Positions 1-64,000 of a stretch of 64,000 nucleotides of DNA are shown here, piece by piece (positions within the stretch are counted from its first letter, which is position 1; every line of letters begins with the position of its first letter). Origin of the DNA: a virus (lineage: Duplodnaviria; Heunggongvirae; Uroviricota; Caudoviricetes). The stretch covers positions 19,562 to 83,561 of the IMG/VR virus record IMGVR_UViG_3300028887_000096; one strand, given 5' to 3'. The notes beneath the pieces were generated by a model. The model saw only the letters and a program-made list of their open reading frames with translations. It ran no database searches and was not told the origin of the DNA. A program made the translations under genes and the position numbers.

Positions 1-741
1 GAAGGTCGGTCTCCGTCCCTTTTCGCCCTTGGCCGTCTTCTTCATGAGGGTTGACTGGAGTTCCCTGACGCCGCTGATTTCCACGGCGCCGTCGATATAC
101 TGGACATCGACTGCGGACTTGTTCACGCCCGGGAGGTCAACGTAGAAGTGATAGGTGTCGTTCAGGAGGATCATTTCGTAGTACGGTTCCCCGTCTACGA
201 CGCGCACCTGATGCGCTTCGGCAGGCTGTTCTTGCTGCGGGGCGGGTGCCTGCGCCTGTGCCTGCTGTTGCTGCATCTGGGCTGCCTGCGCCTGTTGCTG
301 CTGTGCCATACGCATCTGCTGCTGTTGCATCTGCATCTGCTGGATTTGCTGCGGGGTCATCTGCGGCTGGGGCTGGGCATAGCGCATCTGCTGCGGGGGC
401 ATTGCCGCCTGCTGCGGATATTGCTGGAACCCCTGCTGCTGCGGGTAGCCTTGCTGATACTGCATCTGCATCTGCTGTTGCGGGTAGCCCTGCGGCTGTT
501 GCTGCGGGTAGCCCTGTGGATATTGCATGGGTTGCATAGGTTGCTGCATGTTTGGTCTCCTGGCGTTTACCTGTCCGGGGATTACGAACGTGTCGGCGTA
601 GTCCTGGTTGATGCGAGAGTTTTTGATGGTTTCGTTCCATCCCATACGCGGTCCACTGTTGTCACCGCCGTATGAGACGCCACCAAGCGGCATCCCGGTC
701 AGGCCGTCTACGTCTAGCGTGTCCTGGAAAATTGTAGGCAT
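1..741 (-). CDS. Hsp20/alpha-crystallin-domain protein with long Gln/Pro-rich low-complexity linker (3' part runs off window start)
   Basis: My own translation of the third minus frame (not in the ORF track because it is truncated at the window edge). N-terminal region, then PQQ/QGYPQQ repeats, then YHFYVDLPGVNKSAVDVQYIDGAVEISGV, which matches the sHSP alpha-crystallin domain signature. Codons are GC3-rich. Start is ATG at about 741 or GTG at about 818. Confidence 0.5.
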   Translation of the reverse strand, partial: MPTIFQDTLDVDGLTGMPLGGVSYGGDNSGPRMGWNETIKNSRINQDYADTFVIPGQVNARRPNMQQPMQPMQYPQGYPQQQPQGYPQQQMQMQYQQGYPQQQGFQQYPQQAAMPPQQMRYAQPQPQMTPQQIQQMQMQQQQMRMAQQQQAQAAQMQQQQAQAQAPAPQQEQPAEAHQVRVVDGEPYYEMILLNDTYHFYVDLPGVNKSAVDVQYIDGAVEISGVRELQSTLMKKTAKGEKGRRPTF

Positions 742-850
742 TTCTTCGCTCCCGTGCGCGTCATGGCTGTCCGGCTTCTTGCCGAACCCGAACAGGTTAA
801 GCAATTTGGTGAAAACTGACACATTTGTACCATGAGCGGTTAGTTGGTTT

Positions 851-869
851 GAACGAAAACTAGGTTTTT
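851..869 (-). promoter_or_regulatory. Second motif class CGTAAAAACCTAGTTTTCG (minus orientation)
   Basis: Between the sigma-factor stop and the Hsp20-like gene start. Confidence 0.4.
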
Positions 870-1699
870 ACGATGCCGGTACATTCTTCGAAGAGTTCCT
901 GCAAATTTGCGTTTTTTCGCAGTTTTTCGAGGGCAGCCATCTTGATCGTCCTGATGTGGGCCTTGGAGACCCCCGTGCAGGCCGCGATGTCCTTGGACGT
1001 CATGTCGTAGCCGTTGAAGCCGAAGGACGAACATACCACGCTGAGCTCGCGCTCATCGAGGGTTTCCTTCATCGCGGCGAGCAGGGTTTCCCTGACCGCC
1101 GGGTCCAGGAACGTAGTGTCCACGTCGGCATCCGTCGTGTCGGTGAGTGTGTCCTCTATCGTCACGCTGCCGTCCTCCGTCACCCTGTCGTATGTGGAGC
1201 AGGTGTTGTAGAGCACCGCCTCGGCTTCCTCGCCGAACATGACGCTGCTTGCCGGCTTGCCTTCCTTCTTTGCCTTGATGACGCGCTGGCGCACCTTCGG
1301 CGGGAGGTGTATCGGGTCGGACGTGTCGATGAACTGCTGCATCTGCCAACGGATGTACCATACGGCGTAGCTACCGAACTTCGTCGTCTCGTCGGGGTTG
1401 TATGTGTTGATGGCGGTCATGAGGCCGAGCTTCCCGGCTGCGTAGAAATCCGTCACCGGGAGCTGGTAACGCGCGGCGTAGTCTGTCGCCATGCGGAAAA
1501 CGAATCTCAGGTGGGATTGCATTATGCGGAGCTTGATAGTCTCGCGGTATGAGCGCTTCCTGGTCTTCTTGTATATCCTGAACATTTCGCGCTCGGTGGC
1601 GTCGTCGAGGATTTTGCATGCGTGAAGTTCCGCAAAGATTGTCTTCGGCGTGCCGCCTAGAATGGGCTTTTGCATTGTGCAACCATTCAGTTTTGTCAT
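860..1699 (-). CDS. Sigma-70 family RNA polymerase sigma factor
   Basis: Region 2-like YQLPVTDFYAAGKLGLMTAINTYNP..FGSYAVWYIRWQ and region 4 HTH LSVVCSSFGF..DIAACTGVSKAHIRTIKMAALEKLRK. The ORF track starts at 1732 (TTG). I prefer the ATG at about 1699, which sits directly behind a TTTGTATATTATTCT motif. Confidence 0.75.
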   Translation of the reverse strand: MTKLNGCTMQKPILGGTPKTIFAELHACKILDDATEREMFRIYKKTRKRSYRETIKLRIMQSHLRFVFRMATDYAARYQLPVTDFYAAGKLGLMTAINTYNPDETTKFGSYAVWYIRWQMQQFIDTSDPIHLPPKVRQRVIKAKKEGKPASSVMFGEEAEAVLYNTCSTYDRVTEDGSVTIEDTLTDTTDADVDTTFLDPAVRETLLAAMKETLDERELSVVCSSFGFNGYDMTSKDIAACTGVSKAHIRTIKMAALEKLRKNANLQELFEECTGIVKT

Positions 1700-1716
1700 A
1701 GAATAATATACAAATT
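1700..1716 (-). promoter_or_regulatory. Promoter motif variant TTTGTATATTATTCT immediately upstream of the sigma-factor ATG
   Basis: Member of the TTTG(C/T)TATATT family. Confidence 0.45.
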
Positions 1717-1803
1717 TCAAATATTTTTCCAAAATGCTTGGAATGAATTTTCAAAAAATATATTTTAGTAGCATAATCACTACATAAAACGCGCAGGTGT
1801 AAA

Positions 1804-3144
1804 TTGAGCAAACATGAAACCGCACTATCCGACAAGCGTCTATTGACACTTATCGGGAAACCGACCCCGGGCACTCAATATACAAAGACTGACCTTCCGC
1901 CGGTCGAGAAACTCCTCAAACATTACGGCTATGACAACAACAAGGTATATCCGTATTACGCTGTCTTGAAGAAACTCGGATGGGTGACGGACGCACCTGA
2001 CGCTTTCCGCTCCAACGTGCGCAAGCAATGCAAGCGCCTGAAGGACACCGCGAACGTCGTCGAGACCGAGGGCGAAGACATCCTTTCCAGCATCCACCTC
2101 GCTTCCGAAGGCCAGATTGCGGTCCTCCGCCAGGAACTCGCCAAGAAGCAGAAGGTGCTCGACGAGGCCAAGACGGACAAGTTCATCGCGCAGACGGTCA
2201 TCGAGGCTCTCGAACGCTCAATCAAGACGGTCAAGCCCGCGAACGTCACGATCAATGTCGATAAGCCGGCAAAGAGCAGGCGCGTGAAGGGCAAGTTCTT
2301 CAACATCCTGCCGATTTCCGACGTGCACTACGGCGAAGTGGTGAATGGCGGCACGATTAACGGCATCAACAACTACAACATGGCGATTTCCAAGAAGCGC
2401 CACATGCTGCTCTTCAAGAAGAACTACGAGTTTGCCTCGGTCTATGGCTGCGACGAACTCCACATCTTCATGCTTGGCGACATCTTCTCCGGCAACATCC
2501 ATGCCGAGCTCCGCGAAACGAACGAGACCGTGATTACCGAGTGCGTGACCGACTACTACTCCTTCATCATCGGCCTTATCGACGAATACTCCAAGCTCTA
2601 CAAGAAGATTACGATTTCCTGCGTCGTAGGCAACCATGCCCGCAATACGGAAAAGTTCCAGTTCAAGAACAAGGGTAAGGACTCCTACGAATACATCCTC
2701 TATGCCTTCATGCGCAACTACTACTCGAGCGACCGCTCCCCGAGCAACGTTACCGTCAACCTGACGGAAAGCACGGTGCAGTTCGCCCGCGTCGGCAAGC
2801 AGCTCTGGAAGCTGGAACACGGCGACCGCTACAAGGGCGGTTCCGCGTTCGTGTCCCCGTTCTCCACGGTCGTCCGCGACAATTTCAAGGACAAGGGCAT
2901 GTTCTCCGGCAACGAGGAACAGGACTTCGATGCCGTCATCATGGGCCACTGGCACATCGGTGGCGAGATGGCGCTTTACGGCACGAACACCCCGGTGTAT
3001 CTCAACCCGAGCATCGTTGGCCCAGGCGAATACTCCGTGCATAACTTGCACAGCAGCTACCCGGCATCCAGCTTCGTGTTCGTTACCGACGGCAAGAACG
3101 TCGTCGCCAAGGGGTCGGTTGACCTCATGTGCATCCAGCGATAG
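1804..3144 (+). CDS. Calcineurin-like metallophosphoesterase with unknown N-terminal domain
   Basis: Motifs ISDVHYG, MLGDIFSG, VVGNHARN and GHWH (D-x-H / GD / GNH / GHxH). TTG start per ORF track. A terminator follows. Confidence 0.7.
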   Translation: MSKHETALSDKRLLTLIGKPTPGTQYTKTDLPPVEKLLKHYGYDNNKVYPYYAVLKKLGWVTDAPDAFRSNVRKQCKRLKDTANVVETEGEDILSSIHLASEGQIAVLRQELAKKQKVLDEAKTDKFIAQTVIEALERSIKTVKPANVTINVDKPAKSRRVKGKFFNILPISDVHYGEVVNGGTINGINNYNMAISKKRHMLLFKKNYEFASVYGCDELHIFMLGDIFSGNIHAELRETNETVITECVTDYYSFIIGLIDEYSKLYKKITISCVVGNHARNTEKFQFKNKGKDSYEYILYAFMRNYYSSDRSPSNVTVNLTESTVQFARVGKQLWKLEHGDRYKGGSAFVSPFSTVVRDNFKDKGMFSGNEEQDFDAVIMGHWHIGGEMALYGTNTPVYLNPSIVGPGEYSVHNLHSSYPASSFVFVTDGKNVVAKGSVDLMCIQR

Positions 3145-3159
3145 TATTACGTAGCCATA

Positions 3160-3195
3160 GCAGAACGCCACCCGTAACTGGGTGGCGTTTCTGTT
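3160..3195. terminator. Rho-independent terminator
   Basis: ACGCCACCC-GTAACT-GGGTGGCGT followed by TTCTGTT. Confidence 0.7.
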
Positions 3196-3664
3196 ATCTC
3201 CTGCGGGGCGGAGGAGGTTGTCTCGGGGGCTTGGGTCCGCAGCAGCAACGCGGCGGGACGGGCGCCTGCCTCGGCATGCACCCGCACAGCGGACCGGGCA
3301 TCCAGCCCTTCGGGAGCCACCAGTAGGGGACAGTCGGCCACGGACGGGGTGTCCACGGGCCCCAGGCATGACCCCACCAGAACGGCACCGGGTCTCCGGG
3401 ACGGTGGTTCCAGAAATCGGGGTAGAGGTGGGAAGGCACGTATTCCCACGGGCCCGCCTGCGGTTCACGGGGTTGGCACGGGCCACTCGGCTTCGGCTGC
3501 ATCGGTATGAACAGCGGTCCCTTGGGGATCATGTGGAGGTACGATATGCACGGACGCGTAATCGGAGAAAACGGGTCAGCATATCCCCTTAGCATAGCAT
3601 GATGTCTGCACGGTTCGCACATGTTAGGTCCTTTCACCTCTATCGTATAGAGTTTACAAAACAC
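3194..3664 (-). CDS. Possible small Pro/Trp/Cys-rich protein (uncertain)
   Basis: Only open frame in a 550-bp GC-rich gap. Contains 10 Trp and many Pro (FWWGHAWGPWTPRPWPTVPYWWLPKGW) and a CGC..CCCG tail. No promoter motif upstream. GTG start, or ATG at MCEPC. Confidence 0.3.
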   Translation of the reverse strand: MFCKLYTIEVKGPNMCEPCRHHAMLRGYADPFSPITRPCISYLHMIPKGPLFIPMQPKPSGPCQPREPQAGPWEYVPSHLYPDFWNHRPGDPVPFWWGHAWGPWTPRPWPTVPYWWLPKGWMPGPLCGCMPRQAPVPPRCCCGPKPPRQPPPPRRR

Positions 3665-3672
3665 GTTTCCGA

Positions 3673-3688
3673 TTTTTTGCTATATTTC
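3673..3688 (+). promoter_or_regulatory. Extended -10-like promoter motif TTTTTTGCTATATTTC
   Basis: Ends about 7 nt before the rtcB ATG. Confidence 0.6.
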
Positions 3689-3695
3689 TTGCATT

Positions 3696-4901
3696 ATGAT
3701 AGAAATTCCGGGAAAATACTGTACGGCGAAGGTCTATACCGACAATGTCGAGGAGGCCGCGCTTAAACAGATAATGAACTTGATGAACCAGCCGTTTGCG
3801 GCGGGTTCCAACTGCGCAATCATGCCCGACTGCCACGCGGGCGTGGGTTGCGTTATCGGCCTCACAGCAAAGATTACCGACAAGGTGGTCCCGAACCTGG
3901 TGGGGGTGGATATCGGGTGTTCTATGCTTGTCCTCAAAGTGGACAAGTCGTTCGCGTTCGACCTGAAGCAGGTGGACAAGATTTGGCACCGCGACATCCC
4001 GTCCGGCATGAACCACCGCAAGTCCAAGCACAAGTATGCCGACAAGGCTGACCTCGAAAACATGATAGCCCCGGTGAACGTGGACAAGCTGAAACTGTCC
4101 ATCGGGACACTCGGCGGGGGCAACCACTTCGGCGAAATCAACGTAGATGATGCGGGCAACCATTACATCGTCATCCACTCCGGTTCCCGGCACCTCGGCA
4201 TCGAGGTATGCCGCTATTACCAGGACCTCGCTATCAAGTATCACCGCAACGACCGTGCGGCGATGCAGGATGCCATCAAGCAGCTGAAGAAGGCTGGCCG
4301 CGAGCGCGAAATCGAGGAAACCTTGCAGAAGATGAACGCGGACCGTCCGGCAATCCCGAACGAGCTCGCCTATCTCGAAGGCGCCCTCATGGAAGACTAC
4401 CTGCATGACATGAAGATTGCGCAGGAGTTTGCCATCTGGAACCGCGAGGCAATGATGGACGTGTTGGTTGACGGCCTGGGTATCAAGCCAAGGTATGTGC
4501 TGGATAAGTGGTGTACCATGCACAATTACGTTGACTTGGAACATAGAATTTTGCGCAAGGGAGCAATCTCATTGCAGAAAGATGAGATTGCACTAATTCC
4601 GATGAACATGAGGGATGGTTCCCTTATCGTCCGCGGCAAGGGCAACTCCGACTGGAACTGTTCCGGTCCGCACGGTGCCGGCCGTCTCATGTCCCGTTCC
4701 AAGGCCAAGGAGACGCTCAGGATGGAAGACTTCAAGGCTTCCATGGAAGGCATTTATACGACCTGCGTTTCGACCGGGACGATTGACGAGAGCCCGATGG
4801 CCTACAAGCCGTTCGACGAAATCATGCGCAACATCGAGCCGACCGCCGACATCGTCGAGCGCATCCGCCCGATCTACAACTTCAAGGCGTCGGAGGGATA
4901 A
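3696..4901 (+). CDS. rtcB: RNA-splicing ligase RtcB
   Basis: PDCHAGVGCVIG, GGGNHFGE, HSGSRHLG, HNY and GPHGAGR motifs typical of RtcB. The promoter motif ends 7 nt before the ATG. Confidence 0.85.
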   Translation: MIEIPGKYCTAKVYTDNVEEAALKQIMNLMNQPFAAGSNCAIMPDCHAGVGCVIGLTAKITDKVVPNLVGVDIGCSMLVLKVDKSFAFDLKQVDKIWHRDIPSGMNHRKSKHKYADKADLENMIAPVNVDKLKLSIGTLGGGNHFGEINVDDAGNHYIVIHSGSRHLGIEVCRYYQDLAIKYHRNDRAAMQDAIKQLKKAGREREIEETLQKMNADRPAIPNELAYLEGALMEDYLHDMKIAQEFAIWNREAMMDVLVDGLGIKPRYVLDKWCTMHNYVDLEHRILRKGAISLQKDEIALIPMNMRDGSLIVRGKGNSDWNCSGPHGAGRLMSRSKAKETLRMEDFKASMEGIYTTCVSTGTIDESPMAYKPFDEIMRNIEPTADIVERIRPIYNFKASEG

Positions 4902-5354
4902 ATGCCGAGGGCCAAGAAACCGAAGGAAAGTTTCGAGATTGTCCTGTTCAACAGCAAGCCCACCGAGGGCGGTCATTTCTATGACCTCGAGACGCTGCAA
5001 CGTATCGCCGACGACATCAACGCCGGCAAGGGGCTTGCGTTGGAGGAAATCGACCCGATTGCGCGGCAGGTCGAGGGGATTTCCGAAACCGAGGTCTGGA
5101 AGGAACGCATCATGGCCGATGCGGTGTCCTGCCGTCTCGAAGATGGCGTCTTGTGGGTCACGTTCGAGATACGCACCACCAAGTATGGGAAGCGCTTCAA
5201 GGCCGCGCTGGACACGCATGGCATCCGCGGCCTTTATTTCTTTCCCGTCGGCTATACACGCGAGCCGCTCGGTGAGAAGGGCGTAATCAAGAACTACTGC
5301 CTGTGCTACGTTTCGTTCGAGCCCCGGAACGCAATCAAGTTACCCAATTCGTAA
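4902..5354 (+). CDS. Hypothetical protein, translationally coupled to rtcB (TAAATG)
   Basis: Protein-like composition and GC3 codons. No archease signature seen. Confidence 0.6.
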   Translation: MPRAKKPKESFEIVLFNSKPTEGGHFYDLETLQRIADDINAGKGLALEEIDPIARQVEGISETEVWKERIMADAVSCRLEDGVLWVTFEIRTTKYGKRFKAALDTHGIRGLYFFPVGYTREPLGEKGVIKNYCLCYVSFEPRNAIKLPNS

Positions 5355-5380
5355 ATTTTCATTAACAAAAGGATCAAAAC

Positions 5381-5938
5381 ATGGAAGAAACAGAAAAATC
5401 CCTCGCTGCGTTGATCGTTACGCTCAAGTCCAGCAGCGGCGTGTCCATCAAGGACACTACCCTCACGAAGTTCAACTTCAAGGTAAACGGTTCCAGCGAC
5501 GCGAAGGAACTCGCCAAGGTGCTTGAAAACAAGTTCGGTGTCGAGGATGCCTACTCGATGGTGACATCCCGCTGCCAGTTCAAGCCGGCCAAGCTCCCTC
5601 TCGAAGACTATAAGATTTACCTTGACGTCACGTTCGGGACCGAGCTCGAAACTGTCGCCACGTTCAGCGCACAGCTTCGCAGCGTGAGCTTCCGCCACAC
5701 GGTCAAGGATGTCGGCGATGGCGTGGAAGATACCGTTGACGCCACGATGGAACTCTTGAAGAACGAAGACGGCGTGGAAGACAGCAAGGTCCGCCACTTC
5801 CTCAACTTCAAGGAAACCAACCCGCAGACCGGCAAGAAGATCCTCGTCCCGATGAAGTTCGAGTTCTGGAAGCGCGACAGCAATCCGATCGTCTATACCG
5901 AAATCGCGGAAGTGGCGCCCGAAGACGAAAGCCTCTAA
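5381..5938 (+). CDS. Hypothetical protein
   Basis: K/E/D-rich, GC3 codons. The opposite-strand ORF 5306..5950 is rejected. Confidence 0.65.
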   Translation: MEETEKSLAALIVTLKSSSGVSIKDTTLTKFNFKVNGSSDAKELAKVLENKFGVEDAYSMVTSRCQFKPAKLPLEDYKIYLDVTFGTELETVATFSAQLRSVSFRHTVKDVGDGVEDTVDATMELLKNEDGVEDSKVRHFLNFKETNPQTGKKILVPMKFEFWKRDSNPIVYTEIAEVAPEDESL

Positions 5939-5976
5939 GGATTTCATCATGCTACGGCCCGGCAGGCGACTGCCGG

Positions 5977-5991
5977 GTTTTGCTATATTTC
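5977..5991 (+). promoter_or_regulatory. Promoter motif TTTTGCTATATTTC
   Basis: 42 nt upstream of the 6033 ATG. Confidence 0.55.
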
Positions 5992-6032
5992 AATGTGCGG
6001 CACATAGTCGCACATTATTTTTATAGGTATTT

Positions 6033-7937
6033 ATGGACTACAAGAGAATATATGACATCTTCGTTGCCGACAGAAAGGCACACCCGACTACGGAACTGTA
6101 TTCCAGCCTCCACCACATCATCCCGCTCGGGGACGGTGGCAAGGACTGCGAGGAGAACCTGGTTCGCCTTTCCATCCGCGACCACCAGTTCGCCCACAAA
6201 CTGATTGACCGCTTTACCGGGCGCAAGGCATGTCCCGAGTTCACCAGGTTTACTTCAAAGCGTCAGATTGCCGCAATGCAGAAGAACGGCATCGACCCGA
6301 AACGCGCAAAGCGTGCCAAGGCCGGTGTCGGAAAGTTCCGCCTGTGGCTGAATGATACGGCCAAGACCCTTGCCGATGACTTTTCCCAGCAGATCTGCGA
6401 AAGGGCCGCTGAGGCTAACCCGGGAATGTCCGTGGTTCCGTTCATTACCAAGCAGTCCTTCCCGATCTGGCTGTCCGCGCTTAACGGGCTGAGCAAGCAC
6501 TTCGTCGTCAGTACCCAGAGCGACGAAAACCAGGCGGTCGGCCCGGGCATCAAGATGAGGGCGGGCGAAGTCATCCATCTCGGGATGGAGAGCGAAATCG
6601 AGCTCGTGGTGAAGAATGTCGGGGAATATCTCAAAGGCAACCTCATGATGGCGATTACCGACGGCGTGGCCCGCGCATACGCATTTACCCGCGCCACCGA
6701 GAAGGACCGGGAAATGTTCATCAACACGGCCACCCGCATGATGCGCATTACCCTCGGCCAGCTGAAGGCCACTTACCGCGTAATCGAAATCCGCCATGTG
6801 TATGAAGTCGCCGACCGCTATGTCACCCGAGTGGTGAATGCCGCAATCATCGACCGCGGGGTGACCGAGTATATCGACATGCTCACCCATCCGGTCCTGA
6901 CGGAAAATGTTGATAAGGTGTTCGGAATGTTGGCAACCCTTGCTGACGAGGCTCCCGTCGATCCGGTCCTCGGTAACACGATGCACCTTATCGTAAAATA
7001 CGCGCTCGACAAGTATGTTGACCCGGGCTATTCGATGTCCGGCGACCTGCGCAAGGGCATCGTCTATTGCGCATGCAACGACCTTGCGAGAAAACTCGCA
7101 ACGAAAAAAGACGTACTCGCCACGCATGACCTGAATAAGCTCACGTTCCACGCATGGCGTGAGGTGTTCGGTGTCCTGTTCGGCAGCATCGCCGACGCAG
7201 AAAAGTCCGCGCCCGGCGTCCCGGACTTGCAGGCGGCATATCGCACCTGCACCGACGAAGGTCTCCATGACGACATCATGGCCGGCCTCCCGGTCGCCAA
7301 TGAGCGTATTACCGCATGTCTCGTCGGGATGGTGGCTGCGAAGCTGCGCCCGCATGTGGATGACGGGATGCTTACCCAGGAAGAGTTTGACTTTGCAATC
7401 GAACCGCGCAGGGTAATGTCTGTCGTCATGCCGGAACTGCAGACCTACACGAAGACGCTGAAAGATGCCAAGACCAGGCTCCCGCTTGACCAGTTTGCCA
7501 AGAAGTGCCTGTTCGGGTATGCAACGTCATATTCCCGCAAGATTATCCTCTACATGCTCGGCAAGGATGTGACCGAGGAGACCTATGGCCGCATTGCCGG
7601 TCTTGACGAGAAGTATATCACTGCCACGTTTACGGCGAAGTGCCGTCTCAATGTCGGCATGGTCACTGCAGCCGTCGAGCCCGGGGCATGTTTCCAGCTT
7701 CCGGTCCCGTTCCATGCGATGATCAAGAAGGCAATCGACGACATTAGCATGTTTACTCAGATTTCTAAGGCCAAGGCCATGCTTCTCAAATCGGAAATCT
7801 CCGCGGAACTCGGTAAGCGTATCATGGAAGACGTTTCCCTCCGTCGCCCGACGAGCGTCCAGTTCAACAATGTCTTTAAAGAAATCCGCCTGATTACCGC
7901 CGAGCATGTCCAGAAGGTTCTCGGGGGTGACAAATGA
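6033..7937 (+). CDS. Large protein with N-terminal HNH nuclease motif
   Basis: HHIIPLGDGGKDCEENLVRLSIRDHQFAH near the N-terminus, followed by an unknown domain of about 550 aa. Promoter motif 42 nt upstream. Confidence 0.7.
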   Translation: MDYKRIYDIFVADRKAHPTTELYSSLHHIIPLGDGGKDCEENLVRLSIRDHQFAHKLIDRFTGRKACPEFTRFTSKRQIAAMQKNGIDPKRAKRAKAGVGKFRLWLNDTAKTLADDFSQQICERAAEANPGMSVVPFITKQSFPIWLSALNGLSKHFVVSTQSDENQAVGPGIKMRAGEVIHLGMESEIELVVKNVGEYLKGNLMMAITDGVARAYAFTRATEKDREMFINTATRMMRITLGQLKATYRVIEIRHVYEVADRYVTRVVNAAIIDRGVTEYIDMLTHPVLTENVDKVFGMLATLADEAPVDPVLGNTMHLIVKYALDKYVDPGYSMSGDLRKGIVYCACNDLARKLATKKDVLATHDLNKLTFHAWREVFGVLFGSIADAEKSAPGVPDLQAAYRTCTDEGLHDDIMAGLPVANERITACLVGMVAAKLRPHVDDGMLTQEEFDFAIEPRRVMSVVMPELQTYTKTLKDAKTRLPLDQFAKKCLFGYATSYSRKIILYMLGKDVTEETYGRIAGLDEKYITATFTAKCRLNVGMVTAAVEPGACFQLPVPFHAMIKKAIDDISMFTQISKAKAMLLKSEISAELGKRIMEDVSLRRPTSVQFNNVFKEIRLITAEHVQKVLGGDK

Positions 7938-8479
7938 CGCTTTCCGAGCGATATATAAGCGAGAAGTATGGCGCCGGTGCGCTTGCGGACTTCCAGAAGT
8001 TCGTTGCCGAGGAAAAGGCAAAGAACCAGAAGGCCAGGAGGCAGCAGCGGCTGGCCACGCGCAATCCGCATGTCCTCTTGCTGCAGGTCCGGCTGGATTA
8101 CGATTGCTATGACGGCGAAGGCGATGAGCATAGCTATTATGACGAGCGTAGCGTCGCGAGTTACCTGGATGATGCGCTTGGCCTGAACATTATCGAGGCC
8201 ACTGACGATACGGACGAGGACGAAAAGTTTTTCCGCATCGAGCAGGCAGCGAAATACTTGTCGAAATGCCGCGGTGTGCAGTATACGGACGATGACATTA
8301 TCGAGCGCATCATCAGGGTCATCCGGTATGGCAGCGAACGCGCCAACGAGGAAATGGCCCGTGGCGCGGTTTCCCGTGACTATCGGGGGATAAGTAACAA
8401 GGATCTATATCCGAACGAGTTCATGGAACACTATTTCAGGGGATGCCGTTACAGGGTGTCCGATTACAGGAGGTTCTAG
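7934..8479 (+). CDS. Hypothetical acidic protein
   Basis: ATGA overlap with the upstream gene. Protein-like composition. Confidence 0.6.
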   Translation: MTLSERYISEKYGAGALADFQKFVAEEKAKNQKARRQQRLATRNPHVLLLQVRLDYDCYDGEGDEHSYYDERSVASYLDDALGLNIIEATDDTDEDEKFFRIEQAAKYLSKCRGVQYTDDDIIERIIRVIRYGSERANEEMARGAVSRDYRGISNKDLYPNEFMEHYFRGCRYRVSDYRRF

Positions 8480-8480
8480 T

Positions 8481-8858
8481 ATGGATTGGGAAATTACCGG
8501 CTATGACAGGTTCTGTGGGGAGATTTCCAGCCCGCCGATCGGCGATGGCGCTGAACCGCAGAAGACCCCGCACGAGATAATCTCGGAAACGTTCATGTTC
8601 TACGGGGAAATGAACCCGGCGAAGATGAACGGTTTCTGCCGTGACCGCATGCGCACGGTATGTTTCAATTCGTTGCGGGCCGCACTCGGACTGTCCCCCA
8701 GCATCCAGGGCGACCTTGTCATATCGAAGCTGGTCGGCGCCTTCTACGGCCATTACGGCAGCGTGTCGGACTTCGACATGATCGTGTCGCTCTATGACAT
8801 GCCGCTGAAAAAGACCGTCGAATACATCAACGGCCTTGATCCCACTAAGGTAATGTAG
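8481..8858 (+). CDS. Hypothetical protein
   Basis: ORF ends 1 nt before the tRNA array. Confidence 0.6.
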   Translation: MDWEITGYDRFCGEISSPPIGDGAEPQKTPHEIISETFMFYGEMNPAKMNGFCRDRMRTVCFNSLRAALGLSPSIQGDLVISKLVGAFYGHYGSVSDFDMIVSLYDMPLKKTVEYINGLDPTKVM

Positions 8859-8932
8859 AGCACTCGGAAGGGCTCGAACCTTCGCATGGGGGCTTTGCAG
8901 GCCCCTGCCTTGACCAACTTGGCTACGAGTGC
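8859..8932 (-). tRNA. tRNA-Cys(GCA)
   Basis: Cloverleaf by eye. Acceptor GCACTCG/CGAGTGC, anticodon loop CTGCAAA, T-arm GGTTCGAGCCC. Confidence 0.75.
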
Positions 8933-8943
8933 ATAAGATGTAG

Positions 8944-9025
8944 TCCCTTCGGGGAGAATCGAACTCCCACGCCTTTCAGCACAAGGGTTTGAACCGAGCG
9001 CGTCTACCAGTTCCGCCACGAAGGG
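8944..9025 (-). tRNA. Class II tRNA, Leu(CAA)-like with imperfect anticodon stem (possible pseudo-tRNA)
   Basis: Acceptor CCCTTCG/CGAAGGG, T-arm GGGAGTTCGATTCTCCC, loop TTCAAAC, but 2 mismatches in the anticodon stem. Confidence 0.5.
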
Positions 9026-9028
9026 GTA

Positions 9029-9099
9029 TTGGGCGGTGACGGCTCGAACGTCATCCGAGGGGTTCAAAGCCCCTAGTGCTACCATTACACCACGGCCCA
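9029..9099 (-). tRNA. tRNA-Gln(TTG)
   Basis: Anticodon arm AGGGG-CTTTGAA-CCCCT, T-arm TGACGTTCGAGCCGTCA. Confidence 0.7.
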
Positions 9100-9109
9100 A
9101 AAATTTTAG

Positions 9110-9193
9110 TCGGCAGGGCGGGACTCGAACCCGCACGTCCTTTCGGACACCGCATCCTGAGTGCGGCGCGGCTACCAATTACGCCACCTGCCG
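9110..9193 (-). tRNA. tRNA-Leu(CAG)
   Basis: Class II. Loop CTCAGGA, variable arm TGTCCGAAAGGACG, T-arm GCGGGTTCGAGTCCCGC. Confidence 0.8.
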
Positions 9194-9198
9194 ATTAG

Positions 9199-9280
9199 TC
9201 GGCCATGAGGGCATCGAACCCACACGTCTTGCGACAGACGATCTTAAATCGTCCGCGTCTGCCAATTCCGCCAATAGCCG
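9199..9280 (-). tRNA. tRNA-Leu(TAA)
   Basis: Class II. Anticodon arm GACGA-TTTAAGA-TCGTC. Confidence 0.7.
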
Positions 9281-9284
9281 ATTA

Positions 9285-9368
9285 TCTCGTCGGTGGGACT
9301 CGAACCCACACGCCCTTTCGGGCACAGGCCCCTCAAACCTGCGCGTCTACCAATTCCGCCACGACGAG
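9285..9368 (-). tRNA. tRNA-Leu(GAG)
   Basis: Class II. Acceptor CTCGTCG/CGACGAG, loop TTGAGGG, variable arm TGCCCGAAAGGGCG. Confidence 0.8.
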
Positions 9369-9374
9369 GAATAG

Positions 9375-9449
9375 GGTGACCGACGGGACTCGAACCCGCA
9401 ACGGCTGCCTTCACAGGGCAGGGCTCCACCAGTTGAGCTACGGCGCACC
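9375..9449 (-). tRNA. tRNA-His(GTG) with G-1
   Basis: Loop CTGTGAA. Extra 5' G pairs with the C73 discriminator. One bulged nucleotide in the acceptor stem. Confidence 0.65.
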
Positions 9450-9623
9450 ATAAGTGCCGATGTTTTTATTGTAGGAGAATCGGAGCTCCGGTAACTTGAT
9501 GACAACAATGGCCCGGTAATAGCAAGCCAAGCACGGTCAGGGAAACGACCGCGAGGAGCAGGAGCCAGAATGTGATGTTGCCGCGTACCATGAGGATACT
9601 CCGTTAGTAAGAAAAATTCGTAG

Positions 9624-9712
9624 AGGAGACAGCAGGATTCGAACCTGCGGGGGCTTTGAGGGCCCCACGGCGTTAGCACCGCCGCGCCTTAAACCAGCTC
9701 GGCCATGTCTCC
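9624..9712 (-). tRNA. tRNA-Ser(GCT)
   Basis: Class II. Acceptor GGAGACA/TGTCTCC, loop GTGCTAA, T-arm GCAGGTTCGAATCCTGC. Confidence 0.7.
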
Positions 9713-9722
9713 AAATTTTTAG

Positions 9723-9811
9723 TGGGCAGGACAGGATTCGAACCTGTGATGTTTACCCAAAGGGACCTGATTTACAGTCAGGCTGCTTCAAACCAGCTTG
9801 CATACCTACCC
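9723..9811 (-). tRNA. tRNA-Tyr(GTA)
   Basis: Class II. Anticodon arm CCTGA-CTGTAAA-TCAGG, T-arm ACAGGTTCGAATCCTGT. Confidence 0.75.
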
Positions 9812-9823
9812 AAAATGTCTTCG

Positions 9824-9907
9824 CGGAAGCGGAGGGAGTCGAACCCCCAAGCCCTTGCGGAACCACGGTTTTCAAGACCGCTTGAGTCGCCAGTCTCTTG
9901 CGCTTCC
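9824..9907 (-). tRNA. tRNA-Ser(TGA)
   Basis: Class II. Acceptor GGAAGCG/CGCTTCC, loop CTTGAAA, T-arm GGGGGTTCGACTCCCTC. D-arm atypical. Confidence 0.6.
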
Positions 9908-9911
9908 ATAG

Positions 9912-9984
9912 CTCCACCTCCTGGACTCGAACCAGGGACCATCCGATTAACAGTCGGGCGCTCTACCAACTGAGCTAAGGTGGA
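9912..9984 (-). tRNA. tRNA-Asn(GTT)
   Basis: Acceptor TCCACCT/AGGTGGA, loop CTGTTAA. Confidence 0.8.
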
Positions 9985-10000
9985 ATAAAAATCACGTCCA

Positions 10001-10798
10001 TTACGGTGTTGATTGGTTGGGATTTGCCCATATCCCACATTTATACGGGCCATATTTTGCCTCCCAGGCGGCAATCCGGGATTTCAATTCTTCTAGCGTA
10101 ATGGAGCATTTGGAACCCTTGGAAGTATTTTTGGTTTGCAAAATCAGTTTGCAATTCGCGGGATGCTCGATAATCGTCGCGGGCACTTTATTGATGTAGC
10201 CCGCCTTTACGCTATACATGTGGTCGCGTGATACCCCGCCTGGGTTGTTGCCTTTATTGACGGGGCTGTACCACCCATGTTTCTTTATCAATTCAAAATC
10301 AAACTCGTCTGGATAATCGGCAAGGTTGAATTTAAATTTGCATGCGTTCCTGTAGTTGATGAACTCGGCGGAATACGCATTTGCACGTTGCCGTTTTCTG
10401 TACTCAATCCGGCATTGGTCCGAACAATATACACGGGTGTGCAATTTATGATGTATTTCAGCGCCGCAGTTTTTACAGCGCGTTACCGGAACCGAAATCC
10501 TGGTTCCCGCAACGATGGTTACTCTTTTGAGTTTTTCGCTAAGTTTTTGCCTTAACTCAGGTGTTCGTTCTCGACCATTGGCACAGCTGCGTGAACAGTG
10601 GAGAGGCCATCTGCCTTTCTCATAGTCGATATTTCGTATCGCTTTTGTAAATTCTTTATCGCATTTGGTGCATGTAAATGTATGTTCAGTTTTTGTTTGG
10701 TTATATTCTTTTATGCGGTGCATACTCAACTTGGCCTTTTCACGGCCTAGTTCAATATTTCGCCGATTTGCGGCTATTCGTTTTTCAGTGATAACCAT
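10001..10798 (-). CDS. HNH homing endonuclease with N-terminal zinc-ribbon motifs, inserted in the tRNA array
   Basis: C-terminal SRDHMYSVKAGY...HPANCKLILQTKNTSKG (HNH-like D-H/N/N-K). Several CxxC pairs in the N-terminus. Local GC is about 42%, against 58% for the surrounding DNA. GGAGA RBS 8 nt before the ATG. Confidence 0.7.
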   Translation of the reverse strand: MVITEKRIAANRRNIELGREKAKLSMHRIKEYNQTKTEHTFTCTKCDKEFTKAIRNIDYEKGRWPLHCSRSCANGRERTPELRQKLSEKLKRVTIVAGTRISVPVTRCKNCGAEIHHKLHTRVYCSDQCRIEYRKRQRANAYSAEFINYRNACKFKFNLADYPDEFDFELIKKHGWYSPVNKGNNPGGVSRDHMYSVKAGYINKVPATIIEHPANCKLILQTKNTSKGSKCSITLEELKSRIAAWEAKYGPYKCGIWANPNQSTP

Positions 10799-10816
10799 AA
10801 GAATATCTCCATTTAG

Positions 10817-10889
10817 TGCCAGGAACTGGACTCGAACCAGTATCTGAGGCTTTTCAGACCCCCGCCGTGACCATCTTGGCTATCCTGGC
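10817..10889 (-). tRNA. tRNA-Phe(GAA)
   Basis: Acceptor GCCAGGA/TCCTGGC, loop CTGAAAA. Confidence 0.75.
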
Positions 10890-10900
10890 ATAAAGTTTAG

Positions 10901-10973
10901 TAGCCCCTGCCGGATTCGAACCGACGTTCCTTGGCTGAAAACCAACTGTCCTAGTCCACTAGACGAAGGGGCC
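10901..10973 (-). tRNA. tRNA-Glu(TTC)
   Basis: D-arm GTCTAGTGGACTAGGAC, loop TTTTCAG, T-arm CGGTTCGAATCCG. Confidence 0.7.
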
Positions 10974-10976
10974 ATA

Positions 10977-11053
10977 TAGGCTATACTGGGATCGAACCAG
11001 TGACCTCGGGATTCGTAGTCCCGCGCTCTAAAATCCGGCTGAGCTAATAGCCT
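10977..11053 (-). tRNA. tRNA-Arg(ACG)
   Basis: Acceptor AGGCTAT/ATAGCCT, anticodon arm CGGGA-CTACGAA-TCCCG. Confidence 0.75.
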
Positions 11054-11061
11054 GAAAGTAA

Positions 11062-11134
11062 TGGACCCGGTGGGTAACGATCCCATCACAGTAACTGTGC
11101 CACAGTCACTCGCCACCATGGATCATGCGAGCCC
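11062..11134 (-). tRNA. tRNA-Ala(GGC), unusual D-arm and T-loop
   Basis: G3:U70 in the acceptor GGGCTCG/CGGGTCC, loop GTGGCAC. T-loop ATCGTTA is noncanonical. Confidence 0.55.
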
Positions 11135-11193
11135 AAAATAAAATCAACACCGTAATGTCAATATGCTGAATGGTTTCTCGAACCATTCGTGTT

Positions 11194-11267
11194 CGTGGAC
11201 CGCTAGGGGCTCGAACCCTACACACCTACCTTGCGAAGGTAGATCGCCACCGGAGGAACATGGCAGC
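11194..11267 (-). tRNA. tRNA-Ala(CGC), unusual D-arm
   Basis: G3:U70 in the acceptor GGGCTGC/GCGGTCC, anticodon arm CTACC-TTCGCAA-GGTAG, T-arm TAGGGTTCGAGCCCCTA. Confidence 0.6.
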
Positions 11268-11283
11268 CCAAATTTGTTTTTCG

Positions 11284-11358
11284 TGGACCCGGTGGGGCTC
11301 GAACCCACCACAACCGGCTTGCAAAGCCAGCTCGCCTCCAAGCGGATCATGCGAGCCC
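11284..11358 (-). tRNA. tRNA-Ala(TGC), unusual D-arm
   Basis: G3:U70 in the acceptor, anticodon arm CTGGC-TTTGCAA-GCCGG, T-arm GTGGGTTCGAGCCCCAC. Shares 5' half and flanking spacer with the other Ala genes. Confidence 0.6.
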
Positions 11359-11380
11359 AAATGTTTGCCGCCTAACGAAA

Positions 11381-11415
11381 GAACCCCGGTTCAGTTTTCC
11401 TGTACCGGGGTTCTC
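11381..11415. terminator. Bidirectional rho-independent terminator
   Basis: GAACCCCGGT...ACCGGGGTTC hairpin with T-rich flank. Confidence 0.6.
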
Positions 11416-11670
11416 TTCGAGTAAGGCTAAGAAGAAGAGGTTATCACCCGGTCAGGCCACTTTCGGCATAGCATGCGAAATGACGGCTGGCATTGCTGGA
11501 TGCCAAGCGTTCATTCGAGAGATATGCTGAAAATAGTTGCTTCATGGGTTTTTCCTTTTCTGCCATTAAGTTTAGCAATTTATTTTTCGTCCGGCAAGGG
11601 TTTTTGACCCCATTTTGAAGAAATAATAAATAAATAAGTTTTGTGTAAGTTTCCCGTAAGAAAATGACCC

Positions 11671-12225
11671 CTACATGAAGAAATCTGCATACATTTCGGT
11701 GGTCTGTTCGTCCTCGGAAAGGGTTGCGCGGAACTCCGCGAGGCGGCTGCTGAGGTAGTTGAACTCCTTCTGGTACCTGTCGTAGCGCTCGTAGTCCTTG
11801 TCGCTCTTCAAGTTGTTGCCGACAATCGTCATGTTGTCTTCGAGGTCGGCCAGCTTGATCTTCGTCGTGATGAGGTTCTCGCCGACCTTCTTGATGTAGT
11901 CGTCCCTGCCGAGGCTCTTGCGCCTGGTGAGGATTTCTACGCATTTCCACACGACCTCCGGGAAATAGAGCATGAGGTCCGATGTGGTCATGTTCCCTTC
12001 CTCTATGACATCGTGGAGATAGGCGATGGCGGTGATTGAGTCGTCCCCATACTGGCGGTCAAGCGCATTGGCCACCCGGGTCGGGTGCTGCACGTATTCC
12101 TGGCCGCTCTTGTCCAGCTGGCCCTCGTGCGCGAACGTTGCGAACTCGCATGCCTTCTGGACCATGCTTCCGTCGAACCTGTTCATTCGTTTAAGGAAAG
12201 CCTTGATTTCGTCGCGTGAACGCAT
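11671..12225 (-). CDS. HD-domain hydrolase, SpoT/Mesh1-like (p)ppGpp hydrolase candidate
   Basis: FAHEGQLDKSGQEYVQHP..VA, AIAYLHDVIEEG and IKLADLEDNM match HD motifs of the RelA/SpoT hydrolase domain. Confidence 0.65.
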   Translation of the reverse strand: MRSRDEIKAFLKRMNRFDGSMVQKACEFATFAHEGQLDKSGQEYVQHPTRVANALDRQYGDDSITAIAYLHDVIEEGNMTTSDLMLYFPEVVWKCVEILTRRKSLGRDDYIKKVGENLITTKIKLADLEDNMTIVGNNLKSDKDYERYDRYQKEFNYLSSRLAEFRATLSEDEQTTEMYADFFM

Positions 12226-12261
12226 TAAGATCTAAAAACTCCGATAAAGTCGTTAAAGCCA

Positions 12262-12300
12262 TGGGTCCCGGCGGGACTCTTGAGTCTAAAAATAGGTTTT
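12262..12300 (-). terminator. Rho-independent terminator ending the minus-strand operon
   Basis: GGGTCCCGGCGGGACTC hairpin followed by a T-tract on the minus strand. Confidence 0.5.
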
Positions 12301-12312
12301 TTGATACGAAAA
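12283..12312 (-). promoter_or_regulatory. Second motif class variant TTTTTCGTATCAAAAAACCTATTTTTAG
   Basis: Upstream of the HD-hydrolase gene. Confidence 0.3.
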
Positions 12313-12336
12313 ACCAAGAATTCCAGGGCCCGGTCG

Positions 12337-12687
12337 TTAAAAATTTTGCCCGCAGTCGGAATTGTTGAACCAGTAGTTCGGGGCGTCCATCCCCTCGCTG
12401 TTGGAGATTTCCCCGTGGGCGTCGTTGCCCGGCATGAACAGGGGCCCGTTGTTGTGGCAATGCCCGCCCGGGCAGTGGGCGTGCGCGATGAGGCGGTTGG
12501 TCCCGTCGGCCAGCTTGACCGCCTCGAACGCGTGGTCAGGGGTCGCGTGGACCTCGACGAACTTCTTTACGCCGAAGTTGATTTCCTCCTCGTAGGCGCC
12601 GGGCGGCAGGAACGGCATCGAGGCTGGGCTCATGATGTCCTGGTACGGGTTCGGCGAGGGATTGCATCTGCAAGGAGGCTTCTTCAT
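12337..12687 (-). CDS. Hypothetical protein with His-rich motif (weak Cu/Zn-SOD-like AHAH..GGHCHNNGP..HGE)
   Basis: Start 1 nt after the GNAT stop. Protein-like composition. Confidence 0.5.
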   Translation of the reverse strand: MKKPPCRCNPSPNPYQDIMSPASMPFLPPGAYEEEINFGVKKFVEVHATPDHAFEAVKLADGTNRLIAHAHCPGGHCHNNGPLFMPGNDAHGEISNSEGMDAPNYWFNNSDCGQNF

Positions 12688-12688
12688 G

Positions 12689-13318
12689 TTATCCTACCCA
12701 GATTTGGACGGGATGGCCGGAACCGTCGTCGGGGACTACCGCGACCATCTCGTAACCGTTGTTGATCATGCCGACCATGGTCTCGCGGTCGTCCGCGTCA
12801 ACCACGGTGAACGTAGTGATGCCGAGCTTCGCTATCTGCGCACGGAGCTCCGTCCCGAGGCCCATGCCGCGGTAGCCCTCGTCAACTGCGAAGAACTCCT
12901 GCTGGAGCATGCCGTCGAAGTTCTTGTCCGTGAGGAGGGAGTAAATCTCCACCGGGCGGAAGCCCTGGTAGGATTCCTGCGTCGGGTCGACGATTGTCGC
13001 GACCGCCACGGGATTGTCCCCGTTCTCCGCGTCGCAGATATACACGACGGTGTCGGAGTTGAGGAGACGGTCGAGTGTCGCCGGGACCGGGCGGGTCGCC
13101 ACCTCGGCATCCTTCGGCGTGGACGAATACTTCCCGTCGATGATTGCGACGAGCTGGTTCAGCCGTTCTTCTGGTATCTTGTCCGGGGTCTCGACGTAGG
13201 CCTTGAACCGGTTCGGGTCAAGTTTCTCCTGCTTTTCCTCGGACTGCTCCGACGCGGCGTCACATGCCGCGGCGAGGTTGTTCGCGCTGTCGTAATCGTA
13301 GAGTGGGTCGTTCATCAT
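12689..13318 (-). CDS. GNAT-family acetyltransferase
   Basis: EFFAVDEGYRGMGLGTELRAQI (GNAT motif A). I trimmed the start to MMNDPLY, because the ORF-track N-terminus is an Arg-rich artefact. Confidence 0.65.
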   Translation of the reverse strand: MMNDPLYDYDSANNLAAACDAASEQSEEKQEKLDPNRFKAYVETPDKIPEERLNQLVAIIDGKYSSTPKDAEVATRPVPATLDRLLNSDTVVYICDAENGDNPVAVATIVDPTQESYQGFRPVEIYSLLTDKNFDGMLQQEFFAVDEGYRGMGLGTELRAQIAKLGITTFTVVDADDRETMVGMINNGYEMVAVVPDDGSGHPVQIWVG

Positions 13319-14010
13319 TAACCGCCTATGTTGGAGTCGGCCTCGAACCATGTCTGGAAGTCCGGGGCCATCGCGAGCTTCTGGTGATACATCTTGTTGA
13401 TGGGGGCGACGAGTGCGCCGATGGAGCGCTGCTTGGCCTGCTTGAGTTCGGCCTCGGCCTGTTCCATCGCGGCAGTGTCGTTGGTGTCCTTTGCCGCGGC
13501 GAGTGCCTTCTGCGCCTTCTCGAAAGCCGGGCTGTGGAGTTCGCCGGAGACGATCTTCTTGTAGAGGTCGGTCGCCTTGCGCCACCCTTCCGTGTTGATC
13601 GGGTTCGGGTTGTCCGCCTGGTCGCGGTCGAGTTCCTGCGTGATGAGCACGAGACATTCCTGTCCGAGTTCGGCAATCTGCTCGTCAGTCATGCCGCGGT
13701 CGGCCTGGACGGAGAACTCCGCGGTCTTCAACGGGTCCACCTGGAGGCCCGGGTTCCCGGCACATGCCGTGAGGGATGCCCCGAGGACGCCTGCCGCAAG
13801 GAGGGTGCGCATGAACTTGCCCGCCTTGACGACACCGCTTTTCAGGGTGGTCAGCTTGTCCTGGAGGCTCTCGAACTGGGCCTGCGGGATTTCACCCTTG
13901 CTGTGTGCGGAGACCAGCATGGCCTCCTGCACGCTTTCGAGAATGGCCGCCTTGCGCAGGTCAGCGCCCTGTTTCATGTCGTCGATGGTGTTGTAAACGC
14001 TCCAATCCAT
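13318..14010 (-). CDS. Hypothetical protein with internal lipobox/TM segment (LLAAGVLGASLTAC)
   Basis: First gene of a three-gene minus-strand operon. Its stop overlaps the GNAT start. Confidence 0.55.
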   Translation of the reverse strand: MDWSVYNTIDDMKQGADLRKAAILESVQEAMLVSAHSKGEIPQAQFESLQDKLTTLKSGVVKAGKFMRTLLAAGVLGASLTACAGNPGLQVDPLKTAEFSVQADRGMTDEQIAELGQECLVLITQELDRDQADNPNPINTEGWRKATDLYKKIVSGELHSPAFEKAQKALAAAKDTNDTAAMEQAEAELKQAKQRSIGALVAPINKMYHQKLAMAPDFQTWFEADSNIGG

Positions 14011-14057
14011 GATATTTGCCGTAAAATCTTGCCCATAGTTTATAGTTTCGGGGAGGA

Positions 14058-14071
14058 ATTTGCTATATTTC
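14058..14071 (+). promoter_or_regulatory. Promoter motif TTTGCTATATTTC
   Basis: Upstream of the 14125 ATG. Confidence 0.55.
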
Positions 14072-14124
14072 CATTAAAGGGCGGCCCGTGCCGTTCCATA
14101 AACTATTATACCCAAGGAACTGAA

Positions 14125-14385
14125 ATGATTACAACCATCGCGGCGATGAAGGAAAAGGGGATGCGAATTGTCGTCCCGAAATGGTCCGGCGACTACAACG
14201 GCTACTTCAAGGTGGACCGTGGCTCGATGACGGACGAGGAGTGGAAGACATGGCTATCCGTGAACAAGGGCGAAATCTCCCGACAGATTTCCCTCTTCAT
14301 GAAGGAAAAGCGCCCGTCGTCCGAACTCCAGGCATACATTATCAACTTCCTCACGGAAAAGGGGATTGACGCATGCCCTGCCTAG
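14125..14385 (+). CDS. Hypothetical small protein
   Basis: Promoter motif at 14058-14071. ATG at MITTIAAM. The ORF-track N-terminal extension is rejected. Confidence 0.55.
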   Translation: MITTIAAMKEKGMRIVVPKWSGDYNGYFKVDRGSMTDEEWKTWLSVNKGEISRQISLFMKEKRPSSELQAYIINFLTEKGIDACPA

Positions 14386-15185
14386 CTGAACCAATCTACG
14401 ATTCCGAAGCGATTGAAAAATCCTTCATGCGGGTTATCTACGACTCAAAGACGCTTGTCCTTGGAAGTCCCTATGTCATGGCCAATCCGGCCCATGCGGA
14501 ACCCGCAAGCAAGTGTCAGCTTGAATTTGACGACGAGAAGACCGATGTAATCAACGCATACGGCGGTCTCCGCGTCGATGAGAAGACCCACAGATATTAC
14601 CCGGTCATCAGGATGACCCGCGGCATCATGTGCTGGCTCCGCGTTTCCGCGCTGTTCGCGTCGGCACTGTTTGTTGGCGAAAGCGCCGGCAAGGTGAAGA
14701 AGATGCTCAGGTTCCAGAGCGCCCGCGTGGATTCCATCCTCAATTCCCCCGGCGACGTGATGAACGAAATGATGGCCCAGTTCAACCTGCCGACCGACGG
14801 CTACTTCCTCGACCTTTCCCGCAGGATGTTCCAGATGATGGTGACATGCGTTCTTGCGCACGAGGCTGGCCATGTGTGCCTGTGGCACTCGTTCCGCGGC
14901 CAGGGCGCCGATGCTGGCGCTACCAACCGCAACGACGAACGCAGCGCGGACATTTTCGCATGCTCCGTCCTCCAGTCCCTCGGGACGGGCGAAGTGGGTG
15001 CCGTAGCTTTTGTATGCCAGATGGCGTCTCTCATGTTTACCAGCAAGAAGCGCGAAACCTATGACGGCATGGACTCCCATCCGGCCACGGTAGAGCGCGT
15101 CAGGAACATCTACACCTCGTTTGCCAACGTGATGAAGTACAGCAAGGTGAAGTGGTCCGACATCGAGAAAATTATATGCAAATAA
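14373..15185 (+). CDS. HExxH zinc metallopeptidase (ImmA/IrrE-like)
   Basis: VLAHEAGHVCLWH plus downstream NDERSADIFA. Confidence 0.55.
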   Translation: MPCLAEPIYDSEAIEKSFMRVIYDSKTLVLGSPYVMANPAHAEPASKCQLEFDDEKTDVINAYGGLRVDEKTHRYYPVIRMTRGIMCWLRVSALFASALFVGESAGKVKKMLRFQSARVDSILNSPGDVMNEMMAQFNLPTDGYFLDLSRRMFQMMVTCVLAHEAGHVCLWHSFRGQGADAGATNRNDERSADIFACSVLQSLGTGEVGAVAFVCQMASLMFTSKKRETYDGMDSHPATVERVRNIYTSFANVMKYSKVKWSDIEKIICK

Positions 15186-15634
15186 CCACTACGTTCACAG
15201 CACAGACGATGCTGAAGTCCAATGCGACCGACCTGCCGCTGTTCCGCCCGCCGGTCACGATCAAGAAGCTCTTCGACATCGAAATCGACGAGGAACTCCG
15301 CGGGTTCGTGGACAAGTACCTGGAAGCCCGCAAGGGCGACGAGGACACCCCGCAATACGGCGCGGATCCGTTCCTCATGGCGCGTCTCAGGAAGGAGATG
15401 CAGAAGGTCTTCGGGAAGGAGACCAAGGTTGACAAGATGGCAGACGACGATGTCGTCGATTCCGCCATCACCCACGCCGTCGAGGACAAGGTCGAGGACC
15501 TGGTCCCGCTCAACTTGAAGGGCGCGAAGATTCTCGGTCTCGACCCGGAAAAGGACTGCCCGGAAGGGTTCCATGTCGCGAATGTCTTTATCCGCCTGAA
15601 GGGATGGGAGGTAGGCGATGCCACTGCGCGATGA
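15176..15634 (+). CDS. Hypothetical protein
   Basis: Start reassigned to ATG MQITTT, overlapping the upstream stop. Confidence 0.55.
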   Translation: MQITTTFTAQTMLKSNATDLPLFRPPVTIKKLFDIEIDEELRGFVDKYLEARKGDEDTPQYGADPFLMARLRKEMQKVFGKETKVDKMADDDVVDSAITHAVEDKVEDLVPLNLKGAKILGLDPEKDCPEGFHVANVFIRLKGWEVGDATAR

Positions 15635-15917
15635 CATTATCCGCTCGTTTACCGAGGAGCAGAAACGGATCTACGACAATGTCCTCGGGGACATCGAAGG
15701 CATCCACAAGGGCTGGCTCATGTGCCGGAAGTTCTACGACGATGCACAGAAGGTCATCGACGACAAGACAACCGGGCCGGAAGTCCGCCTGTTCCTCATG
15801 AACACTGTCCTGAAATTCTGGATGGGGAGAATGAAGGGCATCGAGACGCTGCTCAACTTCGCCGGGCATTCCGAACTGGTGCCTGCGTGGAAGAAGGAAT
15901 TCAACGCCTCCAAGTAG
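15618..15917 (+). CDS. Hypothetical protein
   Basis: Overlaps the upstream gene by 17 nt. Protein-like composition. Confidence 0.55.
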   Translation: MPLRDDIIRSFTEEQKRIYDNVLGDIEGIHKGWLMCRKFYDDAQKVIDDKTTGPEVRLFLMNTVLKFWMGRMKGIETLLNFAGHSELVPAWKKEFNASK

Positions 15918-16883
15918 CTACAATACGAGATAGAACAATGCGGCAATCGCCCCTCCGGTGACTGCCGTTATTGCATATAGTGCCTTGCGCATGCGGGATA
16001 CGCTCTGTTCCAGGTCGTTCTTCTCGTTGACGACGGTCCCGACATGTTCCGCCAGGTCCTCCACGCTCTGCTTGGATGCCAGGTTCATCGAGGTAAGACG
16101 CTTGATGGCCGAGTTCGCGAGCGTGAGTGCGGCACTGGACTTCTTCGAAATTTCGTTGATTTTCGGCTCGTAGCCGTTGATTACGTCTTCCATCCGGTCA
16201 ACATCGACGCATACGTCGTCCACGATGTCGGAAAGCCTTATCAGGGCCCGGTTTGTGTTTTCTTCCACCGCGATGTCCCCGTCGTTGTCGAACGCGAGCG
16301 CGTCCTCCTCGGATTCCCGGCTGATCCGTTCGAGCTCGGTAAGCTGCTTGATGACGGAGTTCTGCGACCGCTTGGTCAGCTCCTGCCGGTTCATCCCCAT
16401 CTCTTCGACGGCGATTGCCGTGGAGATTGCGTCGTCCCCGCCGTCTGCGAGGCCAACCGGCACCAGATGGTGCAGGTATCGGTTGTCGGACAGCTGTTCT
16501 GTGCCCACCGTCTTGTAAAGCTGGACGGCGACCTTTTCGAGCGGAGAAATGATTTCGAGCGGGCAGAATACACCGGCCTTTACCATCTCGTTGAATATCG
16601 ACGTGTCGGCGAATACGGAAATCTTCCCGATTTCATAGCCGGATGACTGGCGCACGACCTCGGCCAGGACCAGCGGGTCATCGGAGTAGACGACCTTCTG
16701 GATGTACTTCGACATGTAGTTCCACCCGCGGTTGGACGTCTCCTTCAGGGTAACCGCGAACGACCAGTCGAGGATGTCGGTTATCGACTTGTTGCGGATG
16801 CAGTCGGAGTAGTCGAAGATGCTGTGCGGTGTGAAGGAACCGTTCTCGTTCACGCCAAGCCAGCAGGTGATGGTGTTTTCCAT
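15918..16883 (-). CDS. Hypothetical C-terminally membrane-anchored protein
   Basis: C-terminal TM segment ALYAITAVTGGAIAALFYLVL. CGTAAAACCTAGTTTTC motif about 27 nt upstream. Confidence 0.6.
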   Translation of the reverse strand: MENTITCWLGVNENGSFTPHSIFDYSDCIRNKSITDILDWSFAVTLKETSNRGWNYMSKYIQKVVYSDDPLVLAEVVRQSSGYEIGKISVFADTSIFNEMVKAGVFCPLEIISPLEKVAVQLYKTVGTEQLSDNRYLHHLVPVGLADGGDDAISTAIAVEEMGMNRQELTKRSQNSVIKQLTELERISRESEEDALAFDNDGDIAVEENTNRALIRLSDIVDDVCVDVDRMEDVINGYEPKINEISKKSSAALTLANSAIKRLTSMNLASKQSVEDLAEHVGTVVNEKNDLEQSVSRMRKALYAITAVTGGAIAALFYLVL

Positions 16884-16904
16884 GTCGCGGTGGTCGTTGT
16901 TACA

Positions 16905-16925
16905 TCCGAAAACTAGGTTTTACGA
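16905..16925 (-). promoter_or_regulatory. Second motif class CGTAAAACCTAGTTTTCGG
   Basis: 27 nt upstream of the minus gene starting at 16883. Confidence 0.4.
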
Positions 16926-16981
16926 AAAACGGGCCCGCGCCGGAGCGCGGACCCTGCCATGCGGTGTCGTTGTCGGAATGA

Positions 16982-17659
16982 CTATGCCTTACTGACTTCC
17001 GTCGCGATTTCGGCCTGCAGCGCGTCGGTCATCGACTTCTGGAGCATGTCCTTGTCGAGAGCTTTCAGGTCTTGCTTGTCCGAGCGGCGGAGACCCTTCT
17101 CGAAGAAGCGTTTGTAGATTGGCGTCCCTTCCGCCATGAGCTTTACTGCGCGGCAATCCTTGCACTTCCCGTTGATGATGCGCTCGTAGAACTTTTCCGC
17201 GCTCCCGTGGGCACCGAACGACCAGAGACTGCTGATAATCTTCATCACGCCGATGGCGATTGCCTTCTGGCGGTTCGGCTTGTCGTCCGGGTGGCGGGAG
17301 ACCGTGGTCGCGGCGAAACGGTTTGCATTCGGGTTGTTGTCGGGTGCGGGCATCTCGGGCATCTTGCCTTCGAGGGTCACCGTGGTCATGAGGGCCTTCG
17401 GGGAGAGCGGATTGTCCTCGTCCGTGCGCCGCACATGTTCGTTCCAGCGGATGAACAGGTTGTCGTCCACCGTGATGACTCCCATGTAGGGGGTCTTCGG
17501 GTCGTAGAGGACTTCGTCGAAGCTGCGGTGGACCGCGGCCATGTTGAGGAAGCCGTGGTCGGCGAGCCAGGCGAGGGTGTCGGCGCCGGACACCTTGCCG
17601 TCCATGTGTTCGGAAAGCCGCTTCAGGACGGCGGAGCGGGAGTTGATACTGGATTTCAT
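16982..17659 (-). CDS. Hypothetical protein
   Basis: Protein-like composition. The overlapping ORF 16989..17699 (Arg-rich) is rejected. Confidence 0.6.
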   Translation of the reverse strand: MKSSINSRSAVLKRLSEHMDGKVSGADTLAWLADHGFLNMAAVHRSFDEVLYDPKTPYMGVITVDDNLFIRWNEHVRRTDEDNPLSPKALMTTVTLEGKMPEMPAPDNNPNANRFAATTVSRHPDDKPNRQKAIAIGVMKIISSLWSFGAHGSAEKFYERIINGKCKDCRAVKLMAEGTPIYKRFFEKGLRRSDKQDLKALDKDMLQKSMTDALQAEIATEVSKA

Positions 17660-17668
17660 CGTGTCTCC

Positions 17669-18055
17669 TTATTTGACAAATTTTGCTGTGTTGATCCAAT
17701 CCGCGAGCATCGTGGCGACCGCGTTGATTGGTTCCATCACCTTGTTGTGGATGTTCGTGGCGATTTCGATTACCTCGTCAACGTATGCCGGGCTCGGTTC
17801 CTTGGTGGCCTTGCCGATTTCGATGCGTTCAGGCAGCTTGCACCGGTCATGGATCCACGGGAACCGCAGGATCGCTTGACAATCCTTGTAGCCCTTCCCG
17901 GATTTGAGACGGTGGAACCTGATTTCGATAATTCCGTGGGGGAGGGAAATCTCAAACTCGTGCCAATCGTAGTAGTTGGCGGAGCAGTGTGCCTGCTTTG
18001 ATTTGAGGTAGTCGATGGTTTCTTCAAATTTTTGGTCGCGTTCTGTGTTATTCAT
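17669..18055 (-). CDS. Hypothetical protein
   Basis: Promoter motif immediately upstream (TTTGCTATATTTATGGC-ATG). Confidence 0.6.
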   Translation of the reverse strand: MNNTERDQKFEETIDYLKSKQAHCSANYYDWHEFEISLPHGIIEIRFHRLKSGKGYKDCQAILRFPWIHDRCKLPERIEIGKATKEPSPAYVDEVIEIATNIHNKVMEPINAVATMLADWINTAKFVK

Positions 18056-18060
18056 GCCAT

Positions 18061-18086
18061 AAATATAGCAAAAATTGCTATATTTT
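18061..18086. promoter_or_regulatory. Back-to-back divergent promoter motifs forming a perfect palindrome AAATATAGCAA-AAA-TTGCTATATTT
   Basis: Serves the minus gene starting at 18055 and the plus gene at 18165. Confidence 0.6.
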
Positions 18087-18164
18087 GTATCAGGGCCGTC
18101 GGATGGGTAACCCCGGAAACGCCGGAATTATCCCATACCAAACAATCCGACGGACCAATCCATT

Positions 18165-18548
18165 ATGACATACGAGATATATTCCTCCTTTATTGTTCTT
18201 TCGGGGCTGTGCATGCTGTTTGGTGTGCTCACCCTGATGTGCAACAACCCGCGGCCGTTATGGATGACACTTGTCGGCACCAGTGTCGCCGTGTTCCTTG
18301 TCGTGAACATCGTCGCTCCTCCCAAGCCGGTGATGTTCCAGAACAGCGTGGAATACTATGAACAGAACCGTCCGTCCTGTCTTCTCCGCGACGGTGTCCC
18401 CGTTTCGTTGGACAGCCTGGAGTCCCGCTGCATAGTCGATTATATCGACTACCGTGTCGATTCCACCCATGCCGCGCAGCGTCTATGGGAATGGAAGATG
18501 CGTTCGTTCCACAAGGCCGTCCCGCAACTTTCACCGAGGAAAAACTGA
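18165..18548 (+). CDS. Hypothetical membrane protein (2 TM segments)
   Basis: Hydrophobic segments. Promoter motif at 18074-18086. Confidence 0.55.
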   Translation: MTYEIYSSFIVLSGLCMLFGVLTLMCNNPRPLWMTLVGTSVAVFLVVNIVAPPKPVMFQNSVEYYEQNRPSCLLRDGVPVSLDSLESRCIVDYIDYRVDSTHAAQRLWEWKMRSFHKAVPQLSPRKN

Positions 18549-18550
18549 CC

Positions 18551-18907
18551 ATGCGAGTAATGACCAAAGCAGAAATTCTCGCGCTCGACACGCCCGTGCT
18601 TATACGCGAGTGGTCGCCGTGCGCCTATAACGACGCAGGATGGATGCTCACCTGCGGCAAGGATGTTTCCGGGCATACGTTCGGCGCCCTTGACCTCGAT
18701 CCGAATCCGATGGGGCAGAAGGAAGAAATCAAGGAGACGTGGGACTGGGACGGGCCGCTGGACCTCGAAGACGACAAGACCTATGTCGTCGCCGAACAGC
18801 GGGAAATCGCCATAATGATTGCCAGGCTCCGCCTTGCCGTGAAGAACTGCGATTTTACGGCAATCGCCAAGGCCGGCAAGGAGATGGAAACCTATGAAGC
18901 AGGATAA
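18551..18907 (+). CDS. Hypothetical protein
   Basis: Start reassigned to MRVMTKAEIL after the upstream stop. Confidence 0.5.
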   Translation: MRVMTKAEILALDTPVLIREWSPCAYNDAGWMLTCGKDVSGHTFGALDLDPNPMGQKEEIKETWDWDGPLDLEDDKTYVVAEQREIAIMIARLRLAVKNCDFTAIAKAGKEMETYEAG

Positions 18908-19199
18908 CGAGCTGTTTTCGCCGGGAGCCGTGAAGGCGGTCACCCCTGGCCTGTGGGCCGGCATTAAGGAAGGCGGTGTCCCGAAATTCCCGGACAGCGT
19001 CACCTGGGTCGATGACGGGACCGTGGTCACGTTCTACGACCGCGAGACGATGAAGGAAATTTTCCATGCGAGCCGGGACGGCCTTGCCTACATGGGCCTT
19101 ACGCTCGACGACGTTGCGACGGGAACGGTCCTGTGCGTGCTCGCCCGCGTGACGAACCGCTGGCGAGGCGACGACATTCTTCATCCGCAGCCGTGGTAA
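18894..19199 (+). CDS. Hypothetical protein
   Basis: ATGA overlap. Protein-like composition. Confidence 0.5.
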   Translation: MKQDNELFSPGAVKAVTPGLWAGIKEGGVPKFPDSVTWVDDGTVVTFYDRETMKEIFHASRDGLAYMGLTLDDVATGTVLCVLARVTNRWRGDDILHPQPW

Positions 19200-19241
19200 T
19201 TGTATTATTTTGTTTGATTCTGGTCGAATATTTTATATATT

Positions 19242-19496
19242 ATGAACACGGAGGTTCTTATGGCCAACAATGACTGGAAACTGTGCAAGGATGAGCTACC
19301 GGCGACGCATGATCGGGCCGTTGCAATCTATCCCCCGTTCAAAGGCAAGGAATTTGCCTGCTGGAACGAACACGAGGATTGCTGGGACACCGAGGACGGC
19401 GACGATTATCTTTGCACCAAGGACAAGGTCATTGCCTGGTTCGATATACCTCCGGTTCCAGAAGAAATCAAACAGCTTTTAAGGAGTTCTACATGA
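19242..19496 (+). CDS. Hypothetical acidic protein
   Basis: TTTTATATATT directly precedes the ATG. Confidence 0.5.
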   Translation: MNTEVLMANNDWKLCKDELPATHDRAVAIYPPFKGKEFACWNEHEDCWDTEDGDDYLCTKDKVIAWFDIPPVPEEIKQLLRSST

Positions 19497-19795
19497 ACAA
19501 GCAGGACATCATCAACAAGGTTTTCGCTGACAAGCAGCTCGGCCTCTCTTCCCGTGCAAGCGCCACCCGCACGGTTGACGCAGTTCTCGGCGCAATCCAG
19601 AACGGCTTGAAGGAAGACGGCGTTGTGCAGATGTACGGTTTCGGCACCTTCCGCGTTCGCACTCGCGCAGCACGCACCGGACGCAACCCGCAGAACGGCC
19701 AGAAGATTAAGATCAAGGCTTCCAAGCGCGTCGGCTTCCGCGCCGGCGTGGACATGATGTCCAAGGCCGACCGTTTCAAGGCCAAGGTTCGCTAA
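19493..19795 (+). CDS. hup: HU/IHF-family DNA-binding protein
   Basis: GFGTFRVRTRAARTGRNPQNGQKIKI signature. The ORF-track N-terminal extension is rejected. A terminator follows. Confidence 0.8.
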   Translation: MNKQDIINKVFADKQLGLSSRASATRTVDAVLGAIQNGLKEDGVVQMYGFGTFRVRTRAARTGRNPQNGQKIKIKASKRVGFRAGVDMMSKADRFKAKVR

Positions 19796-19820
19796 CCTGC
19801 CGCCCGACGGAAATATGAAG

Positions 19821-19849
19821 GCTCCCGGACACCCGGGAGCCTTTTCTGC
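19821..19849 (+). terminator. Rho-independent terminator
   Basis: GGCTCCCGG-ACAC-CCGGGAGCC followed by TTTTCTG. Confidence 0.7.
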
Positions 19850-19954
19850 ATCCGGTGTATGGGGGCCCGGACGCTTCCGGCTGTAGTTTATAGATTTCGT
19901 GGCGGGCGCCATGGCCGGACTGCCGCGGGCGGTATGCCGCGCTAAACTATCTGT

Positions 19955-20497
19955 ATGGATATGCCTAGCTTCGATTCTTCAAAGATAGTCCGGCTGACCG
20001 GCTCGATTGACGAGGAAGCCTCCGAGAACTTTCTCGCGGGTCTCCGGGAAATGTCCCTCACCGGCGTCGATGGCGGCATCACGGTAGTGATACACAGCGA
20101 CGGCGGTGACACCGAGGACGCGTTCCGAATACTCGACGCGTTCAGGCTGCTGAAAGACAGCGGGTTCAAGATAAGGACCATACTGACGGGCAAGGCCTAT
20201 TCGATGGCGTCCTACATATTCTGCATGGGCGACTACCGCACAATCTACCCGAACGGGCGCCTGATGTTCCACATGAGCCGCTACCCGGAGTTGCAGGATA
20301 ACGACGTCACCTGCGCGAGGCTGATGGAGTTGTACAAGGACTTGAAGTTCTATGACGACAGGTTCGTCCAGATAATGAAGTCCGTCGGCATCCCGAGGCG
20401 CCTGATTTCCCGGGCGAAGTCCGAGGACGTGTATCTGAGCGCCGAGGAGGCGGTAAAGCTCGGCGTGGCCCATGCCATAGAGCACGAAATACTTTGA
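19955..20497 (+). CDS. ClpP-family serine protease
   Basis: GGDTEDAFRILDA, active-site-like GKAYSMASYIFCMG and MFHMSRYP (compare ClpP MIHQP). Confidence 0.65.
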   Translation: MDMPSFDSSKIVRLTGSIDEEASENFLAGLREMSLTGVDGGITVVIHSDGGDTEDAFRILDAFRLLKDSGFKIRTILTGKAYSMASYIFCMGDYRTIYPNGRLMFHMSRYPELQDNDVTCARLMELYKDLKFYDDRFVQIMKSVGIPRRLISRAKSEDVYLSAEEAVKLGVAHAIEHEIL

Positions 20498-20512
20498 TTT
20501 TTGCTATATTTT
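20497..20512 (+). promoter_or_regulatory. Promoter motif TTTTTGCTATATTTT
   Basis: 5 nt before the Dam-like methyltransferase ATG. Confidence 0.55.
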
Positions 20513-20516
20513 GGTC

Positions 20517-21308
20517 ATGGACTTTATAAATTCCCCATTCCCGTATGCAGGCTGCAAGTATGACCTGCTCACCCACCTTGACCGGCTCATTCCGCAGGGC
20601 GAGCGCCTTTTTGACGTGTTCGGCGGTTCCGGTGCGGTCGGCGTGAACCTTTCCTACCGCTTCAACTACGTATGCGTCACGGATATACTCCGCGACCTCG
20701 TGCAGATGCACCGCAGTCTCCAGAACGACGACCCGGACCAGGTCATCGCCAGGTTGAAGGAACTTTCATCCAAGGTCCCGGAAAAGTATGCCGAATTGCG
20801 CAGCGCCTACAACGCGCTCCCGCCGAATGACCCGGACCGCGGCTACCGTCTTTACGGACTTATCCTCTCCTGCACGAACAACCTGATGCGCTTCAACCTC
20901 AAGGGCGGTTTCAACCAGACCTGCGGCAAGCGCCAGCTCACCGACAACAAGGAAAAGGAAATCCGTGCATGGTGCGAACGCCTGCAGTCCGCCAAAGGCA
21001 AGGTGTTCTTCGGCTACGGCTCGTTCGATCCGCCGTATTCCAACACGGAAGCCGGCTACAATTCCACCTGGACTGTCGCGGATGACGACAAGCTCTCCGC
21101 GTTCATGCTATCGCATCCCGGCTACAAGTATGTCCTGTCCAGCTGCAGCAAGGACGGGAAGACTACCCGACTGGTGGAGACCCTCCGCGACAGCGGAATG
21201 TACGACACGACGGAAGTCCCGCACGTTTACAAGGCCGCCAAGAAGAGCAAGACTTCCGAAACGGTAGAACTCATTTTGTGCAGCAAAAACTGCCAAATTT
21301 CGCAGTAA
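20517..21308 (+). CDS. DNA adenine methyltransferase (Dam-like, DPPY)
   Basis: FGGSGAV (SAM motif), FGYGSFDPPY (motif IV). Promoter motif at 20497-20512. ATG at 20517. Confidence 0.7.
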   Translation: MDFINSPFPYAGCKYDLLTHLDRLIPQGERLFDVFGGSGAVGVNLSYRFNYVCVTDILRDLVQMHRSLQNDDPDQVIARLKELSSKVPEKYAELRSAYNALPPNDPDRGYRLYGLILSCTNNLMRFNLKGGFNQTCGKRQLTDNKEKEIRAWCERLQSAKGKVFFGYGSFDPPYSNTEAGYNSTWTVADDDKLSAFMLSHPGYKYVLSSCSKDGKTTRLVETLRDSGMYDTTEVPHVYKAAKKSKTSETVELILCSKNCQISQ

Positions 21309-21321
21309 ATTTGTATATTTT
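21307..21321 (+). promoter_or_regulatory. Promoter motif variant AAATTTGTATATTTT
   Basis: 5 nt before the ATG at 21326. Confidence 0.45.
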
Positions 21322-21325
21322 GACC

Positions 21326-22438
21326 ATGAACGACTATTGCGCACTCGTAGCATACAAGGAACCGTCGGCGGGGGCATACTTCCGCCGTAGAAACCTCATC
21401 GAGGTTGTGAACAACTGGCTCAGGAACTTCCCGGAGGCGGACATCGTCGTCACGGAGCAGATCCGTAGCGGGACCGTCGAACAGGCCGAGTCCCGGTGGG
21501 CCGGCTATGCCGAGAAGTTCGTGGATGCCGGAACCGTCACCCACATTACGGTCGAGTGCGACTATGACCAGTTCCACAAGACCCGTATCCTCAACAAGGC
21601 CATCCAGAAGTTCCCCAACTACAAGTTCTACATCCTCGCGGATGCCGACGCGTTCCTCGACATGGGCGCCTTCGATTATATCCGGGACCACAAGGACGAC
21701 CATAACCTTGTCTTCCCGTATGCGGAAGTGTTCTACCTCGATGAGAGCGATACCCGCAACGTCATCAGCGGCAAGCCGATGCGTCCGGGCGTAAAGAACC
21801 ACGGCGTGGTGATTTCCCGCCAGACGGGCCTGTGCAACGTGTTCTCCGGGGAGCTTTACCGTGCGGTCAAGGGGTTCGACGAGGAGTTCATCAACTGGGG
21901 TGCGGAGGACGATGCCTTCTGCTTCAAGGTGAAGCGCCTCGGGCGCCAGGTGATCCGCAACAACACCGGCAGGGGTGCCGTGATGCACCTGTTCCACCCG
22001 AAGGTGAACACGCCGGAGTATGTCAAGTCCCTGGACTACCGCGAGAACCGCAAGCTGTGCGCCTGCATCCGCAAGATGACCGACGAGGACTGGGAACGCT
22101 ACCTTCGCGGGGAGGAAGACCTCGGCGGACTTGCACAGGGATATAGCGACCGCGGCGCCCTGGTTACCCACATCGAGTGGCCGTGCGTCCCGGGAATGAT
22201 CCTCACAATCGACACCACCATCTACGATGTCCTCGCCGACGGCGAGACCGTGGACAGCCTGACCTTCACGAAGCTCATGGACGTGGTGCTCCAGGAGGAC
22301 GGGCCGGAAGTTGCCGTGCAGTTCCTCGACAACATCCTCATGCCGCTCAACCCGAAGACGCCCGAACAGCTCGCCGAGCTTAACGGTATCAGGGAGCGCC
22401 TCGTTAAACTGGCTAAGGAAGCTAGAGGCAAGGCATGA
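21326..22438 (+). CDS. Glycosyltransferase (GT-A fold, DxD and WGAEDDAF motifs)
   Basis: ILADADAFLD and NWGAEDDAFCFKVKRLG resemble GT2/galactosyltransferase motifs. Start reassigned to MNDYCAL. Confidence 0.5.
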   Translation: MNDYCALVAYKEPSAGAYFRRRNLIEVVNNWLRNFPEADIVVTEQIRSGTVEQAESRWAGYAEKFVDAGTVTHITVECDYDQFHKTRILNKAIQKFPNYKFYILADADAFLDMGAFDYIRDHKDDHNLVFPYAEVFYLDESDTRNVISGKPMRPGVKNHGVVISRQTGLCNVFSGELYRAVKGFDEEFINWGAEDDAFCFKVKRLGRQVIRNNTGRGAVMHLFHPKVNTPEYVKSLDYRENRKLCACIRKMTDEDWERYLRGEEDLGGLAQGYSDRGALVTHIEWPCVPGMILTIDTTIYDVLADGETVDSLTFTKLMDVVLQEDGPEVAVQFLDNILMPLNPKTPEQLAELNGIRERLVKLAKEARGKA

Positions 22439-23184
22439 TCCAGTTCATCCGCCAAGAGATAGGCCAGGAGTGTTCCAAGACGAACATGTTCGCGACATCG
22501 GTCGCGTCCTATCTCCACGATACGAGATATTTCGACATGTCGTCCCGTGCGCCGGTCGTGGTGCAGTGTGCGGACGGCAACATCCAGAAGGTTCCGGGAG
22601 GCTGGTACGGCCCGCGCATCGCCGTGCTGCACGACTGGTTCCCCAACTACAAGCCGGCTGCGCTGCTCGCCAAGCACGTCCTGTGCCTTGGCGGTTTCGA
22701 TCACCCGGATTTTGGCAAGAAGTGCATCGACCTTCCGTCGTTTCCCCTCGACCTTGACCGGTTCGTCCACCTGCCGACGGCGATGGACTACGACGTGGTA
22801 ATCGGGGGAGCCCTGCGGGATAACTCGCTGGACGCCCTTCGGAAGGCTTTCGACGCCAACCGGTTCAAGAAGGTTGCCCTCGTCTGCCATACAGTTTTTA
22901 CCGGCACGGCACGGGTGTTTGCCGACCTTTCGGCGTTCCTCTCCCACGAGGGCGCCGAAGTCGTGTTCAGACGCCAGAACATGCCTGCCCGGGTCCTGGA
23001 GACGCTCTACCTGAGCGCCCCGGCCATCATCCACCTCGGCCACTGTGGCAGGGGGTGGCTCCATTCGCTCGCTGAATACCGCAGGCGCACCGGGGCCATT
23101 GACGTTTTCTGCGAAAAGGAGTTTGGAAATGAAGAATTTGCTTCAGTCAGACAAGTTGCTGAAATTCTTGGAAATGCAACTTAG
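22435..23184 (+). CDS. Hypothetical protein
   Basis: ATGA overlap. Protein-like composition. Confidence 0.55.
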   Translation: MIQFIRQEIGQECSKTNMFATSVASYLHDTRYFDMSSRAPVVVQCADGNIQKVPGGWYGPRIAVLHDWFPNYKPAALLAKHVLCLGGFDHPDFGKKCIDLPSFPLDLDRFVHLPTAMDYDVVIGGALRDNSLDALRKAFDANRFKKVALVCHTVFTGTARVFADLSAFLSHEGAEVVFRRQNMPARVLETLYLSAPAIIHLGHCGRGWLHSLAEYRRRTGAIDVFCEKEFGNEEFASVRQVAEILGNAT

Positions 23185-23386
23185 CGCGTGCACGGCTGCC
23201 GCCAAGAAGGCCGCGATGCACGGAAACATCGTCCGTGCCCTCTACGTGCTTGTGTTCGCCGTGTTCCTGTTCAGCACCGCGCGTGTAATCCGCCAGATTT
23301 GGATCAACGGGGGTACGACGACCCTCGTGAAGGTAAGCAACGGGGAAGCCGGGGAAGTCCGCGCACAGTCCGAAGAAACCAAGTAA
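23171..23386 (+). CDS. Small membrane protein (start uncertain)
   Basis: TM segment ALYVLVFAVFLFS. Alternative start at 23129. Confidence 0.4.
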   Translation, partial: EMQLSACTAAAKKAAMHGNIVRALYVLVFAVFLFSTARVIRQIWINGGTTTLVKVSNGEAGEVRAQSEETK

Positions 23387-23396
23387 GGGGTTGCCG

Positions 23397-24971
23397 ATGA
23401 CCAACCGTAACGACGTGATTTTCGACATGAAGTCGATGCTGAAACGCTTCAACATCGACTCCGACCAGTGGGTGGGAAAGAATTTCAAGGAAAAGCTGGC
23501 CTACCTCAAGAAGCGCATGCGCTCCAATGACAAGATTGAGCTCGCCGAAAGCGGGTCTAAGCTGCTTGACGCGGTGTTCTACACCCTGCGCAACGCGTCC
23601 GAGAGCCGCATCGCCCACAAGTATATCGGCCTCGCACAGACCGCGTTCGACCTGTTCCGCATCAACTTCATCGTCAAGAACGCTTTCGTCGCCGAACAGT
23701 ACGAGTATCGCGGACGCTTCGACGCGATGGCCCGGGTGATTGGCGAGGACAACGACTGCGGCCTTACCGTCGCCGAGGTGAAGACCTCCGGCGACATGTG
23801 TCGCTATCTCCTCAACATGAGCCAGGCCGACCAGGAAAAATACGACATCCGCTTCAAGAAGATCAAGAACCTTCTCCGCGACGACGATGACGAGGACGAG
23901 GGCTACCGGCTCCGTTCCGCCGTCCTGTTCAGCCATGCCGGCCACAACTTCGTCATGCAGCTGGAAAACTACGCCGCGAGCAAGGCCGACCTCGGGAAGG
24001 ACCATGAAGACTACATGGAAAGCAGTTACGCCGATGTCCGCGTCGCCATGCGCAACGAGGACTATGACGAGGAAGTCATTACGGATGCCGTCCATACCCT
24101 GTATACCGCATATCTCGGCAACGTTGACCTTTCCAAGTACATGTTCGAGATGGACAACGTGTTCTTCTCGAAGTTCAAGCGCGAAATCGTCGATTTCGAC
24201 GTGTGCAACCTGGACGTGGCCCGCATGCGCAGGGCAATCTCGAAGACCCTGGAACACAACAAGAGCCGCAGCTTCCTCGTAGAGGGCGAGCCGGGCGTGG
24301 GCAAGACCATGTCCATCGAGAAGGTGCTCGAAGGCGTGCCGCAATACCCGGTGTTCTGGGTCCCGCTCGAAGCCATTCAGCAGGCCTGCATCGACCAGAC
24401 TTTCGAGACGCTCGCCCGCATCGACAAGTCGATTATCGTGTTCGACGACATCGACGGCATCGACATGAGCGAGAAGAACGAGTATGCCACCGACTTCATG
24501 GGTTATCTCGACGAGCTCCGCGAGACATCCAGCGGCCATATCATCATTATCATCGTGAACGAGCCGCAGAAGCTCCACCACATGTTCCGTTCGCGTCCGG
24601 GCCGTATCGACGAGGTGATCGTCGTGACTGCGCCGAAGACCGCGGAAGACGTGTTCGATGTCATCAAGCAGCGCTTCCGCCACGAGAACGTGGCGATGCC
24701 GAAATGGGCGTCGCTCGGCAACAAGCAGTTCAGGAAGGCCTGCGAGGACCTCGCGAAGAAGGGTATTACCCAGGCATACATCACCGGCATCATTTCCGAC
24801 CTGGTGACGTTCTATGACGGGGACCATTCGTTCAAGAACTTCAAGGACTCTGTCCGGTCCGCTATGGAAAGCCGGGACAACAGCATGCTCGTCGCGGGAA
24901 GTGATGGCCGTTTGTGCAGTGCCCAAACGGTCCAACAGACCGCCACCGCAAGTCAGGACGCGGGGGCCTAA
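23397..24971 (+). CDS. AAA+ ATPase
   Basis: Walker A GEPGVGKT, Walker B IIVFDDIDG, SRPGRIDE arginine-finger region. N-terminal domain of about 300 aa is unknown. Confidence 0.75.
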   Translation: MTNRNDVIFDMKSMLKRFNIDSDQWVGKNFKEKLAYLKKRMRSNDKIELAESGSKLLDAVFYTLRNASESRIAHKYIGLAQTAFDLFRINFIVKNAFVAEQYEYRGRFDAMARVIGEDNDCGLTVAEVKTSGDMCRYLLNMSQADQEKYDIRFKKIKNLLRDDDDEDEGYRLRSAVLFSHAGHNFVMQLENYAASKADLGKDHEDYMESSYADVRVAMRNEDYDEEVITDAVHTLYTAYLGNVDLSKYMFEMDNVFFSKFKREIVDFDVCNLDVARMRRAISKTLEHNKSRSFLVEGEPGVGKTMSIEKVLEGVPQYPVFWVPLEAIQQACIDQTFETLARIDKSIIVFDDIDGIDMSEKNEYATDFMGYLDELRETSSGHIIIIIVNEPQKLHHMFRSRPGRIDEVIVVTAPKTAEDVFDVIKQRFRHENVAMPKWASLGNKQFRKACEDLAKKGITQAYITGIISDLVTFYDGDHSFKNFKDSVRSAMESRDNSMLVAGSDGRLCSAQTVQQTATASQDAGA

Positions 24972-25098
24972 AATCCCCGATTTTGTGCACATTTGTGCAC
25001 TAACCTTGGCACCGTTTTTATTATAAACAATGACTACCCGCCGACGGAAACGGTCCTCCCGCACCGCCGGCCCAACTTCAACCTAAAGGATTCCTACA

Positions 25099-27668
25099 TG
25101 GAAGAATTACAGGACACGAAAATGTCGGAGCGCTCGTTCTTGAAGCAGGTCAAGAAGAAGGATGGCCCCCGGCAGAAGTTTGATCCCCTTAAAATCGAAC
25201 GCTGCATCACCCACGCACTCAATGACGCGAAGTGCACGCTCCCCCAGGAAAAAATCGAGGAAATGACCGGTGATGTGGTTGATTTGCTGTATGACTTGAA
25301 GCAGAAGTGCGTGAGCAATGAATCGGTTGCCATCGCTGTAAAGAAAGTTTTACGCGAAGTCAGCATGCCCGCCTATGATGCCTATGTCATCTTCCGCAAC
25401 AACCGCGACCGCGAACGCACCCTCCAGTCCCCCCTTATCAAGACCGTCCGCGAAATCAAGCATGCCGAGTTGCAGAGCTCCAATACCCTCCGCGACAACG
25501 CGAACGAGGCTGGCGGCACCCCGGCCGGCATGTTCGGCAAGATCGCCGGCGAAACCAACAAGATGTATAACCTGCTCGACAATGTGAGCAGGAAGTATGC
25601 GGAAGAACACACCAACGGCTACCTCCACATCCACGACCTCAACATGTATGACCTGACCTTCAACTGCCTCTTTGCCCCGGTAGGCAAGAAGTTGAGGACA
25701 GGCTTCGATTCCGGTACCGGCTTCCAGCGTCCGGCACAGACCATCCAGAGTGCTGCCGCGCTTACCGCCGTGATTCTCCAGTTGCAGTCCAACCAGCAAT
25801 ACGGCGGCATCGCCTGCGACAACTTCGATTTCGAGCTCGCCCCGTTCGTGGACCGTTCCTTCCGCAGGAACCTTGCCATCGAACTGAATGCGATGGCCGA
25901 ATATCGGGAAGAGGATGAGAACCTCGCCGAATATCGCACGCTCCCCGAAGAGTCCGACGACATCGAGAAGACTGTCAAGCGTATCGCGAAGGTGCTCGGC
26001 AAGGCCAATGTGTCCATGAACCAGCCGAGGAAGAAGCTCTATTGCAGTTTCCCGAAGAAGTGCGTCGACCGCGCATGGCTCTACACCGATGCCGATACGC
26101 ATCAGGCGATGGAGGCCCTTGTCCACAACTTGAACTCCTTGCAGTCTCGCTCTGGAAACCAAGTTCCGTTCTCGTCGTTGAACTTTGGCCTTGATACTTC
26201 CAACTGCGGACGAATGGTCAGCAAGAACCTCATGCGTGCCCAGTATGAGGGCATGGGCGACGGCCTGACCGCCATCTTCCCGATCCTCATCTTCAAGCTC
26301 ATGAAGGGTTATACCAAGAACCCGACCGACCCGAACTACGACCTTTACGAACAGGCCGTCGAATGTCTGGCCCGCCGTTTCTACCCGAACTTCGTGTCGG
26401 TGGACAGCACCTTCAACAAGCCCTATGTGAAGTACCGGACCAAGGAAATCGAACTCGCCGATGGGTTGCGCAACATCAAGCTCCGCGGAAAGGATGAGGG
26501 TTTCGCTGAATACCACGGGATCATCGAACGCTCCGAATGCCCGGAATATGAATACGAGGTGGAGCCGGGCGAATACTGGGAAATCGTCGAATACGATGAA
26601 AAGAAGCTCTCCCTTCGCAAGCTGATCGAGAACACCACCATTGCGACGATGGGATGCCGCACCCGTGTCATCGGCAATGTCAACGGCCCGGAACAGACTA
26701 CCGGCCGTGGCAACTTTGCCTTCCATACGATGAACCTCCCGCGCCTTGCCATCGAATCCCATATCGAGAAGGACAGTACCGACGAACGCATCGCACGCTT
26801 CTACGAGAAGCTCGACGCATTGCTCGACGATGCCAAGGAAAGCCTTGTTGAACGCTTTAACCTCGTGTGCCAGAAGACCTACGAGCGCTATCCGTTCACG
26901 ATGCAGGAAGGTTTGTACCTCACTTCCGATGACAAGAAGCATGAACTGTCCGATACCATCGCCGAGGTGATGAAGCAGTCCACGCTCTCCATCGGCTATA
27001 TCGGCATCGCCGAGACGATCAACCTCCTTACCGGCAAGATTTACGGTGTCGATCATGAGGTGGATGGACTTGCGGTGGCCATCGTGAAGCACATCCGTGA
27101 CTTCTGCGACGCTACCCAGAAGAAGACCCACATGAACTGGTCCTGCTTCGCCACCCCGGCAGAAGCGGTCGCGGGCCGGTTCGCCACCATCGACGCCAAC
27201 AAGTTCGCCGACAACAAGAAACTTGCCGATGTGAACCTTGAACGCATCTTCGGAAAGGGCTACTACACCAATTCCCACATGATGGACTTCTCTCTCGATG
27301 TCTCCCTCGACGAGAAGATCAAGGTGGAAGCCCCGTTCCATGCCCTCACCAATGCCGGGCATATATTCTACTACAAGTTGAACGGCGACTTGACGAAGAA
27401 CATCCCGGCAGTGAAGGCTGCCATCGACGCCATGTATGACGGCAACCTTGGGTACTTCACCGTCACGATGGATTCGGACGACTGTCTCAAGTGCGGCTAC
27501 CATGGCATCATCGACAATGTATGCCCGAAGTGCGGCTGCAAGGATGAACGCTATTTCGTCCGTGTCAGGCGAATTACCGGATATTTAACCGGTTCACCGC
27601 GGAAGAGTATTCTGGATGCTTGGTGCGATGGAAAGAAGAAGGAGCTCATCGATCGGCACAATATCTAG
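25099..27668 (+). CDS. nrdD: Anaerobic ribonucleoside-triphosphate reductase NrdD
   Basis: Class III RNR features. C-terminal CPKCGC zinc ribbon and glycyl-radical motif RRITGYLTG. Start reassigned to MEELQDTK, because the ORF-track start is an upstream extension. Confidence 0.8.
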
Positions 27669-27688
27669 CGTATTTTTACTTAAAATAA

Positions 27689-27720
27689 GTGCAGCCGTCG
27701 AACGGCTGCACTTTTTGTTT
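27689..27720 (+). terminator. Rho-independent terminator after nrdD
   Basis: GTGCAGCCG-TCGAA-CGGCTGCAC followed by TTTTTGTTT. Confidence 0.7.
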
Positions 27721-27735
27721 GGTTTCTAAACTGTA

Positions 27736-27750
27736 TTTTGCTATATTTCC
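27736..27750 (+). promoter_or_regulatory. Promoter motif TTTTGCTATATTTCC
   Basis: Upstream of the inserted zinc-finger gene. Confidence 0.55.
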
Positions 27751-27781
27751 ATGAGAAGATAATTGATTTTCGGGGATACCT

Positions 27782-29692
27782 ATGGAGCTCAATTTCATTT
27801 GTAAAATTTGTAATAAGCCGTTTGGCAAAACCGGGTTGACTAATCACATCCAGCGCACCCATAAAATGTCATATAAGGAGTATTATGACACTTTCATTGA
27901 TGGAAGCGAGCACCTGTGTCCCTATTGCGGCAAAGAGTGTGGGTTTGTTAGCCATTATGGTTATTACGAAACTTGTTGTGATCCCACATGTGTCAGAAAG
28001 GCGCAGCACCGGACAATGTATGCTCGATATGGTAAGGCCTGTCGCCACCCAGACAAAATTAAGGCAAAACCAATTATTGACTATCCATACCATTGCGAAA
28101 TATGTGGTCAAGGCACAAAGAATTTGCCGATGCTGAATAGGCATCTGAAAAAATATCACCCTGATGTAGATATTGAAAACTACTATAATACATATCTGGG
28201 AGTTAAACCACAAGTATGTGAGGTATGCGGTGGCCGAGCAAAGTGGTTGGGAACGCATTACCATAATGTTTGTGGATGCCCGGAGTGTACTAGCGTATTG
28301 CGTGGCAAGAATAATGCAATGAATAACCCGGTCTACCGCAAAAAAGCGAGGGATGCGCTAATTGCATTGCCGGACGAAAAAAAGCGGGCAATTCGCGAAA
28401 AGGTGGAGCAAACTTGCTTGGCACGCTTTGGGTATCGGCATAATTGGAGTTCCCCCGAACTGCGTGAGGCTGGCCAGTACGCCACATGCAAGGCACTATA
28501 TGGCGATCGGAATTACCATAATGTTGCGCAAATGCAGAATACTTGCACAGAACGGTTTGGCGTTAGGTCGTTTTCACAGACTGTTTCGTTTCAATCAAAA
28601 ATGTGGCATAAATTCAAGGTGGGTGAAATTACATTTGACTCGTCGTATGAGTATGCACTATATAATTTCTTGAATGCCGCTAAATTGCCATTTATTTATC
28701 ATCCGAAGGAATCTATTCGTTATGAATATGCCGGTAAAGAACACATGTTCTTTCCAGATTTCAAAATAAATGGCCATTTTTACGAGGTTAAGGGCGAGCA
28801 CCTGTATAAATATATGCAGACCCCGAACACTAAGGAGCATGCGAAACTGGAGTGCATTTTAGCAAACAATATCACACTTATAACAAAATGCGATGTATTT
28901 GCGTTTATTGATGCCGTATTTGGAAAATCGTTGAGTATTGATGCTATCGTTGAGCAATGCTTGCATACCGAGTTCCCGGGCAATGCGAAATGGCCTGCAT
29001 CACATCCCATTTGGGATTGCTTTGTTCCCGGGCATACTGATCCCCGCACTGCATGGGCAGACCCGGTGTTGGTTCGTAAAGGTGTTCTTAATCTAGTAAA
29101 GACATTGAACGACGCTCTAATTTCTGGAAAATATCCGGCATTCTGCACAAGATATATCAAATCTCTGCTGAGTGGAAATTACTTTGATAAGGTCCTGGAT
29201 AGGTTTACTATTGCAAAGATCGCGCCGAAAGTAACTGCATTACACGAAACCGAACTGTTGCGAATTATTGAGGAATCCGGTGTAGATTTAAGCCCCGGTG
29301 TGTATTGCCCAATGGCTGGGTTTGGCGGCATAGTTCGCGGTGTCAGACGGTGGTTTGAAACTCGCGGTATGCGCGGAGATATTGAGGCCTATGACATCAA
29401 TGACCGGTTCTGTAATTGGTATGGGTGGACTAGGCGTGATGTTTTGGCACAGGTGGTGCACACGAACAAGGTGGTTGTTGTTTGCCCTCCGTTTGGAAAG
29501 CAGTATGAGCACTGGAAGGGAACACCGGACGAAATGTCGGATATTACATTTAAACAATGGGTTTCCTTGATTAAGGAGCATGTCATTGCACCGAATTACA
29601 TATTTATTGGCCCAGAAGTCGATGACGGCAAGAACCGTTGTGGCCTATTTAAACGAAAGGTTGGAATTTCATTATATAAGGATGGTATATGA
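27782..29692 (+). CDS. Multi-zinc-finger protein with C-terminal DNA-methyltransferase-like motifs; low-GC insertion between nrdD and nrdG
   Basis: C2H2-like units (CKICNKPFGKTGLTNHIQRTH, CEICGQGTKNLPMLNRHLKKYH). C-terminal MAGFGGIVRG (motif I-like) and VVVCPPFG (motif IV-like). GC is about 40%, against about 60% in the flanks. Own promoter motif and terminator. Confidence 0.6.
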   Translation: MELNFICKICNKPFGKTGLTNHIQRTHKMSYKEYYDTFIDGSEHLCPYCGKECGFVSHYGYYETCCDPTCVRKAQHRTMYARYGKACRHPDKIKAKPIIDYPYHCEICGQGTKNLPMLNRHLKKYHPDVDIENYYNTYLGVKPQVCEVCGGRAKWLGTHYHNVCGCPECTSVLRGKNNAMNNPVYRKKARDALIALPDEKKRAIREKVEQTCLARFGYRHNWSSPELREAGQYATCKALYGDRNYHNVAQMQNTCTERFGVRSFSQTVSFQSKMWHKFKVGEITFDSSYEYALYNFLNAAKLPFIYHPKESIRYEYAGKEHMFFPDFKINGHFYEVKGEHLYKYMQTPNTKEHAKLECILANNITLITKCDVFAFIDAVFGKSLSIDAIVEQCLHTEFPGNAKWPASHPIWDCFVPGHTDPRTAWADPVLVRKGVLNLVKTLNDALISGKYPAFCTRYIKSLLSGNYFDKVLDRFTIAKIAPKVTALHETELLRIIEESGVDLSPGVYCPMAGFGGIVRGVRRWFETRGMRGDIEAYDINDRFCNWYGWTRRDVLAQVVHTNKVVVVCPPFGKQYEHWKGTPDEMSDITFKQWVSLIKEHVIAPNYIFIGPEVDDGKNRCGLFKRKVGISLYKDGI

Positions 29693-30222
29693 ACTTTTCA
29701 AAGATTGATCCGATGTCCATAGTGGACGGCGAAGGCTGCCGCGTGACGCTGTTCGTGTCAGGCTGCCGGAACCATTGTCCCGGGTGCTTCAACGAGGCTA
29801 CGTGGGACTTCTCATACGGCAAGGAGTTCACCGAAATCGAGGCTAACGAGATTATCGAGGCATGCCGGAAGCCCTATATCGCGGGCATTACAGTCCTCGG
29901 CGGCGAACCGATGGAGGAGGAGAACCAGCCGGCCGTGCTCGAACTTCTCAGGAAGTTCAGGGCGGAGCTCCCGGAGAAGAACATCTGGCTCTATACCGGC
30001 TACGTGATGGAGCGCGACCTCTATCCGGGCGGAAGGAAGCATGTGCCTGGCGTTACCGGGGAAATCCTGAAACTGGCCGACGTGCTCGTTGACGGCCCGT
30101 TCATCCAACAAAAACGGGACCTCGCACTGAGGTTCCGTGGAAGTTCCAACCAGCGCATCCTCCGCAAGAAGGATGGCCGCTTTGTGGAAGACGCTACCAG
30201 TTCGATTCCGACTCGAGTCTGA
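29689..30222 (+). CDS. nrdG: Anaerobic RNR activating protein NrdG (radical SAM)
   Basis: GCRNHCPGC cluster. Small glycyl-radical activase architecture. Confidence 0.8.
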   Translation: MNFSKIDPMSIVDGEGCRVTLFVSGCRNHCPGCFNEATWDFSYGKEFTEIEANEIIEACRKPYIAGITVLGGEPMEEENQPAVLELLRKFRAELPEKNIWLYTGYVMERDLYPGGRKHVPGVTGEILKLADVLVDGPFIQQKRDLALRFRGSSNQRILRKKDGRFVEDATSSIPTRV

Positions 30223-30889
30223 GACCGCCTGGAACGTTACATAACGGGGAGTTGTCCTGGACCGACACCTTGACACCTGCATCGAACGCAGCCTTCCTCT
30301 CGTCGTAGGACATCCTCCTGCGACGTTTTTTGCTGTACGCGGGTCGTCTATCCTGCGGTTTGGCTTCGAATGATAGGCCCGGTTCCAATGAAACTCCGCA
30401 AAATGCGGCATTGTACCCATACGGGTTCACCGATGCCTCGTTTTTGATGTCGTTTACCAGGTCGCCGAGGTCTCGTTGCATCCTTTTCAGTTTCTCGAGC
30501 GTGTTCGGGGAGGCGTATTTGCCTTCGAACGATTTGATTTCAGCATACCGGTTGGCCAGGTCCTTCCAGTATTTCGGCATCATTGAATACGGGACCAGTT
30601 CCCCGGTCAAGCCATATACGGCATCCCGGATTGCGTCGAAATCTGTCTCGTATGGGGTGACTTCCGGCTCGGCGATCTTGATTTCCTTGTCTGGCGCCGA
30701 GGAAACCTCCATGTCGAGTTCCTTGTGCCTGCGTTCCAGTCGGCCCAGCCTGGATTCGAGAAACAGCTTGGTGGTCTTTGCCGCGTCGTTGCCGGAGAGC
30801 TGGACTATGTTGTCCCGCGTCCTGGCGATTTCGACGGAATATTTTTCTTTTAACGAGCTTAAATAGGCTTCCCGGGCGTGTGTCTGCAT
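30194..30889 (-). CDS. Hypothetical protein
   Basis: Promoter motif (minus orientation) 17 nt upstream. Its 3' end overlaps the nrdG stop region. Confidence 0.55.
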   Translation of the reverse strand: MQTHAREAYLSSLKEKYSVEIARTRDNIVQLSGNDAAKTTKLFLESRLGRLERRHKELDMEVSSAPDKEIKIAEPEVTPYETDFDAIRDAVYGLTGELVPYSMMPKYWKDLANRYAEIKSFEGKYASPNTLEKLKRMQRDLGDLVNDIKNEASVNPYGYNAAFCGVSLEPGLSFEAKPQDRRPAYSKKRRRRMSYDERKAAFDAGVKVSVQDNSPLCNVPGGLRLESESNW

Positions 30890-30906
30890 TTGCGTATCTC
30901 CTACAC

Positions 30907-30957
30907 AAAATATAGCAATTTCGGGCCAGTTTTCCTATCTTGAATTTTGCTATATTT
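30907..30957. promoter_or_regulatory. Divergent promoter pair (AAAATATAGCAA ... TTTTGCTATATTTC)
   Basis: Serves the minus gene starting at 30889 and the plus gene at 30963. Confidence 0.6.
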
Positions 30958-30962
30958 CACGC

Positions 30963-31241
30963 ATGCGAGCCGACAAAGTGTTATTCTATCTAGTCAAGCG
31001 TAACTCGGACGGGCTATACCTGGTGGATAGCGGCACGTGCACGTTCGGTAAGTTTTACATGGGGCATACCGCGTCTTCGCGGACACGGGGCGACGCAGAC
31101 CTTCTCGTCGACCGTATCATGAAGCGCAGGGGGATGAACCGTGACGAACTTTCCGTGGTTGCTGTCGGGGAGCTAGACACTTCAACAAAAGAGGACAATC
31201 AATGTCTATCCCACTCATCTGTATCATTGCCGGAGCAGTAA
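30963..31241 (+). CDS. Hypothetical small protein
   Basis: Promoter motif ends 5 nt before the ATG. Overlaps the flotillin gene start. Confidence 0.45.
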   Translation: MRADKVLFYLVKRNSDGLYLVDSGTCTFGKFYMGHTASSRTRGDADLLVDRIMKRRGMNRDELSVVAVGELDTSTKEDNQCLSHSSVSLPEQ

Positions 31242-32860
31242 TCCTGGCAATCATTTTCATGGTCGGCTACGTCAAGGCACCGCCTGACAAGGCATTTATC
31301 ATTTCCGGTTGGCGTGAAAAACCGAAGGTCCTCGTGGGCCGCGCCGGCTTCCGCATCCCGTTCATCGAACGACTTGACATCGTTGACTTGAAGATCATGA
31401 CCATCCTCATCAACAAGACCGATCCGGTCCCGACCATCGACTGCATGTTCGTCAAGGTTGATGCGGTTGCTACGGCAAAGGTTGATGCGACCGCGGAACA
31501 TATTGCAATCGCCGCACAGAACTTCCTTAACATGGAATCCGGCGATACGAGCAAGATTAGTGACAAGTCCGAATTTTCGTCCAGGAAGGTCAATAGCAGC
31601 ATCGCGAGCATGATTGACAATATTTTGGATGGTTCGCTGCGTGAAGTTATCGGCCAGATCAAGATTGAGGACCTCGTCAGCAAGCGCGATGAAATCACCC
31701 GCCTCGTGAACGCAAGTGCAACCAAGGACCTCCAAAAGCTCGGCATCCGTCTCGATACCTTCAACATCCAGAAGTTCGACGACGAATACATCGACGGCGA
31801 AGGTGTCAAGCACAGCATGATCAAGGAACTCGGTACGGAACGCGCCACGGCCATTCTTAAGACAGCCGCCAACGCAAGGGCAGCTGCGGATGCGGACATC
31901 CGTATCGCAAAGGCCGAAGCCGACAAGCGTGCAAACGATGTCGAAGTCGAAAACGGTCTTGCCATTGCCAAGCGCCAGAACGACCTCGAAGTCAAGAAGC
32001 ACGAACTCGCCCAGATTGAACAGACTAAGAAGGCCGATGCAGACACCGCTTACGAAATCAAGCTGAAACAGCAGCAGAAGCTCATCAACATCGCCGACGC
32101 GGAAGCGAACATCGCGGCGGAAGAAAAGAATATCGAGCTCAGCGAACGCAAGGTGTCTGTCCGCGAACGTGAACTCCAGGCCGAAATCGAAAAGAAGGCC
32201 GAAGCCAACTACAAGGCACAGATCCACGATTCCGACGCTGCCTACTATAAGGCACAGAAGGACGCCGATGCCGAACTTTACAAGGCAAAGACGGACGCCG
32301 AAGCCGACCTTTATCGCCGCTCCAAGGATGCAGACGCAGGCCTCGTCCAGCGCCAGAAGTCCGCTGAAGGTGACCTCTACGACCAGGAACAGAAGGCAAA
32401 GGGTATCACCGCAATCGCAGACGCAAACCTCCACAAGGCAACCAACGAAGCCAACGCAATCAAGGCAACCGGTCTCGCCGAAGCTGACGCAATCAAGGCC
32501 AAGGGTCTTGCCGAAGCCGAAGCAATCGACAAGAAGGCCGACGCCATGAACAAGTATGGCGAAGCCCCGATTACCGAAATGCGCATCAAGGCCACGGAAA
32601 AGTTCTTCGAACAGCTCCCGGCAATGACCGCTGCAGCCGCAAAGCCGATGGAAAAGATTGGCAACATCACCATCTACGACGGCGGTCCGGCAAAGCTCAC
32701 CGAAAGCGTCACCAAGACCATCAAGCAGGTCTCGGACGGCCTTACGGATTCGCTCGGGTTCAGCCTTCCCAATGCGGTCAACAGCCTTCTCGGCGGTGCT
32801 CTTGCCGGCAAGATGATTGGCAAGGGCATGCAGGAGGCCCAGCAGGACCAGGCCCAGTAG
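31202..32860 (+). CDS. Flotillin-like SPFH/band-7 protein
   Basis: N-terminal TM, SPFH-like region, long Ala/Glu/Lys coiled-coil repeats (AEAD..KAKTDAEADLY) typical of FloT/YqiK. Confidence 0.7.
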   Translation: MSIPLICIIAGAVILAIIFMVGYVKAPPDKAFIISGWREKPKVLVGRAGFRIPFIERLDIVDLKIMTILINKTDPVPTIDCMFVKVDAVATAKVDATAEHIAIAAQNFLNMESGDTSKISDKSEFSSRKVNSSIASMIDNILDGSLREVIGQIKIEDLVSKRDEITRLVNASATKDLQKLGIRLDTFNIQKFDDEYIDGEGVKHSMIKELGTERATAILKTAANARAAADADIRIAKAEADKRANDVEVENGLAIAKRQNDLEVKKHELAQIEQTKKADADTAYEIKLKQQQKLINIADAEANIAAEEKNIELSERKVSVRERELQAEIEKKAEANYKAQIHDSDAAYYKAQKDADAELYKAKTDAEADLYRRSKDADAGLVQRQKSAEGDLYDQEQKAKGITAIADANLHKATNEANAIKATGLAEADAIKAKGLAEAEAIDKKADAMNKYGEAPITEMRIKATEKFFEQLPAMTAAAAKPMEKIGNITIYDGGPAKLTESVTKTIKQVSDGLTDSLGFSLPNAVNSLLGGALAGKMIGKGMQEAQQDQAQ

Positions 32861-32973
32861 GCGCTCTCCCAGGAAAACGTCAAGCAGCTCGCCGGCGCCG
32901 TGCTCGATGCAGTCCAGCAGCCCAGGCAAGACGCTACGCCCAAGAACCCCTGGTAACAACTAACCAAGAAACC

Positions 32974-33010
32974 CGGCCGCGGGGCAATTCCGTCCCGCGG
33001 CTTTCTTTTG
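32974..33010 (+). terminator. Rho-independent terminator
   Basis: GCCGCGGG...CCCGCGGC hairpin followed by TTTCTTTT. Confidence 0.55.
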
Positions 33011-33020
33011 GAATTTGAAA

Positions 33021-33824
33021 ATGTCCTATTCGCTGTTTTTCGGTGACTGTCTGGAGGAGATGAAGAAGCTCGCCCCCAAGTCGGTCGATATGATCCTATG
33101 TGACCTCCCCTACGGCGTCACGCACAACCCGCACGACAAGCGTATTGCCTTCGCGCCCCTATGGGAACAGTATGAACGCGTCATCAAGGACGACGGGGCA
33201 ATCGTCCTGTTCGCCCAGGGCCTGTTCTACGTTGACCTGGTGCAGTCCAAGCGCAAGCTGTTCCGCTACGACCTGGTCTGGAACAAGAAACTCGTCACCG
33301 GGTTCCTGAACGCCAAGCGCATGCCTCTCCGCTCCCACGAGCAGCTCGCCGTGTTCTACAAGACCATGCCGAAGTTCCACCCGCAGTTCCATGAAGGGAA
33401 GCCCCTCCACGGCCGCGGCAAGTCCTACATGTCTAAGGACATGGTGAACAACAACTACGGCAAGTTCAAGGCCACGGACGACGTCCGCAAGGGTAGCACC
33501 CAGAAATACCCGGTGTCCATCATCGACATCCCGAAACCGCACCCGTCCAAGTCCGAACACCGCACGGAAAAGCCCGTGGAACTTCTTTCCTGGCTTATCC
33601 GTTCCTACACGGAACCGGGCGATGTCGTCCTTGACAACTGCATGGGATGCGGCAGTACAGGCCTTGCCGCGCTGAAGGAAGGACGCACGTTCATCGGCAT
33701 GGAAATCGACAAGGAATACTTCGAGATTGCCTGGACACGCATTACCAAGCTGGCTGCCGACATGAACAAGGGCGACTTCCACGATGGCATCAAGACTGTC
33801 TTCAAGGAGGAAGCCGATGAGTAG
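33021..33824 (+). CDS. DNA methyltransferase, beta-class (motif IV DLPYG before motif I CMGCGSTG)
   Basis: Motif order IV then I, characteristic of N4C/N6A beta-class methyltransferases. ATG at 33021. Confidence 0.7.
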   Translation: MSYSLFFGDCLEEMKKLAPKSVDMILCDLPYGVTHNPHDKRIAFAPLWEQYERVIKDDGAIVLFAQGLFYVDLVQSKRKLFRYDLVWNKKLVTGFLNAKRMPLRSHEQLAVFYKTMPKFHPQFHEGKPLHGRGKSYMSKDMVNNNYGKFKATDDVRKGSTQKYPVSIIDIPKPHPSKSEHRTEKPVELLSWLIRSYTEPGDVVLDNCMGCGSTGLAALKEGRTFIGMEIDKEYFEIAWTRITKLAADMNKGDFHDGIKTVFKEEADE

Positions 33825-35103
33825 TAAAGCTGACATGGAACTGATGGAACCGAATAATTCCGTCGGGTTTCCCGTTCGTGCAGAAAAGTTTGCGAATGAA
33901 TGGGTTGCCAGGTTCCCATTCAGGGAGCGGTTCGGCATCCGCATGCAGGGATTAGACATCGACACCAAGGTGTTTGACCGCCGGGTACCCATTCTCTACC
34001 GCGAGCGCAAGCAGGAAGTCATGGATGCGCTCGGGTTCACCATGATTAGCCACATGCAGAAAGATACCTACGATTTTTGGAGCACGAGCTACCCGCAAGT
34101 GGATGTGGTCGAGGACATGGTCAAGAATGCGTTTTCCAGGACGGATGGCTACCCGGACCGGCTCACGTCGGCAATCAGGACGCTCAATCCCGATTGGGAA
34201 TATGGCCAGCCGACCAATGCGGTAGGCGTCCTGTTTACCGGAGGCCTGGACAGCACGGCGCTAGTCCTCAAGAACCTGGACGAGGGAAAGGTCGTCTTAC
34301 CGATTTACAACTGGATTAACTCCGAGTTTAAAGTTGCCCCGATACTCGCATATACGATGCTTGCCGCAATATCGAAGACCTACAAGGGCCCGGGCATCCT
34401 GATGCCTATGTATCGTGGCATCAATTTCCCTGCCGGGACGTGTAACTATGGCGGCAAGTTCGAGGGTTTCATCCAGCAGCCGGTCAATACGTTCAGCCTT
34501 GCCTACATCAACCCGCAAATCACGTCCCTGCTGGACGAGGTGCAGATGGGAATTGTCAAGGGGGACCAGTCCGAGACGTTCATCGAGGACATGCGGAAAC
34601 TTTATGACGGCACGTTTGCGCTCAGTCACCTGTACGGAAACCATGCACCGGAGTTCGAGAGCCAGGTTGCCCGCAAGCCGTCCTATACGTTCCCGCTCAT
34701 CAAGTGGGACAAGGCCATGGTTACCGAGTTCGTGGAGAAGCACGGCTTGGGCGGTCTCCCGCTCAGCTGCGAAGCGCCCTCGATTGCCTGCACGGTGTAT
34801 GCCAAGTTCACCGATGAGGAACGTGCGATAATCTACGGGCCCAGCGGGGACATGGCGATCAAGAGCGTCTTTGCCGGTCCTCGCCAGTGGTTGCTCCATG
34901 TGGTAATTTGCGACTGCGATGATTGCCATTCCTGCGGGAGAAGCCGCAATGAGGGCTATAATACGCGTGCAGTCTCGTTGCAATTCGGCATGGAAACCCT
35001 GGGCGGGGACGATATTGACCCGGCGTTCATTGACTACGGGGACATAATTAGGCCTGGCGTCACAATACGCAACGATGTCATGGTCCCGCACCTGTACAAA
35101 TAA
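33817..35103 (+). CDS. PP-loop ATP pyrophosphatase, QueC-like, with extra N-terminal domain
   Basis: VLFTGGLDSTALV (SGGxDS PP-loop) and C-terminal CDCDDCHSC cysteine cluster. Start overlaps the methyltransferase stop (GATGAGTAG). Confidence 0.55.
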   Translation: MSSKADMELMEPNNSVGFPVRAEKFANEWVARFPFRERFGIRMQGLDIDTKVFDRRVPILYRERKQEVMDALGFTMISHMQKDTYDFWSTSYPQVDVVEDMVKNAFSRTDGYPDRLTSAIRTLNPDWEYGQPTNAVGVLFTGGLDSTALVLKNLDEGKVVLPIYNWINSEFKVAPILAYTMLAAISKTYKGPGILMPMYRGINFPAGTCNYGGKFEGFIQQPVNTFSLAYINPQITSLLDEVQMGIVKGDQSETFIEDMRKLYDGTFALSHLYGNHAPEFESQVARKPSYTFPLIKWDKAMVTEFVEKHGLGGLPLSCEAPSIACTVYAKFTDEERAIIYGPSGDMAIKSVFAGPRQWLLHVVICDCDDCHSCGRSRNEGYNTRAVSLQFGMETLGGDDIDPAFIDYGDIIRPGVTIRNDVMVPHLYK

Positions 35104-35110
35104 AACAAAG

Positions 35111-35138
35111 ACGCCGCAGGAAACTGCGGCGTTTTTCG
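35111..35138. terminator. Bidirectional rho-independent terminator
   Basis: ACGCCGCAG-GAAA-CTGCGGCGT with T-runs on both sides. Confidence 0.7.
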
Positions 35139-35163
35139 TTCCGGCACCCGGAATGACTTTTGG

Positions 35164-35541
35164 TTACCATTCGACGATGAAGCGGGTCTCGAGAAAGCGC
35201 TTCTCGAATTCCTTCTTCTGCTGTACGCGCGGGTCAGATGCCGCATTGTCGAGGGTGATGATGTTGGACGGCTTGTCTTCCGTGACCTTGAACCCGTTGT
35301 CCTTGAGCTTCTGGATGAGGTCATGCTGCATCTGGTACATCTCGTTCACGCGGATGTCGTCCGCCTTCTGGCCGGCACCGGCGAACTGCATCTCGAAGAA
35401 GTTCTTCTTCATGATGTCGACGGGGCAGCCGCGGACGCCTGCCGCAAGAGTCATTCGTTCAAATTCCTGAAGGTGGGTCTTGTAAACGCGTTCGATTGCC
35501 GGGAGATTGGCAAGTTCTGCAAGTCTTTCTGCGTCGTTCAT
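35164..35541 (-). CDS. Hypothetical protein
   Basis: Start reassigned to ATG MNDAERLAE. Confidence 0.5.
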   Translation of the reverse strand: MNDAERLAELANLPAIERVYKTHLQEFERMTLAAGVRGCPVDIMKKNFFEMQFAGAGQKADDIRVNEMYQMQHDLIQKLKDNGFKVTEDKPSNIITLDNAASDPRVQQKKEFEKRFLETRFIVEW

Positions 35542-35788
35542 GATGTCTCCGTATAAAAGGGGTGGCAGTTTTCCGTTACCGGGTTTGATCATCCCGAGGC
35601 TGCCAACTCGTCCGGCTTACGATCCGGCCACTACGTGACGCACAGTTTGCACGTCCGACCGCGCAGACGATTTCGCTACCAGGGGAGGAGCTAATGCCTG
35701 CCGTCTTAGGTTCGGTGGGATGTTTCGGTCCGCTCTAGAAACGGCTGTGACATTAAATATACAAAAATGCCGGCGCCGGTCCAAGCGA

Positions 35789-35959
35789 TTAACGCCTTTT
35801 CTTCCGGTTGAGGAACCGGAGCTGGAAGTAGTCGCCCTTGTAGCCGCATTCGACTACGCTGTCGGAAAGGTCCGGGATGACGACTTCGGGGATGAACGGG
35901 CGGATGAACGTATCAACCAGGCGTGCTCGTAAGGATTTGCGTTTGATGTGTTTGCTCAT
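35789..35959 (-). CDS. Small basic protein (56 aa), not in ORF track
   Basis: My own translation. GC3 codons. An AACCTAGTTT motif lies immediately upstream. Confidence 0.35.
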   Translation of the reverse strand: MSKHIKRKSLRARLVDTFIRPFIPEVVIPDLSDSVVECGYKGDYFQLRFLNRKKRR

Positions 35960-36014
35960 GCGATGAAACTAGGTTATCCGGCAGGAAAAATGTATATTTG
36001 GGACGGAGGCATAT

Positions 36015-36998
36015 ATGCGAACACTTCAAGCATTTCAACGCGAATACTACAGGTTCTGCCATGACGACCGCACCCCGTTCGAGCGGGACGGCATGCGCCT
36101 GTTGCCGGTGGACATCAAGCGGGATGAGAAAAACTTTACGCCGCACGGCATGCTGGTCGGGAACGGGCCGATTGCCGGCAAGAAGACCGAGGTCAAGGTG
36201 GCACAGGTCTGTGCACTCGTCCCGGCGCTCGCCATGCCCGTAGTGGTGAAGACCGAGGACGGCAAGCAGGAGTTCTATTCCGACTGTGCGGAAATACTGC
36301 CGAAATGGGAACTCGACACGTTCGCCGAGCGGATGGTCAAGGAGTTCGGTGACCCGAAGAAGGGCGACTTCGACGGACTGTTCGAGTTCAACATGACGAC
36401 CATCCGGTATGTCGGCCCGGGCGCCGCGAGCGACATGCACACAAGGGGCTGGACGCTTGACATCGCCGGGCACAAAGGCATGTTCACCGACATTGTCGGG
36501 AAGGATGGCGGTAGCCACCTGTTCCGTCTTTCATACGGCGAGAACAAGCACAGGGAGTGGGCGGATGTTACCGATGCCGACGTGGAGAGGGTGGTTTCCC
36601 AGCTGCGCGAGTTCATCAAGGTCCATACCGGGAAATGGAACGCCAAGCGCATATACACCCACCTGGACGACACGCTCGGCGAGTTCTTCGTAATCAACGA
36701 AGACGGGGTCGCGTTCATTCCGGCAATCCGCCTTGCACTGGCCAGGCGCAAGTCCCTTGCCTCCCCGGTGATCGTGAGCGCGAGCGGTTTTGCCGTCGTT
36801 CCCTGCGACAAGAACGGGGAGAACGAGAACGCGATAGTCGGCGTCGAACTGGACAAGTTCTGCGATGCCGACTACATCGCACTGTTCAACTACGTAAAGA
36901 ATACGCTGGCGACCGCATTCGCCTACCTTGCCGCCACAATAAAAAGAAACGAGCCGACCATTGATAGTCAGCTCGTCAAGCAAGAGGCCAAGGACTAG
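36015..36998 (+). CDS. Hypothetical protein
   Basis: Protein-like composition. TGTATATTTGG about 17 nt upstream. Confidence 0.6.
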   Translation: MRTLQAFQREYYRFCHDDRTPFERDGMRLLPVDIKRDEKNFTPHGMLVGNGPIAGKKTEVKVAQVCALVPALAMPVVVKTEDGKQEFYSDCAEILPKWELDTFAERMVKEFGDPKKGDFDGLFEFNMTTIRYVGPGAASDMHTRGWTLDIAGHKGMFTDIVGKDGGSHLFRLSYGENKHREWADVTDADVERVVSQLREFIKVHTGKWNAKRIYTHLDDTLGEFFVINEDGVAFIPAIRLALARRKSLASPVIVSASGFAVVPCDKNGENENAIVGVELDKFCDADYIALFNYVKNTLATAFAYLAATIKRNEPTIDSQLVKQEAKD

Positions 36999-37462
36999 GC
37001 CTTTGCGGATGTCTCCGGGAGGTCTCCCACGTCACGCAAGTATGTGAGGCGGGAGCAGAACTCCTGGACGGTCAGCACCGTGTGGTGGGTGTCGTGCTTT
37101 CCCACGGAGTGGGTGAGCGTCGCCTTGTTGGTCGCGAGCAGTGCGCTGCGGAACCCGGGGTTCTTGTTCAGCTGGTTGTATGCGCGGTTCAGCAGGATCT
37201 GGTATGCTTCGGAGTCACGCTTGATGGGGATGCCCTTCCAGTAGAGCGTCTGGTCGCGGTACCAGTTCTTGTGCTTGCCCTTGTGCTTTGCCTTGATGCC
37301 CACGAGAGAGCATACGTAGATCTGCATCTCCGGGTTGGAGAACTTGAGCGATTGCAGGAAGCCTTCCATCGAGGCGCACTCCACCCCGTCGAACGTGAAC
37401 GGGTGAGGGGCGAAGTTGCTGAGGGTTCCTGCCGGATATGAATTGTTGCTTCCGATGTCCAT
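36995..37462 (-). CDS. NADAR-domain (YbiA/DUF1768-like) protein
   Basis: LSNFAPHPFTFDGVECASMEGFLQSLKF...WYRDQTLYWKG matches the YbiA/NADAR N-glycosidase fold signature. Promoter motif upstream. Confidence 0.55.
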   Translation of the reverse strand: MDIGSNNSYPAGTLSNFAPHPFTFDGVECASMEGFLQSLKFSNPEMQIYVCSLVGIKAKHKGKHKNWYRDQTLYWKGIPIKRDSEAYQILLNRAYNQLNKNPGFRSALLATNKATLTHSVGKHDTHHTVLTVQEFCSRLTYLRDVGDLPETSAKA

Positions 37463-37486
37463 AGTAGTTTCCTCGTTTGATAACTG

Positions 37487-37520
37487 AAATATAGCAATTT
37501 TCGTTTTTGCTATATTTCAG
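37487..37520. promoter_or_regulatory. Divergent promoter pair, perfect 14-nt inverted repeat CTGAAATATAGCAA / TTGCTATATTTCAG
   Basis: Serves the NADAR gene (minus) and the 37540 gene (plus). Confidence 0.6.
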
Positions 37521-37539
37521 TCAACGAAAGAGGTTACAC

Positions 37540-38589
37540 ATGTCAGAACAATTCCATTTTGCCGGCCTTGACCTGAAAGAAGTGCAGGTCCCCGGCTTCA
37601 CGATGCACACACAGACCAAGCGCACCCGCATGTTCAAGATTGAAAACTTGGACATCCCCAGCTATTCGATTACGGCGCGTGACGCCCTCGGAACGGACGA
37701 CCGCCGCGAGGTTGGCCGTTTCCGCATCTACAATATCTATTTGCTGATTTCTGCGGAAATCGGCGACAACAACAACAATTATTGCTGGACGACCGATAAC
37801 AAGGTCCTGTATGACATCTACGACACATCCGTTTCTGTCGGCGGGCACACTTACCAGGTCAGGTCTCCCCGCATTGGCGACGGCAGTGGCATTCGCGACT
37901 GGAACGCCTCCGTGGACTACGAACAGAAAACCAATTACCATGGATGGTTGCAGACCCACCTCAGTTCCATTCACTGGGCACACGGATTCTTTAACCCGGC
38001 CGCGGGAAGCAAGCGTTTCTTCAATGACGCCCCGCTCGACAAGTGCCTGGAAAACGCGGAAGAAAAACTGAAGATTAGCTACATTCGCGACCAGCTTGAA
38101 CGCAATCTTGGCGAAACGGCACGCGACGTTTTCAACGCCATCGTTTCGTCGATAGAAGAAAAGTATGCCGACCGTTTCGGTTCGTATTTTGACGCAACTA
38201 CCCAGCGCGTGGTGAAATCCGTCACAAACGTGGACTTTGACCGCGACCTGGACATGGTGGGACGCATTACCCTTACTCCGGCAGGCTTTGCCCAGGTATG
38301 CAAGGTATGTGCCGATACCGAACGCAAGGAGCTTTTTGAAAACTGGAAAGCATACTGCACCGAATCGTTCCGCCACCAGATTAAGACGCATGAAAAGATG
38401 AGTTCGGTAAGCATCTACGTTCCGGTCATCCGCCCGTGGTCGTTCGAAGCGTATTGCGCAATCCACGATCGCCAGGCAAAGGAAGATTTTTCCGCGGCGG
38501 AAGAAATCGCAAAACAGCTTGCCAAGGACACCGGGAAGGAGTTTAACGACGATCCGGTCCTCTATTCAACAGGGTACACCAATGACTAA
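37540..38589 (+). CDS. Hypothetical protein
   Basis: Promoter motif at 37505-37520. Start at MSEQFHF. Confidence 0.6.
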
Positions 38590-39076
38590 CGAAGAAAACA
38601 AAGACAGAGAAATCACGCCCGGCAGCACCTGGGCGCACTTCAAGGGCGCCACTTCCCAGGTGATTACCGTCGCCAAGCACTCCGAGACAGGCGAGGAACT
38701 CGTCATCTACAAGTGCATGGGCAACGCGGGGAAGACCAACCACAAGGACGGCATCTACGCCCGACCGAAGGAAATGTTCCTTTCCGAGGTTGACCGTGCG
38801 GCCTACCCGGAAGCTACCGCGAAATACCGCTTCACCAAGATTAGCGACGGCCCGGCGCCGCATCTCTATCTGGTGAATACGCGCATCCGTGCGGTGAACC
38901 CGGACCATGAAGGTTCGATCCCGACGAAGGACGGGCTGCCCTATCGGCTGAAAAGCAACAAGACCGGCGCTGCCCTGTACGACGACCTCTGCTGCCAGGT
39001 GCATGAACAGTCGAACGACAGCGCCCTGACTGTCACGGATGTTATCGGGTTTACCGACCTCGGACCCGCCGATTAG
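38582..39076 (+). CDS. Hypothetical protein (DUF1653-like)
   Basis: [27 protein letters not shown] pattern. ATGA overlap. Confidence 0.5.
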
Positions 39077-39121
39077 CGTAAATCGGCAGATTTTTCCAGG
39101 AACCCACCGCATACGGTGGGT

Positions 39122-39136
39122 TTTGCTATATTTCAG
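39122..39136 (+). promoter_or_regulatory. Promoter motif TTTGCTATATTTCAG
   Basis: Upstream of the 39151 ATG. Confidence 0.55.
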
Positions 39137-39150
39137 GCAGAGGTAAAAAT

Positions 39151-39669
39151 ATGTCAAACGAAAATGAAACCGTTGTTGTCCCGCTCTCCAAGATGCTCGT
39201 AACCGAAAAGAAGCCGTATGAAGGCGAACTACAACCACCGCCGTTCGCTTCCGACTGGCCGTTCCTCCCGAGCGAAATCCCGGGAGTCGACGTTTCCAAC
39301 GCATCGACGGATATTACTCCCGAAATGGACATCAAGGCTCTCGCCATGGCCGCACTCCGTATCCAGCGCGATGCGAAGCGCTATGCCGCGATCAATACCA
39401 ACAAGGGCACCGGCACCTATTCGTCGAAGCTCCTTGCCAAGAACATCGCGTGCGCCATCAAGGCGGCAATCAACGCCAGTTACGTCGGCAAGAACCTCGG
39501 CGACACTCTCGGCGACGCGTATTACCTGGAGAACGTCCGTAACTCCTATGTCGACCCGGGCTGCCTTTCCAAGGACGAACGTGTTGCCAAGGCAATCGAG
39601 CAGGCCAGGGGTCTCCGTCTCCGTTTCATCGAAGAAATTATCGAAGCCGGCAGCAAAGGCAGAATGTAA
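39151..39669 (+). CDS. Hypothetical protein
   Basis: Promoter motif at 39122-39136. Confidence 0.6.
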   Translation: MSNENETVVVPLSKMLVTEKKPYEGELQPPPFASDWPFLPSEIPGVDVSNASTDITPEMDIKALAMAALRIQRDAKRYAAINTNKGTGTYSSKLLAKNIACAIKAAINASYVGKNLGDTLGDAYYLENVRNSYVDPGCLSKDERVAKAIEQARGLRLRFIEEIIEAGSKGRM

Positions 39670-41690
39670 TGTCCAAGAACCGTAATTTACGCGAGGCGAA
39701 GACTGCCAAGAACGACGAGTTCTACACCAGTTACAGCGACGTCTCCCACGAGATGAAGGCGCTGTTCGAACGCGACCCCGGCTTCTTCGCCAACCGCACC
39801 GTCCTGTGTCCGTGCAACGACCTTGAACACCCGGGGTTCCGCGACTTCTTCATCGACAACTTCCAGGGACTGGGCCTCCGCAGGCTCACCTGTACCAGCT
39901 ATGTCCCTGGCCATCGCGGCCACGCGGAGACGGTTTCTCTCGGACGGGACGGCAATATTAAGGTTGCCCGATGGGTGCTGGATGGAGACGGGGACTTCCG
40001 TTCCCCGGAAATCACGAAGTTCATGCAGCATTCCGACCTGGTCGTGACCAACCCCCCTTTCAGCTGTTTCTCTTCAGATACCGAGGTGCTCACCGACGGA
40101 GGCTGGAAGCTGTTTACCGCCGTCAAGCCGGGCGACCTCGTCCTCAGCATGGACCCGGCAACCCGCAAGGTCGAATACGCCCGCATCGTTCGTTTCTACG
40201 ACACCCCGTACAAGGGCGAGCTGTTCCACTTCAAGAAGTCCGGCATGGACCTCATGGTGACCGGAAACCACCGCATGATCTGCAACGAGCGCAAGGACCT
40301 GTTCTGCCGCGCTGACGAGGTGGTCCCCCACTACCACTCGGTGCCTATCCGCGGGCTGGAATACGACTGGAGCGGCATCCACGAGGAGTTCTTCACGCTC
40401 CCGAGCGTCATGCAGAACGAACGCTACACCCACAAGGACATCACCGTCCCGGAAAAGAAAATCCCGATGGGCGACTGGCTGGAGTTCCTCGGGTTCTGGC
40501 TTGCCGACGGCTGCGTCCGCTTCGGCAACAACGTGAACGGCAATCCCCGCTACACGATCAGCATCAAGCAGAACGAGGACAACGAGAAGTACGTCATCGA
40601 CCTTTACGCCAAGATCGGCTTTCCGTGCAAGGTGGAACGGTCCAGCAAGACCAGGAACCACAACTACACCGTGTACAGCAAGCAGCTGTGGACCTACCTC
40701 GCGAAGTTCGGCAAGGGCATCGAGAAGAAGTTCCCGACGGAAGTCCTCTACATGGAACCGGCCTACATGGCCCGCTTCCTCGACGGCTACATGAAGGGCA
40801 ACTCCCATCTCTCTCACATCGGCGGGAAGGTGAGCCAGGCAATCGGCAGTACCGCCCCGAAGCTGTGCGAGGGCCTGCAGGAGCTCATCCTGAAAGTGCG
40901 CGGCGTGCTCGTGCAGTTCATCCAGCGCAAGTCCAAGGGAAACCCCTACTGGATGGCGAACTGGGCAATCGAGACCAAGAAGCGCAACACGGACTACCCG
41001 GTGCCGGAGAAGGTCCAGTATGACGGGACCGTGCACTGCCTGGAACTCGACCGCAACCATACCATGCTCGTCCGCAGGAACGGCCTGGCGACCTGGTGCG
41101 GGAACTGCTTCCGGGACTTCGTGGACTGGGTCGACGGCGCCGACAGGGACTTCTATGTCATCGGCAACAAGAACTGCGTCAACTACAACGAGGTGTTCCG
41201 CAAGCTGCGCTCCGGCAGGATCCAGCTCGGCATCACCTCCCCGGACGAGTTCGGGACGCCGGACGGCGAGACCGAGAAGGTCACCGGCCTTTGTCGGTGG
41301 TACACGAACATGTTCGTCCCCCGGACGGAAGACGAGCGAGGCATCTGTCTGCGGGCCACCTACGACCCGGCGAAATACCCCAAGTTCGAGAACTTCGACG
41401 CGATCAACGTCGACAGGGTTTCCGACATCCCGAAGGACTACTACGGGGTGATGGGCGTCCCGATTACGTTCTTCGACCATTTCGACCCGAAGCAGTTCGA
41501 GGTCCTTGGCCGGAGCGGGGACACCGCGTGGGTATTCGGCGAGTGCGAGTTCTTTACGCCCCCGCCGGAGGAACGGCAGAAGGCGTACAAGGCCTACTAC
41601 AAGAACTGGCGGGTGCAGAACAGCTACCTGCTCGACGAGAACGGGATGCCGAAGTGCATCTATTACAGAGTTTTCATAAGGAGAAGATGA
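39669..41690 (+). CDS. N6-adenine DNA methyltransferase interrupted by an intein
   Basis: N-extein ends ...DLVVTNPPFS (motif IV). The intein runs from CFSSDTEVLTDGGW to ...NGLATWCGN. The C-extein resumes at CFRDF. Confidence 0.7.
   Translation: MSKNRNLREAKTAKNDEFYTSYSDVSHEMKALFERDPGFFANRTVLCPCNDLEHPGFRDFFIDNFQGLGLRRLTCTSYVPGHRGHAETVSLGRDGNIKVARWVLDGDGDFRSPEITKFMQHSDLVVTNPPFSCFSSDTEVLTDGGWKLFTAVKPGDLVLSMDPATRKVEYARIVRFYDTPYKGELFHFKKSGMDLMVTGNHRMICNERKDLFCRADEVVPHYHSVPIRGLEYDWSGIHEEFFTLPSVMQNERYTHKDITVPEKKIPMGDWLEFLGFWLADGCVRFGNNVNGNPRYTISIKQNEDNEKYVIDLYAKIGFPCKVERSSKTRNHNYTVYSKQLWTYLAKFGKGIEKKFPTEVLYMEPAYMARFLDGYMKGNSHLSHIGGKVSQAIGSTAPKLCEGLQELILKVRGVLVQFIQRKSKGNPYWMANWAIETKKRNTDYPVPEKVQYDGTVHCLELDRNHTMLVRRNGLATWCGNCFRDFVDWVDGADRDFYVIGNKNCVNYNEVFRKLRSGRIQLGITSPDEFGTPDGETEKVTGLCRWYTNMFVPRTEDERGICLRATYDPAKYPKFENFDAINVDRVSDIPKDYYGVMGVPITFFDHFDPKQFEVLGRSGDTAWVFGECEFFTPPPEERQKAYKAYYKNWRVQNSYLLDENGMPKCIYYRVFIRRR
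40065..41105 (+). mobile_element. LAGLIDADG-type intein (about 347 aa) inside the methyltransferase
   Basis: Hint block A C-x-x-x-T-x-V-L-T-x-x-G. Two LAGLIDADG-like motifs (EFLGFWLADGCV, ARFLDGYMKGNSH). C-terminal VHCLELDRNHTMLV...N followed by a +1 Cys. Confidence 0.65.
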
Positions 41691-42274
41691 TGAGCGAATA
41701 CGCATCAATCAGTGAACTTCGCGAACGTCTGGCAAAGCTGCCGAAAATCAACTCGGAAGCCTTCATCCAGGCATGCCGCGAACGCGGCCCCATTGCCCCG
41801 TTCGACTTGGAGAACGCGGTGAAGAACAAGATCAAGGAATCCACCGTGTACTACATCTATGTCGGTGCCGGCGGAAAGTTCAGGTTCAAGCCCTACACGC
41901 TCAAGCGTGACGAACCGACCTTGAAGTGCGCGAAGAACTGGGCGGACAACCACTGCTTCGACCGCCGCTTCTACCAGGACGAGGAAGAAGCCCGCGCGAT
42001 GTGCGCCTTCCTCAACGGCAACTGCCCGGACGCGGAAATCGTCCGCACCCGCATCGAGAACACCGTGGGTGCGGCGATGAGCTGGGGGACCGACAACAAG
42101 ATCGGTGAAATTGACTACGCGACCACCGTTTTGCGCGAAATCTCCAACATCCCCGGGCTCCACCCGGACCTTGTCCGCGCGGCAATCTATGCGGAAAATT
42201 TCCTCACTTCCTATCGCGCATACCACGAACAGATGGAGACTGTCGCGAGGGAGGATGAACACGATGTCTGCTGA
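41687..42274 (+). CDS. Hypothetical protein
   Basis: Start overlaps the methyltransferase stop. Confidence 0.55.
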   Translation: MMSEYASISELRERLAKLPKINSEAFIQACRERGPIAPFDLENAVKNKIKESTVYYIYVGAGGKFRFKPYTLKRDEPTLKCAKNWADNHCFDRRFYQDEEEARAMCAFLNGNCPDAEIVRTRIENTVGAAMSWGTDNKIGEIDYATTVLREISNIPGLHPDLVRAAIYAENFLTSYRAYHEQMETVAREDEHDVC

Positions 42275-42434
42275 ACTCAGTAAGGCCCTCCACGAGTTCG
42301 AGGTCGATTGGTTCGGGTCCCACGGGACCTGTAACGACGCCAACGCCGAGGGCGGATATACGCCGGAATACTATTCCGCAAGGTTCTGGTACTTGAAGGA
42401 ACGCGGTCTGGAGCTTCCCGATGAAAAGGATTGA
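42267..42434 (+). CDS. Small hypothetical protein (55 aa)
   Basis: Overlapping start. Protein-like composition. Confidence 0.35.
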   Translation, partial: SAELSKALHEFEVDWFGSHGTCNDANAEGGYTPEYYSARFWYLKERGLELPDEKD

Positions 42435-42717
42435 CCTCGCCGTTGACCGGGTCGTCTCGATATTCGGCCCTCCGCTGGATTTTGTGACCAGCATCGCCCT
42501 TCTGTTTCCGACGCTGGCCACGGTTATCGCCCTGTGCGTATGGCCGTTGCTCCTGTGCATATACGGAAACTGCAACGGATGGTTCCCTCCCGGGTTCGCC
42601 TACCTGGTTGTCGGCATCCCGTCCACCGTCCTGTGGGTCGCCATCGTGTTCGCCGTCGTCATGCGGATCGGCGGACATCGAGAAAAGCCGGGTGACGGCG
42701 TGGAACCTGGCATCTAA
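42421..42717 (+). CDS. Hypothetical membrane protein
   Basis: Two hydrophobic segments. Confidence 0.5.
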   Translation: MKRIDLAVDRVVSIFGPPLDFVTSIALLFPTLATVIALCVWPLLLCIYGNCNGWFPPGFAYLVVGIPSTVLWVAIVFAVVMRIGGHREKPGDGVEPGI

Positions 42718-42746
42718 TTTTGTATTTTTCCTGCAAGGAGATTGCT

Positions 42747-43322
42747 ATGAGCAACAAGAAACAAGAAACATCTGGAATGTCGTTGGCCGCGGATCTGTCC
42801 CGCAGGGAATTTTCCAACTGCGTCGGGGACTTTTCCGACTTCATGCGCCATACCTTCAAGAGCCTGGACATCGAGTTCGTGGCGACTACGCGCGACCGCG
42901 GTGTGCTCAACGAGCTCTGCCTGGTCTTCGGCCAGTCCTGGCCGGACAACTTCCGCGGGGTCACGTTCTCCTCGGTCAAGGCGAGAGATTTCGAGAAGCT
43001 GTGCAACAAGGGGCTTACCGGGGACGGCAGCACCAAGCGCGTCCACTATGAATGGTCCCCGTCCGATCTCGAAAAATGCAGGTTCCTGACCGCGGACATC
43101 ACTTCGCTGTATTTCAATTCCGGGAAGCTCGACCGCCACAATACCTACGGTTCCGTCACCGGTCTCGGGGCGCTCCTCACCTATGCGACGGACTTCAAGA
43201 ACGCCGTGTTCCTCTCGAACATCGCCGCCACCTATATCCGTGCCGCGGATGGCCTGCGGAAGGCCTCCAACGGAGAAACGCCAGTCGTCGAAGTAGAGGA
43301 CAAGAATGCTAAGGTCTCCTGA
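42747..43322 (+). CDS. Hypothetical protein
   Basis: AGGAG RBS. Start at MSNKKQ. Confidence 0.55.
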   Translation: MSNKKQETSGMSLAADLSRREFSNCVGDFSDFMRHTFKSLDIEFVATTRDRGVLNELCLVFGQSWPDNFRGVTFSSVKARDFEKLCNKGLTGDGSTKRVHYEWSPSDLEKCRFLTADITSLYFNSGKLDRHNTYGSVTGLGALLTYATDFKNAVFLSNIAATYIRAADGLRKASNGETPVVEVEDKNAKVS

Positions 43323-43623
43323 CGAAGCCAAGGTCGAGCGCAAGTTCCGCGGGCGGTGCGTGATGCAGATCGACAAGAAGCACCGCATCGTCTGTAACAA
43401 GCTGTTGATGAACGCCTATCCCCAGTGGAAGGGTCGGTTCTTCTGGCACCGGTACAAGTCCTACTCGATAGATACGGCAATGGGTTCGCTCATCCTGTAT
43501 TCCGTGTTCCAGGACCCGGTGTTCTTCCTCCTGTATGCGGATGCGCTCACGTTTATCCACGCGGCCATCGAGCAGGAGAAGAAAGGCAAGAAGATTGGGG
43601 AATACTACTACGAGGAGATATAG
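43306..43623 (+). CDS. Hypothetical protein
   Basis: Overlapping start. A terminator follows. Confidence 0.5.
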   Translation: MLRSPDEAKVERKFRGRCVMQIDKKHRIVCNKLLMNAYPQWKGRFFWHRYKSYSIDTAMGSLILYSVFQDPVFFLLYADALTFIHAAIEQEKKGKKIGEYYYEEI

Positions 43624-43637
43624 GTTCCCGAAAATAC

Positions 43638-43673
43638 AAAAAAGACGCGGTCGCCCGCGTCTTTTCTGTTTTC
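43638..43673. terminator. Bidirectional rho-independent terminator
   Basis: GACGCGG-TCGC-CCGCGTC flanked by A- and T-runs. Confidence 0.7.
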
Positions 43674-43680
43674 ATGAAGG

Positions 43681-44157
43681 TTAAAGTTTCGAGATGAACT
43701 GGAGCAGCTCCATCTTCATGCCCATCAGCATGTGCTCCGGGATTTCCGCGTGCCCGAACCCGCCCCAGGCCATGTCCTGGGACATCTCGATGAAGCGGTG
43801 CAGCTTTTCCGGGATGACCTTGTTGATGATGCCGGCGAGCAGCTTGCAGCGCTCCTCGGTCGTCTTGCTGCCGGTATATTTGAGGTTGACCAGGTCGCAG
43901 CACAGGCCGGTCCTGGCATAGTCCAGCGGGGTATAGTTGCCGTCCGGCGGTGTTGCATGCTGTCCCGACCTCAGCAGGTTGCCTTCGAGGGTGAGCCCGT
44001 ATTGCTTGAGGCGGTCCGGTTCGTTTTTGGCCAGGCGTTCGAGAATATCCAGTTCCCTCGGATCCTCGATTATGATGTTCGCCTTTCCGACGATGCGGGT
44101 TAAAATGCCGTCGAACATGATGTTCTCGTTGTAGTCCAGTTCGCTGCGTTCGCTCAT
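43681..44157 (-). CDS. Hypothetical protein
   Basis: My own translation (MSERSELDYNEN...). The ORF-track N-terminal extension is rejected. ATGA overlap with the upstream gene. Confidence 0.55.
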   Translation of the reverse strand: MSERSELDYNENIMFDGILTRIVGKANIIIEDPRELDILERLAKNEPDRLKQYGLTLEGNLLRSGQHATPPDGNYTPLDYARTGLCCDLVNLKYTGSKTTEERCKLLAGIINKVIPEKLHRFIEMSQDMAWGGFGHAEIPEHMLMGMKMELLQFISKL

Positions 44158-44540
44158 TTTGGTTTCTCCAGGTTGAGTTCCTTGCACCACTCTTTGCCGA
44201 ACCAGTCGGCCACCAGGTGCCTGTGACAGAAGTCCCCCGGCTTCTCGTAGCACAGGAGGACTATCTTCGAATGGGGGACTTTGGTGAGGGCTTCGAGTTC
44301 CCTGATGGCGACGCCGCGCTGGCAAATCGGCATCAGGACTTCCTCGTTGAAGCGCTCGATGTAATACTTGTTGTCGCCCTTGTGGCTGCCGTATTTCCAC
44401 TCCTTGAAGAAACCTTTCTTCGGGGCGAGCTTCGGGTAGCGGAAGCCGCTGAACCACGCGGGCGTGTACAGGGCGATTGACACCGGGGTGTAGCCGAGCG
44501 CGATATAGCGGCTGGTCCTGTCGAAATATCCCGTGAACAT
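44154..44540 (-). CDS. DUF488-family protein
   Basis: My own translation. IVLLCYEKPGDFCHRHLVADWF matches the DUF488 conserved core. Confidence 0.55.
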   Translation of the reverse strand: MFTGYFDRTSRYIALGYTPVSIALYTPAWFSGFRYPKLAPKKGFFKEWKYGSHKGDNKYYIERFNEEVLMPICQRGVAIRELEALTKVPHSKIVLLCYEKPGDFCHRHLVADWFGKEWCKELNLEKPK

Positions 44541-44542
44541 GT

Positions 44543-44995
44543 TTACCCAAGCGCTTGCGGGGCGCATGCCGCGTTGCGGCGGGCGTTGTCTTCGTGTATG
44601 CCGCGTTCGATTTCTTCGCGGGCCCCGTAGTTGATGAGGTTCTGGAAGAACAGGCCTGCCGCGACAAGGAAGCGGAGACGGCGGTCGTAGAACGTTCCGT
44701 CGTCGCTGACTTCGACGAACTTGTTGACGATGTGCTTTTCGGCAAGTTCGGCCTTGACCATCGCCGTGGCCTTCTTTGCGTAGAAGTGCAGGAACCATGC
44801 GCGTTGCAGGGCGTCTCTGTCCACGATGTCCGTCTTGATAGGGTGTTGCTTGATCGCCTCGTCGGCTTCGTTGGAGGCGTCTACGTATGTCTGGCAGGGA
44901 GCCGGTTCCGAGTAGCTGTCCTCGAAATAGCTGACTATTTCGGAGATGTTGTTCTCGGCCTTGCGCATTTCTTCGATAAGTTCTTTGTTTTCCAT
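44543..44995 (-). CDS. Hypothetical protein
   Basis: Promoter motif (minus orientation) immediately upstream. Confidence 0.6.
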   Translation of the reverse strand: MENKELIEEMRKAENNISEIVSYFEDSYSEPAPCQTYVDASNEADEAIKQHPIKTDIVDRDALQRAWFLHFYAKKATAMVKAELAEKHIVNKFVEVSDDGTFYDRRLRFLVAAGLFFQNLINYGAREEIERGIHEDNARRNAACAPQALG

Positions 44996-44999
44996 GACT

Positions 45000-45060
45000 G
45001 AAATATAGCAAACTGGCCAGCCGGCGTGTTCCGACCGAAATATGGTAGATTTGCTATATT
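45000..45060. promoter_or_regulatory. Divergent promoter pair (15-nt inverted-repeat arms, 36-nt spacer)
   Basis: Serves the minus gene starting at 44995 and the plus gene at 45079. Confidence 0.6.
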
Positions 45061-45078
45061 TCAGTAAAAGGAGTTATC

Positions 45079-45273
45079 ATGAAAGGATCCGAACTTGTTG
45101 CCGAGATACAGGAACTGATTAAGAAGCATGGCGATTTCGACGTCGCCAGGGCCGTGCGCGAGGAAGGTGCGCTGTATGATACGTTCGAGCCCATCAGCGG
45201 TGTGGACGTAGGACAGGAATATAACGCCTACCGCGGGGAGAATGTGGGCCCGAAATACATCGTAATCGGTTAG
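45079..45273 (+). CDS. Hypothetical small protein
   Basis: Promoter motif at 45045-45060. AGGAG RBS. Confidence 0.5.
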   Translation: MKGSELVAEIQELIKKHGDFDVARAVREEGALYDTFEPISGVDVGQEYNAYRGENVGPKYIVIG

Positions 45274-45525
45274 TTTCTTACGTGGAGCTTACAGAAAACT
45301 TATTTAATTCTTATTTCTTCAAAAAGCGGTCAAAAACCCTTTACAGCCGGAAATAAATTTGCTAAACTTATAGTCACAAGGAATACTTATGAACCAGAGA
45401 ATTACGACAATCATTACGAAGAAGCCCACCGGCTGGATGAAACCAGGCCGCGGTTTCGATGGTATTGATGGAATGATTCAATGTGTTCACCGGTAGTCCA
45501 AGTACCCAGTTTTCTGCAGAAGAAA

Positions 45526-45560
45526 GGGGTCCCGGTGAAAACACCGGGACCCCTTCTGCA
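45526..45560 (+). terminator. Strong rho-independent terminator
   Basis: GGGGTCCCGGTG-AAAA-CACCGGGACCCC followed by TTCTGCATTC. Confidence 0.65.
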
Positions 45561-45656
45561 TTCGCTGGTAAGCGCCGGGAGCCGTCGGACGGACAACTCG
45601 AGTAAGGTCGCCCGCTCCTCCCGGCGCCGGGACAGTCAGCACATGTCCCACCCCCT

Positions 45657-45728
45657 AGCCCTCGGGTGTGACTGGTAGCATCGCAGACTCCAAATCTGCA
45701 GGATGGCGTTCGAAGCGTCAGGGGGCTG
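45657..45728 (+). tRNA. tRNA-Trp(CCA)
   Basis: Acceptor AGCCCTC/GGGGGCT, anticodon arm GCAGA-CTCCAAA-TCTGC, T-arm TGGCGTTCGAAGCGTCA. Confidence 0.6.
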
Positions 45729-45732
45729 TTAC

Positions 45733-45805
45733 GCATCTGTAGCTCAGTTGGTAGAGCGCATCCTTGCCATGGATGAGGTCACCGGATCGAAGCCGGCCAG
45801 ATGCT
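45733..45805 (+). tRNA. tRNA-Gly(GCC)
   Basis: D-arm GCTCAGTTGGTAGAGC, loop TTGCCAT. Confidence 0.75.
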
Positions 45806-45814
45806 CGAAATTAC

Positions 45815-45885
45815 GCGCCTATGGTGTATTGGCTGCATCGCTGCCTTCCAAGCAGCGGGATCCGTTTCGACTACGGATAGGCGCT
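45815..45885 (+). tRNA. tRNA-Gly(TCC)
   Basis: Acceptor GCGCCTA/TAGGCGC, loop CTTCCAA. Confidence 0.75.
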
Positions 45886-45892
45886 TTAAAAT

Positions 45893-45963
45893 GCTTCTAT
45901 ATGCTAATGGTAGACGAGCGGACTCTTAATCCGTGGGTTCTGGTTCGAGTCCAGATAGGAGCA
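45893..45963 (+). tRNA. tRNA-Lys(CTT), isotype tentative
   Basis: Loop CTCTTAA, T-arm TCTGGTTCGAGTCCAGA. Confidence 0.55.
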
Positions 45964-45970
45964 CTAACAT

Positions 45971-46043
45971 TCCGGCGTAGCTCAGTTGGTAGAGCGGCCC
46001 CTTCATACGGGGTTGGTCGCAGGTTCGAGCCCTGCCACCGGGA
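45971..46043 (+). tRNA. tRNA-Met(CAT)
   Basis: D-arm GCTCAGTTGGTAGAGC, loop TTCATAC, T-arm GCAGGTTCGAGCCCTGC. Confidence 0.7.
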
Positions 46044-46057
46044 CTAACAATCAACTT

Positions 46058-46131
46058 CGATGCGTGGTGTAATTGGTTAGCACGCCGCTCTGATAAGGCG
46101 GTAGTTGTTGGTTCGAGTCCAGCCGTATCGA
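46058..46131 (+). tRNA. tRNA-Ile(GAT)
   Basis: Loop CTGATAA, T-arm GTTGGTTCGAGTCCAGC. Confidence 0.65.
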
Positions 46132-46185
46132 CTAAGGAGTAAGAATATGAACAGACGAAAACGTAATACCTCGCGAATTTGATTC

Positions 46186-46258
46186 ACGGGTGTGGCGAAA
46201 TTGGTATCGCAATAGACTTTTAATCTATGGGCTGCGGGTTCGATCCCCGTCACCCGTA
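46186..46258 (+). tRNA. tRNA-Lys(TTT)
   Basis: Anticodon arm ATAGA-CTTTTAA-TCTAT, T-arm GCGGGTTCGATCCCCGT. Confidence 0.75.
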
Positions 46259-46263
46259 TAACT

Positions 46264-46337
46264 GGGGCCATAGTTCAGTTGGATAGAACGCCGGCTTGTC
46301 ACGCCGGAAATCGCGGGTTCGAGCCCCGCTGGTCCCG
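46264..46337 (+). tRNA. tRNA-Asp(GTC)
   Basis: Anticodon arm CCGGC-TTGTCAC-GCCGG. Confidence 0.8.
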
Positions 46338-46341
46338 CTAC

Positions 46342-46415
46342 GGTGCCGTAGCTCAGTTGGACAGAGCAGCCGTCTTCTAAACGGCCGGTCGAATGTTCGA
46401 CTCATTCCGGCATCA
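46342..46415 (+). tRNA. tRNA-Arg(TCT)
   Basis: Anticodon arm GCCGT-CTTCTAA-ACGGC. Confidence 0.75.
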
Positions 46416-46426
46416 CGCTTTTTTCG

Positions 46427-46499
46427 GCGTATAGCGCAGTTGGTAGCGCACATGCTTCGGGAGCATGGGGTCGCTGGTTCGAGTCCAGCTACGCCGACT
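46427..46499 (+). tRNA. tRNA-Pro(CGG)
   Basis: Anticodon arm CATGC-TTCGGGA-GCATG. Confidence 0.75.
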
Positions 46500-46509
46500 A
46501 GACTTTCCG

Positions 46510-46582
46510 GGGTGTAGCTCAGATGGTAGAGCGCCTGCTTTGGGAGCAGGATGTCGCAGGTTCGAGCCCTGCTACCCCGATA
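46510..46582 (+). tRNA. tRNA-Pro(TGG)
   Basis: Anticodon arm CCTGC-TTTGGGA-GCAGG. Confidence 0.75.
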
Positions 46583-46585
46583 TGC

Positions 46586-46658
46586 CGTCGTAGCTCAGTT
46601 GGTAGAGCAGCGCACCTGTAATGCGCCGGTCGCTGGTTCGAGGCCGGCCGACGGCTTA
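46586..46658 (+). tRNA. tRNA-Thr(TGT), with C33
   Basis: Anticodon arm GCGCA-CCTGTAA-TGCGC. Position 33 is C, which is unusual. Confidence 0.6.
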
Positions 46659-46661
46659 TGC

Positions 46662-46733
46662 CGGGTTAGCTCAGTGGTAGAGCAGGGCTTTCGTAAAGCT
46701 CAGGTCGCAGGTTCGAGCCCTGCACCCGGCTCT
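46662..46733 (+). tRNA. tRNA-Thr(CGT)
   Basis: Anticodon arm GGGCT-TTCGTAA-AGCTC. Confidence 0.7.
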
Positions 46734-46735
46734 CG

Positions 46736-46750
46736 CTTTTTGCTATATTT
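46736..46750 (+). promoter_or_regulatory. Promoter motif directly after the tRNA array
   Basis: TTTGCTATATTTCAAGC-ATG for the Nif3 gene. Confidence 0.55.
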
Positions 46751-46755
46751 CAAGC

Positions 46756-47595
46756 ATGAAGCAATCCGAATTTACCAGACTACTTGACTGTTTCGTCGTG
46801 CACGAAGGTTCGCACGACAAGAAACCCCTCGAAGACTACTGCCATACCGGCCTCCTCGTTGACGCCAAGGGCGACCCGAATGCCGAAATCAAGCATGTCG
46901 TCACCGGCGTCAGCCTCCGCAAGGAACTCATCCTCCGCGCAATCGAACAGAAGGCCGACGCAATCATCGTCCATCACCCGAACGGCTTCTGGAAATCCGA
47001 GAAGGACAAGCGCCTCATCGGTACCCACGGCGAATACATGCGCCTCCTCATCCAGAACGGCATCAGCCTCTACGGCTACCACCTCCACCTCGACCGTCAT
47101 TTCCTGGTGGGCAACAACTATACCATTGGCCGTCTCATCCAGTTCGAGGATCCGCAGAGACGCATGACTTTCACTACGTTCCTCGACGGCATCGGCGTCA
47201 TGTTCGACGGCTGCCCGGCAAAGGAAACGATCGACAACGTGTTCCCGAACGGCTGGAACGTGGCGGGCGACCCGGAAATGGTGCAGCGCCTGACCGACAC
47301 GTCCGTTGACAAGAAGTTCGCCGTATGTTCCGGCAGCTGCGGTCCGTCCGGTCTCGAAGAGGCCAAGATGCTCGGCGCCGACGTGCTCGTCACCGGAGAA
47401 ATCCGCGAATCCATGCCGATCTACGCCGAAGAGCACGGCATGGCGATTATCTACGCCGGCCACCACCGTTCCGAAATCTTCTGTGTCCAGTTCCTCGCCG
47501 ACTACATCATGGGCGCCGGCCAGTTCGAGGGCATGGCGGACGACCGTTTCAAGGGCGTCACCGCGGAATTCATCGACATCGACAATCCTGTATAA
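46756..47595 (+). CDS. Nif3-family (DUF34) dinuclear-metal protein
   Basis: ADAIIVHHPNGFW and downstream His/Glu-rich motifs typical of NIF3/YqfO. Promoter motif at about 46736-46750. Confidence 0.6.
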   Translation: MKQSEFTRLLDCFVVHEGSHDKKPLEDYCHTGLLVDAKGDPNAEIKHVVTGVSLRKELILRAIEQKADAIIVHHPNGFWKSEKDKRLIGTHGEYMRLLIQNGISLYGYHLHLDRHFLVGNNYTIGRLIQFEDPQRRMTFTTFLDGIGVMFDGCPAKETIDNVFPNGWNVAGDPEMVQRLTDTSVDKKFAVCSGSCGPSGLEEAKMLGADVLVTGEIRESMPIYAEEHGMAIIYAGHHRSEIFCVQFLADYIMGAGQFEGMADDRFKGVTAEFIDIDNPV

Positions 47596-48086
47596 TGACC
47601 GAAGAACAGTTCATCTCCATCCTCCCGCTGTTCCGCGGGACGCCCAAGCAGGTAAAGGCTGCGCTTGCGCCATACCCGGAAATCCACCGTATCGACATCG
47701 GCGTGATTCGCAAGATTCTGGGTTACACCGGCGAGCCGACCAAGACCAACGGGACGCCCGAAGTCCTTGCCGAGATGGTGGACAGGTACCGCAACGGGGA
47801 GGGGACGCTGCGCGGCCTCGCCGTCGAGTACCACGTCGCGCCCAAGACGTTCCAGCGGGCCTTGCACAAGGCGGGGTTCGACACCTCCAGGCAGGATACG
47901 TGGACCACCATAAAGGAAAAGCGCTTCCTGAAATACATTTCCGACGGGATGAGCTATACCGCGATCGCAAAACTGTTCAACATTAGCGTCTCGGCGGTGT
48001 CCCAGAAGGCCCACCGTCTCGGGGTTCCCAATGTCAAGCCGGGCCATCCCTGCAAGTTCAAGGGTGTGCGGCTGAGCAAGAAATAA
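47595..48086 (+). CDS. Putative DNA-binding protein with two HTH motifs
   Basis: GTLRGLAVEYHVAPKTFQRALHKAG and GMSYTAIAKLFNISVSAVSQKAHRLG resemble LuxR/sigma region-4-type HTH. Start reassigned to MTEEQFIS. Confidence 0.5.
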   Translation: MTEEQFISILPLFRGTPKQVKAALAPYPEIHRIDIGVIRKILGYTGEPTKTNGTPEVLAEMVDRYRNGEGTLRGLAVEYHVAPKTFQRALHKAGFDTSRQDTWTTIKEKRFLKYISDGMSYTAIAKLFNISVSAVSQKAHRLGVPNVKPGHPCKFKGVRLSKK

Positions 48087-48134
48087 CTATTCACTCTCTA
48101 ACGGGCTGCTCGGAAGGCAGCAAAGGATAACAAA

Positions 48135-48962
48135 ATGGATATTCAGCTCCAAAAGCACAACGAAAAGGTTCCTGACAGCATCATGGAACATGTCCGCCGG
48201 GTCCCGACAAAGAACCTTTCCGAGCTCAACGCGGAACTCGCTCCGCTCGGCTTCGCCGCAATCGAAGTCGTCCAGGGCAAGGTTGACTGGAAGAACGACA
48301 CCACCCCGTATCCGAAGCCGGACCACTACATGGAAATCTTCGAAATCCATGACTATGTTGACCGCATGGTCGGCATCGCGCTCGAAAAGCCGGACGACGC
48401 CCGCGACCTTGTCACCAAGCTCCGCGGACTTCGCGAAACGCTCAAAAGCTGGGGTGCGAACGAAGGGGTCATCCGTTATGCACTTCCTTCCGCATGCAGG
48501 GAACGCGTCGCAAGCGATGCCGGCTTCATCAACAATATCACGGTCAAGGACATCCTGGCCAAGATTGAAGAGCTCCGCAAGGTCGCGGTACAGCTCCGCG
48601 CTCTCGACGGCGTGAAGGCTGCCGATGAAATGGCGTTAAAGTTCGCCGGCAAGTGGATCAAGCTCCATGAAAACTGCTATGGCAAGGTAAAGGACGTGGT
48701 GTCGTGCAACAACGACACTTTCGCCCAGGTTACCGGCGAAAAGTATGGCGTCGAACTCGATCTCGTTGTCGAACGGAGCAATACGGACAATTATCTCTCC
48801 CTCGACGACAAGAACGACATGGCATATCCGGTCCGCCTTGAAGATGCAGTGGAAGTCGCCCCGCACGACGTCCGCCAGATGGTGTGGGAATGGGAATCCC
48901 GTTTCGACCAGCACCGCAAGGATTTCCGCGACAAGTTCGATGCGGCCTGCGTGGGGAGGTAG
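48135..48962 (+). CDS. Hypothetical protein
   Basis: Protein-like composition, GC3 codons. Confidence 0.6.
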   Translation: MDIQLQKHNEKVPDSIMEHVRRVPTKNLSELNAELAPLGFAAIEVVQGKVDWKNDTTPYPKPDHYMEIFEIHDYVDRMVGIALEKPDDARDLVTKLRGLRETLKSWGANEGVIRYALPSACRERVASDAGFINNITVKDILAKIEELRKVAVQLRALDGVKAADEMALKFAGKWIKLHENCYGKVKDVVSCNNDTFAQVTGEKYGVELDLVVERSNTDNYLSLDDKNDMAYPVRLEDAVEVAPHDVRQMVWEWESRFDQHRKDFRDKFDAACVGR

Positions 48963-48964
48963 TC

Positions 48965-49417
48965 ATGCTTAAGTCGAAGCTCGGCGTCATGGACACGCAG
49001 TCCGGCGAAATCAAGTGGACCGGCGAGCAGGACGTCGCGGAAACGGTCGAGTTCCTGGTCGAGAAGGGCGAGATGAAGGCTACATTCTGGCCCGACAAGG
49101 GTCCGATGTCGTCGGTCAAGGAGTTGCTTGACGCCTTGAAACCGTTGCGCGAACGCGTCCTTTCCCCGCGAGGGACGATCGAAGTCCTTACCAAGGGCAA
49201 GATGACGTGCTACAAGTACGGCGTCCCCCGCAAGGAAGACGGCAGGGAAGTGCAGGACCTGACCATGACGGTGATTACGGGCAAGGTGGTAATCAGTGTC
49301 GGGGACCGCATCCGCCCGATCCGCGCAATCGAAAAGAAACAATTAAAGGCCGCCATGCGGCAAAGGATAGCAAGGAGAGAACCATGCTTAAGAATACCAT
49401 TATCATCTGTGCGCTAG
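48965..49417 (+). CDS. Hypothetical protein
   Basis: Start reassigned to MLKSKLGV. Confidence 0.5.
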   Translation: MLKSKLGVMDTQSGEIKWTGEQDVAETVEFLVEKGEMKATFWPDKGPMSSVKELLDALKPLRERVLSPRGTIEVLTKGKMTCYKYGVPRKEDGREVQDLTMTVITGKVVISVGDRIRPIRAIEKKQLKAAMRQRIARREPCLRIPLSSVR

Positions 49418-49692
49418 TCGCAGCATCGGCATTTGCCGACCTTTGTGCCGATTTCGTCGTGGTCAACATCGCCACGAACGATACGACCCTCCACTTCTCC
49501 CAGAAGGGCCTCAACAAGGGCGACGTTACCAACGGCGACTGCCATTACGAAACCGACTGGTTCGGTAGCGGCGTGCAGTGGCGATGCGAGAACATGTACC
49601 TTATCAAGGACGGCCAGTCCCTCTACATCCCCAAGCGCAACGGGGAGTTCTCGCAGAAGCAGTTCACGTTCGCCTGCGAAAGCATCTGGTAG
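49384..49692 (+). CDS. Secreted small protein (signal peptide)
   Basis: MLKNTIIICALVAASAFA signal-like N-terminus. AGGAGA RBS. Confidence 0.55.
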   Translation: MLKNTIIICALVAASAFADLCADFVVVNIATNDTTLHFSQKGLNKGDVTNGDCHYETDWFGSGVQWRCENMYLIKDGQSLYIPKRNGEFSQKQFTFACESIW

Positions 49693-49720
49693 GACTTATC
49701 CGATAGAGAGAGAAACAACA

Positions 49721-49750
49721 AGCCCCGGCTTCTGCCGGGGCTTTCATGTT
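49721..49750. terminator. Bidirectional rho-independent terminator
   Basis: AGCCCCGGC-TTCT-GCCGGGGCT followed by TTCATGTT. Confidence 0.65.
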
Positions 49751-50564
49751 ATTTGACGCGCTTGATGAACTTTTCCTCGTATTTGTCGAGCAGTGCCCGT
49801 TTCTTGTCGTCGATGGGGTAGCGTTCGCAGCCCTTGGGCTTCATGAACCTGACCAACGCGCGGATGAAATCGGGCGTCACCGTCTCGTAGTGCCTGAACG
49901 GGGATTTGAACCTATCCAGGAGCCTCTCGAAGGCGTCCACGGTATACTTGCTGTCCTCGGAAGCGGCTTTCCATACAGTCTGCATTTCCCCGAGGACGTT
50001 GTTGGTGTCGTGGTAGCCGTACATGAAGCCGAGGTCTTTCAGCTTGCCTTCGTAGGGGTCGTCGAGTTCGCAGTTGGTGTCGTTGACGATATAGCGGACG
50101 CAGTCGCGGTATTTCCCCTTCGTGTCAAACGCAATGCCATGGATTTCGACGAACTCGATACTCCTGACGCGGATGGTGTGGTCCTCGCGGTCAATCTCGA
50201 CGTCCGGGAAGAAGTTCTCTCCCCACCCGTCAGAAATCTGTCCGTCGAGGTAGTCCACGACTTCCTGGGTGAACGTGTAGAAGTTCGCCATCTCGTCCGC
50301 GGTGACGGTGAAGCATACGTAGAGCTTCTTGTCGCGGGCGCTGACGTGGGTCGTGATTTCCCTGATTACGTTGCCCTTGCTGGTGTCCCCCTCGTGGAGG
50401 CAGTCGGCGAGCGAGGGTGCGCAGGAGAACGCGATGACTTCCTTGTCGCATTCGAGCTCCTCGATTATTTCGAGCAGTTTCCAGTGGGGCGGGTCGATTT
50501 CATCGTCGTCGGACCTGCGGGTGAACGTGAGCGGGGCGAAAAATTTGAGTTGGTGCTGTATCAT
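49749..50564 (-). CDS. Hypothetical protein
   Basis: Start reassigned to MIQHQLK, downstream of the minus-orientation promoter motif. Confidence 0.6.
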   Translation of the reverse strand: MIQHQLKFFAPLTFTRRSDDDEIDPPHWKLLEIIEELECDKEVIAFSCAPSLADCLHEGDTSKGNVIREITTHVSARDKKLYVCFTVTADEMANFYTFTQEVVDYLDGQISDGWGENFFPDVEIDREDHTIRVRSIEFVEIHGIAFDTKGKYRDCVRYIVNDTNCELDDPYEGKLKDLGFMYGYHDTNNVLGEMQTVWKAASEDSKYTVDAFERLLDRFKSPFRHYETVTPDFIRALVRFMKPKGCERYPIDDKKRALLDKYEEKFIKRVK

Positions 50565-50580
50565 TGTAAAACCTCTGCAA

Positions 50581-50615
50581 TAAAATATAGCAAACTCGCG
50601 CATTTTGCTATATTT
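50581..50615. promoter_or_regulatory. Divergent promoter pair
   Basis: AAAATATAGCAAA ... TTTTGCTATATTTC. Confidence 0.6.
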
Positions 50616-50681
50616 CATGACATGGATATTTACTTAATTACGGCGAGTGCGCACTGATGCTCGAACCGGCATGAGGCATAT

Positions 50682-51248
50682 ATGGAAGCACACAACATTC
50701 TTGTCACTGTCCATGGCCATGAATACAGCGTCAAGCAGAAAAACGGTGGTTGGTGCGTATTTCCGACCCCGTTGCATGCGGACGATGAAATCGAAGTCCT
50801 GCGCAAGGCCAACCGGACGGTCAACGGCTATTACGAATCCCTCCAGGGTTCCATCATTTACATGGAAGGACTTGGCTCGGCAACCCGCATCACGATGCAG
50901 GTCGCCAAGCTGATCGGGGATTTCCTTGCCAACATCGTCATCGACGAGGACCCGACCCGGTCCGGGTACGACACTGCATATTCCCCGAAAATCGTGTTCC
51001 ATAATCGGGACGAGTTCGAAATTATCAGGAAGCGCCCCAATGCCGCTGCCCCGCTGGGCCTGCGGGCGCTCTTTACGCCCACCGAGAGCACGATGTTCCC
51101 GAACGGCAAGCCGGGATGGAACATCACTATCGACACGGGGACCGGGGCAAAGGCCGCGGACCGGCTGCATGCGTGGCTCCCGTCTTCCGACCCGGCGGTG
51201 GGCCGGCTTATCGACTATATCAACCGTTATACGCGAATGGAGAGATAA
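50682..51248 (+). CDS. Hypothetical protein
   Basis: Promoter motif at 50602-50615. Confidence 0.55.
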   Translation: MEAHNILVTVHGHEYSVKQKNGGWCVFPTPLHADDEIEVLRKANRTVNGYYESLQGSIIYMEGLGSATRITMQVAKLIGDFLANIVIDEDPTRSGYDTAYSPKIVFHNRDEFEIIRKRPNAAAPLGLRALFTPTESTMFPNGKPGWNITIDTGTGAKAADRLHAWLPSSDPAVGRLIDYINRYTRMER

Positions 51249-51250
51249 CC

Positions 51251-51820
51251 ATGGCATCTACAGAAGAAATGCACGCAGAATATGTCGCCCAGGCGGCAAA
51301 GAACATCAACTTCGAGTTCATCCCGGCAATGCTCAGCAGGCCGGTAGACAAGACCACGAATGTACCGGAACTGCACTGGGAGCAGGACATGAGCGAGTTC
51401 CCGTCGGACGATCCACGTGCAATGGGCTACCATATCGGCAAGTTCCATGCAAAGTTCGTCCGCAAGTTCAGCGATGTCAACAAGTCGCACATTGAACTGG
51501 TCCTCGTGTTCGAGGAAAACACCTTCGAAGGCTTCCTGCACCCGGACTACCAGGTAATCATCAACATGGAAACGGACGCGTTCACCAAGTATCGCGTCAC
51601 CTACAACCCGAAGACCGAAAAGCTGGAACTCGAACGTCTCGCCGAGAACGTCACCGTCGAGCTGCATAGCGTGGCCGAGATGAAACGCCTTCTGGCCAAC
51701 ATCCCGGACGACTACCACATCGGTGTCACCATCGGCGGCATCAATCTGCCGTGCGAAGTGACCGGCATCAAGGTGAACCCGAAAATGAAGCGGGTCATGC
51801 TCATTTACGGAACACCATAG
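51251..51820 (+). CDS. Hypothetical protein
   Basis: Start reassigned to MASTEEMH. Confidence 0.55.
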   Translation: MASTEEMHAEYVAQAAKNINFEFIPAMLSRPVDKTTNVPELHWEQDMSEFPSDDPRAMGYHIGKFHAKFVRKFSDVNKSHIELVLVFEENTFEGFLHPDYQVIINMETDAFTKYRVTYNPKTEKLELERLAENVTVELHSVAEMKRLLANIPDDYHIGVTIGGINLPCEVTGIKVNPKMKRVMLIYGTP

Positions 51821-51830
51821 GAGAAATCAC

Positions 51831-52463
51831 ATGGCTAATGAACAACCCTGGATCACAATGGACCAGTTCGACGCGATATGCACCCATTACGGGCTGTCGC
51901 TCAGGTGTTTTGACGGGGAGCATCCCCAGTGGATGTCGTCCGGCGTCATAGTGTCCCCCGTCATCGAGGGCGGGGAGGCTACGTTCTGCACGTTCGACGC
52001 GGCCAACGACATGTTCCACGAACCGCACGTAAGTTTCTACAACGCGCTCTTGAAGGAGAACGCTACCGGCAAGTACATGACGAACGACATCTGTCTCGGC
52101 GGGTGCCCCACCTGCATCGAGAACATGGAAGACCTTTCCCGCGCCTGCTGCACCGTCATGAAGCGCATCAAGTGGTTGGAGGAACACCCGGACTTCCGCC
52201 CGAAGGCTATCCAGATCTACGAATACGAGCGCATGAAGGTGAAAACCAAGGTTTCCGACCTCATGGCAGGCGAGGAAATCTGCGTGGGCTTCCATGACGA
52301 GATTCCGTTCCGCGTAATCAACATCAGGCCGGTTGATGACCAGAAGAAACAGGTGGAAGTCGAAATTGAAAGGCTGTTCACCGGAGAGCGCGAGAAGGTC
52401 CGCGTGTCCCCGGAGGCATCCGTAACCGCAATGAGGAGAGCATGGAAGAACGAAAATTCGTAA
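51831..52463 (+). CDS. Hypothetical protein
   Basis: Protein-like composition. Confidence 0.55.
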   Translation: MANEQPWITMDQFDAICTHYGLSLRCFDGEHPQWMSSGVIVSPVIEGGEATFCTFDAANDMFHEPHVSFYNALLKENATGKYMTNDICLGGCPTCIENMEDLSRACCTVMKRIKWLEEHPDFRPKAIQIYEYERMKVKTKVSDLMAGEEICVGFHDEIPFRVINIRPVDDQKKQVEVEIERLFTGEREKVRVSPEASVTAMRRAWKNENS

Positions 52464-53344
52464 TCGGCGATGACCAGGAGCTTATCGCCCGCGGGAAGCA
52501 AATCTGGGAAGACGCCAAGAAGGCGCCGCTCGAAAACAAGGAGGAAGGCAAGGATGTCGTGGGTGAAGGCGACCCGAGGCTGATTGCCCGCTATCTCGCA
52601 TTTTCCGCATTATCGTGCAACTGGGAAGGACAGGTTCTGAACGGACTGTTCGGCATATTCCGTCATCTCTGCAAGCCGGCAGACGACCTGGTCCATGCGC
52701 GTCTCGACAAGATCGGGGACAGGCATGACGATGGCAGGTACTGGGACCATGCGTTTTGGATGATGGCCTTCTGCGAGGACAACTGGCCGGCTATCCAGGC
52801 GGACTGGAACCGTCGCCAGGCGGAAGAAAAGAAGAAGCGGGAAGCCAACGCCGCGAAATGCAGGGAATACAACGAAAAGTATGTCCGCTACATCATCAAG
52901 CCGTCCAAGCTGACCGGCGAGTATTACGCAAGCCGGTTATGTACCGAAAAGAAGACTGACGCGGAAGTCAACGAAATTATTGCGGAGTCCCATGACCGTA
53001 AGCTCTACAAGAACCGCGCCGAGGCCGAACAGGCCTGCAAGGAGGCCATGGATGCCGAGCGCAACCCGCGCATGATTGGCGCCCGTATCGACACCTATGT
53101 CGGCCATGCCATCAAGGACCCGCATAACGCGAAGTTCCGCGAAGACAATATTGCCAAGCTCAAGAAGATGATGGGGCGGAACAAGGACGCCGATGCAGCA
53201 ATCGAGAAGTCGCTCGTCTATATCAACGCCTTTGTTGAATATTACACGACGCTCGAAGCAATCAACCCGGAACTGGAATCGGTCGATTCATGCAGCGGGC
53301 TCCGTCATGACGACAACACGCCGTTTGAAGACGATTTCGACTGA
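52442..53344 (+). CDS. Hypothetical protein
   Basis: Overlaps the upstream gene by 22 nt. Confidence 0.55.
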   Translation: MEERKFVIGDDQELIARGKQIWEDAKKAPLENKEEGKDVVGEGDPRLIARYLAFSALSCNWEGQVLNGLFGIFRHLCKPADDLVHARLDKIGDRHDDGRYWDHAFWMMAFCEDNWPAIQADWNRRQAEEKKKREANAAKCREYNEKYVRYIIKPSKLTGEYYASRLCTEKKTDAEVNEIIAESHDRKLYKNRAEAEQACKEAMDAERNPRMIGARIDTYVGHAIKDPHNAKFREDNIAKLKKMMGRNKDADAAIEKSLVYINAFVEYYTTLEAINPELESVDSCSGLRHDDNTPFEDDFD

Positions 53345-53354
53345 CGGGGGCAAC

Positions 53355-53546
53355 ATGCAGCAACCAGTCCTTGACCAGATTGTGGGGTGCCCGCGGTTTA
53401 CCGAGATGCTCAATTCAGATGCCGCCAAGAAGATTGTGCCTGTCAAGCCCCAGGCAGGCGATGCGGGTCTCGCGAAGGCGCTCCGTGACATCAATTCGCA
53501 GAACCCGTGGGAGACGGCAACACGGTTTTCCAGAGGTGAAAAATGA
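53355..53546 (+). CDS. Small hypothetical protein
   Basis: Start reassigned to MQQPVLD. Confidence 0.4.
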   Translation: MQQPVLDQIVGCPRFTEMLNSDAAKKIVPVKPQAGDAGLAKALRDINSQNPWETATRFSRGEK

Positions 53547-54031
53547 CACCAGCAGACTGTTTCGGACAGAGATACTTGGCAGCCGATCCCGGGTTTCCGG
53601 CTAAGTTCGAGTTCAGACCGAAGAACGTCGAGAGCACCCCCTGGCTGCAGAACGCGAACTGCGTTTACCGGCTCTTCAAGGTATATCCGTCCTGCAAGTG
53701 GCTGGTCGGGTATTACGAGACGCTCGGCGAGGCCAAGCGGGAGACTTTATATCTTGACCGGTTCGAAAGCGAACCTGTCGAGATTTCATACGAGGCCGAG
53801 GAAATCCCCCTCCAGCTGGTGCCGGAGGAAGTCAGGAACCGCTGGAAACGAGAGGCGGAGGAAGCCCGGTTGGCCGAAGAACGGGCAAAGAGGCCATATC
53901 CGATTCCCCTGGTGCGCCAGGGTTGGCCGAAACTGTCACTGACACCGCCCAGTGCCAAGGAACTGATTGCCGAGGCAAACCGGTGGGCGCAATCGCGCTC
54001 CATCAAGAAACCACAAGGGAGACCCATCTAA
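53543..54031 (+). CDS. Hypothetical protein
   Basis: ATGA overlap. Confidence 0.55.
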   Translation: MTPADCFGQRYLAADPGFPAKFEFRPKNVESTPWLQNANCVYRLFKVYPSCKWLVGYYETLGEAKRETLYLDRFESEPVEISYEAEEIPLQLVPEEVRNRWKREAEEARLAEERAKRPYPIPLVRQGWPKLSLTPPSAKELIAEANRWAQSRSIKKPQGRPI

Positions 54032-54708
54032 TGGACATGCTGAAATTCGTGAAGTCGATCGTGGAACAGGGCGGCTATGTCCTCCCCAAGCATCTCGCCG
54101 ACTACTATAAGGACGCGTACAATCCGTCATCTAGGTCCGATTTCAATATTACTGAGCGCGGTGAATATATTGGCGGCGTATCGTTTGCTTTCATAGACCG
54201 GCCCTATGTCATGTTCAATTTCCACCTGATACATAACGTTGACTATTCGTGCGACGAGAAAATCAGGAATGTCTTTGCGGGCGAACCGACATTATTCAAC
54301 GCGCATATCAATGGCGCTTCGGTCTATACCAACTACATGCTGGTGAAGGAAAAGTACCTGGATTTCATCGCGCTGGGAAAGAAATACTATAACATCGACT
54401 ATCCCGATACGCCGGAGGCGAAACTGGCAATGCTTCGACGGCGCGGTGGCAGGCCGTTTGACAAGAAACTGCAGGCCGTTTACAAGAAGCGCAAGAAGGA
54501 AGCCGTCGCGATTGTCGAGGACTTCATGAAGTCCTTCTACAAGCGCTACCCCTACATGGTGGAATATGACCGCAGGTGGTCTAAGATGAGCGGTTCCGAC
54601 CGTTTCCACTACCTCATGCGTGATACCGCCCTCCTCAACGAGATGGGGCTTAAGTTCAACGACGGCGAAAAATACAGCATCCACATGTTCAGCAGGATTA
54701 CGAAATGA
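54031..54708 (+). CDS. Hypothetical protein
   Basis: Start MDMLKFV overlaps the upstream stop. Confidence 0.55.
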   Translation: MDMLKFVKSIVEQGGYVLPKHLADYYKDAYNPSSRSDFNITERGEYIGGVSFAFIDRPYVMFNFHLIHNVDYSCDEKIRNVFAGEPTLFNAHINGASVYTNYMLVKEKYLDFIALGKKYYNIDYPDTPEAKLAMLRRRGGRPFDKKLQAVYKKRKKEAVAIVEDFMKSFYKRYPYMVEYDRRWSKMSGSDRFHYLMRDTALLNEMGLKFNDGEKYSIHMFSRITK

Positions 54709-55595
54709 AAGACGTTACACCCATGACCATTTTCGGCAAGGAGTTCCAGGTATATACCGGCTCCTGCTGCTCCGCCGGATCCGCGAAGCGCACGCTGTAT
54801 GTCGAGGTTACCGACATGTGCAACGCGAAGTGCGGCTTCTGTTCCCTTGCCAAGACAGGCGGCGCCAAGAAGCGCAACGTCCTGGATCCGGGCGTGCTGT
54901 GGCTCTGCCTCGACGAGCTGGTGAAGGCCGGCGCAATCGACCGCGTGTCCCTCACCGGCGGGGAACCCCTTCTCCCGGGTAACGACAGGCTCTATGGGCT
55001 GTTCGACACGCTCGAGCAGAGCGGCATCGACTACTACGCGCTGACCACGAACGGGACGTTCCTGGAACGGTCCCTTCCCGTCCTCGATAAACGCCCGAAG
55101 CTGAAATACGTGAACGTCAGCCGTCACAGCTTCAGCAACGCGCAGAACCGGGAGATTTTCGGGACCGACGTCCCGGACATCATCGACGTGGGGAGGCTGT
55201 TCTCGATGCTCGACAACGGGAAGCGCAAGTTCCGGCTCAACTGCACGATCACGAACGACATTTCCCGAGTGTGGCTCGACAACTACCTGAACATCGCCAT
55301 GAAGCACGGCATCGACAACTTCCTGTTCCGCGCGGAGTATTTCGGCGGTGCGCCGAGGCATATCAAGGACATGTTCGGGTCGATGCTTGGCGGATTAAAG
55401 GAGTCTACCAAGTGCCGGTGCTTCTACGGGTTCATCGGCGGGGCCAAGGTGGAGTTCCGCGCGGTGGATGCCCGCAGGGAGTTCGAGATCGAGCTTGAGC
55501 ATAAATACATCCGCAACTTTGTCCTGCACAGCGACGGTAAGTTGCGCGGAGGGTGGTCCGACGAGGCCGTCCTCATTGCCGACCTGTCTGTTTAG
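54705..55595 (+). CDS. Radical SAM enzyme (viperin/MoaA-like CNAKCGFC core)
   Basis: CNAKCGFCSLAKT (CxxxCxxC), SLTGGEPLL (GGE SAM motif), LTTNGT. Confidence 0.65.
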   Translation: MKDVTPMTIFGKEFQVYTGSCCSAGSAKRTLYVEVTDMCNAKCGFCSLAKTGGAKKRNVLDPGVLWLCLDELVKAGAIDRVSLTGGEPLLPGNDRLYGLFDTLEQSGIDYYALTTNGTFLERSLPVLDKRPKLKYVNVSRHSFSNAQNREIFGTDVPDIIDVGRLFSMLDNGKRKFRLNCTITNDISRVWLDNYLNIAMKHGIDNFLFRAEYFGGAPRHIKDMFGSMLGGLKESTKCRCFYGFIGGAKVEFRAVDARREFEIELEHKYIRNFVLHSDGKLRGGWSDEAVLIADLSV

Positions 55596-55693
55596 AAAAT
55601 TTTACAGTCGATTTTTAAAAATTAGTATCAATTTTTGAAATCCGAAACCTAATTTTATAAGGTAAACATGTTCCAGACAGAACCGAGGCATCT

Positions 55694-56731
55694 ATGTATA
55701 GGCGCAATCCTGACCTCCGTGGCGAGGGAGAAGAGATCCGGCTCGAACCGGCCCAGTTGCTCGAAATCGAGAAGTGCAAACACAACCCGAGATACTTCCT
55801 CGAAAACTACTTCTACATCCATTCCGTGCTCGGCGCGGTAAAGTTCCCCCTCCGGCCCAGGCAGGTGCAGGAACTCGACGCGATCCGCGACAACAAGCTG
55901 ATCAAGGGGGACTGGTATCGCCAGGCCGGCTTCACCACCCTCGTCCTCGGCTACATGCTGTGGGCCTGCATGTTCCGCCCGAAATACGCGGCGCTCTACA
56001 TGATGCCCAAGCGCAAGGCCGCGGAAGGCTATTTCAGGTCCATCGTCCGGGAGATGTACCTGCGCATCCCATACTGGATGCAGCCCGGCGTTACCGTGTG
56101 GACTGCGAATAAAATACGGTTCTGCAACGGGAGCGTATTCTGCGCCCGTGCGGAGCTGGAAAAGAACACCCGCGGCATCGGGTGGGACTTCCTGTTCCTC
56201 GACGACTTCGGCTGCCTGACGGACAGGGCGATGCGCGATTTCACCAATGTAGTGTTCCCCGGCTACGAAGCACGCGCAAGGGCGAAACTTGTCCTCGGCG
56301 GTGCGCACCGTTTCGGCAGGCAGCGGCCCGCGAACCTCACGTTCTGGGAGAACTGCACGATCCCGTTCCACGTGTCCGAGCATACATGGAAGGACGACCC
56401 GCGTTATGACAATAGCTGGGCGTTCAAAGAACGCCAGCGTATCGGGGATTTTGCGTTCCGGCAACGCTACGAGGGCGAGATTTTCGTCTCGATACCGTCC
56501 AGCCAGCACCAGCGTTCCCGCGGGATAGAATGGATCCCGACTTCGGAACGGCTCCCGGAAAGCGGTGCCCGTGTCCTCGTCACCGTTGACTACTCCGGCA
56601 GGGAGACCTGTTCGGCGATATTCTACGGGAACAAGGATAACCCGCAATGGGACGACGGGACCGGCGAATACTACTATGACCATCAAAACGTTCTCGCATG
56701 GGCAGAACGCCCGGAACCGTACAGGGGGTAA
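55694..56731 (+). CDS. Terminase large-subunit-like ATPase domain protein (no nuclease domain recognised)
   Basis: LRPRQVQELDAI...RQAGFTT (deviant Walker A) and DFLFLDDFG (Walker B). Only 345 aa. Confidence 0.45.
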   Translation: MYRRNPDLRGEGEEIRLEPAQLLEIEKCKHNPRYFLENYFYIHSVLGAVKFPLRPRQVQELDAIRDNKLIKGDWYRQAGFTTLVLGYMLWACMFRPKYAALYMMPKRKAAEGYFRSIVREMYLRIPYWMQPGVTVWTANKIRFCNGSVFCARAELEKNTRGIGWDFLFLDDFGCLTDRAMRDFTNVVFPGYEARARAKLVLGGAHRFGRQRPANLTFWENCTIPFHVSEHTWKDDPRYDNSWAFKERQRIGDFAFRQRYEGEIFVSIPSSQHQRSRGIEWIPTSERLPESGARVLVTVDYSGRETCSAIFYGNKDNPQWDDGTGEYYYDHQNVLAWAERPEPYRG

Positions 56732-56733
56732 AC

Positions 56734-56922
56734 ATGCTGATTAGCCACGGAACCCCGTCCGAAGTGCCGGACACGTCAGAAACGAGAGAATCGTTTGAGC
56801 CTTTATTCAAGGAAGTGCGCGACGAGATTGACAAGGAAACATTAACCGCCATGGAGCAATATCATGCCAAACATTGCAAGGAAACGCGAGCGCAAGCGCG
56901 TGAAGAAGCTGCGCAGGATTGA
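56734..56922 (+). CDS. Small hypothetical protein
   Basis: Start reassigned to MLISHG. Confidence 0.4.
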   Translation: MLISHGTPSEVPDTSETRESFEPLFKEVRDEIDKETLTAMEQYHAKHCKETRAQAREEAAQD

Positions 56923-57061
56923 AAAGGCCAGGAAGGCATGGAACCGCCTGCTCAACATCAGGGCCAAGTGGCCGGAAGGGATGGACGCGCTGATGAACGC
57001 CGCGTGGGACCCGCAGATGTCCCTGCTGTATCATGACATCCCGGGGGAGATTAGGGATTGA
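56864..57061 (+). CDS. Small basic hypothetical protein
   Basis: Arg/Lys-rich N-terminus. Overlapping frame. Confidence 0.4.
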   Translation: MPNIARKRERKRVKKLRRIEKARKAWNRLLNIRAKWPEGMDALMNAAWDPQMSLLYHDIPGEIRD

Positions 57062-57534
57062 GACAGTTCGACTATGACAAATATCTTGAAATCATGCTCG
57101 GCGGTCTCCGGTATGACGAGGCGCACATGCGCAACGAAACTGAGCTCGCGATCGGTTCCGGCAAGGATGACCACGCGATTGCTACCGAGATGGTTTCCCG
57201 GCTCAAAGATGCCGGTTACGAGGCATGGGTCCGGGCGGACCATTATCCTATAACTAAGGACTATCTCTACGTTGTCGTGGCGAAGTGCAAATATCCGAAC
57301 CATTTCGACCGGCTCGACAAGGATATGTATGCGCTGCTTGATACCCGTAACGGCGAGATAGTGAGCATCCCCGACCACGGGCGCCTGACATACGCCATAT
57401 TCCCTACGTTGGAGGATGCGCTCGGCAAGAACGGCATGAAGCATGACGAGATTGTCCGACACCGGGGCGCGGAGAACATCAGGCTTATTACATTGAAGAT
57501 GGACCAGGACATAACGAAAAAGGCCGGGAACTAA
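57058..57534 (+). CDS. Hypothetical protein
   Basis: TTG start per ORF track, or ATG at 57094. Confidence 0.5.
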   Translation: MRQFDYDKYLEIMLGGLRYDEAHMRNETELAIGSGKDDHAIATEMVSRLKDAGYEAWVRADHYPITKDYLYVVVAKCKYPNHFDRLDKDMYALLDTRNGEIVSIPDHGRLTYAIFPTLEDALGKNGMKHDEIVRHRGAENIRLITLKMDQDITKKAGN

Positions 57535-57555
57535 TCCCGGTCTTTTATTTTTGTC
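57523..57555. terminator. Rho-independent terminator
   Basis: CCGGGA-ACTA-ATCCCGG followed by TCTTTTATTTTTG. Confidence 0.6.
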
Positions 57556-57560
57556 GCCTC

Positions 57561-58145
57561 TTATTTGTCTTCCTGCGACTTCTCGTCGGTTATATCTTCG
57601 CACGAGAAATTTTTGTAGATTTTGTCCCGGTACGGGTCTTTCCCGCCGTTCAGGGCCTTGTATTTCTCGTAATCGAAGCCAGATTCGTCGATATACTTCT
57701 TTATCAGTTCGACACACTTGGTGAATACCGGCCTGCGTAAATACGAAATGGGTCTATTTATCAACCACGCATTTCCTTCAGTCCAGTCTTTATTGTGTGT
57801 AACGTCATTAAGCATGCTGATCTGGCCATAAAAATTCTTAAGGCTCCATTCATGGCGCGGCATGGCAACCGTCCACACAGGGATGTCCTTGTACGTGGCA
57901 ACATACTGACGGTTATTCCAGTAGCCGCAGTTAGTTGCGTATACGCCGTCGCCACGATAGATGAGGATACGCAAGCCCATCTTCCTGGACCAATTTATAT
58001 AGTCATCCAGGTCGGGAATATCTTCGGTGTCCCAGCTTTTATATCCCAGTTTCTCTGTCTCGTCGTAGGTAAACTGGTCCAGTCCGTGCGACAAGAATTG
58101 ATGTTCCGATTTCGGGTATATCCTATCCAGCATTTGCCGCTCCAT
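57561..58145 (-). CDS. Hypothetical protein (lower-GC gene)
   Basis: Protein-like composition. The region is AT-richer than its neighbours. Confidence 0.55.
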   Translation of the reverse strand: MERQMLDRIYPKSEHQFLSHGLDQFTYDETEKLGYKSWDTEDIPDLDDYINWSRKMGLRILIYRGDGVYATNCGYWNNRQYVATYKDIPVWTVAMPRHEWSLKNFYGQISMLNDVTHNKDWTEGNAWLINRPISYLRRPVFTKCVELIKKYIDESGFDYEKYKALNGGKDPYRDKIYKNFSCEDITDEKSQEDK

Positions 58146-58647
58146 ACTTAATGTCTTCGTTCATGATGCACTTGACTCGTTTGGCCAAGTCATCTATGGT
58201 TTCGTGTTCAAAATCACACAGCGTACTCCAACCGCCGAGACCGCAACCGCTGAGCACGTAAGGTTTTACCGAATGCTTCTTGACTACATGGACAGCATAC
58301 GTCGACAATGTCGGAGTTTTCAGCTTCCATAGATAGTCGTCTCGCGAACGGTCGTCTCCTACGTCGTGGACCTCTTTGAGAATTTCGCTATGCAGCGCCG
58401 GGAACACGTCGCGTATTCGCTGAACCTCTTCGTCAGTGAACCTTATTTGGCGGAGCAATATTGATTTCGGGTTGTTCAGGATTAGGTAGACGTTGAGCCG
58501 TTCGTCTTCTACGGCGTTCACGGCGTCGATCGCTTGCTGAAGACGGCCCGGGTCGAACTCGTCCGGCTTCTCGGCTACTGCATCCTGCATCGCCTTAATG
58601 ACATTCTCGCGAAGCCGCTTAATACGGTCAGTCTCTTTCTGTTCCAT
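58123..58647 (-). CDS. Hypothetical protein
   Basis: Start reassigned to MEQKETDRI (AAGGGAG RBS). Confidence 0.55.
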   Translation of the reverse strand: MEQKETDRIKRLRENVIKAMQDAVAEKPDEFDPGRLQQAIDAVNAVEDERLNVYLILNNPKSILLRQIRFTDEEVQRIRDVFPALHSEILKEVHDVGDDRSRDDYLWKLKTPTLSTYAVHVVKKHSVKPYVLSGCGLGGWSTLCDFEHETIDDLAKRVKCIMNEDIKYGAANAG

Positions 58648-58657
58648 AACTGCTCCC

Positions 58658-59014
58658 TTATTTGCCTTCCCGCATCGCAAGCAGGTTCTGTTCCCTGATT
58701 TCCGGCGGGACGTCCTCCGGGTGGAACGGTTGGACGATGATGCCCGCCTGGTCGAGCTGGCCACGGATATGCGACTGCTTGGGGAACAGTGCGGACAGCA
58801 TATCCTGTGCCTGCTTCTTGCTCATGCCGCGGATTACTTCGACCTGGCTCTCGACACATTCCAGGACCATGTGCTTGCTTACGTTGGGGTCGGCAAGCTC
58901 GAACTGGTGGACGATGGACAGCTTGCCGTCCTGGCCTTTTGACACCTTGTAAACGTATTTGGGGTTCTGCCGGGCGACAGCTTTCAAGAAATTCTGACAG
59001 TGTTCCAGGGACAT
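58658..59014 (-). CDS. Hypothetical protein
   Basis: Start reassigned to MSLEHCQ. Confidence 0.5.
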   Translation of the reverse strand: MSLEHCQNFLKAVARQNPKYVYKVSKGQDGKLSIVHQFELADPNVSKHMVLECVESQVEVIRGMSKKQAQDMLSALFPKQSHIRGQLDQAGIIVQPFHPEDVPPEIREQNLLAMREGK

Positions 59015-59045
59015 GTCGTCGGTGAACCCCGAGAACACGATGGAG

Positions 59046-59465
59046 TTAAGCAGTTTGCGTATCGGTTGCACTGGAAGCCTCCTTCGACGTGTTGATGATG
59101 GTCGGGGGAACCTTGTCTTCGCGGTAAACGGCATGGAGCAATGTATCTACCTTGCCGTTTACGCAGATGTCGAAACCGCACTGCTTCAACGCGCTGATGA
59201 TGTCGGTTGCCACGATGCTGTTCTGGCAGGTCGTGCCGTTCTTGTTCAGGCAGATGATGTACCGGTATTCGGTGAAGTCGTCCGGCTTGCGGGTCGGTTC
59301 TGAATACAGGAGCAGGAGTTGCGTATTGCTCGGGCCCGGAATTGCCATGTCGAAATCGGCATACTTGAGGGCCTCGTCAACGTTCGGAGCGGTGACCCTG
59401 AACTGGTTGTAAATGCCGTCTTTCCTGAGCAGGACGATGTATTCTCGTGTGGTGGTTTCACTCAT
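59046..59465 (-). CDS. Hypothetical protein
   Basis: AAGGAGA RBS. Confidence 0.55.
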   Translation of the reverse strand: MSETTTREYIVLLRKDGIYNQFRVTAPNVDEALKYADFDMAIPGPSNTQLLLLYSEPTRKPDDFTEYRYIICLNKNGTTCQNSIVATDIISALKQCGFDICVNGKVDTLLHAVYREDKVPPTIINTSKEASSATDTQTA

Positions 59466-59486
59466 TGGTGTGTCTCCTTAATAGTT

Positions 59487-59828
59487 TTATGGTTTGATAA
59501 CCCTGATATATCGGACGTTGACCGCGTTCCTGATTGTGCTGCCATCCTGGCAGTGCACGATGGACGCGTGGGGGTTGCTCCGGTAAAGGTCGATTGTCTG
59601 GTGGGTGCCGATGCACCGGTGGCCGTCAACTTCCAGTTCATAGACCGGAAGACGGGCGGGATCGTTGGAAATGATTATCAGGGCGATTATTCCTATGCCC
59701 AACATAATCACGACGGTTGCCACGATGTTGAGTTCATGGTCGCGCAGCCATTGCTTGACTTTCCCTGGTTTCTCCGGGACACAGTCAGGCAAGCCTGGCG
59801 TCATGAGGTATGGGTGCTGGAACGGCAT
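59487..59828 (-). CDS. Hypothetical membrane protein
   Basis: TM segment IVATVVIMLGIGIIALIII. Confidence 0.5.
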   Translation of the reverse strand: MPFQHPYLMTPGLPDCVPEKPGKVKQWLRDHELNIVATVVIMLGIGIIALIIISNDPARLPVYELEVDGHRCIGTHQTIDLYRSNPHASIVHCQDGSTIRNAVNVRYIRVIKP

Positions 59829-59831
59829 AGA

Positions 59832-60471
59832 CTAATCGTTCGCCTCGACAATGCCTTCGACTGCTTCGTTGAGCTGCTGGATGTCGTTCGGATCCAGCTT
59901 GCCGAGCTTCCTGTCGAAGCGGATGTAGCTGTTGATGTTGTTGACGAACTTGGAGACGCTCATTTTCCCGTCCTTGGCGTGCGCCTTGTTGCGGAGTTCC
60001 AGCGCGTCGGCGAGGATCTTGCGGCCCTGGCCTTTCGGGTCCGTGACGGAAAGCCGCGGGACGATGCGGTATTCGACGAGTTCCCCGTCCTTGGGTTCGT
60101 CGAACCCGATTACGGTATGCTCCGGGTTGCCCTGGGTATCTGTATAGAGGTAGATGGCCAGATCGTCGATGCTGCATTTGTCCTGCCGGATGAGGATGCT
60201 GGTGCCACGGAGTACCGCCCTGCGGTGGATGCTGTCAACCATTTCGGGTTCGACGGAACGCACGAACATGGCCATGCACTCCCCGTCCGGTGCCGGCTTT
60301 CCCGACATGACGACCTTGTTGATTAGCAGCTTGTCCAGGGTTTCCTGCAAGCCGCCGAGCCCTTCTGCGCGGACGCAGGCTTCTGCCTTAACAAGTTCCT
60401 GGTTAAGCGTGGCAATCTGGTCCTTGATGTTCTGGACGTCTTCTGCGGTATATTTCTTTTCTTCGGCCATA
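59832..60471 (-). CDS. Hypothetical protein
   Basis: Start MAEEKKY, 17 nt downstream of the minus-orientation promoter motif. Confidence 0.6.
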
Positions 60472-60488
60472 ATGTGGTCCTCCGGCAT

Positions 60489-60502
60489 GAAATATAGCAA
60501 AA
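60489..60502 (-). promoter_or_regulatory. Promoter motif (minus orientation)
   Basis: GAAATATAGCAAAA upstream of the operon that starts at 60471. Confidence 0.55.
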
Positions 60503-60505
60503 GTG

Positions 60506-61027
60506 CTACTTTGCCAGCGCCTTCCAGTCCACCCACTCGCTCTCGTCGCGGTTGTACCGGTTGTTGTGGAACTTGTGAGCGACGGTGATGTTGTAGTTGG
60601 ACGGGTCCTTGCTGGCCTTGACGGCAGCGGCGACCGCGGCTTCCTGGTTATCGAACGTTTCGGACCAGCTGTCTACCAGGCCACCGACGTCGGGGAAATC
60701 GTATTCGAGGACATACTTGTGGTTGGTGTAGCGGGATGCCCGGACCTTGTTGGAGTATTCATCGTATTCTTCGTAGAATTTGCCCTTGCTGCCGGGGTGG
60801 AAGATGCTCTTCCATGCCTCGTAGGGGAGCCTGGTATATTTGCGGTCGCTGAAAATGTCCGGGTAGTGGTGCCCGCACACGCCTTCCTTGGCCTGTTCGG
60901 TGCTGAAAACAAACCAGCCCTCATGATTGGGCTCTACGCCGCATCCGGGATTCCAGAAGCAGCAGACTGTGGTGTCGTTCACGTAGTAACGGTTACTGCA
61001 CTTGGCGCAGCAGCATTTCTTATCCAT
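60506..61027 (-). CDS. Cys-rich hypothetical protein
   Basis: MDKKCCCAKCSNRYY...CCFWNPGCG N-terminus. ATGGATAA overlap with the upstream gene. Confidence 0.55.
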   Translation of the reverse strand: MDKKCCCAKCSNRYYVNDTTVCCFWNPGCGVEPNHEGWFVFSTEQAKEGVCGHHYPDIFSDRKYTRLPYEAWKSIFHPGSKGKFYEEYDEYSNKVRASRYTNHKYVLEYDFPDVGGLVDSWSETFDNQEAAVAAAVKASKDPSNYNITVAHKFHNNRYNRDESEWVDWKALAK

Positions 61028-61358
61028 TCTCGATCCCCTTGGATTGCGACGTGTCCCATGGACACGGGACAACCGTATCAAGCCGTTTGTGGTCTGCCCC
61101 AATCCGGTATGCCGTTATGCGCAGGTCTTTGAGCTTGGTCTTGTCATTGGTGGAGTAGAACCGGTCACCATACCATTTTTCCAGCTTGATGCCGGTTCCT
61201 TCCAGGTTGACTTCATATACGACATCGTGGTCCCAGTCCACACGCTTTTTGTATTCATCGAATAGCGCACGGTGGAGTAGGCGCCAGTCGCTGAGGGGCG
61301 TATTGCCATCATTGAATACGAGGCCGCTGACGATATAAACCTTTTTAATTCTTCCCAT
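61020..61358 (-). CDS. Hypothetical protein
   Basis: Protein-like composition. Confidence 0.55.
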   Translation of the reverse strand: MGRIKKVYIVSGLVFNDGNTPLSDWRLLHRALFDEYKKRVDWDHDVVYEVNLEGTGIKLEKWYGDRFYSTNDKTKLKDLRITAYRIGADHKRLDTVVPCPWDTSQSKGIENG

Positions 61359-61363
61359 GCTAC

Positions 61364-61798
61364 TCAGCTCCTATTGTAAAAGGCGTTGAGTCGTTTCTGA
61401 TATTCTTCCATCATCTTAGGTTCGCGTTTCTTCTGGCGTCGTAAACGGGCCAATCCGTTCTTGCGTTCCCTCCTGACGGTTTCGATTGTAGTCTTTTTCG
61501 GGTCGTGACAGAACTGTTTCAGCATGTCGAGAAACTTTTCCACGTCATATCCGCTCCAGAGCAACTTCTCGTTCTTGAACACTTCGCCTGATTGCAGCAG
61601 CATCAGCATATCCCCCGGATCCTCCTGGGTACGGTCGGGCGCGACGGACGGGTACATGTCGGCATATCCCAGCTTCCCGAAGGTAGCCGTCACGGTCCCG
61701 TCACCGGGGATGTCCAGTTCGCAGTCGGGGAAGAACGCCCTGCACATGATGCAGAAGCGCTGGACAAGGAACGGGGTGTCTAGTGGCTGGTATGGCAT
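61364..61798 (-). CDS. Hypothetical protein
   Basis: Start MPYQPLD overlaps the upstream stop (TAATG). Confidence 0.5.
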   Translation of the reverse strand: MPYQPLDTPFLVQRFCIMCRAFFPDCELDIPGDGTVTATFGKLGYADMYPSVAPDRTQEDPGDMLMLLQSGEVFKNEKLLWSGYDVEKFLDMLKQFCHDPKKTTIETVRRERKNGLARLRRQKKREPKMMEEYQKRLNAFYNRS

Positions 61799-62076
61799 TA
61801 CTTCACCTCCTTGCACTTGATCTTGCCGATGGCCGGAAAATAGTGGACGTATGTGTTCTTTCTGTTCGTTTCTTCATTATGGAACGCGAAATTATCCACC
61901 TCGCATTCTAGCGTCTTTACGGGAACCTGTATCTCGATGCACTGGGCCTTGAATGCGACCCTCGGCTTCTGGATTTGGGCTCGGACGGCCTCGCATTGTT
62001 CCCGCGTGGCGAATTGCAGGTCCGCGGTCACCGTATATCCGGTGAAGATGAAAAGGGCGAACATGGTGCTAAACAT
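61798..62076 (-). CDS. Hypothetical secreted/membrane protein
   Basis: Hydrophobic N-terminus MFSTMFALFIFTG. Confidence 0.5.
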   Translation of the reverse strand: MFSTMFALFIFTGYTVTADLQFATREQCEAVRAQIQKPRVAFKAQCIEIQVPVKTLECEVDNFAFHNEETNRKNTYVHYFPAIGKIKCKEVK

Positions 62077-62227
62077 TGGATGCCTCCTTGCCCGGGTGTG
62101 GGACGATTTTAAAGACGTAGGGGCACATGATTACGGTGTCCTTCGGGATGCTGTCGCAGAGGTTCTTGAGGCCTTGCTTGATGTCCCCGTTTGCGCCCGG
62201 GAGCGGCTTGATGTCGATTGCTGACAT
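62069..62227 (-). CDS. Small hypothetical protein (52 aa), not in ORF track
   Basis: GGTGAGGTAACT-ATG RBS. Tight overlaps with both neighbours. Confidence 0.35.
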   Translation of the reverse strand: MSAIDIKPLPGANGDIKQGLKNLCDSIPKDTVIMCPYVFKIVPHPGKEASNV

Positions 62228-62234
62228 AGTTACC

Positions 62235-62801
62235 TCACCATTCAAAGTGCATCGCCTTGATCCAGTCCTTGATGCAGGCCATCATCGGGCGTTTCTTGTA
62301 TATTCCGGTCGCCTTGTATGCGTATATGCTGCCGTCCCAGCACATGTCCTCGGTGTCCGCGCCGTCCGGTGCAGCTGCCTTGATGTAGTCGATGCTTTCC
62401 GGGTTGTAGAGGAAGTCCATGAAGCGTTCCATGAACGTCTTCTCGTCCGTCTTGAGCTGGCCGAGCATGCACTCGAACGGCCAGTGCGAGCGCGGCGCCT
62501 CGGCCAGGTTCGGAATCGGCCTGAACTTCTCGTGCCAGAAGTGGTCGGTAAACATGGCGAACGCGTCGCGGAAGCTGATGTTGCTGGTCTCGGTCACATC
62601 GTATTGGCCGTCCGCAAACTGCTGCTTGTAGCTGAACGGGAACTCGTACCACGGGACGCGCTTGCGGGTCTCGTCCAGTTCCTGCTGCTTCTTGATCAGG
62701 CGTTTGGTCTTTTCCTTGGTGATGGCGCCGTTCACGTAGGCTTCCGCCTCCTGGAGGAGTTCCGGGTGGCACTCTTCGATGAATTTCCTATACTTGCTCA
62801 T
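62235..62801 (-). CDS. Hypothetical protein
   Basis: Protein-like composition. Confidence 0.55.
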   Translation of the reverse strand: MSKYRKFIEECHPELLQEAEAYVNGAITKEKTKRLIKKQQELDETRKRVPWYEFPFSYKQQFADGQYDVTETSNISFRDAFAMFTDHFWHEKFRPIPNLAEAPRSHWPFECMLGQLKTDEKTFMERFMDFLYNPESIDYIKAAAPDGADTEDMCWDGSIYAYKATGIYKKRPMMACIKDWIKAMHFEW

Positions 62802-63162
62802 TTGCGGTCTCCGCCATGGTGAATGTTACGTTGAGCCGTTCGTTGCAGTGGGTGCAGTAGACGGCGAACTGGGGGAACTTTTTCAGCTCGGACACCGGCT
62901 TGGTGAAGGTGTTGTTGGTCCCGCATTTGCACTGCCAGTCCACCTGGTATTCGTCGTCGCGGAACATGTGGGGGATGCGCTTCCAGTAGCCCTTGGGGGC
63001 GCCCGGGTGGACGATTGCGTGCCGCGTCGGCTGTTTGGGTGGCTCCACGTCCAGACAGTCGGGCGGGACGGCCACCACGCTGCACATGCTGGTGTCAAAG
63101 CCTTCTGCCTTCAGCCGTGCCATGCCTTCTGGATCCGGCTCGAACTTTATTGCTTCTGCCAT
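62788..63162 (-). CDS. Hypothetical protein with CxC..CxxC motifs
   Basis: Protein-like composition. Confidence 0.55.
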   Translation of the reverse strand: MAEAIKFEPDPEGMARLKAEGFDTSMCSVVAVPPDCLDVEPPKQPTRHAIVHPGAPKGYWKRIPHMFRDDEYQVDWQCKCGTNNTFTKPVSELKKFPQFAVYCTHCNERLNVTFTMAETANEQV

Positions 63163-63428
63163 GCGGAGTCCCCCTGGGTGCAGGTTTCCGGCAGCTTGCC
63201 GGTGCTGACGGTGAAGTTGCTCAGCGCATAGACGGTCGGGCCGTTCTGGCAGATGACCTTGTAGCTGTAGGAGCGGTCATGCCAGTAGGTGTCGAGACGG
63301 CCCTTGCACGAGCCACCAGGCCACGAGACCAGGACTGGCTGGTCGCTTTCGGTGTAACGGTTGGGAGAGCTGTTGCATTCGCAACCGAACAGGACGAATG
63401 TCAACAATACAAGTAGGAGTTTTTTCAT
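63147..63428 (-). CDS. Lipoprotein
   Basis: MKKLLLVLLTFVLFGC lipobox signal. Promoter motif upstream. Confidence 0.55.
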   Translation of the reverse strand: MKKLLLVLLTFVLFGCECNSSPNRYTESDQPVLVSWPGGSCKGRLDTYWHDRSYSYKVICQNGPTVYALSNFTVSTGKLPETCTQGDSAWQKQ

Positions 63429-63447
63429 GGGATTGTTCCTTTTGATG

Positions 63448-63463
63448 AAATATAGCTAAAAGT
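63448..63463 (-). promoter_or_regulatory. Promoter motif variant (minus orientation) GAAATATAGCTAAAAG
   Basis: Upstream of the lipoprotein gene. Confidence 0.45.
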
Positions 63464-63707
63464 TCTTGATTTCGTCATAAAGCCCGGTGAAAAGCTGTCT
63501 CATCGCGGCGGGTTTCGAGTCGGCAAGGAACTCGTCATACCAGTGTATCGCCGGGGTGTCCTCGGTGTCGCCCTTTCCGCGGTAGAAAATCTCGAAACGC
63601 TTTTCCTTCTCGTTGCGCCGGGCCACGAGGATGTCCTTCTCGTAGTCGTCCCCGTTCTTGGTGAAGCCGCTTTCGAGAAGGTATTTTATGAGTTCTTCCG
63701 GTGTCAT
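63456..63707 (-). CDS. Hypothetical protein
   Basis: Start reassigned to MTPEELIKY. Confidence 0.5.
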   Translation of the reverse strand: MTPEELIKYLLESGFTKNGDDYEKDILVARRNEKEKRFEIFYRGKGDTEDTPAIHWYDEFLADSKPAAMRQLFTGLYDEIKNF

Positions 63708-63711
63708 GCGG

Positions 63712-64000
63712 CTACCCCTGGTTGGTGATCCACGGTGTGTGGTCTTCCCTGCCGTTGTCATAATAAATCCGGTTGCCGACGGTCACCGCTTCGGCACCCC
63801 ATGTCAGCTGCTGGCCGAAGATGTGCATGAACTCGAACAGTTCCAGGCGGTACATCTTGCGGCCCTGGAAGTTCGGGTTGGGCATCAGGGCCCTGTGGTT
63901 GGCGAGGAATTTTTCCAGTTCCGCCTGGACATCTTCCTTGCCGTAGAGCTGTTTCAGGTGGCGGGTGACCGCGTCGAGACCTTTCTCGGTCAGCTCGAAT
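63712..64000 (-). CDS. Hypothetical protein, 3' end only (5' end beyond window)
   Basis: My own translation. Ends ...TPWITNQG then a stop. Confidence 0.4.
   Translation of the reverse strand, partial: FELTEKGLDAVTRHLKQLYGKEDVQAELEKFLANHRALMPNPNFQGRKMYRLELFEFMHIFGQQLTWGAEAVTVGNRIYYDNGREDHTPWITNQG

What the first reader, a model, noticed from the sequence alone, without database searches (positions are those of the whole stretch)
1804..12225. Candidate tRNA-repair and anti-defence module: RtcB ligase with adjacent metallophosphoesterase, next to the tRNA array and an HD (p)ppGpp-hydrolase-like gene
RtcB joins 2',3'-cyclic-phosphate or 3'-phosphate ends to 5'-OH ends. Those are the products of anticodon nucleases such as PrrC, RloC and colicin-like tRNases. 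A calcineurin-type phosphoesterase directly upstream could do end-healing, as in the phosphatase domain of bacterial Pnkp. Together with a large private tRNA set, this looks like a counter-measure against host tRNA-cleaving defences. The nearby HD hydrolase with SpoT/Mesh1 motifs could blunt alarmone-based responses.
Basis: inference. Interest (0 to 1): 0.65.

Follow-up and report, generated by a model that had tools for sequence, protein, structure and literature searches.

The report
Phage RtcB, tRNA arrays, unrelated neighbours
A huge gut or rumen phage carries an intact RNA-repair ligase (RtcB), about 30 tRNA genes and an alarmone-type hydrolase, which is a known combination in large phages, but the neighbouring phosphoesterase looks like a DNA exonuclease in a separate transcription unit, not a tRNA end-healing partner.

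Summary

- **RtcB (3696-4901):** It keeps every metal-binding residue and the guanylylated histidine.
- **tRNAs:** The neighbouring array holds 17 tRNA genes, not 13. A second array of 13 lies at 45.6-46.7 kb.
- **HD protein (11671-12225, minus strand):** It is a RelA/SpoT-type small alarmone hydrolase. Its closest solved relative is Aph1, a (p)ppApp-specific hydrolase, not a (p)ppGpp hydrolase.
- **Metallophosphoesterase (1804-3144):** It has an intact active site, but it belongs to PHROG 284 ("exonuclease"). Its model matches the PolD DP1 proofreading exonuclease best, then SbcD/Mre11, not Pnkp-like phosphatases.
- **No shared operon:** A strong hairpin and a conserved opposite-strand ORF separate the phosphoesterase from RtcB, and it lacks RtcB's promoter motif.
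- **Weak linkage elsewhere:** Only 1 of 80 family loci has RtcB nearby. In relatives the phosphoesterase abuts DNA polymerase A or DNA ligase.
- **Chemistry:** RtcB needs no end-healing, and a 3'-phosphatase would destroy its substrate.

The gene order is kept only in close relatives, which are megaphage contigs of up to 473 kb. tRNAs plus RtcB plus an HD alarmone hydrolase is already described for jumbo phages. Verdict: new members of known kinds; the single-module reading is not supported.

The parts
860..1732 (-). Sigma-70-family factor gene, transcribed divergently from the phosphoesterase gene. It is context only and not part of any repair function.
   Evidence: Pfam Sigma70_r2 and Sigma70_r4, and PHROG 351 at E = 3e-34. 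The same position is kept in L001 and L113.
1804..3144 (+). Metallophosphoesterase, 446 aa. It has a helical N-terminal region (about residues 1-160) and a calcineurin-fold domain. It is DP1/Mre11-like and a member of PHROG 284 ("exonuclease").
3163..3190 (+). Terminator-like hairpin (12 pairs, 7 of them G-C) just after the phosphoesterase stop codon. It could act for both converging genes.
   Evidence: It is the longest-stem terminator-like site found in 1-13000. The sequence was read directly.
3194..3622 (-). Conserved Pro/Trp/Cys-rich ORF of about 142 aa, of unknown function. It lies between the phosphoesterase and RtcB on the opposite strand.
   Evidence: The same reading frame is conserved in L001 and L113, with indels that keep the frame. 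No family hit.
3676..3688 (+). Promoter-like motif TTTGCTATATTTC, ending 7 nt before the RtcB ATG.
   Evidence: There are 20 copies in the window against 0.68 expected. The motif is conserved upstream of RtcB in L001 and L113.
3696..4901 (+). RtcB RNA ligase (joins 3'-P or 2',3'-cyclic-P ends to 5'-OH ends), 401 aa.
   Evidence: PF01139 at E = 3.6e-63. D45, H47, D72, C75, N143, H144, H161, H276, H326 and R330 are invariant in the alignment with E. coli RtcB and phage RtcBs. In that alignment D72 and C75 pair with E. coli D75 and C78.
4902..5938 (+). Two ORFs that appear to be co-transcribed with RtcB: orf150 (4902-5354) and orf185 (5381-5938). Both are of unknown function.
6033..8858 (+). Three ORFs between the RtcB unit and the tRNAs. 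They are a 634-aa protein with an N-terminal HNH motif (own copy of the promoter motif at 5979-5991), a 181-aa ORF and a 125-aa ORF. All are of unknown function.
   Evidence: PHROG 655 matches residues 1-62 only. No Pfam, NCBIfam, PADLOC or PDB match.
8858..11358 (-). tRNA array 1, with 17 genes: Cys, Leu x4, Gln, His, Ser x2, Tyr, Asn, Phe, Glu, Arg and Ala x3. It is interrupted by an endonuclease gene.
   Evidence: ARAGORN finds 13. Rfam adds His at 9380-9443. Relaxed ARAGORN adds Ala(UGC) 11283-11358, Ala(CGC) 11195-11269 and Ala(GGC) 11062-11134, each with G3:U70. Homologous Ala genes are called in L001.
10001..10798 (-). Free-standing HNH-like endonuclease gene in a lower-GC island inside the tRNA array.
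   Evidence: PHROG 23051 at E = 1e-36 and PHROG 1271 (HNH) at E = 4e-8. GC is 0.48 for 10-12 kb against about 0.56 elsewhere. L001 has a different endonuclease (DUF559) at the same spot.
11671..12225 (-). Small alarmone hydrolase (HD_4), Aph1-like. It lies upstream of tRNA array 1 on the same strand.
   Evidence: PF13328 at E = 5e-8. PDB 7SMG, the (p)ppApp hydrolase Aph1, at E = 4.5e-23. H47, H71, D72, E75, D127 and N131 are conserved. The Aph1 signature is partly kept.
12288..12312 (-). A second promoter-like motif (TTTTCGTA-N6-AACCTAnTTTT), 63 nt upstream of the HD gene. It belongs to a different class from the RtcB motif.
   Evidence: Three copies in the window against 0.01 expected. The core is conserved upstream of HD in L001 and L113.
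45656..46732 (+). tRNA array 2, with 13 genes. It is outside the finding's coordinates but belongs to the same private tRNA set.
   Evidence: ARAGORN and Rfam.

Best explanation
The region is not one repair module. It is a stretch of the non-structural part of a very large phage whose promoters look like those of Bacteroidota. It holds at least four independent units.

1. **DP1/Mre11-like metallophosphoesterase.** It most likely acts as a 3'-5' exonuclease or phosphodiesterase on DNA during replication or repair. This is inferred from fold and family context.
2. **RtcB-orf150-orf185 unit with its own promoter.** The ligase reseals RNA with 3'-phosphate or 2',3'-cyclic-phosphate and 5'-OH ends. 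Such ends arise when metal-independent ribotoxins and anticodon nucleases cut tRNA or rRNA. The enzyme identity is shown. The in vivo substrate is inferred.
3. **Seventeen tRNA genes here, plus 13 more 35 kb away.** They supply or replace host tRNAs.
4. **Aph1-like small alarmone hydrolase.** It has a different promoter class and lies upstream of the tRNA array on the same strand. It most likely removes the 3'-pyrophosphate from adenosine alarmones ((p)ppApp) made by toxic alarmone synthetases of hosts or rival phages. The family assignment is shown. The substrate is inferred.

RtcB, the tRNAs and the hydrolase plausibly all protect translation. They do so as separate, known kinds of phage counter-measures, not as one co-regulated heal-and-seal pathway.
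For: **RtcB**
- Pfam and PHROG hits are strong and all catalytic residues are present.
- RtcB occurs in 641 phage records.

**Phosphoesterase**
- PHROG 284 "exonuclease" at E = 1e-41.
- In Bacteroides phage BU2-1 it lies between an ssDNA-binding protein and DNA polymerase A.
- In L006 (72% identical) it is followed one base later by an NAD-dependent DNA ligase.
- A Pif1 helicase lies within 3-8 kb in L001, L003, L007, L113, L114 and L115.
- Bxb1 gp47 is a precedent: a stand-alone DP1/Mre11-like phage phosphoesterase required for DNA replication (PMC11795197).

**Separate transcription units**
- A hairpin lies at 3163-3190.
- A conserved opposite-strand ORF lies in the gap.
- The motif TTTGCTATATTTC has 20 copies against 0.68 expected. 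It precedes RtcB and the 634-aa gene but not the phosphoesterase or HD genes.
- A different motif precedes HD. Both assignments are conserved in L001 and L113.

**Synteny**
- The full gene order is found only in L001 and L113.
- It is absent from L112 and L006, whose phosphoesterases are closer than L113's.
- HD relatives at 46-57% identity sit beside NrdD/NrdG with no tRNAs within 8 kb.

**HD protein**
- Best PDB hit is Aph1.
- D38 is invariant at the position where (p)ppGpp hydrolases have the guanine-binding Arg.

**Concept already published** for jumbo phages.
Against: - No biochemical data exist for any of these proteins.
- In more distant megaphage relatives the phosphoesterase repeatedly lies within a few genes of RNA and translation genes. 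These are RlaP in L003, L007, L114 and L115; an Rnl-type RNA ligase in L003 and L007; IF3 in L003 and L115; and Pth2 in L114. An RNA-end role therefore cannot be excluded.
- DP1/Mre11-type enzymes are defined here by fold only. Sequence identity to DP1 is 14-17%, and no OB domain or polymerase partner was found.
- The window's HD protein has lost two of the six Aph1 signature residues (D116 to T133, R119 to G136). Its HDxxED motif reads HDVIEE. Its specificity may therefore differ from Aph1's.
- Whether the hairpins really terminate transcription is untested.
- Only 64 kb of a genome of perhaps 300-470 kb was visible.
Confidence: 0.6

Rival explanations
1. The phosphoesterase heals broken tRNA ends, as the Pnkp phosphatase does, and RtcB seals them. 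Together with the tRNAs they form one anti-anticodon-nuclease module.
For: - The two genes are 551 bp apart in the window, L001 and L113.
- One unrelated small phage contig (L081) also has a family member about 900 bp from an RtcB gene.
- The phosphoesterase active site is intact.
Against: - RtcB uses 3'-P or 2',3'-cyclic-P ends directly, by established mechanism (E. coli and P. horikoshii RtcB). A 3'-phosphatase would remove its substrate.
- The fold is nearest DP1, SbcD and Mre11, not PPP or lambda-phosphatase-type enzymes.
- The N-terminal region is helical, with no kinase or P-loop hit.
- A hairpin and an antisense ORF lie between the genes, and the two genes have different promoter signatures.
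- Only 1 of 80 family loci has RtcB, and 0 of 24 RtcB loci have the phosphoesterase.
- L112 and L006, which carry closer phosphoesterase homologues, lack RtcB within 10 kb.
Confidence: 0.07
2. The phosphoesterase works on RNA 3' ends as part of a variable RNA-repair island in this megaphage lineage. It might trim damaged ends, or remove nucleotides added by RlaP. The ligase partner would have been swapped over time between Rnl plus RlaP and RtcB.
For: - RlaP lies one gene away in L114 and 3-6 kb away in L003, L007 and L115.
- An Rnl-type ligase and IF3 lie immediately upstream in L003 and L007.
- Pth2 lies two genes downstream in L114.
- RtcB is nearby in the window, L001 and L113.
- The RlaP preprint notes an unsolved incompatibility between RlaP's product ends and RtcB. 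[quoted passage not shown]
Against: - These loci are syntenic relatives, so they are not independent observations.
- The same neighbourhoods also hold Pif1, DNA ligase, ThyX, PhoH and ClpP.
- In L003 and L007 RlaP is directly coupled to a different, 226-aa Metallophos protein.
- Outside the megaphages the family sits beside DNA polymerase A or packaging genes.
Confidence: 0.13
3. RtcB serves the phage's own RNA processing or another substrate, rather than countering host anticodon nucleases. Possible roles are rRNA repair of the PrfH/RtcB2 type, ligation of processed phage transcripts, or 3'-phosphate DNA end capping.
For: - RtcB is co-transcribed with two proteins of unknown function, not with tRNA genes.
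- The gene converges on the tRNA array, 4 kb away.
- It does not reach any NCBIfam equivalog cut-off.
- Only 5 of 24 related RtcB loci have tRNAs within 10 kb.
Against: - No PrfH, archease or RtcA partner is present.
- No intron-bearing or split tRNA was reported.
- Co-occurrence with large tRNA sets fits the published counter-defence model.
Confidence: 0.15

Closest known systems
RtcB RNA ligases of large phages (Bacillus phage Bcp1 and SPO1-like phages, Listeria P100-like phages, mycobacteriophages, jumbo phages), and E. coli RtcB
   Same: Identity is 52% to Bcp1 RtcB and 35% to E. coli RtcB. All metal ligands and the His nucleophile are conserved. RtcB co-occurring with many phage tRNAs is described by Iyer et al. 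2021.
   Different: No RtcA, RtcR, archease or PrfH partner is present. Instead it is coupled to two lineage-specific ORFs. One of them has a gp21 prohead-protease-like fold.
PolD small subunit DP1 (3'-5' proofreading exonuclease), and Mre11/SbcD
   Different: Sequence identity is only 14-17%. No OB-fold domain is predicted, and no DP2 partner was found. No SbcC/Rad50 gene lies within 10 kb in the window or in nine relatives. A helical N-terminal region of about 160 aa is specific to PHROG 284.
Mycobacteriophage Bxb1 gp47 (metallophosphoesterase; recombination directionality factor required for DNA replication)
   Same: It is also a stand-alone phage calcineurin-fold protein whose structure resembles DP1/Mre11. 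It lies among replication genes and shows weak exonuclease activity (PMC11795197).
   Different: No detectable sequence relationship exists beyond the GNH motif (hhalign E = 0.056). gp47 has 255 aa against 446 aa here. No serine integrase lies nearby.
Bacterial Pnkp phosphatase domain (Pnkp/Hen1 heal-and-seal system)
   Same: It belongs to the same broad metallophosphoesterase superfamily.
Aph1 (p)ppApp hydrolase of a Bacteroides caccae prophage (PDB 7SMG), and other small alarmone hydrolases
   Same: Aph1 is the best PDB hit (E = 4.5e-23, about 38% identity). The HD catalytic residues are conserved. D24 and Y134 of the Aph1 signature are kept, and R96 and K133 are conservatively replaced.
   Different: D116 is replaced by Thr and R119 by Gly in the window's subclade, while relatives at 46-64% identity keep both. 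The protein has extra N- and C-terminal segments of about 20-25 aa. There is no adjacent (p)ppApp synthetase toxin. It lies upstream of a tRNA array.

Membership tests
RtcB (PF01139) | A domain match above the curated cut-off. | tested here: met
   214.7 bits against a cut-off of 27. PHROG 1075 at E = 6e-132.
RtcB (PF01139) | Metal-binding Asp, Cys and His residues and the Asn-His motif. These are E. coli D75, C78, N167, H168, H185 and H281, and P. horikoshii D95, C98, N202, H203, H234 and H329. The residue numbers are from my own knowledge of the literature. | tested here: met
   D72, C75, N143, H144, H161 and H276 are invariant in the alignment with E. coli RtcB. D72 and C75 align to E. coli D75 and C78, and to P. 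horikoshii D95 and C98.
RtcB (PF01139) | The histidine that forms the covalent GMP adduct (E. coli H337, P. horikoshii H404). | tested here: met
   H326 in the motif GPHGAGR is invariant.
RtcB (PF01139) | GTP- and Mn-dependent ligation of 3'-P or 2',3'-cyclic-P ends to 5'-OH RNA ends. | not testable with these tools
   This needs an enzyme assay.
Pnkp-type end-healing phosphatase | A phosphatase domain of the lambda-phosphatase/PPP branch. | tested here: not met
   [not shown]
Pnkp-type end-healing phosphatase | A fused P-loop 5'-kinase and ligase domains, and a Hen1 partner. | tested here: not met
   The N-terminal 160 aa are helical with no Pfam or NCBIfam hit. No Hen1-like hit was found among the neighbours examined.
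Mre11/SbcD nuclease | The binuclear metallophosphoesterase motifs. | tested here: met
   D173, H175, GD225-226, GNH276-278, H339 and H382/H384 are invariant.
Mre11/SbcD nuclease | A partner SbcC/Rad50 ABC ATPase, normally adjacent. | tested here: not met
   None was found among the ORFs scanned in the 64-kb window. None lies within 10 kb of the homologue in L001, L003, L112, L113, L114 or L115. The rest of the genome was not visible.
PolD DP1-like exonuclease | The phosphodiesterase domain is the closest structural match. | tested here: met
   [not shown]
PolD DP1-like exonuclease | An OB-fold domain and a DP2 catalytic partner. | tested here: not met
   The model shows only helices before the phosphoesterase domain. 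No DP2-like gene was seen in any neighbourhood.
PHROG 284 ("exonuclease") | A full-length profile match. | tested here: met
   E = 1e-41, covering residues 74-433 against profile positions 39-386 of 398. At least 578 related loci exist in IMG/VR.
RelA/SpoT-type hydrolase (HD_4, small alarmone hydrolase) | The HD_4 domain with the His, HD, ED and Asp/Asn catalytic residues. | tested here: met
   PF13328 scores 33.3 bits against a cut-off of 27.2. H47, H71, D72, E75, D127 and N131 are invariant. The second acidic residue is Glu (HDVIEE) in this subclade.
(p)ppGpp-specific hydrolase (Rel/SpoT/Mesh1) | Guanine-stacking Arg residues (TtRel R43 and R44). | tested here: not met
   The aligned positions are D38 and K39, as in Aph1 (D24 and K25).
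Aph1 (p)ppApp hydrolase family | The signature residues D24, R96, D116, R119, K133 and Y134 (PMC10083569). | tested here: inconclusive
   D38 and Y151 are identical. K113 and R150 are conservative replacements. T133 and G136 replace D116 and R119. Relatives P0095-P0103 keep D116 and R119.

The most novel reading that the evidence does not exclude
The Aph1-like hydrolase may be part of the tRNA unit. It lies upstream of the 17-gene tRNA array on the same strand in this subclade. It has lost two adenine-pocket residues of Aph1. It could remove the 3'-pyrophosphate that CapRel- or FaRel2-type toxic alarmone synthetases add to the terminal adenosine of tRNA. With RtcB and the private tRNAs, this would give the phage three independent ways to keep tRNAs usable. 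Some small alarmone hydrolases (MESH1, ATfaRel) are already known to reverse this tRNA modification (bioRxiv 10.1101/2021.04.30.441581). No phage enzyme has been shown to do so, as far as the papers I read show.
Probability: 0.1. Interest if true: 0.65.

Novelty: new member of a known kind. Interest (0 to 1): 0.28.

Why it matters
The main value is corrective. Gene adjacency plus a superfamily label ("calcineurin-type phosphoesterase") suggested a heal-and-seal pathway. Fold, family context, transcription-unit structure and RtcB chemistry do not support that pathway.

What remains is a clear example of a known strategy in an uncultured megaphage that probably infects Bacteroidota. The strategy is a large tRNA set, an RNA ligase and an alarmone-type hydrolase.

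Two parts merit experiments:
- An Aph1-like hydrolase with an altered specificity pocket, placed next to a tRNA array.
- A widespread phage family of DP1-like phosphoesterases (PHROG 284) that has no characterised member I could identify.

Tried and rejected
- **Nucleotide search of the region against 50,697 phage genomes.** Only two short tRNA matches came back, so there is no close cultured relative.
- **PDB sequence search with the phosphoesterase.** Nothing significant was found. Structure prediction was needed instead.
- **A conserved partner gene downstream of the phosphoesterase.**
  - The 259-aa gene in L001 and the 254-aa gene in L003 are unrelated to each other.
  - Both are absent from the window.
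  - The L001 gene looks like a DNA methyltransferase by its EPSAGNG and NPPF motifs. That is my own reading; Pfam found nothing.
- **orf150 as an archease or PrfH analogue.**
  - There was no Pfam, PHROG or NCBIfam hit.
  - Its family has only about 33 representative clusters.
  - Its fold is T4 gp21/assemblin-like, so it was rejected as a known RtcB cofactor.
- **orf185 and the 634-aa HNH protein.** No PDB or family matches beyond the HNH motif.
- **Rnl, RlaP, the small Metallophos protein and Pif1 of relatives.** None is present in the window.
- **PADLOC scan of ten proteins.** Nothing relevant.
- **Sequence relationship to Bxb1 gp47.** None detected.
- **NCBIfam RtcB equivalogs, including the release-factor-H-coupled type.** All scored below their cut-offs.

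Full report
**What is in the sequence**

The window has about 56% GC, and many spurious antisense ORFs appear. I called genes with a self-trained codon model and checked them against family libraries. From left to right the genes are:

| Coordinates | Strand | Feature |
|---|---|---|
| 860-1732 | - | sigma-70-family gene |
| 1804-3144 | + | 446-aa metallophosphoesterase |
| 3145-3695 | | 551-bp gap |
| 3696-4901 | + | RtcB |
| 4902-5354 | + | orf150 |
| 5381-5938 | + | orf185 |
| 6033-7937 | + | 634-aa protein with an N-terminal HNH motif |
| 7934-8858 | + | two small ORFs |
| 8858-11358 | - | tRNA array, interrupted by an HNH-like endonuclease gene at 10001-10798 |
| 11671-12225 | - | HD_4 protein |

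A second array of 13 tRNAs lies at 45656-46732.

The region has no close cultured relative. Homologues of the phosphoesterase and the HD protein lie on metagenomic contigs of 250-475 kb. The source is therefore a megaphage.

**RtcB**

PF01139 scores 214.7 bits and PHROG 1075 gives E = 6e-132. I aligned the protein with E. coli RtcB (fetched), two phage RtcBs and the L001 orthologue. D45, H47, D72, C75, N143, H144, H161, H276, H326 and R330 are invariant in that alignment.

D72 and C75 pair with E. coli D75 and C78, and with P. horikoshii D95 and C98. H326 lies in GPHGAGR, the motif that carries the guanylylated histidine.

RtcB is common in phages. It occurs in 641 of 50,697 records, and Bacillus phage Bcp1 is the nearest at 52% identity.

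**The phosphoesterase**

All binuclear-metal motifs are invariant across 30 homologues that range down to 21% identity. Pfam barely detects the protein. PHROG 284 ("exonuclease") matches nearly full length at E = 1e-41.

An AlphaFold2 model (pLDDT 83.5) was compared with solved structures by two methods.
- Foldseek's nine best hits are all DP1.

The N-terminal 160 residues are helical, with no kinase or P-loop match.

The family is large, with at least 578 loci in IMG/VR. Its neighbours vary.
- **Bacteroides phage BU2-1:** it sits between an ssDNA-binding protein and DNA polymerase A. Pfam sees no exonuclease domain in that polymerase.
- **Staphylococcus phage SEP9 and many IMG/VR contigs:** it sits beside terminase, portal and head genes.
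- **L006 (72% identical):** its stop codon is followed one base later by an NAD-dependent DNA ligase.

A published precedent exists for a stand-alone DP1/Mre11-like phage phosphoesterase that acts in DNA replication. This is Bxb1 gp47 (PMC11795197). It shows no sequence similarity to the window protein beyond the GNH motif.

**Is it linked to RtcB?**

Several lines say it is not.
- **Hairpin:** just after its stop codon lies the longest-stem terminator-like hairpin found in the first 13 kb (3163-3190).
- **Antisense ORF:** the rest of the gap encodes a Pro/Trp/Cys-rich ORF on the opposite strand. The frame is kept in L001 and L113 despite indels.
- **Promoter motif:** the 13-mer TTTGCTATATTTC occurs 20 times in the window against 0.68 expected.
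  - It ends 7 nt before the RtcB start codon.
  - It recurs before the 634-aa gene.
  - It is absent upstream of the phosphoesterase and the HD gene.
- **Second motif:** the HD gene is preceded by a different motif (three copies against 0.01 expected).
- **Conservation:** both promoter assignments hold in L001 and L113.
- **Host hint:** in distant relatives the 13-mer reads TTTGCTATATTTG. This contains the Bacteroidota -7 consensus TAnnTTTG (my own knowledge of that consensus), so the host is probably in that phylum.

Across the family, RtcB lies within 10 kb in only 1 of 80 loci (L081). None of 24 RtcB loci carries the phosphoesterase.

The window's gene order recurs in L001 (phosphoesterase 80% identical) and L113 (65%). 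It does not recur in L112 (75%) or L006 (72%).

RtcB ligates 2',3'-cyclic-phosphate or 3'-phosphate ends directly, by established mechanism. A healing phosphatase is therefore unnecessary and would remove the substrate.

**A caveat that keeps an RNA role alive**

In more distant megaphage relatives the phosphoesterase sits among RNA and translation genes.
- L003 and L007: an Rnl-type RNA ligase, IF3 and RlaP.
- L114: RlaP and Pth2.
- L115: RlaP and IF3.

The loci are syntenic and also contain Pif1, DNA ligase, ThyX, PhoH and ClpP. In L003 and L007 RlaP is coupled to a different, small Metallophos protein. I treat an RNA-end function as a minority rival (about 0.13).

**RtcB's real neighbours**

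orf150 starts at the RtcB stop codon, and orf185 follows. Both are conserved in L001 and L113.

**The tRNAs**

Default ARAGORN finds 13 genes in the first array. Rfam adds a tRNA-His at 9380-9443.

Relaxed ARAGORN finds three tandem tRNA-Ala genes with anticodons UGC, CGC and GGC at 11062-11358. Each has G3:U70 but a weak D arm. Their L001 homologues are called at default settings.

The first array therefore has 17 genes, and the window has 30.

**The HD protein**

It is an RSH-type hydrolase. Its best solved relative is Aph1 (7SMG, E = 4.5e-23). The best (p)ppGpp enzyme reaches only 1e-12.

Ahmad et al. 2023 define six residues that mark (p)ppApp specificity. In the window protein they map as follows:

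| Aph1 residue | Window residue | Status |
|---|---|---|
| D24 | D38 | kept; invariant in all 18 aligned sequences |
| R96 | K113 | conservative replacement |
| D116 | T133 | lost |
| R119 | G136 | lost |
| K133 | R150 | conservative replacement |
| Y134 | Y151 | kept |

D24 replaces the guanine-stacking Arg of Rel enzymes. Relatives at 46-64% identity keep D116 and R119.

The enzyme is thus Aph1-like with an altered pocket. (p)ppApp is the most likely substrate, but this is not certain.

Its position next to tRNAs is specific to the subclade. Relatives sit next to NrdD/NrdG with no tRNAs within 8 kb.

**Comparison with what is known**

Iyer et al. 2021 describe jumbo phages that combine many tRNAs, RtcB or ATP-grasp RNA ligases, and an "HD-alarmone" phosphodiesterase as counter-defence. 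HD_4 proteins occur in 229 phage records. The counter-defence idea is therefore not new, and this window adds new members of these families.

**Verdict**

It is not supported for the phosphoesterase or for a single integrated module.

The most novel reading still open is that the altered Aph1-like enzyme removes pyrophosphate from tRNA CCA ends (probability about 0.1). It rests on the known activity of other small alarmone hydrolases.

Noticed in passing
window 3676-3688, 5979-5991, 14059, 18060, 20500, 27737, 30946, 37506, 39122, 45000, 45050, 46739, 50604, 60489 and others: The 13-mer TTTGCTATATTTC occurs 20 times (12 exact) against 0.68 expected, nearly always just upstream of a gene start and sometimes only 4-7 nt before the ATG. 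In distant relatives it reads TTTGCTATATTTG, which contains the Bacteroidota -7 promoter consensus TAnnTTTG. This suggests a Bacteroidota host and near-leaderless mRNAs.
   Followed up: partly
window 12288-12312 (-), 35965-35989 (-), 55632-55656 (+): A second promoter-like motif (TTTTCGTA-N6-AACCTAnTTTT) lies upstream of the HD gene and, in more degenerate form (2-3 mismatches), at two other sites, one about 40 nt upstream of a terminase-like gene. There are three copies against 0.01 expected. Its core is conserved upstream of HD in L001 and L113.
   Followed up: partly
window 3194-3622 (-): A conserved ORF of about 142 aa, very rich in Pro, Trp and Cys (for example PWEYVPSHLYPDFWNHRPGDPVP...WWLPKGWMP), lies between the phosphoesterase and RtcB. 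It is conserved in L001 and L113 and matches no family. Gene callers missed it on the relatives.
   Followed up: partly
window 11062-11358 (-): Three tandem tRNA-Ala genes (UGC, CGC, GGC) have G3:U70 but degenerate D arms. They fall below default ARAGORN and Rfam tRNA thresholds. One gives a weak hit to the tRNA-like domain of tmRNA.
   Followed up: yes
window 10001-10798 (-); L001 19062-19751: A free-standing HNH-like endonuclease gene lies in a lower-GC island inside the tRNA array. L001 carries a different endonuclease (DUF559) at the same place. The array therefore seems to be a landing site for mobile endonucleases.
   Followed up: partly
[not shown]
   Followed up: yes
window 46756-47595 (+): A NIF3/DUF34 family gene (E = 7e-41) starts 24 nt after the last tRNA of the second array and has its own copy of the promoter motif.
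   Followed up: no
L001 11338-12117; L113 11338-12111: The closest syntenic relatives carry an extra gene of about 258 aa right after the phosphoesterase. The window lacks it: about 800 bp there correspond to about 90 bp here. Its EPSAGNG and NPPF motifs suggest a DNA methyltransferase (my own reading), though Pfam found nothing.
   Followed up: partly
L003 14258-16106; L007; L114; L115: Distant megaphage relatives carry RlaP (PF10127). In L003 and L007 it is coupled to a 226-aa Metallophos protein and lies near an Rnl-type RNA ligase with an N-terminal OB domain. This is a different RNA-repair kit from the window's RtcB.
   Followed up: partly
window 24993-30900: An anaerobic ribonucleotide reductase NrdD gene (891 aa) is followed by a stretch of about 2 kb at 46% GC (about 27.7-29.7 kb). 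My gene caller found no ORF there, although a copy of the promoter motif sits at 27737.
   Followed up: no
window 55694-56731 (+): The terminase-large-subunit-like ORF has only 345 aa and mainly matches the ATPase part of the profiles. The gene may be split or interrupted.
   Followed up: no

Follow-up and report, generated by a model that had tools for sequence, protein, structure and literature searches.

A repeated extended -10-type motif, candidate for the main early/middle promoter in a T4-like phage from the rumen

A short motif recurs ahead of gene starts in a 64,000-nucleotide stretch of DNA (hereafter the window) from an uncultivated T4-like rumen phage with 56% GC and related contigs of up to about 0.4 Mb. 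What is this element, which polymerase and sigma factor would read it, and what kind of mRNA would it produce? We consider it somewhat probable that the motif, TTTGCTATATTT(CA), referred to here as class A, is the main early/middle promoter of a T4-like jumbo phage.

Copies, placement and anatomy of the motif

The initial annotation of this DNA had described a genome-wide motif preceding gene starts on both strands. In agreement with this, a scan of the window with TTTGYTATATTT returned 15 exact matches against 0.00 expected (100 shuffles), and four more copies of TTTGCTATATTT have one mismatch (ATTG at 18074+, 30919- and 37498-; TTAG at 63459-). A 16-nt position-weight-matrix scan of the window gave 19 sites at or above 22 bits, and the interval from 14.3 to 22 bits was empty. 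Non-coding DNA represents 7.2% of the window, yet it holds all 19 strong copies (P about 2e-22). Each of them faces a gene start at a distance of 6-80 nt, in either orientation. Gene starts and ORFs were taken from independent metagenome gene calls, mapped by offset. The copies, the variants and the first sigma gene (sigma1) are as follows.

3676..3687, plus strand: class A before rtcB (ATG 3696, 9-nt gap)
5979..5990, plus: class A joined to the T-tail of a terminator-like hairpin that precedes it; drives 6033-7937 and the genes after it
14059..14070, plus: class A before 14125-14385, with a TAAACT (class C) element following in tandem at 14099-14104
18061..18072, minus: class A, 6-nt gap to ATG 18055; predicted leaderless
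18074..18085, plus: class A, ATTG variant, divergent partner of 18061..18072; drives 18165-18548 and following genes
20500..20511, plus: class A before the Dam methylase gene, 6-nt gap to ATG 20517; predicted leaderless
27737..27748, plus: class A downstream of terminator 27687-27713; drives 27782-29692 and nrdG
30908..30919, minus: class A, ATTG variant; SD leader, ATG 30889
30946..30957, plus: class A, 6-nt gap to ATG 30963; predicted leaderless
37487..37498, minus: class A, ATTG variant; SD leader, ATG 37462
37506..37517, plus: class A; SD leader, ATG 37540
39122..39133, plus: class A, its T run being the tail of terminator 39099-39124; SD leader, ATG 39151
45001..45012, minus: class A, 6-nt gap to ATG 44995; predicted leaderless
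45050..45061, plus: class A; SD leader, ATG 45079
46739..46750, plus: class A before a NIF3-like gene, directly 3' of a tRNA array; 6-nt gap to ATG 46756; predicted leaderless
50583..50594, minus: class A; SD leader, ATG 50564
50604..50615, plus: class A at the head of the 50682-57534 operon
60490..60501, minus: class A within a minus-strand small-ORF cluster; SD leader, ATG 60470
63448..63459, minus: class A, TTAG variant; SD leader, ATG 63428
21310..21319, plus: C-less variant TTTG-TATATT (hexamer 21314-21319), 6-nt gap to ATG 21326; predicted leaderless
35756..35765, minus: C-less variant TTTG-TATATT (hexamer 35756-35761), 14.3 bits, upstream of 35164-35592
35991..35998, plus: C-less variant TG-TATATT (hexamer 35993-35998); SD leader, ATG 36015
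1705..1732, minus: promoter of the sigma1 gene, TTGGAA, 16 nt, (TTTG)TATATT (hexamer 1705-1710)
860..1675, minus: sigma1 gene, sigma-70 family, 271 aa, regions 2-4, degenerate region 4.2

Aligning the 19 copies gave TG-C-TATATT-T as the invariant core (G of the TG in 19/19, T in 18/19), and alignment positions -45 to -3 were without information, the -35 region included. The base between TG and the hexamer is always C; the T that had been proposed as its alternative occurs in no copy, and the true variants (TTTG-TATATT; four in the window beyond the strong copies) drop the C. The hexamer is TATATT, of the TAnnnT type, in all 19 window copies, and in relatives it is constant by construction, as only sites with an intact TATATT were kept. 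The base after TATATTT is C in 14 copies, T in four, A in one and G in none, and the seventh base after the hexamer is A in 14/19. Neither the non-coding gaps nor a generic -35/-10 scan of 1-60000 contained a -35 partner (TTGnnn at 16-18 nt) for class A hexamers. These results support an extended -10 type promoter composed of TG, one base, TATATT and an upstream T run, without a -35 box, as initially annotated. The motif fits the bacterial extended -10 consensus TGnTAnnnT, which is a general one and may not be the host's own. Several class A leaders open with a hairpin, with z-scores of only -1 to -3; that of 5979..5990 (+) begins with a hairpin and T run at 5992-6016. Literature searches for the exact motif returned unrelated primers only.

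Distance to the start codon

At 53 unique sites pooled from the window and from related contigs, the distance from TATATT to the start codon is 6 nt in 13 cases and 7 nt in six. All 19 of these close starts are ATG, never GTG or TTG, and are the same starts picked by the independent gene calls. None of the 53 sites has a distance of 10-17 nt (P = 9e-17). In the window the 6-nt gap is found before 18055-, 20517+, 30963+, 44995- and 46756+, as well as behind the C-less variant at 21326+. At sites with a 6-7 nt gap the promoter occupies the position of the Shine-Dalgarno (SD) sequence; the remaining copies have SD leaders of 18-35 nt. SD use is common in the window, with GGAG, GAGG or AGGA at -20 to -4 in 54/91 genes against a 13% background. 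Because of the 6-7 nt peak, the exclusive use of ATG and the absence of sites at 10-17 nt, leaderless mRNAs are strongly predicted for the close-spaced class. The initial prediction of leaderless transcripts is thus reinforced, the sharp peak being kept in relatives. Regarding the examples given for gaps of 5-7 nt, 18055 and 30963 are indeed at 6 nt, whereas rtcB (3696) is at 9 nt and has an SD leader of 24-25 nt in relatives.

Promoter classes, sigma genes and candidate readers

Genes for replication and nucleotide metabolism lie behind class A, which is found ahead of DNA polymerase, clamp loader, clamp, primase, Mre11/Rad50-like, helicase, RtcB and Dam genes and a second sigma gene (sigma2), which lies behind a perfect copy. 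It also heads small-ORF clusters resembling early genes. The late genes for tail sheath and head protease and the late terminase operon carry TATAAACTA, with the hexamer TAAACT. Unlike a T4-type late promoter, class A is not found ahead of these late genes. The tRNA arrays have a -35 plus TGCTAAACT promoter that shares TTGC...T with class A and has a canonical TTGACA-like -35 at 17 nt. For many class C-driven genes we found no Pfam or PHROG family. With three promoter classes and two phage sigma genes, a transcription programme is indeed present. That it is self-contained, as suggested initially, is less certain; the host primary sigma is at least as likely a reader as the phage sigma, because the sigma1 promoter shares TATATT together with a -35, the late hexamer differs (TAAACT) and the motif fits the consensus.

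Both sigma proteins are full-length (regions 2-4). The sigma1 ORF, initially given as 860-1699, is 860-1675 in the gene calls, and its supposed variant promoter copy does have a C-less TATATT hexamer but also a -35 box, an arrangement conserved in clades B and C. Sigma1 lacks four residues at the 2.4/3.0 junction and keeps the equivalents of Y430, W433 and H455. Its region 4.2 (VSKAHIRTI) is degenerate, the canonical RERIRQ residues being lost, which would suit a promoter without a -35; sigma2 keeps LSRERIRQI.

Relatives with a sigma of only 71-72% identity have the motif unchanged, and in these clades the 11-mer is exact at the orthologous promoters of rtcB, a PIF1 helicase and a 210-aa gene. 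At orthologous promoters the gap length is held and the gap bases differ, as at the 30963 promoter in the relative L060. A more distant relative, L243, also keeps class A. It was the only true relative among the listed matches of a divergent-motif-pair scan of GTDB genomes (at least 120 matches, median GC 0.35), most of which are due to chance or are ordinary promoters in AT-rich Firmicutes and Bacteroidales. L243 is located on a contig of a Fibrobacter MAG, a weak hint at the host; a literature search for Fibrobacter promoters found nothing. INPHARED contained no near-identical phage (matches were to tRNA only), and a sigma1 query for related loci in IMG/VR gave no match.

From these features we propose that class A would act as a -35-independent extended -10 promoter, with TG at -15/-14 and TATATT at -12 to -7, bound by RNA polymerase with a sigma-70 family factor, most likely the host primary sigma. 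Transcription would start at the conserved A 7-8 nt past the hexamer. In about one third of the copies this A would be the A of the ATG, so that the mRNA would be leaderless, and the others would be SD-led. In addition, a phage factor may shut off the (host) promoters that depend on a -35, as Thermus phage P23-45 does.

We favour the host primary sigma over a phage sigma as the reader, with a confidence a little above even. The sigma1 gene, which must be read first, has a TATATT hexamer plus a -35, and the tRNA promoters combine the shared TTGC...T with their canonical -35; both observations favour the host factor. A less probable, though possible, reader is sigma1 itself, with the same promoter and start site. 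In this model the host sigma would read a few -35/-10 promoters (sigma1, the divergent exonuclease gene at 1804 and the tRNA arrays), sigma1 would read class A, including the sigma2 promoter, and sigma2 would read the late TAAACT class. The -35 of the sigma1 promoter and the position of sigma2 behind class A agree with such an order. The altered region 4.2 and retained aromatic and histidine equivalents of sigma1 fit a -35-less TAnnnT promoter, and the LSRERIRQI of sigma2 would fit TTGACA plus TAAACT tRNA promoters. The motif is also co-conserved with sigma1 in both sigma1-bearing clades examined (B and C), and it is over-specified, with 27.6 bits where locating 19 sites needs 12.7. Positions that primary sigmas usually ignore (C -13, T -8, T -6 and CA -5/-4) are invariant or strongly conserved, a hint that the reader may be more specific or that a second protein binds there. 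However, any primary sigma should use a perfect TGnTATATT from the moment of infection, which would make it difficult to keep the host enzyme from reading class A; moreover, sigma1's own promoter has the class A hexamer, and the small-ORF clusters behind class A look like early genes. If sigma1 were the reader, the phage would have a self-contained three-step cascade from host sigma to sigma1 to sigma2, one third of its middle transcripts would be leaderless and, like phiYS40, it would also retune translation initiation.

The motif could instead serve primarily as an operator bound by a protein, or be a mobile repeat of the PeSL type (a promoter plus stem-loop cassette); its conservation and excess of information would then reflect recombination or regulator binding and not recognition by a polymerase. 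The inverted repeats initially noted at 18061-18086, 37487-37520 and 45000-45060 are present, and two more were found at 30908/30947 and 50580/50604. Several copies adjoin terminator hairpins, and in L068/L083 a small gene with its own motif copy is inserted within the divergent pair that corresponds to 45012/45050. Against this stand the spacings of the five pairs (3, 28, 9, 37 and 9 nt), which lack the fixed half-site distance of a dimer-bound palindrome, and the nine of 19 copies that are unpaired. All copies are directed at genes at quantised distances (6-7 nt or SD length) needless for a pure operator or repeat, and flanks beyond about 16 nt vary among the window's 19 copies. We therefore regard this explanation as improbable. 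Since arm spacing varies and pairs are rearranged in relatives, the palindromes are a by-product of back-to-back divergent promoters and not the operators initially suggested.

We give still less credence to a reader outside these options, either a phage single-subunit or non-canonical multisubunit RNA polymerase or a Bacteroidota host sigma recognising a -7 box (TAnnTTTG). Promoters of phage polymerases are typically very highly conserved, but the large proteins scanned included no RNAP-like gene. TATATTT is similar to TAnnTTT, and genomes of rumen Bacteroidales contain the 11-mer with a G after it; the window copies, in contrast, never close with G (0/19) and have no upstream TTTG signal at -33, and SD sequences are used. 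Bacteroidota are not known to use SD sequences in the manner of the window genes. An archaeal TATA box/BRE (TTTATATA-like, with leaderless mRNA) was likewise rejected, because the element is 6 nt from the ATG instead of about 25, SD sequences are used and the sigma genes are of bacterial type.

Relation to known systems

The analysis maps, at the level of sequence, how transcription is programmed in an uncultivated lineage of T4-like rumen phages, in which the share of predicted leaderless genes, DNA polymerase included, is unusually high. In these genomes the motifs can serve directly for the annotation of operons and true start codons and for sorting many genes without known function into early/middle and late sets; they can also guide in vitro assays of sigma specificity. 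Class A is a clean new example of an established phage promoter type and not a new principle.

Phage sigma cascades are represented by SPO1 (gp28, gp33/34), phiEco32 (gp36) and T4 (gp55, with TATAAATA); such systems have distinct, highly conserved promoter classes per gene set, and a lone -10-like element can suffice. The rumen phage similarly has sigma-70 family genes and separate conserved promoter classes per gene set, its late motif TATAAACTA resembles T4 late TATAAATA, and the model with sigma1 as reader would resemble the three-step cascade of SPO1. Unlike the SPO1 or phiEco32 motifs, class A fits a host-type extended -10 consensus, and unlike T4 gp55, sigma1 and sigma2 have regions 2-4. 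In the PeSL elements of T4-type phages, a conserved early promoter and a stem-loop terminator are repeated many times and tied to gene insertions. Class A is also repeated in a T4-like genome, at times next to terminators and with gene insertion between relatives, but only some copies have an adjacent hairpin.

In Deinococcus-Thermus, a -10 element placed a few bp before the ATG suffices as a promoter and yields leaderless mRNA (PMC12340547). Class A adjoins the ATG in this way at part of its sites; unlike that host-genome-wide habit, it is a single phage promoter class that also has a TG and a T run and that occurs alongside SD-led copies of itself. The closest analogues are the Thermus phages P23-45, whose middle/late promoters are extended -10 elements without -35 read by host RNA polymerase while phage proteins block -10/-35 promoters (PMC5758890), and phiYS40, whose middle/late mRNAs are mostly leaderless (PMC3594737). 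Like these, class A is a TG-extended -10 without -35, and many of its mRNAs are predicted to be leaderless. It differs in serving early/middle (replication) genes where theirs serve late ones, and its motif TTTGCTATATTTCA is longer and more rigid. The rumen phage also encodes its own sigma factors, with no gp39/gp76-like inhibitor identified, and unlike the Thermus phages it is T4-like, with related contigs of up to about 0.4 Mb, 56% GC and an anaerobic rumen host.

Copies, placement and anatomy of the class A motif

The class A promoter motif (TG, one base, TATATT), in the form TTTGYTATATTT, had 15 exact matches in the window versus 0 in 100 shuffles, and 4 additional copies each carried a one-base change in the T run. 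A 16-nt position weight matrix yielded 19 sites at 22 bits or more; all other matches reached at most 14.3 bits, and such weak matches were as frequent as in shuffles. When independent metagenome gene calls were transferred onto the window as a coding map, all 19 sites proved to be non-coding (7.2% of the window is non-coding; P ~2e-22) and all were oriented towards a gene start located 6–80 nt downstream. This confirms the recurrent motif upstream of gene starts described in the initial annotation, with every site intergenic and correctly pointed. The motif holds 27.6 bits of information, compared with the 12.7 bits needed to pick out 19 sites from the window, and its exact form was absent from the searchable literature. 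The (C/T) position previously proposed was wrong in detail, since we found variant copies without the C instead; the remainder of that motif description, apart from one spacing discussed below, holds.

Class A variants without the C
1710 (-), TTTG-TATATT
21314, TTTG-TATATT
35761 (-), TTTG-TATATT
35993, TG-TATATT

Across the aligned sites, the G, the C, TATATT and the T were invariant, the upstream T run was near-invariant, and positions −45 to −3 relative to the motif contained essentially no information. CA followed the motif in 12–14 of the 19 copies, and the seventh base after TATATT was an A in 14 of 19, mostly preceded by C; CA is the classical start-site pair. No class A site had a TTGnnn hexamer 16–18 nt upstream, and a generic −35/−10 scanner, whose site count in 20–60 kb did not exceed that of shuffles, detected none of them. 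Alignment, hexamer search and generic scan therefore agree with the earlier reading of a TG, one base and TATATT with no −35 element.

Five divergent class A pairs are exact inverted repeats, with arms 3, 28, 9, 37 and 9 nt apart. The repeats previously noted at divergent junctions are thus real, but their suggested role as operators was not supported, given the variable arm spacing, the nine unpaired copies and the rearrangement of divergent pairs in relatives, where a small gene has been inserted with its own motif copy. They are back-to-back promoters. At 37471–37533, the similarity within the divergent pair is not confined to the motif: both leaders take part in it, SD regions included (27 nt, 85% complementary), as though a cassette of promoter and leader had been copied in inverted orientation.

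Start codon spacing and conservation in relatives

At 53 non-identical class A sites, we determined how far TATATT lies from the first start codon opening an ORF; the sites came from the window, from other parts of the same or a very close genome, and from four relative groups. The distribution was bimodal, with 13 sites at 6 nt, 6 at 7 nt and none at 10–17 nt; the other sites were mostly 18–35 nt from the start and showed a visible Shine-Dalgarno (SD) sequence such as GGAG or AAGGAG. All 19 close-spaced starts were ATG, metagenome gene callers had chosen these same codons, and the chance of finding 19 of 53 starts so close was 9e-17. At orthologous promoters, the length of the gap was constant and its bases varied:

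210-aa gene: TGGTC, TGGGC or TGCAC
PIF1 helicase gene: CGGTAC, CGGTGC or CTAACT
Small gene at 30963: CACGC or CTGCC

In agreement with the initial annotation, the close-start peak, the exclusive use of ATG and the gap kept in relatives provide strong, indirect support for predicting leaderless mRNAs from sites with 6–7 nt gaps. Genes predicted to be leaderless include those of the DNA polymerase (7-nt gap) and an Mre11-like nuclease; in the window, such predicted leaderless starts include ATG 18055 (-), 20517, 30963, 44995 (-) and 46756. In the case of the Dam methylase, the N-terminus from ATG 20517 (MDFINSPFPYAGC...) resembles what we take to be a methylase start, and there was no nearby SD-led alternative. 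Within this gene (20517–21308), roughly 50–60 nt (an estimated 20 codons) are absent at about 21027 relative to the otherwise identical contig L001, a strain-level in-frame indel just 5′ of the DPPY motif.

Several class A transcripts would start with a GC-rich, terminator-like hairpin and U run inside the first 30 nt (window 5992–6016; related contigs L124 4991-, L128 4072-, L116 1433- and L052 1073-). Their fold z-scores were only −1 to −3, and they could be attenuators or 5′ stabilisers.

The 11-mer TTGCTATATTT was found unchanged in clades B (GC 55%) and C (GC 51%), relatives whose sigma factor is 71–72% identical to that of the window. L243, a more distant relative with one common protein at about 64% identity, has four class A copies, three of them with 6–7 nt gaps. 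In the rtcB promoter alignment, the motif is exact and is preceded by a conserved GAGTTTACAA block and a variable stretch. As this region doubles as the 3′ end of the upstream gene in clade B, selection on the coding sequence may account for some of the conservation of the flank. The window rtcB (3688–3698 versus L124 7935–7975) has lost the roughly 20-nt SD leader of both clades, CAATATCGGAGATACCAAAA being changed to CATT. This leaves a gap of 9 nt, and not the 5–7 nt originally reported. The rtcB promoter thus offers a putative natural example of one promoter switching from an SD-led to a nearly leaderless arrangement.

The 551-nt "gap" before rtcB (3145–3695, 64% GC) encodes at 3236–3622 a homologue of a clade B 170-aa protein (55% identity over 134 aa). 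The clade B gene extends through the rtcB promoter; in the window its C-terminal part is shifted to another frame, so that this stretch is a shortened or frameshifted gene missed by gene callers. RtcB itself has 516 aa on one clade C contig (L128 6066–7616) versus 401 aa elsewhere, and the EcoRI-type adenine methylase of the window (39669–41690, 673 aa) matches Pfam in three stretches, with a weak LAGLIDADG match at residues 274–348; both suggest intein or homing-endonuclease insertions.

Other promoter classes and the sigma factor reading class A

Two further classes were recognised. Class B lies upstream of both tRNA arrays and combines TTGCTAAACTTA with a −35 hexamer spaced by 17 nt; this hexamer reads TTTACA or TTGCCG in the window and, on related contigs, TTGACA or TTGCCA. 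The two copies are near-duplicates, GGTCAAAAACCCTT(TACA/GCCG)...TTGCTAAACTTA, each with TG and TAAACT. Class C, (C)TATAAACTA, is recurrent and intergenic, with neither TG nor −35. The TAGTTTA/TAAACTA 7-mers of the window are all intergenic (4 of 4) and form two inverted pairs 52–56 nt apart.

Class B and class C promoters
11569–11597 (-), class B, heads a tRNA array
45340–45368 (+), class B, heads a tRNA array
14036–14043, 14098–14106, 19884–19890 and 19943–19949, class C, window
9918/9962 and 20460, class C, L251
2821/2857, 15270 and 18998, class C, L254
14476, 15550 and 16862, class C, L124

Class A precedes the genes for DNA polymerase, clamp loader, RtcB, Dam, PIF1 helicase and sigma2 (a second phage sigma factor), together with a clamp-like gene assigned by position and primase-like and Rad50/Mre11-like genes assigned by eye from sequence. 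In the window, class C precedes the gene of a ClpP-like head maturation protease (19943–20497; phrog_94, 2e-17). On related contigs it lies upstream of the tail sheath gene (phrog_23, 1.8e-31), of an operon whose last gene is that of the large terminase, and of numerous genes for unknown proteins. From these gene sets, class A is thus the early/middle class and class C probably the late one, its motif being reminiscent of the T4 late promoter TATAAATA. ATG 19955 precedes the called start of the ClpP-like gene (19961) by two codons and is separated from TAAACT by exactly 6 nt; this late gene, too, may be leaderless.

In the tRNA regions, a tRNA-like sequence at 9380–9443 (-) was found by Rfam (43.7 bits) and had no ARAGORN call; the overlapping stretch 9374–9455 matched Vibrio phage DNA annotated as tRNA-His. 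Further tRNA-like fragments (GGTTCGAGCCCC-type T arms), seen by eye and called by no tool, are present in the 390-nt spacer that follows the second minus-strand array (11054–11443). These are probably decayed tRNA genes. Upstream of nrdD, a direct repeat TGTGCAC-ATT-TGTGCAC with a GTGCAC palindrome per unit (24983–25002), followed by TTGGCACCGTTTTTATTATAAAC, may be a regulator site of the anaerobic reductase operon.

As to which factor reads class A, we lean towards the host primary sigma factor. Class A is a textbook extended −10 consensus, and an extended −10 without −35 is usable by any primary sigma. The gene for sigma1 (860–1675), the sigma-70 family factor of the window, has to be transcribed by the host polymerase, and its promoter (TTGGAA, 16 nt, TATATT), kept in all clades, has the same hexamer; the tRNA promoters share the TTGC...T frame and add a canonical −35. 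In the late class the hexamer is a different one, which would leave the phage sigma factors with a job. A precedent is phage P23-45, whose proteins disable −35 recognition and redirect host RNAP to extended −10 phage promoters (PMC5758890).

That sigma1 reads class A seems to us possible but less likely. Its region 4.2 has lost the TTGACA-reading residues, the 2.4/3.0 junction carries a deletion, and the residues flipping −11A are retained, a combination that fits a −35-less promoter. Unlike sigma1, sigma2 (264 aa, sigma-70 family; L254 10001–10795, IMG/VR 3300028887_003391) keeps the canonical −35-reading residues LSRERIRQI, and it lies immediately downstream of a perfect copy of class A, which fits a cascade. 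Class A is also over-specified, even at positions that primary sigmas usually ignore. Reading by the host primary sigma nevertheless remains our preferred explanation.

The phage, its host and comparison with known systems

The window (GC 56%) carries 26 tRNA genes split over two arrays and encodes NrdD/NrdG (anaerobic ribonucleotide reductase), RtcB, Dam and EcoRI-like methylases, an HSP20-domain protein and the sigma-70 family protein. INPHARED contained no close relative of the phage. Several metagenome assemblies contain near-identical contigs, a contig of one relative was recovered from a bovine metagenome, and part of the window is present in a 224 kb IMG/VR contig. Among 5.8 billion proteins, sigma1 homologues formed only three clusters (98%, 72% and 71% identity), and the contigs encoding them reached 417–433 kb. 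The class A motif also occurs on a 172-kb IMG/VR contig that encodes a tail sheath, a large terminase of the gp17 type and a replication set of the T4 type. Stretches of this contig recur at 100% identity in JGI samples 3300037453 and 3300031993, both of which also contain window-identical contigs, and we treated it as putatively the same or a very close genome. We therefore consider the element a distant T4-like jumbo or megaphage infecting a rumen anaerobe.

The only host hint is the binning of the L243 contig with a Fibrobacter MAG. TTGCTATATTTG is an ordinary −7 box in rumen Bacteroidales; GGAG, GAGG or AGGA was present at −20 to −4 in 54 of 91 genes, versus a 13% background, which speaks against the host being a member of the Bacteroidota.

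Phage sigma cascades and the T4 late promoter are among the systems closest to class A. So are the extended −10, −35-less promoters of the Thermus phage P23-45, the leaderless middle and late mRNAs of phiYS40 (PMC3594737), which resemble those predicted here, and the placing of −10 elements beside ORFs in Deinococcus-Thermus (PMC12340547). Class A is a well-supported example of an already known kind of promoter, not surprising in principle, and useful for annotation and experiments.

Follow-up and report, generated by a model that had tools for sequence, protein, structure and literature searches.

Canonical alanine tRNAs, such as E. coli tRNA-Ala(UGC), the tRNA-Ala of Caulobacter phage CcrBL9 and gp152 of mycobacteriophage Myrna, carry G3:U70 and A73 in an acceptor stem of 7 bp, and have an NGC anticodon that is flanked by U33 and A37 in its 7-nt loop, the residues G18 and G19, and a 5-bp T stem with the loop UUCGAUU, and they sit in tRNA arrays. 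The G3:U70 pair is an established identity rule of AlaRS (cited in PMC5389517). Remodelled cores are found in tRNA-Pyl, tRNA-Sec and the D-arm-reduced mitochondrial tRNAs (PMC7609411), in which the anticodon stem has 6 bp, the variable loop is short, the D arm and loop are altered, contacts of the U8:A14 type are lost and the role as translational adaptor is retained. The tRNA-like domain of tmRNA (RF00023), which is charged by AlaRS through G3:U70, possesses an acceptor/T-arm helix and a GG-containing analogue of the D loop, and has no Watson-Crick D stem. Dense arrays with up to about 40 tRNA genes, covering most isotypes, with an endonuclease ORF inside and RtcB nearby, are known from phages and bacterial L-arrays (the T4 SegB region; the Anabaena trn operon, PMC8421152; prokaryotic tRNA arrays, PMC4758250).

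The window, which is the whole 64,000-nt stretch of phage DNA analysed here, fits this type of array, as do chromosomal loci of the planctomycete order Pirellulales. Three alanine genes in the window, together with relatives in other genomes, are built on a scaffold that shares the listed features of canonical tRNA-Ala. Unlike canonical tRNA-Ala, the scaffold lacks the 4-bp Watson-Crick D stem, carries C8, C14, C15 and G21 in place of U8, A14, R15 and A21, extends the anticodon stem to 6 bp by a covarying Watson-Crick pair 26:44, and has a UG(N)G variable loop with an invariant G48. It resembles the compact-core tRNAs in these changes; however, it retains G18, G19 and the T-loop consensus, unlike tRNA-Pyl and many mitochondrial tRNAs, and the 7/5 acceptor/T geometry, unlike tRNA-Sec and allo-tRNA. 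Its isotype is alanine and its carriers are phages and bacterial tRNA arrays, in contrast to the non-canonical tRNAs covered by the review PMC7609411, among which it does not appear. A text search of PMC8421152 and PMC4758250 likewise returned no description of a non-canonical tRNA-Ala scaffold, and no other paper describing it was found. With tmRNA the scaffold has in common G3:U70, by which it would likewise be charged by AlaRS, and the other tRNA-like features given above, but a full anticodon arm stands where tmRNA has its mRNA-like domain and pseudoknots.

The tRNA array and its gene content

The tRNA genes of this region form a phage array into which a homing-endonuclease-like ORF is inserted, and the three alanine genes are its three 5'-most members. 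As originally predicted, 17 tRNA-like genes are located on the minus strand between positions 8858 and 11358: 13 were called by ARAGORN, tRNA-His was detected by Rfam only, and the three alanine-like units were found by neither and were read from the sequence. The 17 genes occupy 2.5 kb and have an HNH-like ORF among them, and so correspond to a phage or L-type tRNA array, which is defined here, after PMC4758250 and PMC8421152, by a density of about 2 or more tRNA genes per kb, many isotypes and, often, an embedded homing endonuclease.

The ARAGORN calls extend over 8858-11053 of the minus strand and comprise, with their RF00005 scores, tRNA-Cys(GCA) at 8858..8932 (64.2 bits), Leu(CAA) at 8943..9025 (41.9 bits), Gln(UUG) at 9028..9100 (41.3 bits), Leu(CAG) at 9109..9193 (53.7 bits), Leu(UAA) at 9198..9280 (41.7 bits), Leu(GAG) at 9285..9368 (50.8 bits), Ser(GCU) at 9623..9712 (52.6 bits), Tyr(GUA) at 9722..9811 (54.6 bits), Ser(UGA) at 9823..9907 (in Rfam solely a sub-threshold match to the tRNA-Sec clan, 42.8 bits), Asn(GUU) at 9911..9984 (67.8 bits), Phe(GAA) at 10816..10889 (62.8 bits), Glu(UUC) at 10900..10973 (49.7 bits) and Arg(ACG) at 10977..11053 (60.7 bits). 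The tRNA-His(GUG) gene (9375..9449, minus strand) was not called by ARAGORN and scored 43.7 bits with RF00005 at 9380-9443 (model positions 5-66). All 14 genes outside the alanine trio thus pass the RF00005 threshold, ARAGORN, or both. The ORF at 10001..10798 (minus strand) encodes 265 amino acids and is probably an HNH-type homing endonuclease, given its matches to phrog_23051 (9.8e-37) and phrog_1271, 'HNH endonuclease' (3.9e-8); Pfam gave no match for it.

A second array of 13 canonical tRNAs, detected by ARAGORN and RF00005, lies on the plus strand at 45656..46732 and contains Trp, two Gly, two Lys, Met, Ile, Asp, Arg, two Pro and two Thr. The predicted total of 30 tRNA genes for 19 amino acids, with Val absent, agrees with ARAGORN, RF00005 and a scan of the window for further T-arm motifs, by which no hidden tRNA was found. 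An RtcB RNA ligase gene, whose context is tRNA repair, is located near the array (3696..4901, plus strand; PF01139, 3.6e-63). Several finer details that had been predicted were also recovered by direct reading of the genes: the mismatches U28.U42 and C29.U41 in the anticodon stem of tRNA-Leu(CAA), the G-1:C73 pair and one bulged C on the 5' acceptor strand of tRNA-His, the ends of which were placed in the same way, and C33 in tRNA-Thr(UGU) at 46584-46656. The array had further been said to hold all four Leu isoacceptors; four Leu anticodons are indeed present, but bacterial Leu anticodons number five, and UAG is absent.

The alanine genes and the family to which they belong

The three genes lie on the minus strand at 11284..11358 (UGC), 11196..11269 (CGC) and 11062..11134 (GGC). 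All 7 bp of the acceptor stem are formed in each, G3:U70 among them, and A73 is present; each also has an anticodon stem with a 7-nt loop containing U33 and an NGC anticodon, a T arm of 5-bp stem and 7-nt loop, G18 and G19, and the additional pair 26:44; CCA is not encoded in any of the genes. The expected positions, the G3:U70 pairs and the lack of a Watson-Crick D stem in all three were correctly predicted. The UGC gene has the acceptor GGGCUCG/CGGGUCC, the D region CAUGAUCCGCUUGGAGGCGA, a 6-bp anticodon stem with the loop UUUGCAA, the variable loop UGUG and the T loop UUCGAGC. In the CGC gene, with the acceptor GGGCUGC/GCGGUCC, the D region CAUGUUCCUCCGGUGGCGA and the anticodon loop UUCGCAA, acceptor pairs 6:67 and 7:66 are changed in a compensatory manner relative to the UGC gene. 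The GGC gene has the D region CAUGAUCCAUGGUGGCGA, the anticodon loop GUGGCAC, one T-stem mismatch and, as had been noticed before, the T loop AUCGUUA, in which the usual U54:A58 is swapped into A54...U58; the same swapped loop occurs in the CGC copies of three other contigs (L070, L251 and L273). A canonical D stem is defined by 3-4 Watson-Crick pairs between 10-13 and 22-25 together with U8, A14, R15 and A21. In that register the three genes offer U10:A25, G11.G24, W12.C23 and N13.G22, with C at positions 8, 14 and 15 and G at 21. By nearest-neighbour folding the cloverleaf was not the minimum-energy structure, and when the three helices were imposed the D region gave no consistent structure.

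A total of 191 unique sequences were collected for the family. The acceptor stem is 7 bp throughout with A73 in 188 of 191, and G3:U70 is found in every member, including 128/128 and 118/118 of those aligned, a constancy partly due to construction, since the filters demanded a paired acceptor stem and, for the later set, also U at position 70. The D region reads [C/A]AUGWNCC-NN-GG-N(1-5)-GGCGA and contains no Watson-Crick D stem. In numbered form it is the nearly invariant segment [C/A]8-A-U-G-W-N-C14-C15 ... G18-G19 ... G21-G22-C-G-A25, an invariance that in alignment A1 is partly ascertainment, because the motif had been among the initial search patterns; the one search without this bias was that anchored on the 3' half. 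The variable loop is short and the T arm normal. All anticodons are those of alanine (UGC 168, AGC 9, CGC 9, GGC 4, and one parsing error); U33, G35, C36 and A37 are fixed, and position 34 varies among U, C, G and A.

The helices of the family are maintained by covariation. In the family alignments 97% of helix cells are paired, and changes on both sides are seen in 13-15 of the 18 pairs, including all pairs of the 6-bp anticodon stem and of the T stem; for 26:44 the states CG, GC, AU, UA, UG and GU were all encountered. Neither the observed covariation score nor the percentage of paired cells was attained in any of 500 shuffles, and pairing fell to 33-58% when partners were slid. Aligned to the family model, the helices of the three genes are intact.

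Standard detectors do not recognize this architecture. The three genes received no ARAGORN call and no RF00005 match even at E<=10 in a 311-nt search. Fourteen further family members, including ones annotated as tRNA-Ala in GenBank, all fell below the RF00005 gathering threshold of 29 bits, so that detection stands at 0 of 17 tested genes (3 of the window and 14 others); ARAGORN called 46 of 134 members and missed about two thirds. A family covariance model, R1, for which 118 sequences were taken from other genomes and none from the window, scored the UGC, CGC and GGC genes at 78.1 bits (E 1.6e-21), 77.0 bits (E 3.6e-21) and 73.7 bits (E 3.7e-20), while elsewhere in the window it gave at most 27.5 bits, for the best canonical tRNA. 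The trio is no chance match. All three genes belong to this non-canonical 'compact-D' tRNA-Ala family by their R1 scores, D motif, 6-bp anticodon stem and UG(N)G loop. The original prediction had taken covariance scores below the tRNA threshold as grounds for refutation. The scores are indeed below it, but the conclusion that the genes are not tRNAs would be wrong, as the other 14 members fail alike; the test is invalid because general models do not cover the architecture.

The distribution of the family is wide. Its carriers are phage contigs of up to 424 kb and chromosomal tRNA arrays of Pirellulales, and the scaffold lies inside the tRNA arrays of the cultured mycobacteriophages Bongo and Myrna, of Vibrio phage EniLVp02 and of Pseudomonas phage PE09. 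The genes had been supposed to be virus-specific, which does not hold for a scaffold present in phages of several host phyla and in planctomycete chromosomes. The records annotate tRNA-Ala for Myrna gp147, EniLVp02 and PE09, and leave it blank for Bongo and PegLeg.

Function of the alanine genes and competing explanations

Taken together, the sequence comparisons indicate that the three genes are probably functional alanine isoacceptors on a conserved, non-canonical compact-core scaffold, that is, working genes and not decaying copies. The original prediction had left both options standing; covariation, purifying selection relative to a close relative, and diversification of anticodons restricted to NGC favour the functional one. 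UGC, CGC and GGC would together read all four GCN codons. Ala accounts for 7.7% of the codons in the window's supported ORFs (GCC 167, GCA 99, GCG 87, GCU 35), and ARAGORN found no canonical tRNA-Ala within the 64-kb window, which is part of a phage genome whose remainder could hold one. Because of this usage and the lack of a canonical gene in the window, all three isoacceptors appear to be needed.

That the genes are instead decaying duplicates of a tRNA-Ala gene whose D stem was lost by drift is very unlikely. Such pseudogenes would escape ARAGORN and RF00005, as these genes do, and the missing Watson-Crick D stem and the odd T loop of the GGC copy might be read as damage. However, the same 'defect' is kept base for base in 191 unique phage and bacterial sequences while the helices change in a compensatory manner, the odd T loop recurs in unrelated contigs, and the anticodons are still those of Ala with complementary coverage. 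The rate of change is also not that of decay. A relative (L230) with 95.7% identity over 13.3 kb differs by 1.2% in tRNA genes, 4.1% in ORFs and 7.6% in spacers, whereas the trio shows 1 change in 222 nt. The UGC and CGC copies are identical in this relative, as is tRNA-His; the sole change, A12 to U in the GGC copy, leads to the commoner family state at that position. Neither a spacer-like rate nor broken helices nor a lack of conservation elsewhere is found, and the family is conserved across phyla. An origin as tmRNA relatives, whether as tRNA-like domains or as parts of a permuted tmRNA in two pieces, is extremely improbable. It could draw on the G3:U70 pair and missing D stem common to the tmRNA tRNA-like domain, on a weak RF00023 match (19.5 or 11.3 bits) at 11281-11358, which is the only Rfam match of the UGC copy, and on a tmRNA_permuted (RF04321) match of 17.1 bits across 11126-11308. 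Yet the scores are far under the gathering threshold of 47 bits, and the 'permuted' match merely combines one unit's 3' end with the 5' end of a second unit. The units measure just 73-75 nt, and each has its anticodon arm in full, with an anticodon for Ala; they have no mRNA-like reading frame, tag peptide or pseudoknot, and ARAGORN detects no tmRNA.

It is unlikely, to a lesser degree, that the genes encode tRNA-like RNAs, charged with Ala or only tRNA-shaped, which act outside ribosomal decoding, either as decoys for host defence nucleases and toxins that target tRNAs or as Ala donors for a non-ribosomal transferase. A remodelled core could change recognition by nucleases, modification enzymes or EF-Tu, and escape of phage tRNAs from anticodon nucleases has been documented (PMC10264068, PMC11555353), which counts in favour of such a role. 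A conflict over tRNAs would also accord with the RtcB repair ligase 4 kb away, which has a counterpart beside the array in cluster M mycobacteriophages. Against this, position 34 diversifies while G35, C36, U33 and A37 are fixed, as expected for codon reading and not for a decoy or donor; the trio provides the only Ala tRNAs among the 30 of the window, where Ala codons are frequent; and the acceptor and T helix have the standard 7/5 geometry used by EF-Tu. Two or three scaffold copies also occur together in several unrelated phage contigs (L070/L251/L273, L233 and L176), and a decoding role rather than another is indicated because their anticodons differ solely at position 34.

For functional isoacceptors, a possible route can be outlined. 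The AlaRS identity set, G3:U70 and A73, is presented on a normal acceptor stem beside a normal T arm, and G18 and G19 are kept for the elbow contact. AlaRS requires the acceptor stem alone and EF-Tu the acceptor and T helix alone, and these limited needs could allow the Ala isotype to tolerate a remodelled core and yet be aminoacylated with Ala, delivered and used by the ribosome. The scaffold may then have spread horizontally with phages and L-type tRNA arrays.

Implications for phage tRNA repertoires

More tentatively, and with less than even probability, the scaffold may represent an undescribed, horizontally mobile structural class of tRNA-Ala, found in planctomycete L-arrays and in phages whose hosts include Actinobacteria and Proteobacteria. 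The remodelling of the core might then be adaptive and not a frozen accident, for example perhaps through evasion of host tRNA-targeting defence enzymes or modification requirements, as part of a 'translation autonomy' cassette in which the tRNA array is combined with RtcB and a homing endonuclease. If this is true, phage tRNA-Ala would be systematically under-annotated.

These findings reveal a lineage of phage and bacterial tRNA-Ala genes that is unseen by the Rfam tRNA model and mostly unseen by ARAGORN. Where phage tRNA repertoires lack Ala, as in the records of Bongo and PegLeg, this 'missing Ala' is likely an artefact, because the detectors miss the scaffold, and the error carries over into comparisons of codon usage with the tRNA content of phages. 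The scaffold is a natural and widespread elongator tRNA of bacterial type, in which the acceptor/T helix and elbow are kept and the D stem and core contacts are replaced; it lends itself to testing which features of a tRNA are required by AlaRS, EF-Tu, RNase P, the CCA-adding enzyme, modification enzymes and the ribosome. Because it is shared by chromosomal L-arrays and phages with distant hosts, it can serve as a traceable marker for tRNA arrays that are exchanged horizontally between bacteria and phages.

The alanine trio and the tRNA genes of the window

ARAGORN called 26 tRNA genes in the window, 13 per strand (minus, 8858-11053; plus, 45656-46732), and most of them are confirmed by Rfam at the gathering threshold. 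Ala, Val and His are absent from these calls. tRNA-His(GUG) was found as a partial match to the Rfam general tRNA model RF00005 (9380-9443, minus strand; 43.7 bits, model positions 5-66), and its sequence shows a G-1:C73 pair and, in the 5' strand of the acceptor, a single bulged C. Three Ala genes were read from the sequence where the original prediction had placed them, all on the minus strand: Ala(UGC) at 11284-11358, Ala(CGC) at 11196-11269 and Ala(GGC) at 11062-11134. The predicted set of 30 genes for 19 amino acids, with Val absent, is borne out, and a T-arm motif scan of the window revealed no further hidden tRNA, tRNA-Val included.

In each Ala unit, as read from its sequence, the 7-bp acceptor stem is paired throughout, G3:U70 and A73 are present, the anticodon arm (U33, A37) is normal, and there is a T arm. 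The D region is 18-20 nt long, follows CAUG(A/U)UCC..GG.GGCGA and contains no Watson-Crick stem. This arrangement is referred to here as the scaffold, and the sequences collected from other loci that share it as the family. The UGC and CGC copies differ in a compensatory manner at acceptor pairs 6:67 and 7:66 (CG/CG versus GC/GC). The AUCGUUA T loop described for the GGC copy is present, and its swapped A54...U58 form was also observed in the CGC copies of three other contigs (L070, L251 and L273), which marks it as a tolerated variant rather than decay. Two irregularities described for canonical genes were likewise found on reading the sequence, namely two anticodon-stem mismatches in Leu(CAA) and C33 in tRNA-Thr(UGU) (46584-46656, plus strand; loop CCUGUAA). 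U33 is near-universal in tRNAs; C33 also occurs in 8 of 191 scaffold tRNA-Ala sequences, mostly planctomycete.

The trio received no ARAGORN call and, in a 311-nt search, no RF00005 match even at E<=10. The sole Rfam matches on it are sub-threshold: tmRNA at 11-19 bits (threshold 47), tmRNA_permuted at 17 bits, and mascRNA. A tmRNA or two-piece tmRNA was rejected, since the matches stay below threshold and no tag reading frame is present; the tmRNA_permuted match spans and joins neighbouring units. The original prediction had regarded a score below the tRNA threshold as refutation. The threshold is indeed missed, yet such a criterion probes the detectors rather than the genes. Across nine family-bearing loci, RF00005 at its gathering threshold recovered 102 canonical tRNAs and none of the 14 scaffold copies, and ARAGORN called 46 of 134 unique family members. 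Therefore, the scaffold architecture lies outside standard detectors.

Membership, helices and the D region

Two family alignments were made, A1 with 128 sequences and A2 with 118, the latter excluding the window and its close relative. A family covariance model built from A2 was run over the whole window with filters off, and the trio scored 78.1, 77.0 and 73.7 bits (E about 1e-20 to 1e-21), against 27.5 bits or less for every canonical tRNA in the window. One other match (55962-56042, plus strand; 19.4 bits; GGGCCUGCAUGUUCC...GGUCCA), inside the coding sequence of a long ORF, was judged to be chance.

In both alignments, 97% of cells in the acceptor stem, the 6-bp anticodon stem and the T stem are paired, and 13-15 of the 18 pairs show changes on both sides. 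In 500 shuffles, neither the covariation score nor the share of paired cells ever came up to that of the real alignments, and when partners were shifted by one to three columns, pairing fell to 33-58%. Full acceptor pairing was a selection criterion, so that the evidence there is limited to pair-type changes at 4:69, 5:68, 6:67 and 7:66. A helix that would instead join acceptor bases 5-8 to GCGA(G) was rejected, as the family does not conserve it and 6:67 and 7:66 covary as pairs of the acceptor stem. Bases 26 and 44 form the sixth pair of the anticodon stem. In ordinary tRNAs this pair is usually non-Watson-Crick; here CG, GC, AU, UA, UG or GU is found in 189 of 191 members.

Invariant or nearly invariant positions comprise G1-G3, A9, U10, G11, C14 (and C15), G18, G19, G21, G22, C23, G24, A25, G35, C36, A37, U45, G46, G48, C56, U70-C72 and A73. 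Because the first patterns had fixed the D motif, a control search was anchored on the 3' half only (UUGCAA, UGNG, UUCGA, GGUCCA). Among its 60 unique sequences, about 50 carried the D motif; a canonical D arm (GCUC...GAGC) was present in 4, and other short D arms in a few. Variation of the motif in this set was seen at position 8 (C/A), 12 (U/A) and 13 (U/A/G), with 2-3 variable bases before G18 G19 and 1-5 after; C14 C15 and GGCGA were invariant.

No secondary structure is assignable to the D region, and covariation does not decide between registers because the candidate partner bases never vary. Nearest-neighbour folding, either free or with the three helices imposed, gave no consistent structure for it; the commonest prediction, pairing G11-C15 with G19-C23, requires N20, a variable base, and is not conserved. 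In a possible canonical register (10:25 to 13:22), U10:A25 and N13.G22 would be kept and G11.G24 and W12.C23 mismatched; the usual tertiary partners A9, U45 and G46 would remain, and the Levitt pair would be swapped to C15:G48. A shifted register is also possible, in which C14:G22 and C15:G21 would form together with G11.A25 and W12.G24. Tertiary contacts proposed for the core are C15:G48, G22.G46 and U10:A25.U45. A kink-turn was rejected, as the strand topology does not fit one.

Distribution of the family and probable decoding of alanine codons

The family was first sought in IMG/VR with an exact 15-mer from the 5' half. Among the 52 matches, 10 are full element copies in phage contigs as long as 424 kb; most matches are chance occurrences in coding DNA. 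A pattern spanning the acceptor start and the D motif gave 35 real copies in viral contigs and, among the matches listed, more than 100 in metagenome contigs. One pattern scan of reference genomes gave 54 loci, nearly all in Planctomycetota of the order Pirellulales (Stieleria, Rhodopirellula, Rubripirellula, Bythopirellula, Aeoliella and others); matches in Rhizobium, Streptomyces and similar genomes were rejected as chance hits in coding sequence. In these genome loci the scaffold sits within very large arrays, with as many as 39 tRNA genes in 8 kb (ARAGORN), where canonical tRNA-Ala genes adjoin it and its position (Ala*) is conserved: Val-GAC, Thr-GGU, Ala*, [Ala-GGC], Ser-GCU, Arg-UCU. 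Among deposited phages, BLAST identified the scaffold in cultured ones, including Vibrio phage EniLVp02 (Straboviridae), Pectobacterium phage Bobbio, Myrna (gp147) and Pseudomonas Otagovirus phages (PE09, phiPsa267 and others), and in the 595-kb uncultured phage LR756511. Their records label it variously, some as tRNA-Ala or 'tRNA-OTHER', and many leave it unannotated though it lies within a tRNA array. No close relative of the whole array was found among deposited phages, which gave per-tRNA matches only. The full set comprises 191 unique members, among which 25 different acceptor stems occur; the collections are pattern-sampled, so the counts are lower bounds, biased toward GGGCU-type acceptors.

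Several observations favour a role of the scaffold genes as Ala decoders. All anticodons of the family are NGC (UGC 168, CGC 9, AGC 9 and GGC 4, plus the three of the window), and the discriminator is A in 188 of 191 members. In several unrelated contigs, the scaffold is present two or three times with different bases at position 34: GGC, CGC and UGC in L070, L251 and L273; CGC, UGC and GGC in L233; and GGC and UGC in L176. The window has the full set and, within it, no other tRNA-Ala was found. In its ORFs with database support, Ala accounts for 7.7% of codons, GC3 is 72%, and all four GCN codons are in use (GCC 167, GCA 99, GCG 87, GCU 35). The nine AGC members (such as L055 3420-3492, L066 6343-6415, L189 1587-1659 and relatives) have A34; either they would require A-to-I editing beyond the substrate usual for bacterial TadA, or GCU would be the sole codon they read.

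A close relative of the window, L230 (RHMF01000032.1), is 95.7% identical to it over 13.3 kb. In the array region, 16 of 1344 positions differ in tRNA genes (1.2%), 38 of 927 in ORFs (4.1%) and 29 of 380 in spacers (7.6%). The trio shows one difference in 222 nt, at the variable family position 12.

Several further features were observed in the planctomycete arrays. In Pirellulales, several tRNAs that are normally short (Arg-CCU, Arg-UCG, Glu-CUC, Val and the non-canonical Ala) reach 90-94 nt, and their variable regions share an insertion, a hairpin of about 20 nt with the sequence GACCACCGC-UNCG-CGGCGGUGCCC (L101 7109-7201 and 7304-7395; L156 3865-3958 and 4740-4832; L118 1935-2027; L114 322-414 and 3843-3934). 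A conserved HNH endonuclease gene lies between tRNA-His and tRNA-Trp (L101 6291-6884; L114 3039-3416). At L114 2633-2703, an array position occupied in sister arrays by tRNA-Arg(UCU), ARAGORN calls a tRNA of 71 nt whose anticodon is CUA (amber); it may be a suppressor.

Gene neighbourhood and biological meaning

A gene for an RtcB RNA (tRNA) ligase (3696-4901, plus strand; PF01139, 3.6e-63) lies about 4 kb from the array; RtcB also directly follows the array in cluster M mycobacteriophages. Within the array, tRNA-Phe and tRNA-Asn are separated by a 265-aa ORF (10001-10798, minus strand; phrog_23051, 9.8e-37, and a weak HNH endonuclease PHROG match), which differs from L230 at 35 of 798 nt (4.4%) and is likely a homing endonuclease. 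A 41-codon ORF for the hydrophobic peptide MVRGNITFWLLLLAVVSLTVLGLLLPGHCCHQVTGAPILLQ (9466-9591, minus strand), with 3 differences in L230, lies between tRNA-Ser(GCU) and tRNA-His. Between Ala(CGC) and Ala(GGC), a spacer of 61 nt (11135-11195, minus strand) contains a hairpin, GAAUGGUU-CGAG-AAACCAUUC, at 11168-11188, then TTGACA and an A/T-rich stretch. It could be an internal terminator plus promoter and was not flagged by the consensus scan; promoter and terminator counts in 8600-11700 did not exceed those of shuffles. A gene for an HD_4 domain protein (11671-12225, minus strand; 5e-8) lies immediately upstream of the array, HD_4 being a RelA/SpoT-type hydrolase domain. Elsewhere, the anaerobic ribonucleotide reductase NrdD (24993-27668, plus strand) has 891 aa and a split Pfam match, and therefore probably holds an intein. 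An EcoRI-like adenine methylase (39669-41690, plus strand) has a LAGLIDADG-like piece, and further ORFs (6033-7937 and 27782-29692) resemble homing-endonuclease genes. Selfish elements are abundant in the window.

AlaRS is known to identify its substrate by G3:U70 of the acceptor helix and to charge minihelices; the acceptor/T helix is the binding site of EF-Tu, and the elbow is formed by G18 and G19 with the T loop. All these determinants are intact in the trio, and therefore tRNA-Ala is the likeliest isotype to survive replacement of the D stem. In its 6-bp anticodon stem and short variable loop, the scaffold is similar to tRNA-Pyl, tRNA-Sec and some mitochondrial tRNAs, functional adaptors with compact cores (PMC7609411). 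The remodelled core might give resistance to tRNA-targeting defence enzymes, or might free the tRNA from s4U8 and dihydrouridine modification. Conflict over tRNA is a theme for phage tRNAs and L-arrays (PMC10264068, PMC11555353, PMC8421152), and the neighbourhood, with RtcB and the HNH-like ORF, fits this theme.

Phage and bacterial tRNA arrays, the homing endonucleases inside them and nearby RtcB are already known (PMC4758250, PMC8421152), and single scaffold members have long been deposited, some labelled tRNA-Ala (Myrna gp147). No published description of the scaffold was found in the part of the literature covered, on tRNA arrays, natural non-canonical tRNAs (including a review), allo-tRNA, cluster M phages and phage tRNA evasion. 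The trio belongs with the non-canonical tRNAs, a known kind. From sequence comparison, we conclude that the three genes are probably working elongator tRNAs of a distinct structural lineage, and that this lineage travels with phage and L-type tRNA arrays.
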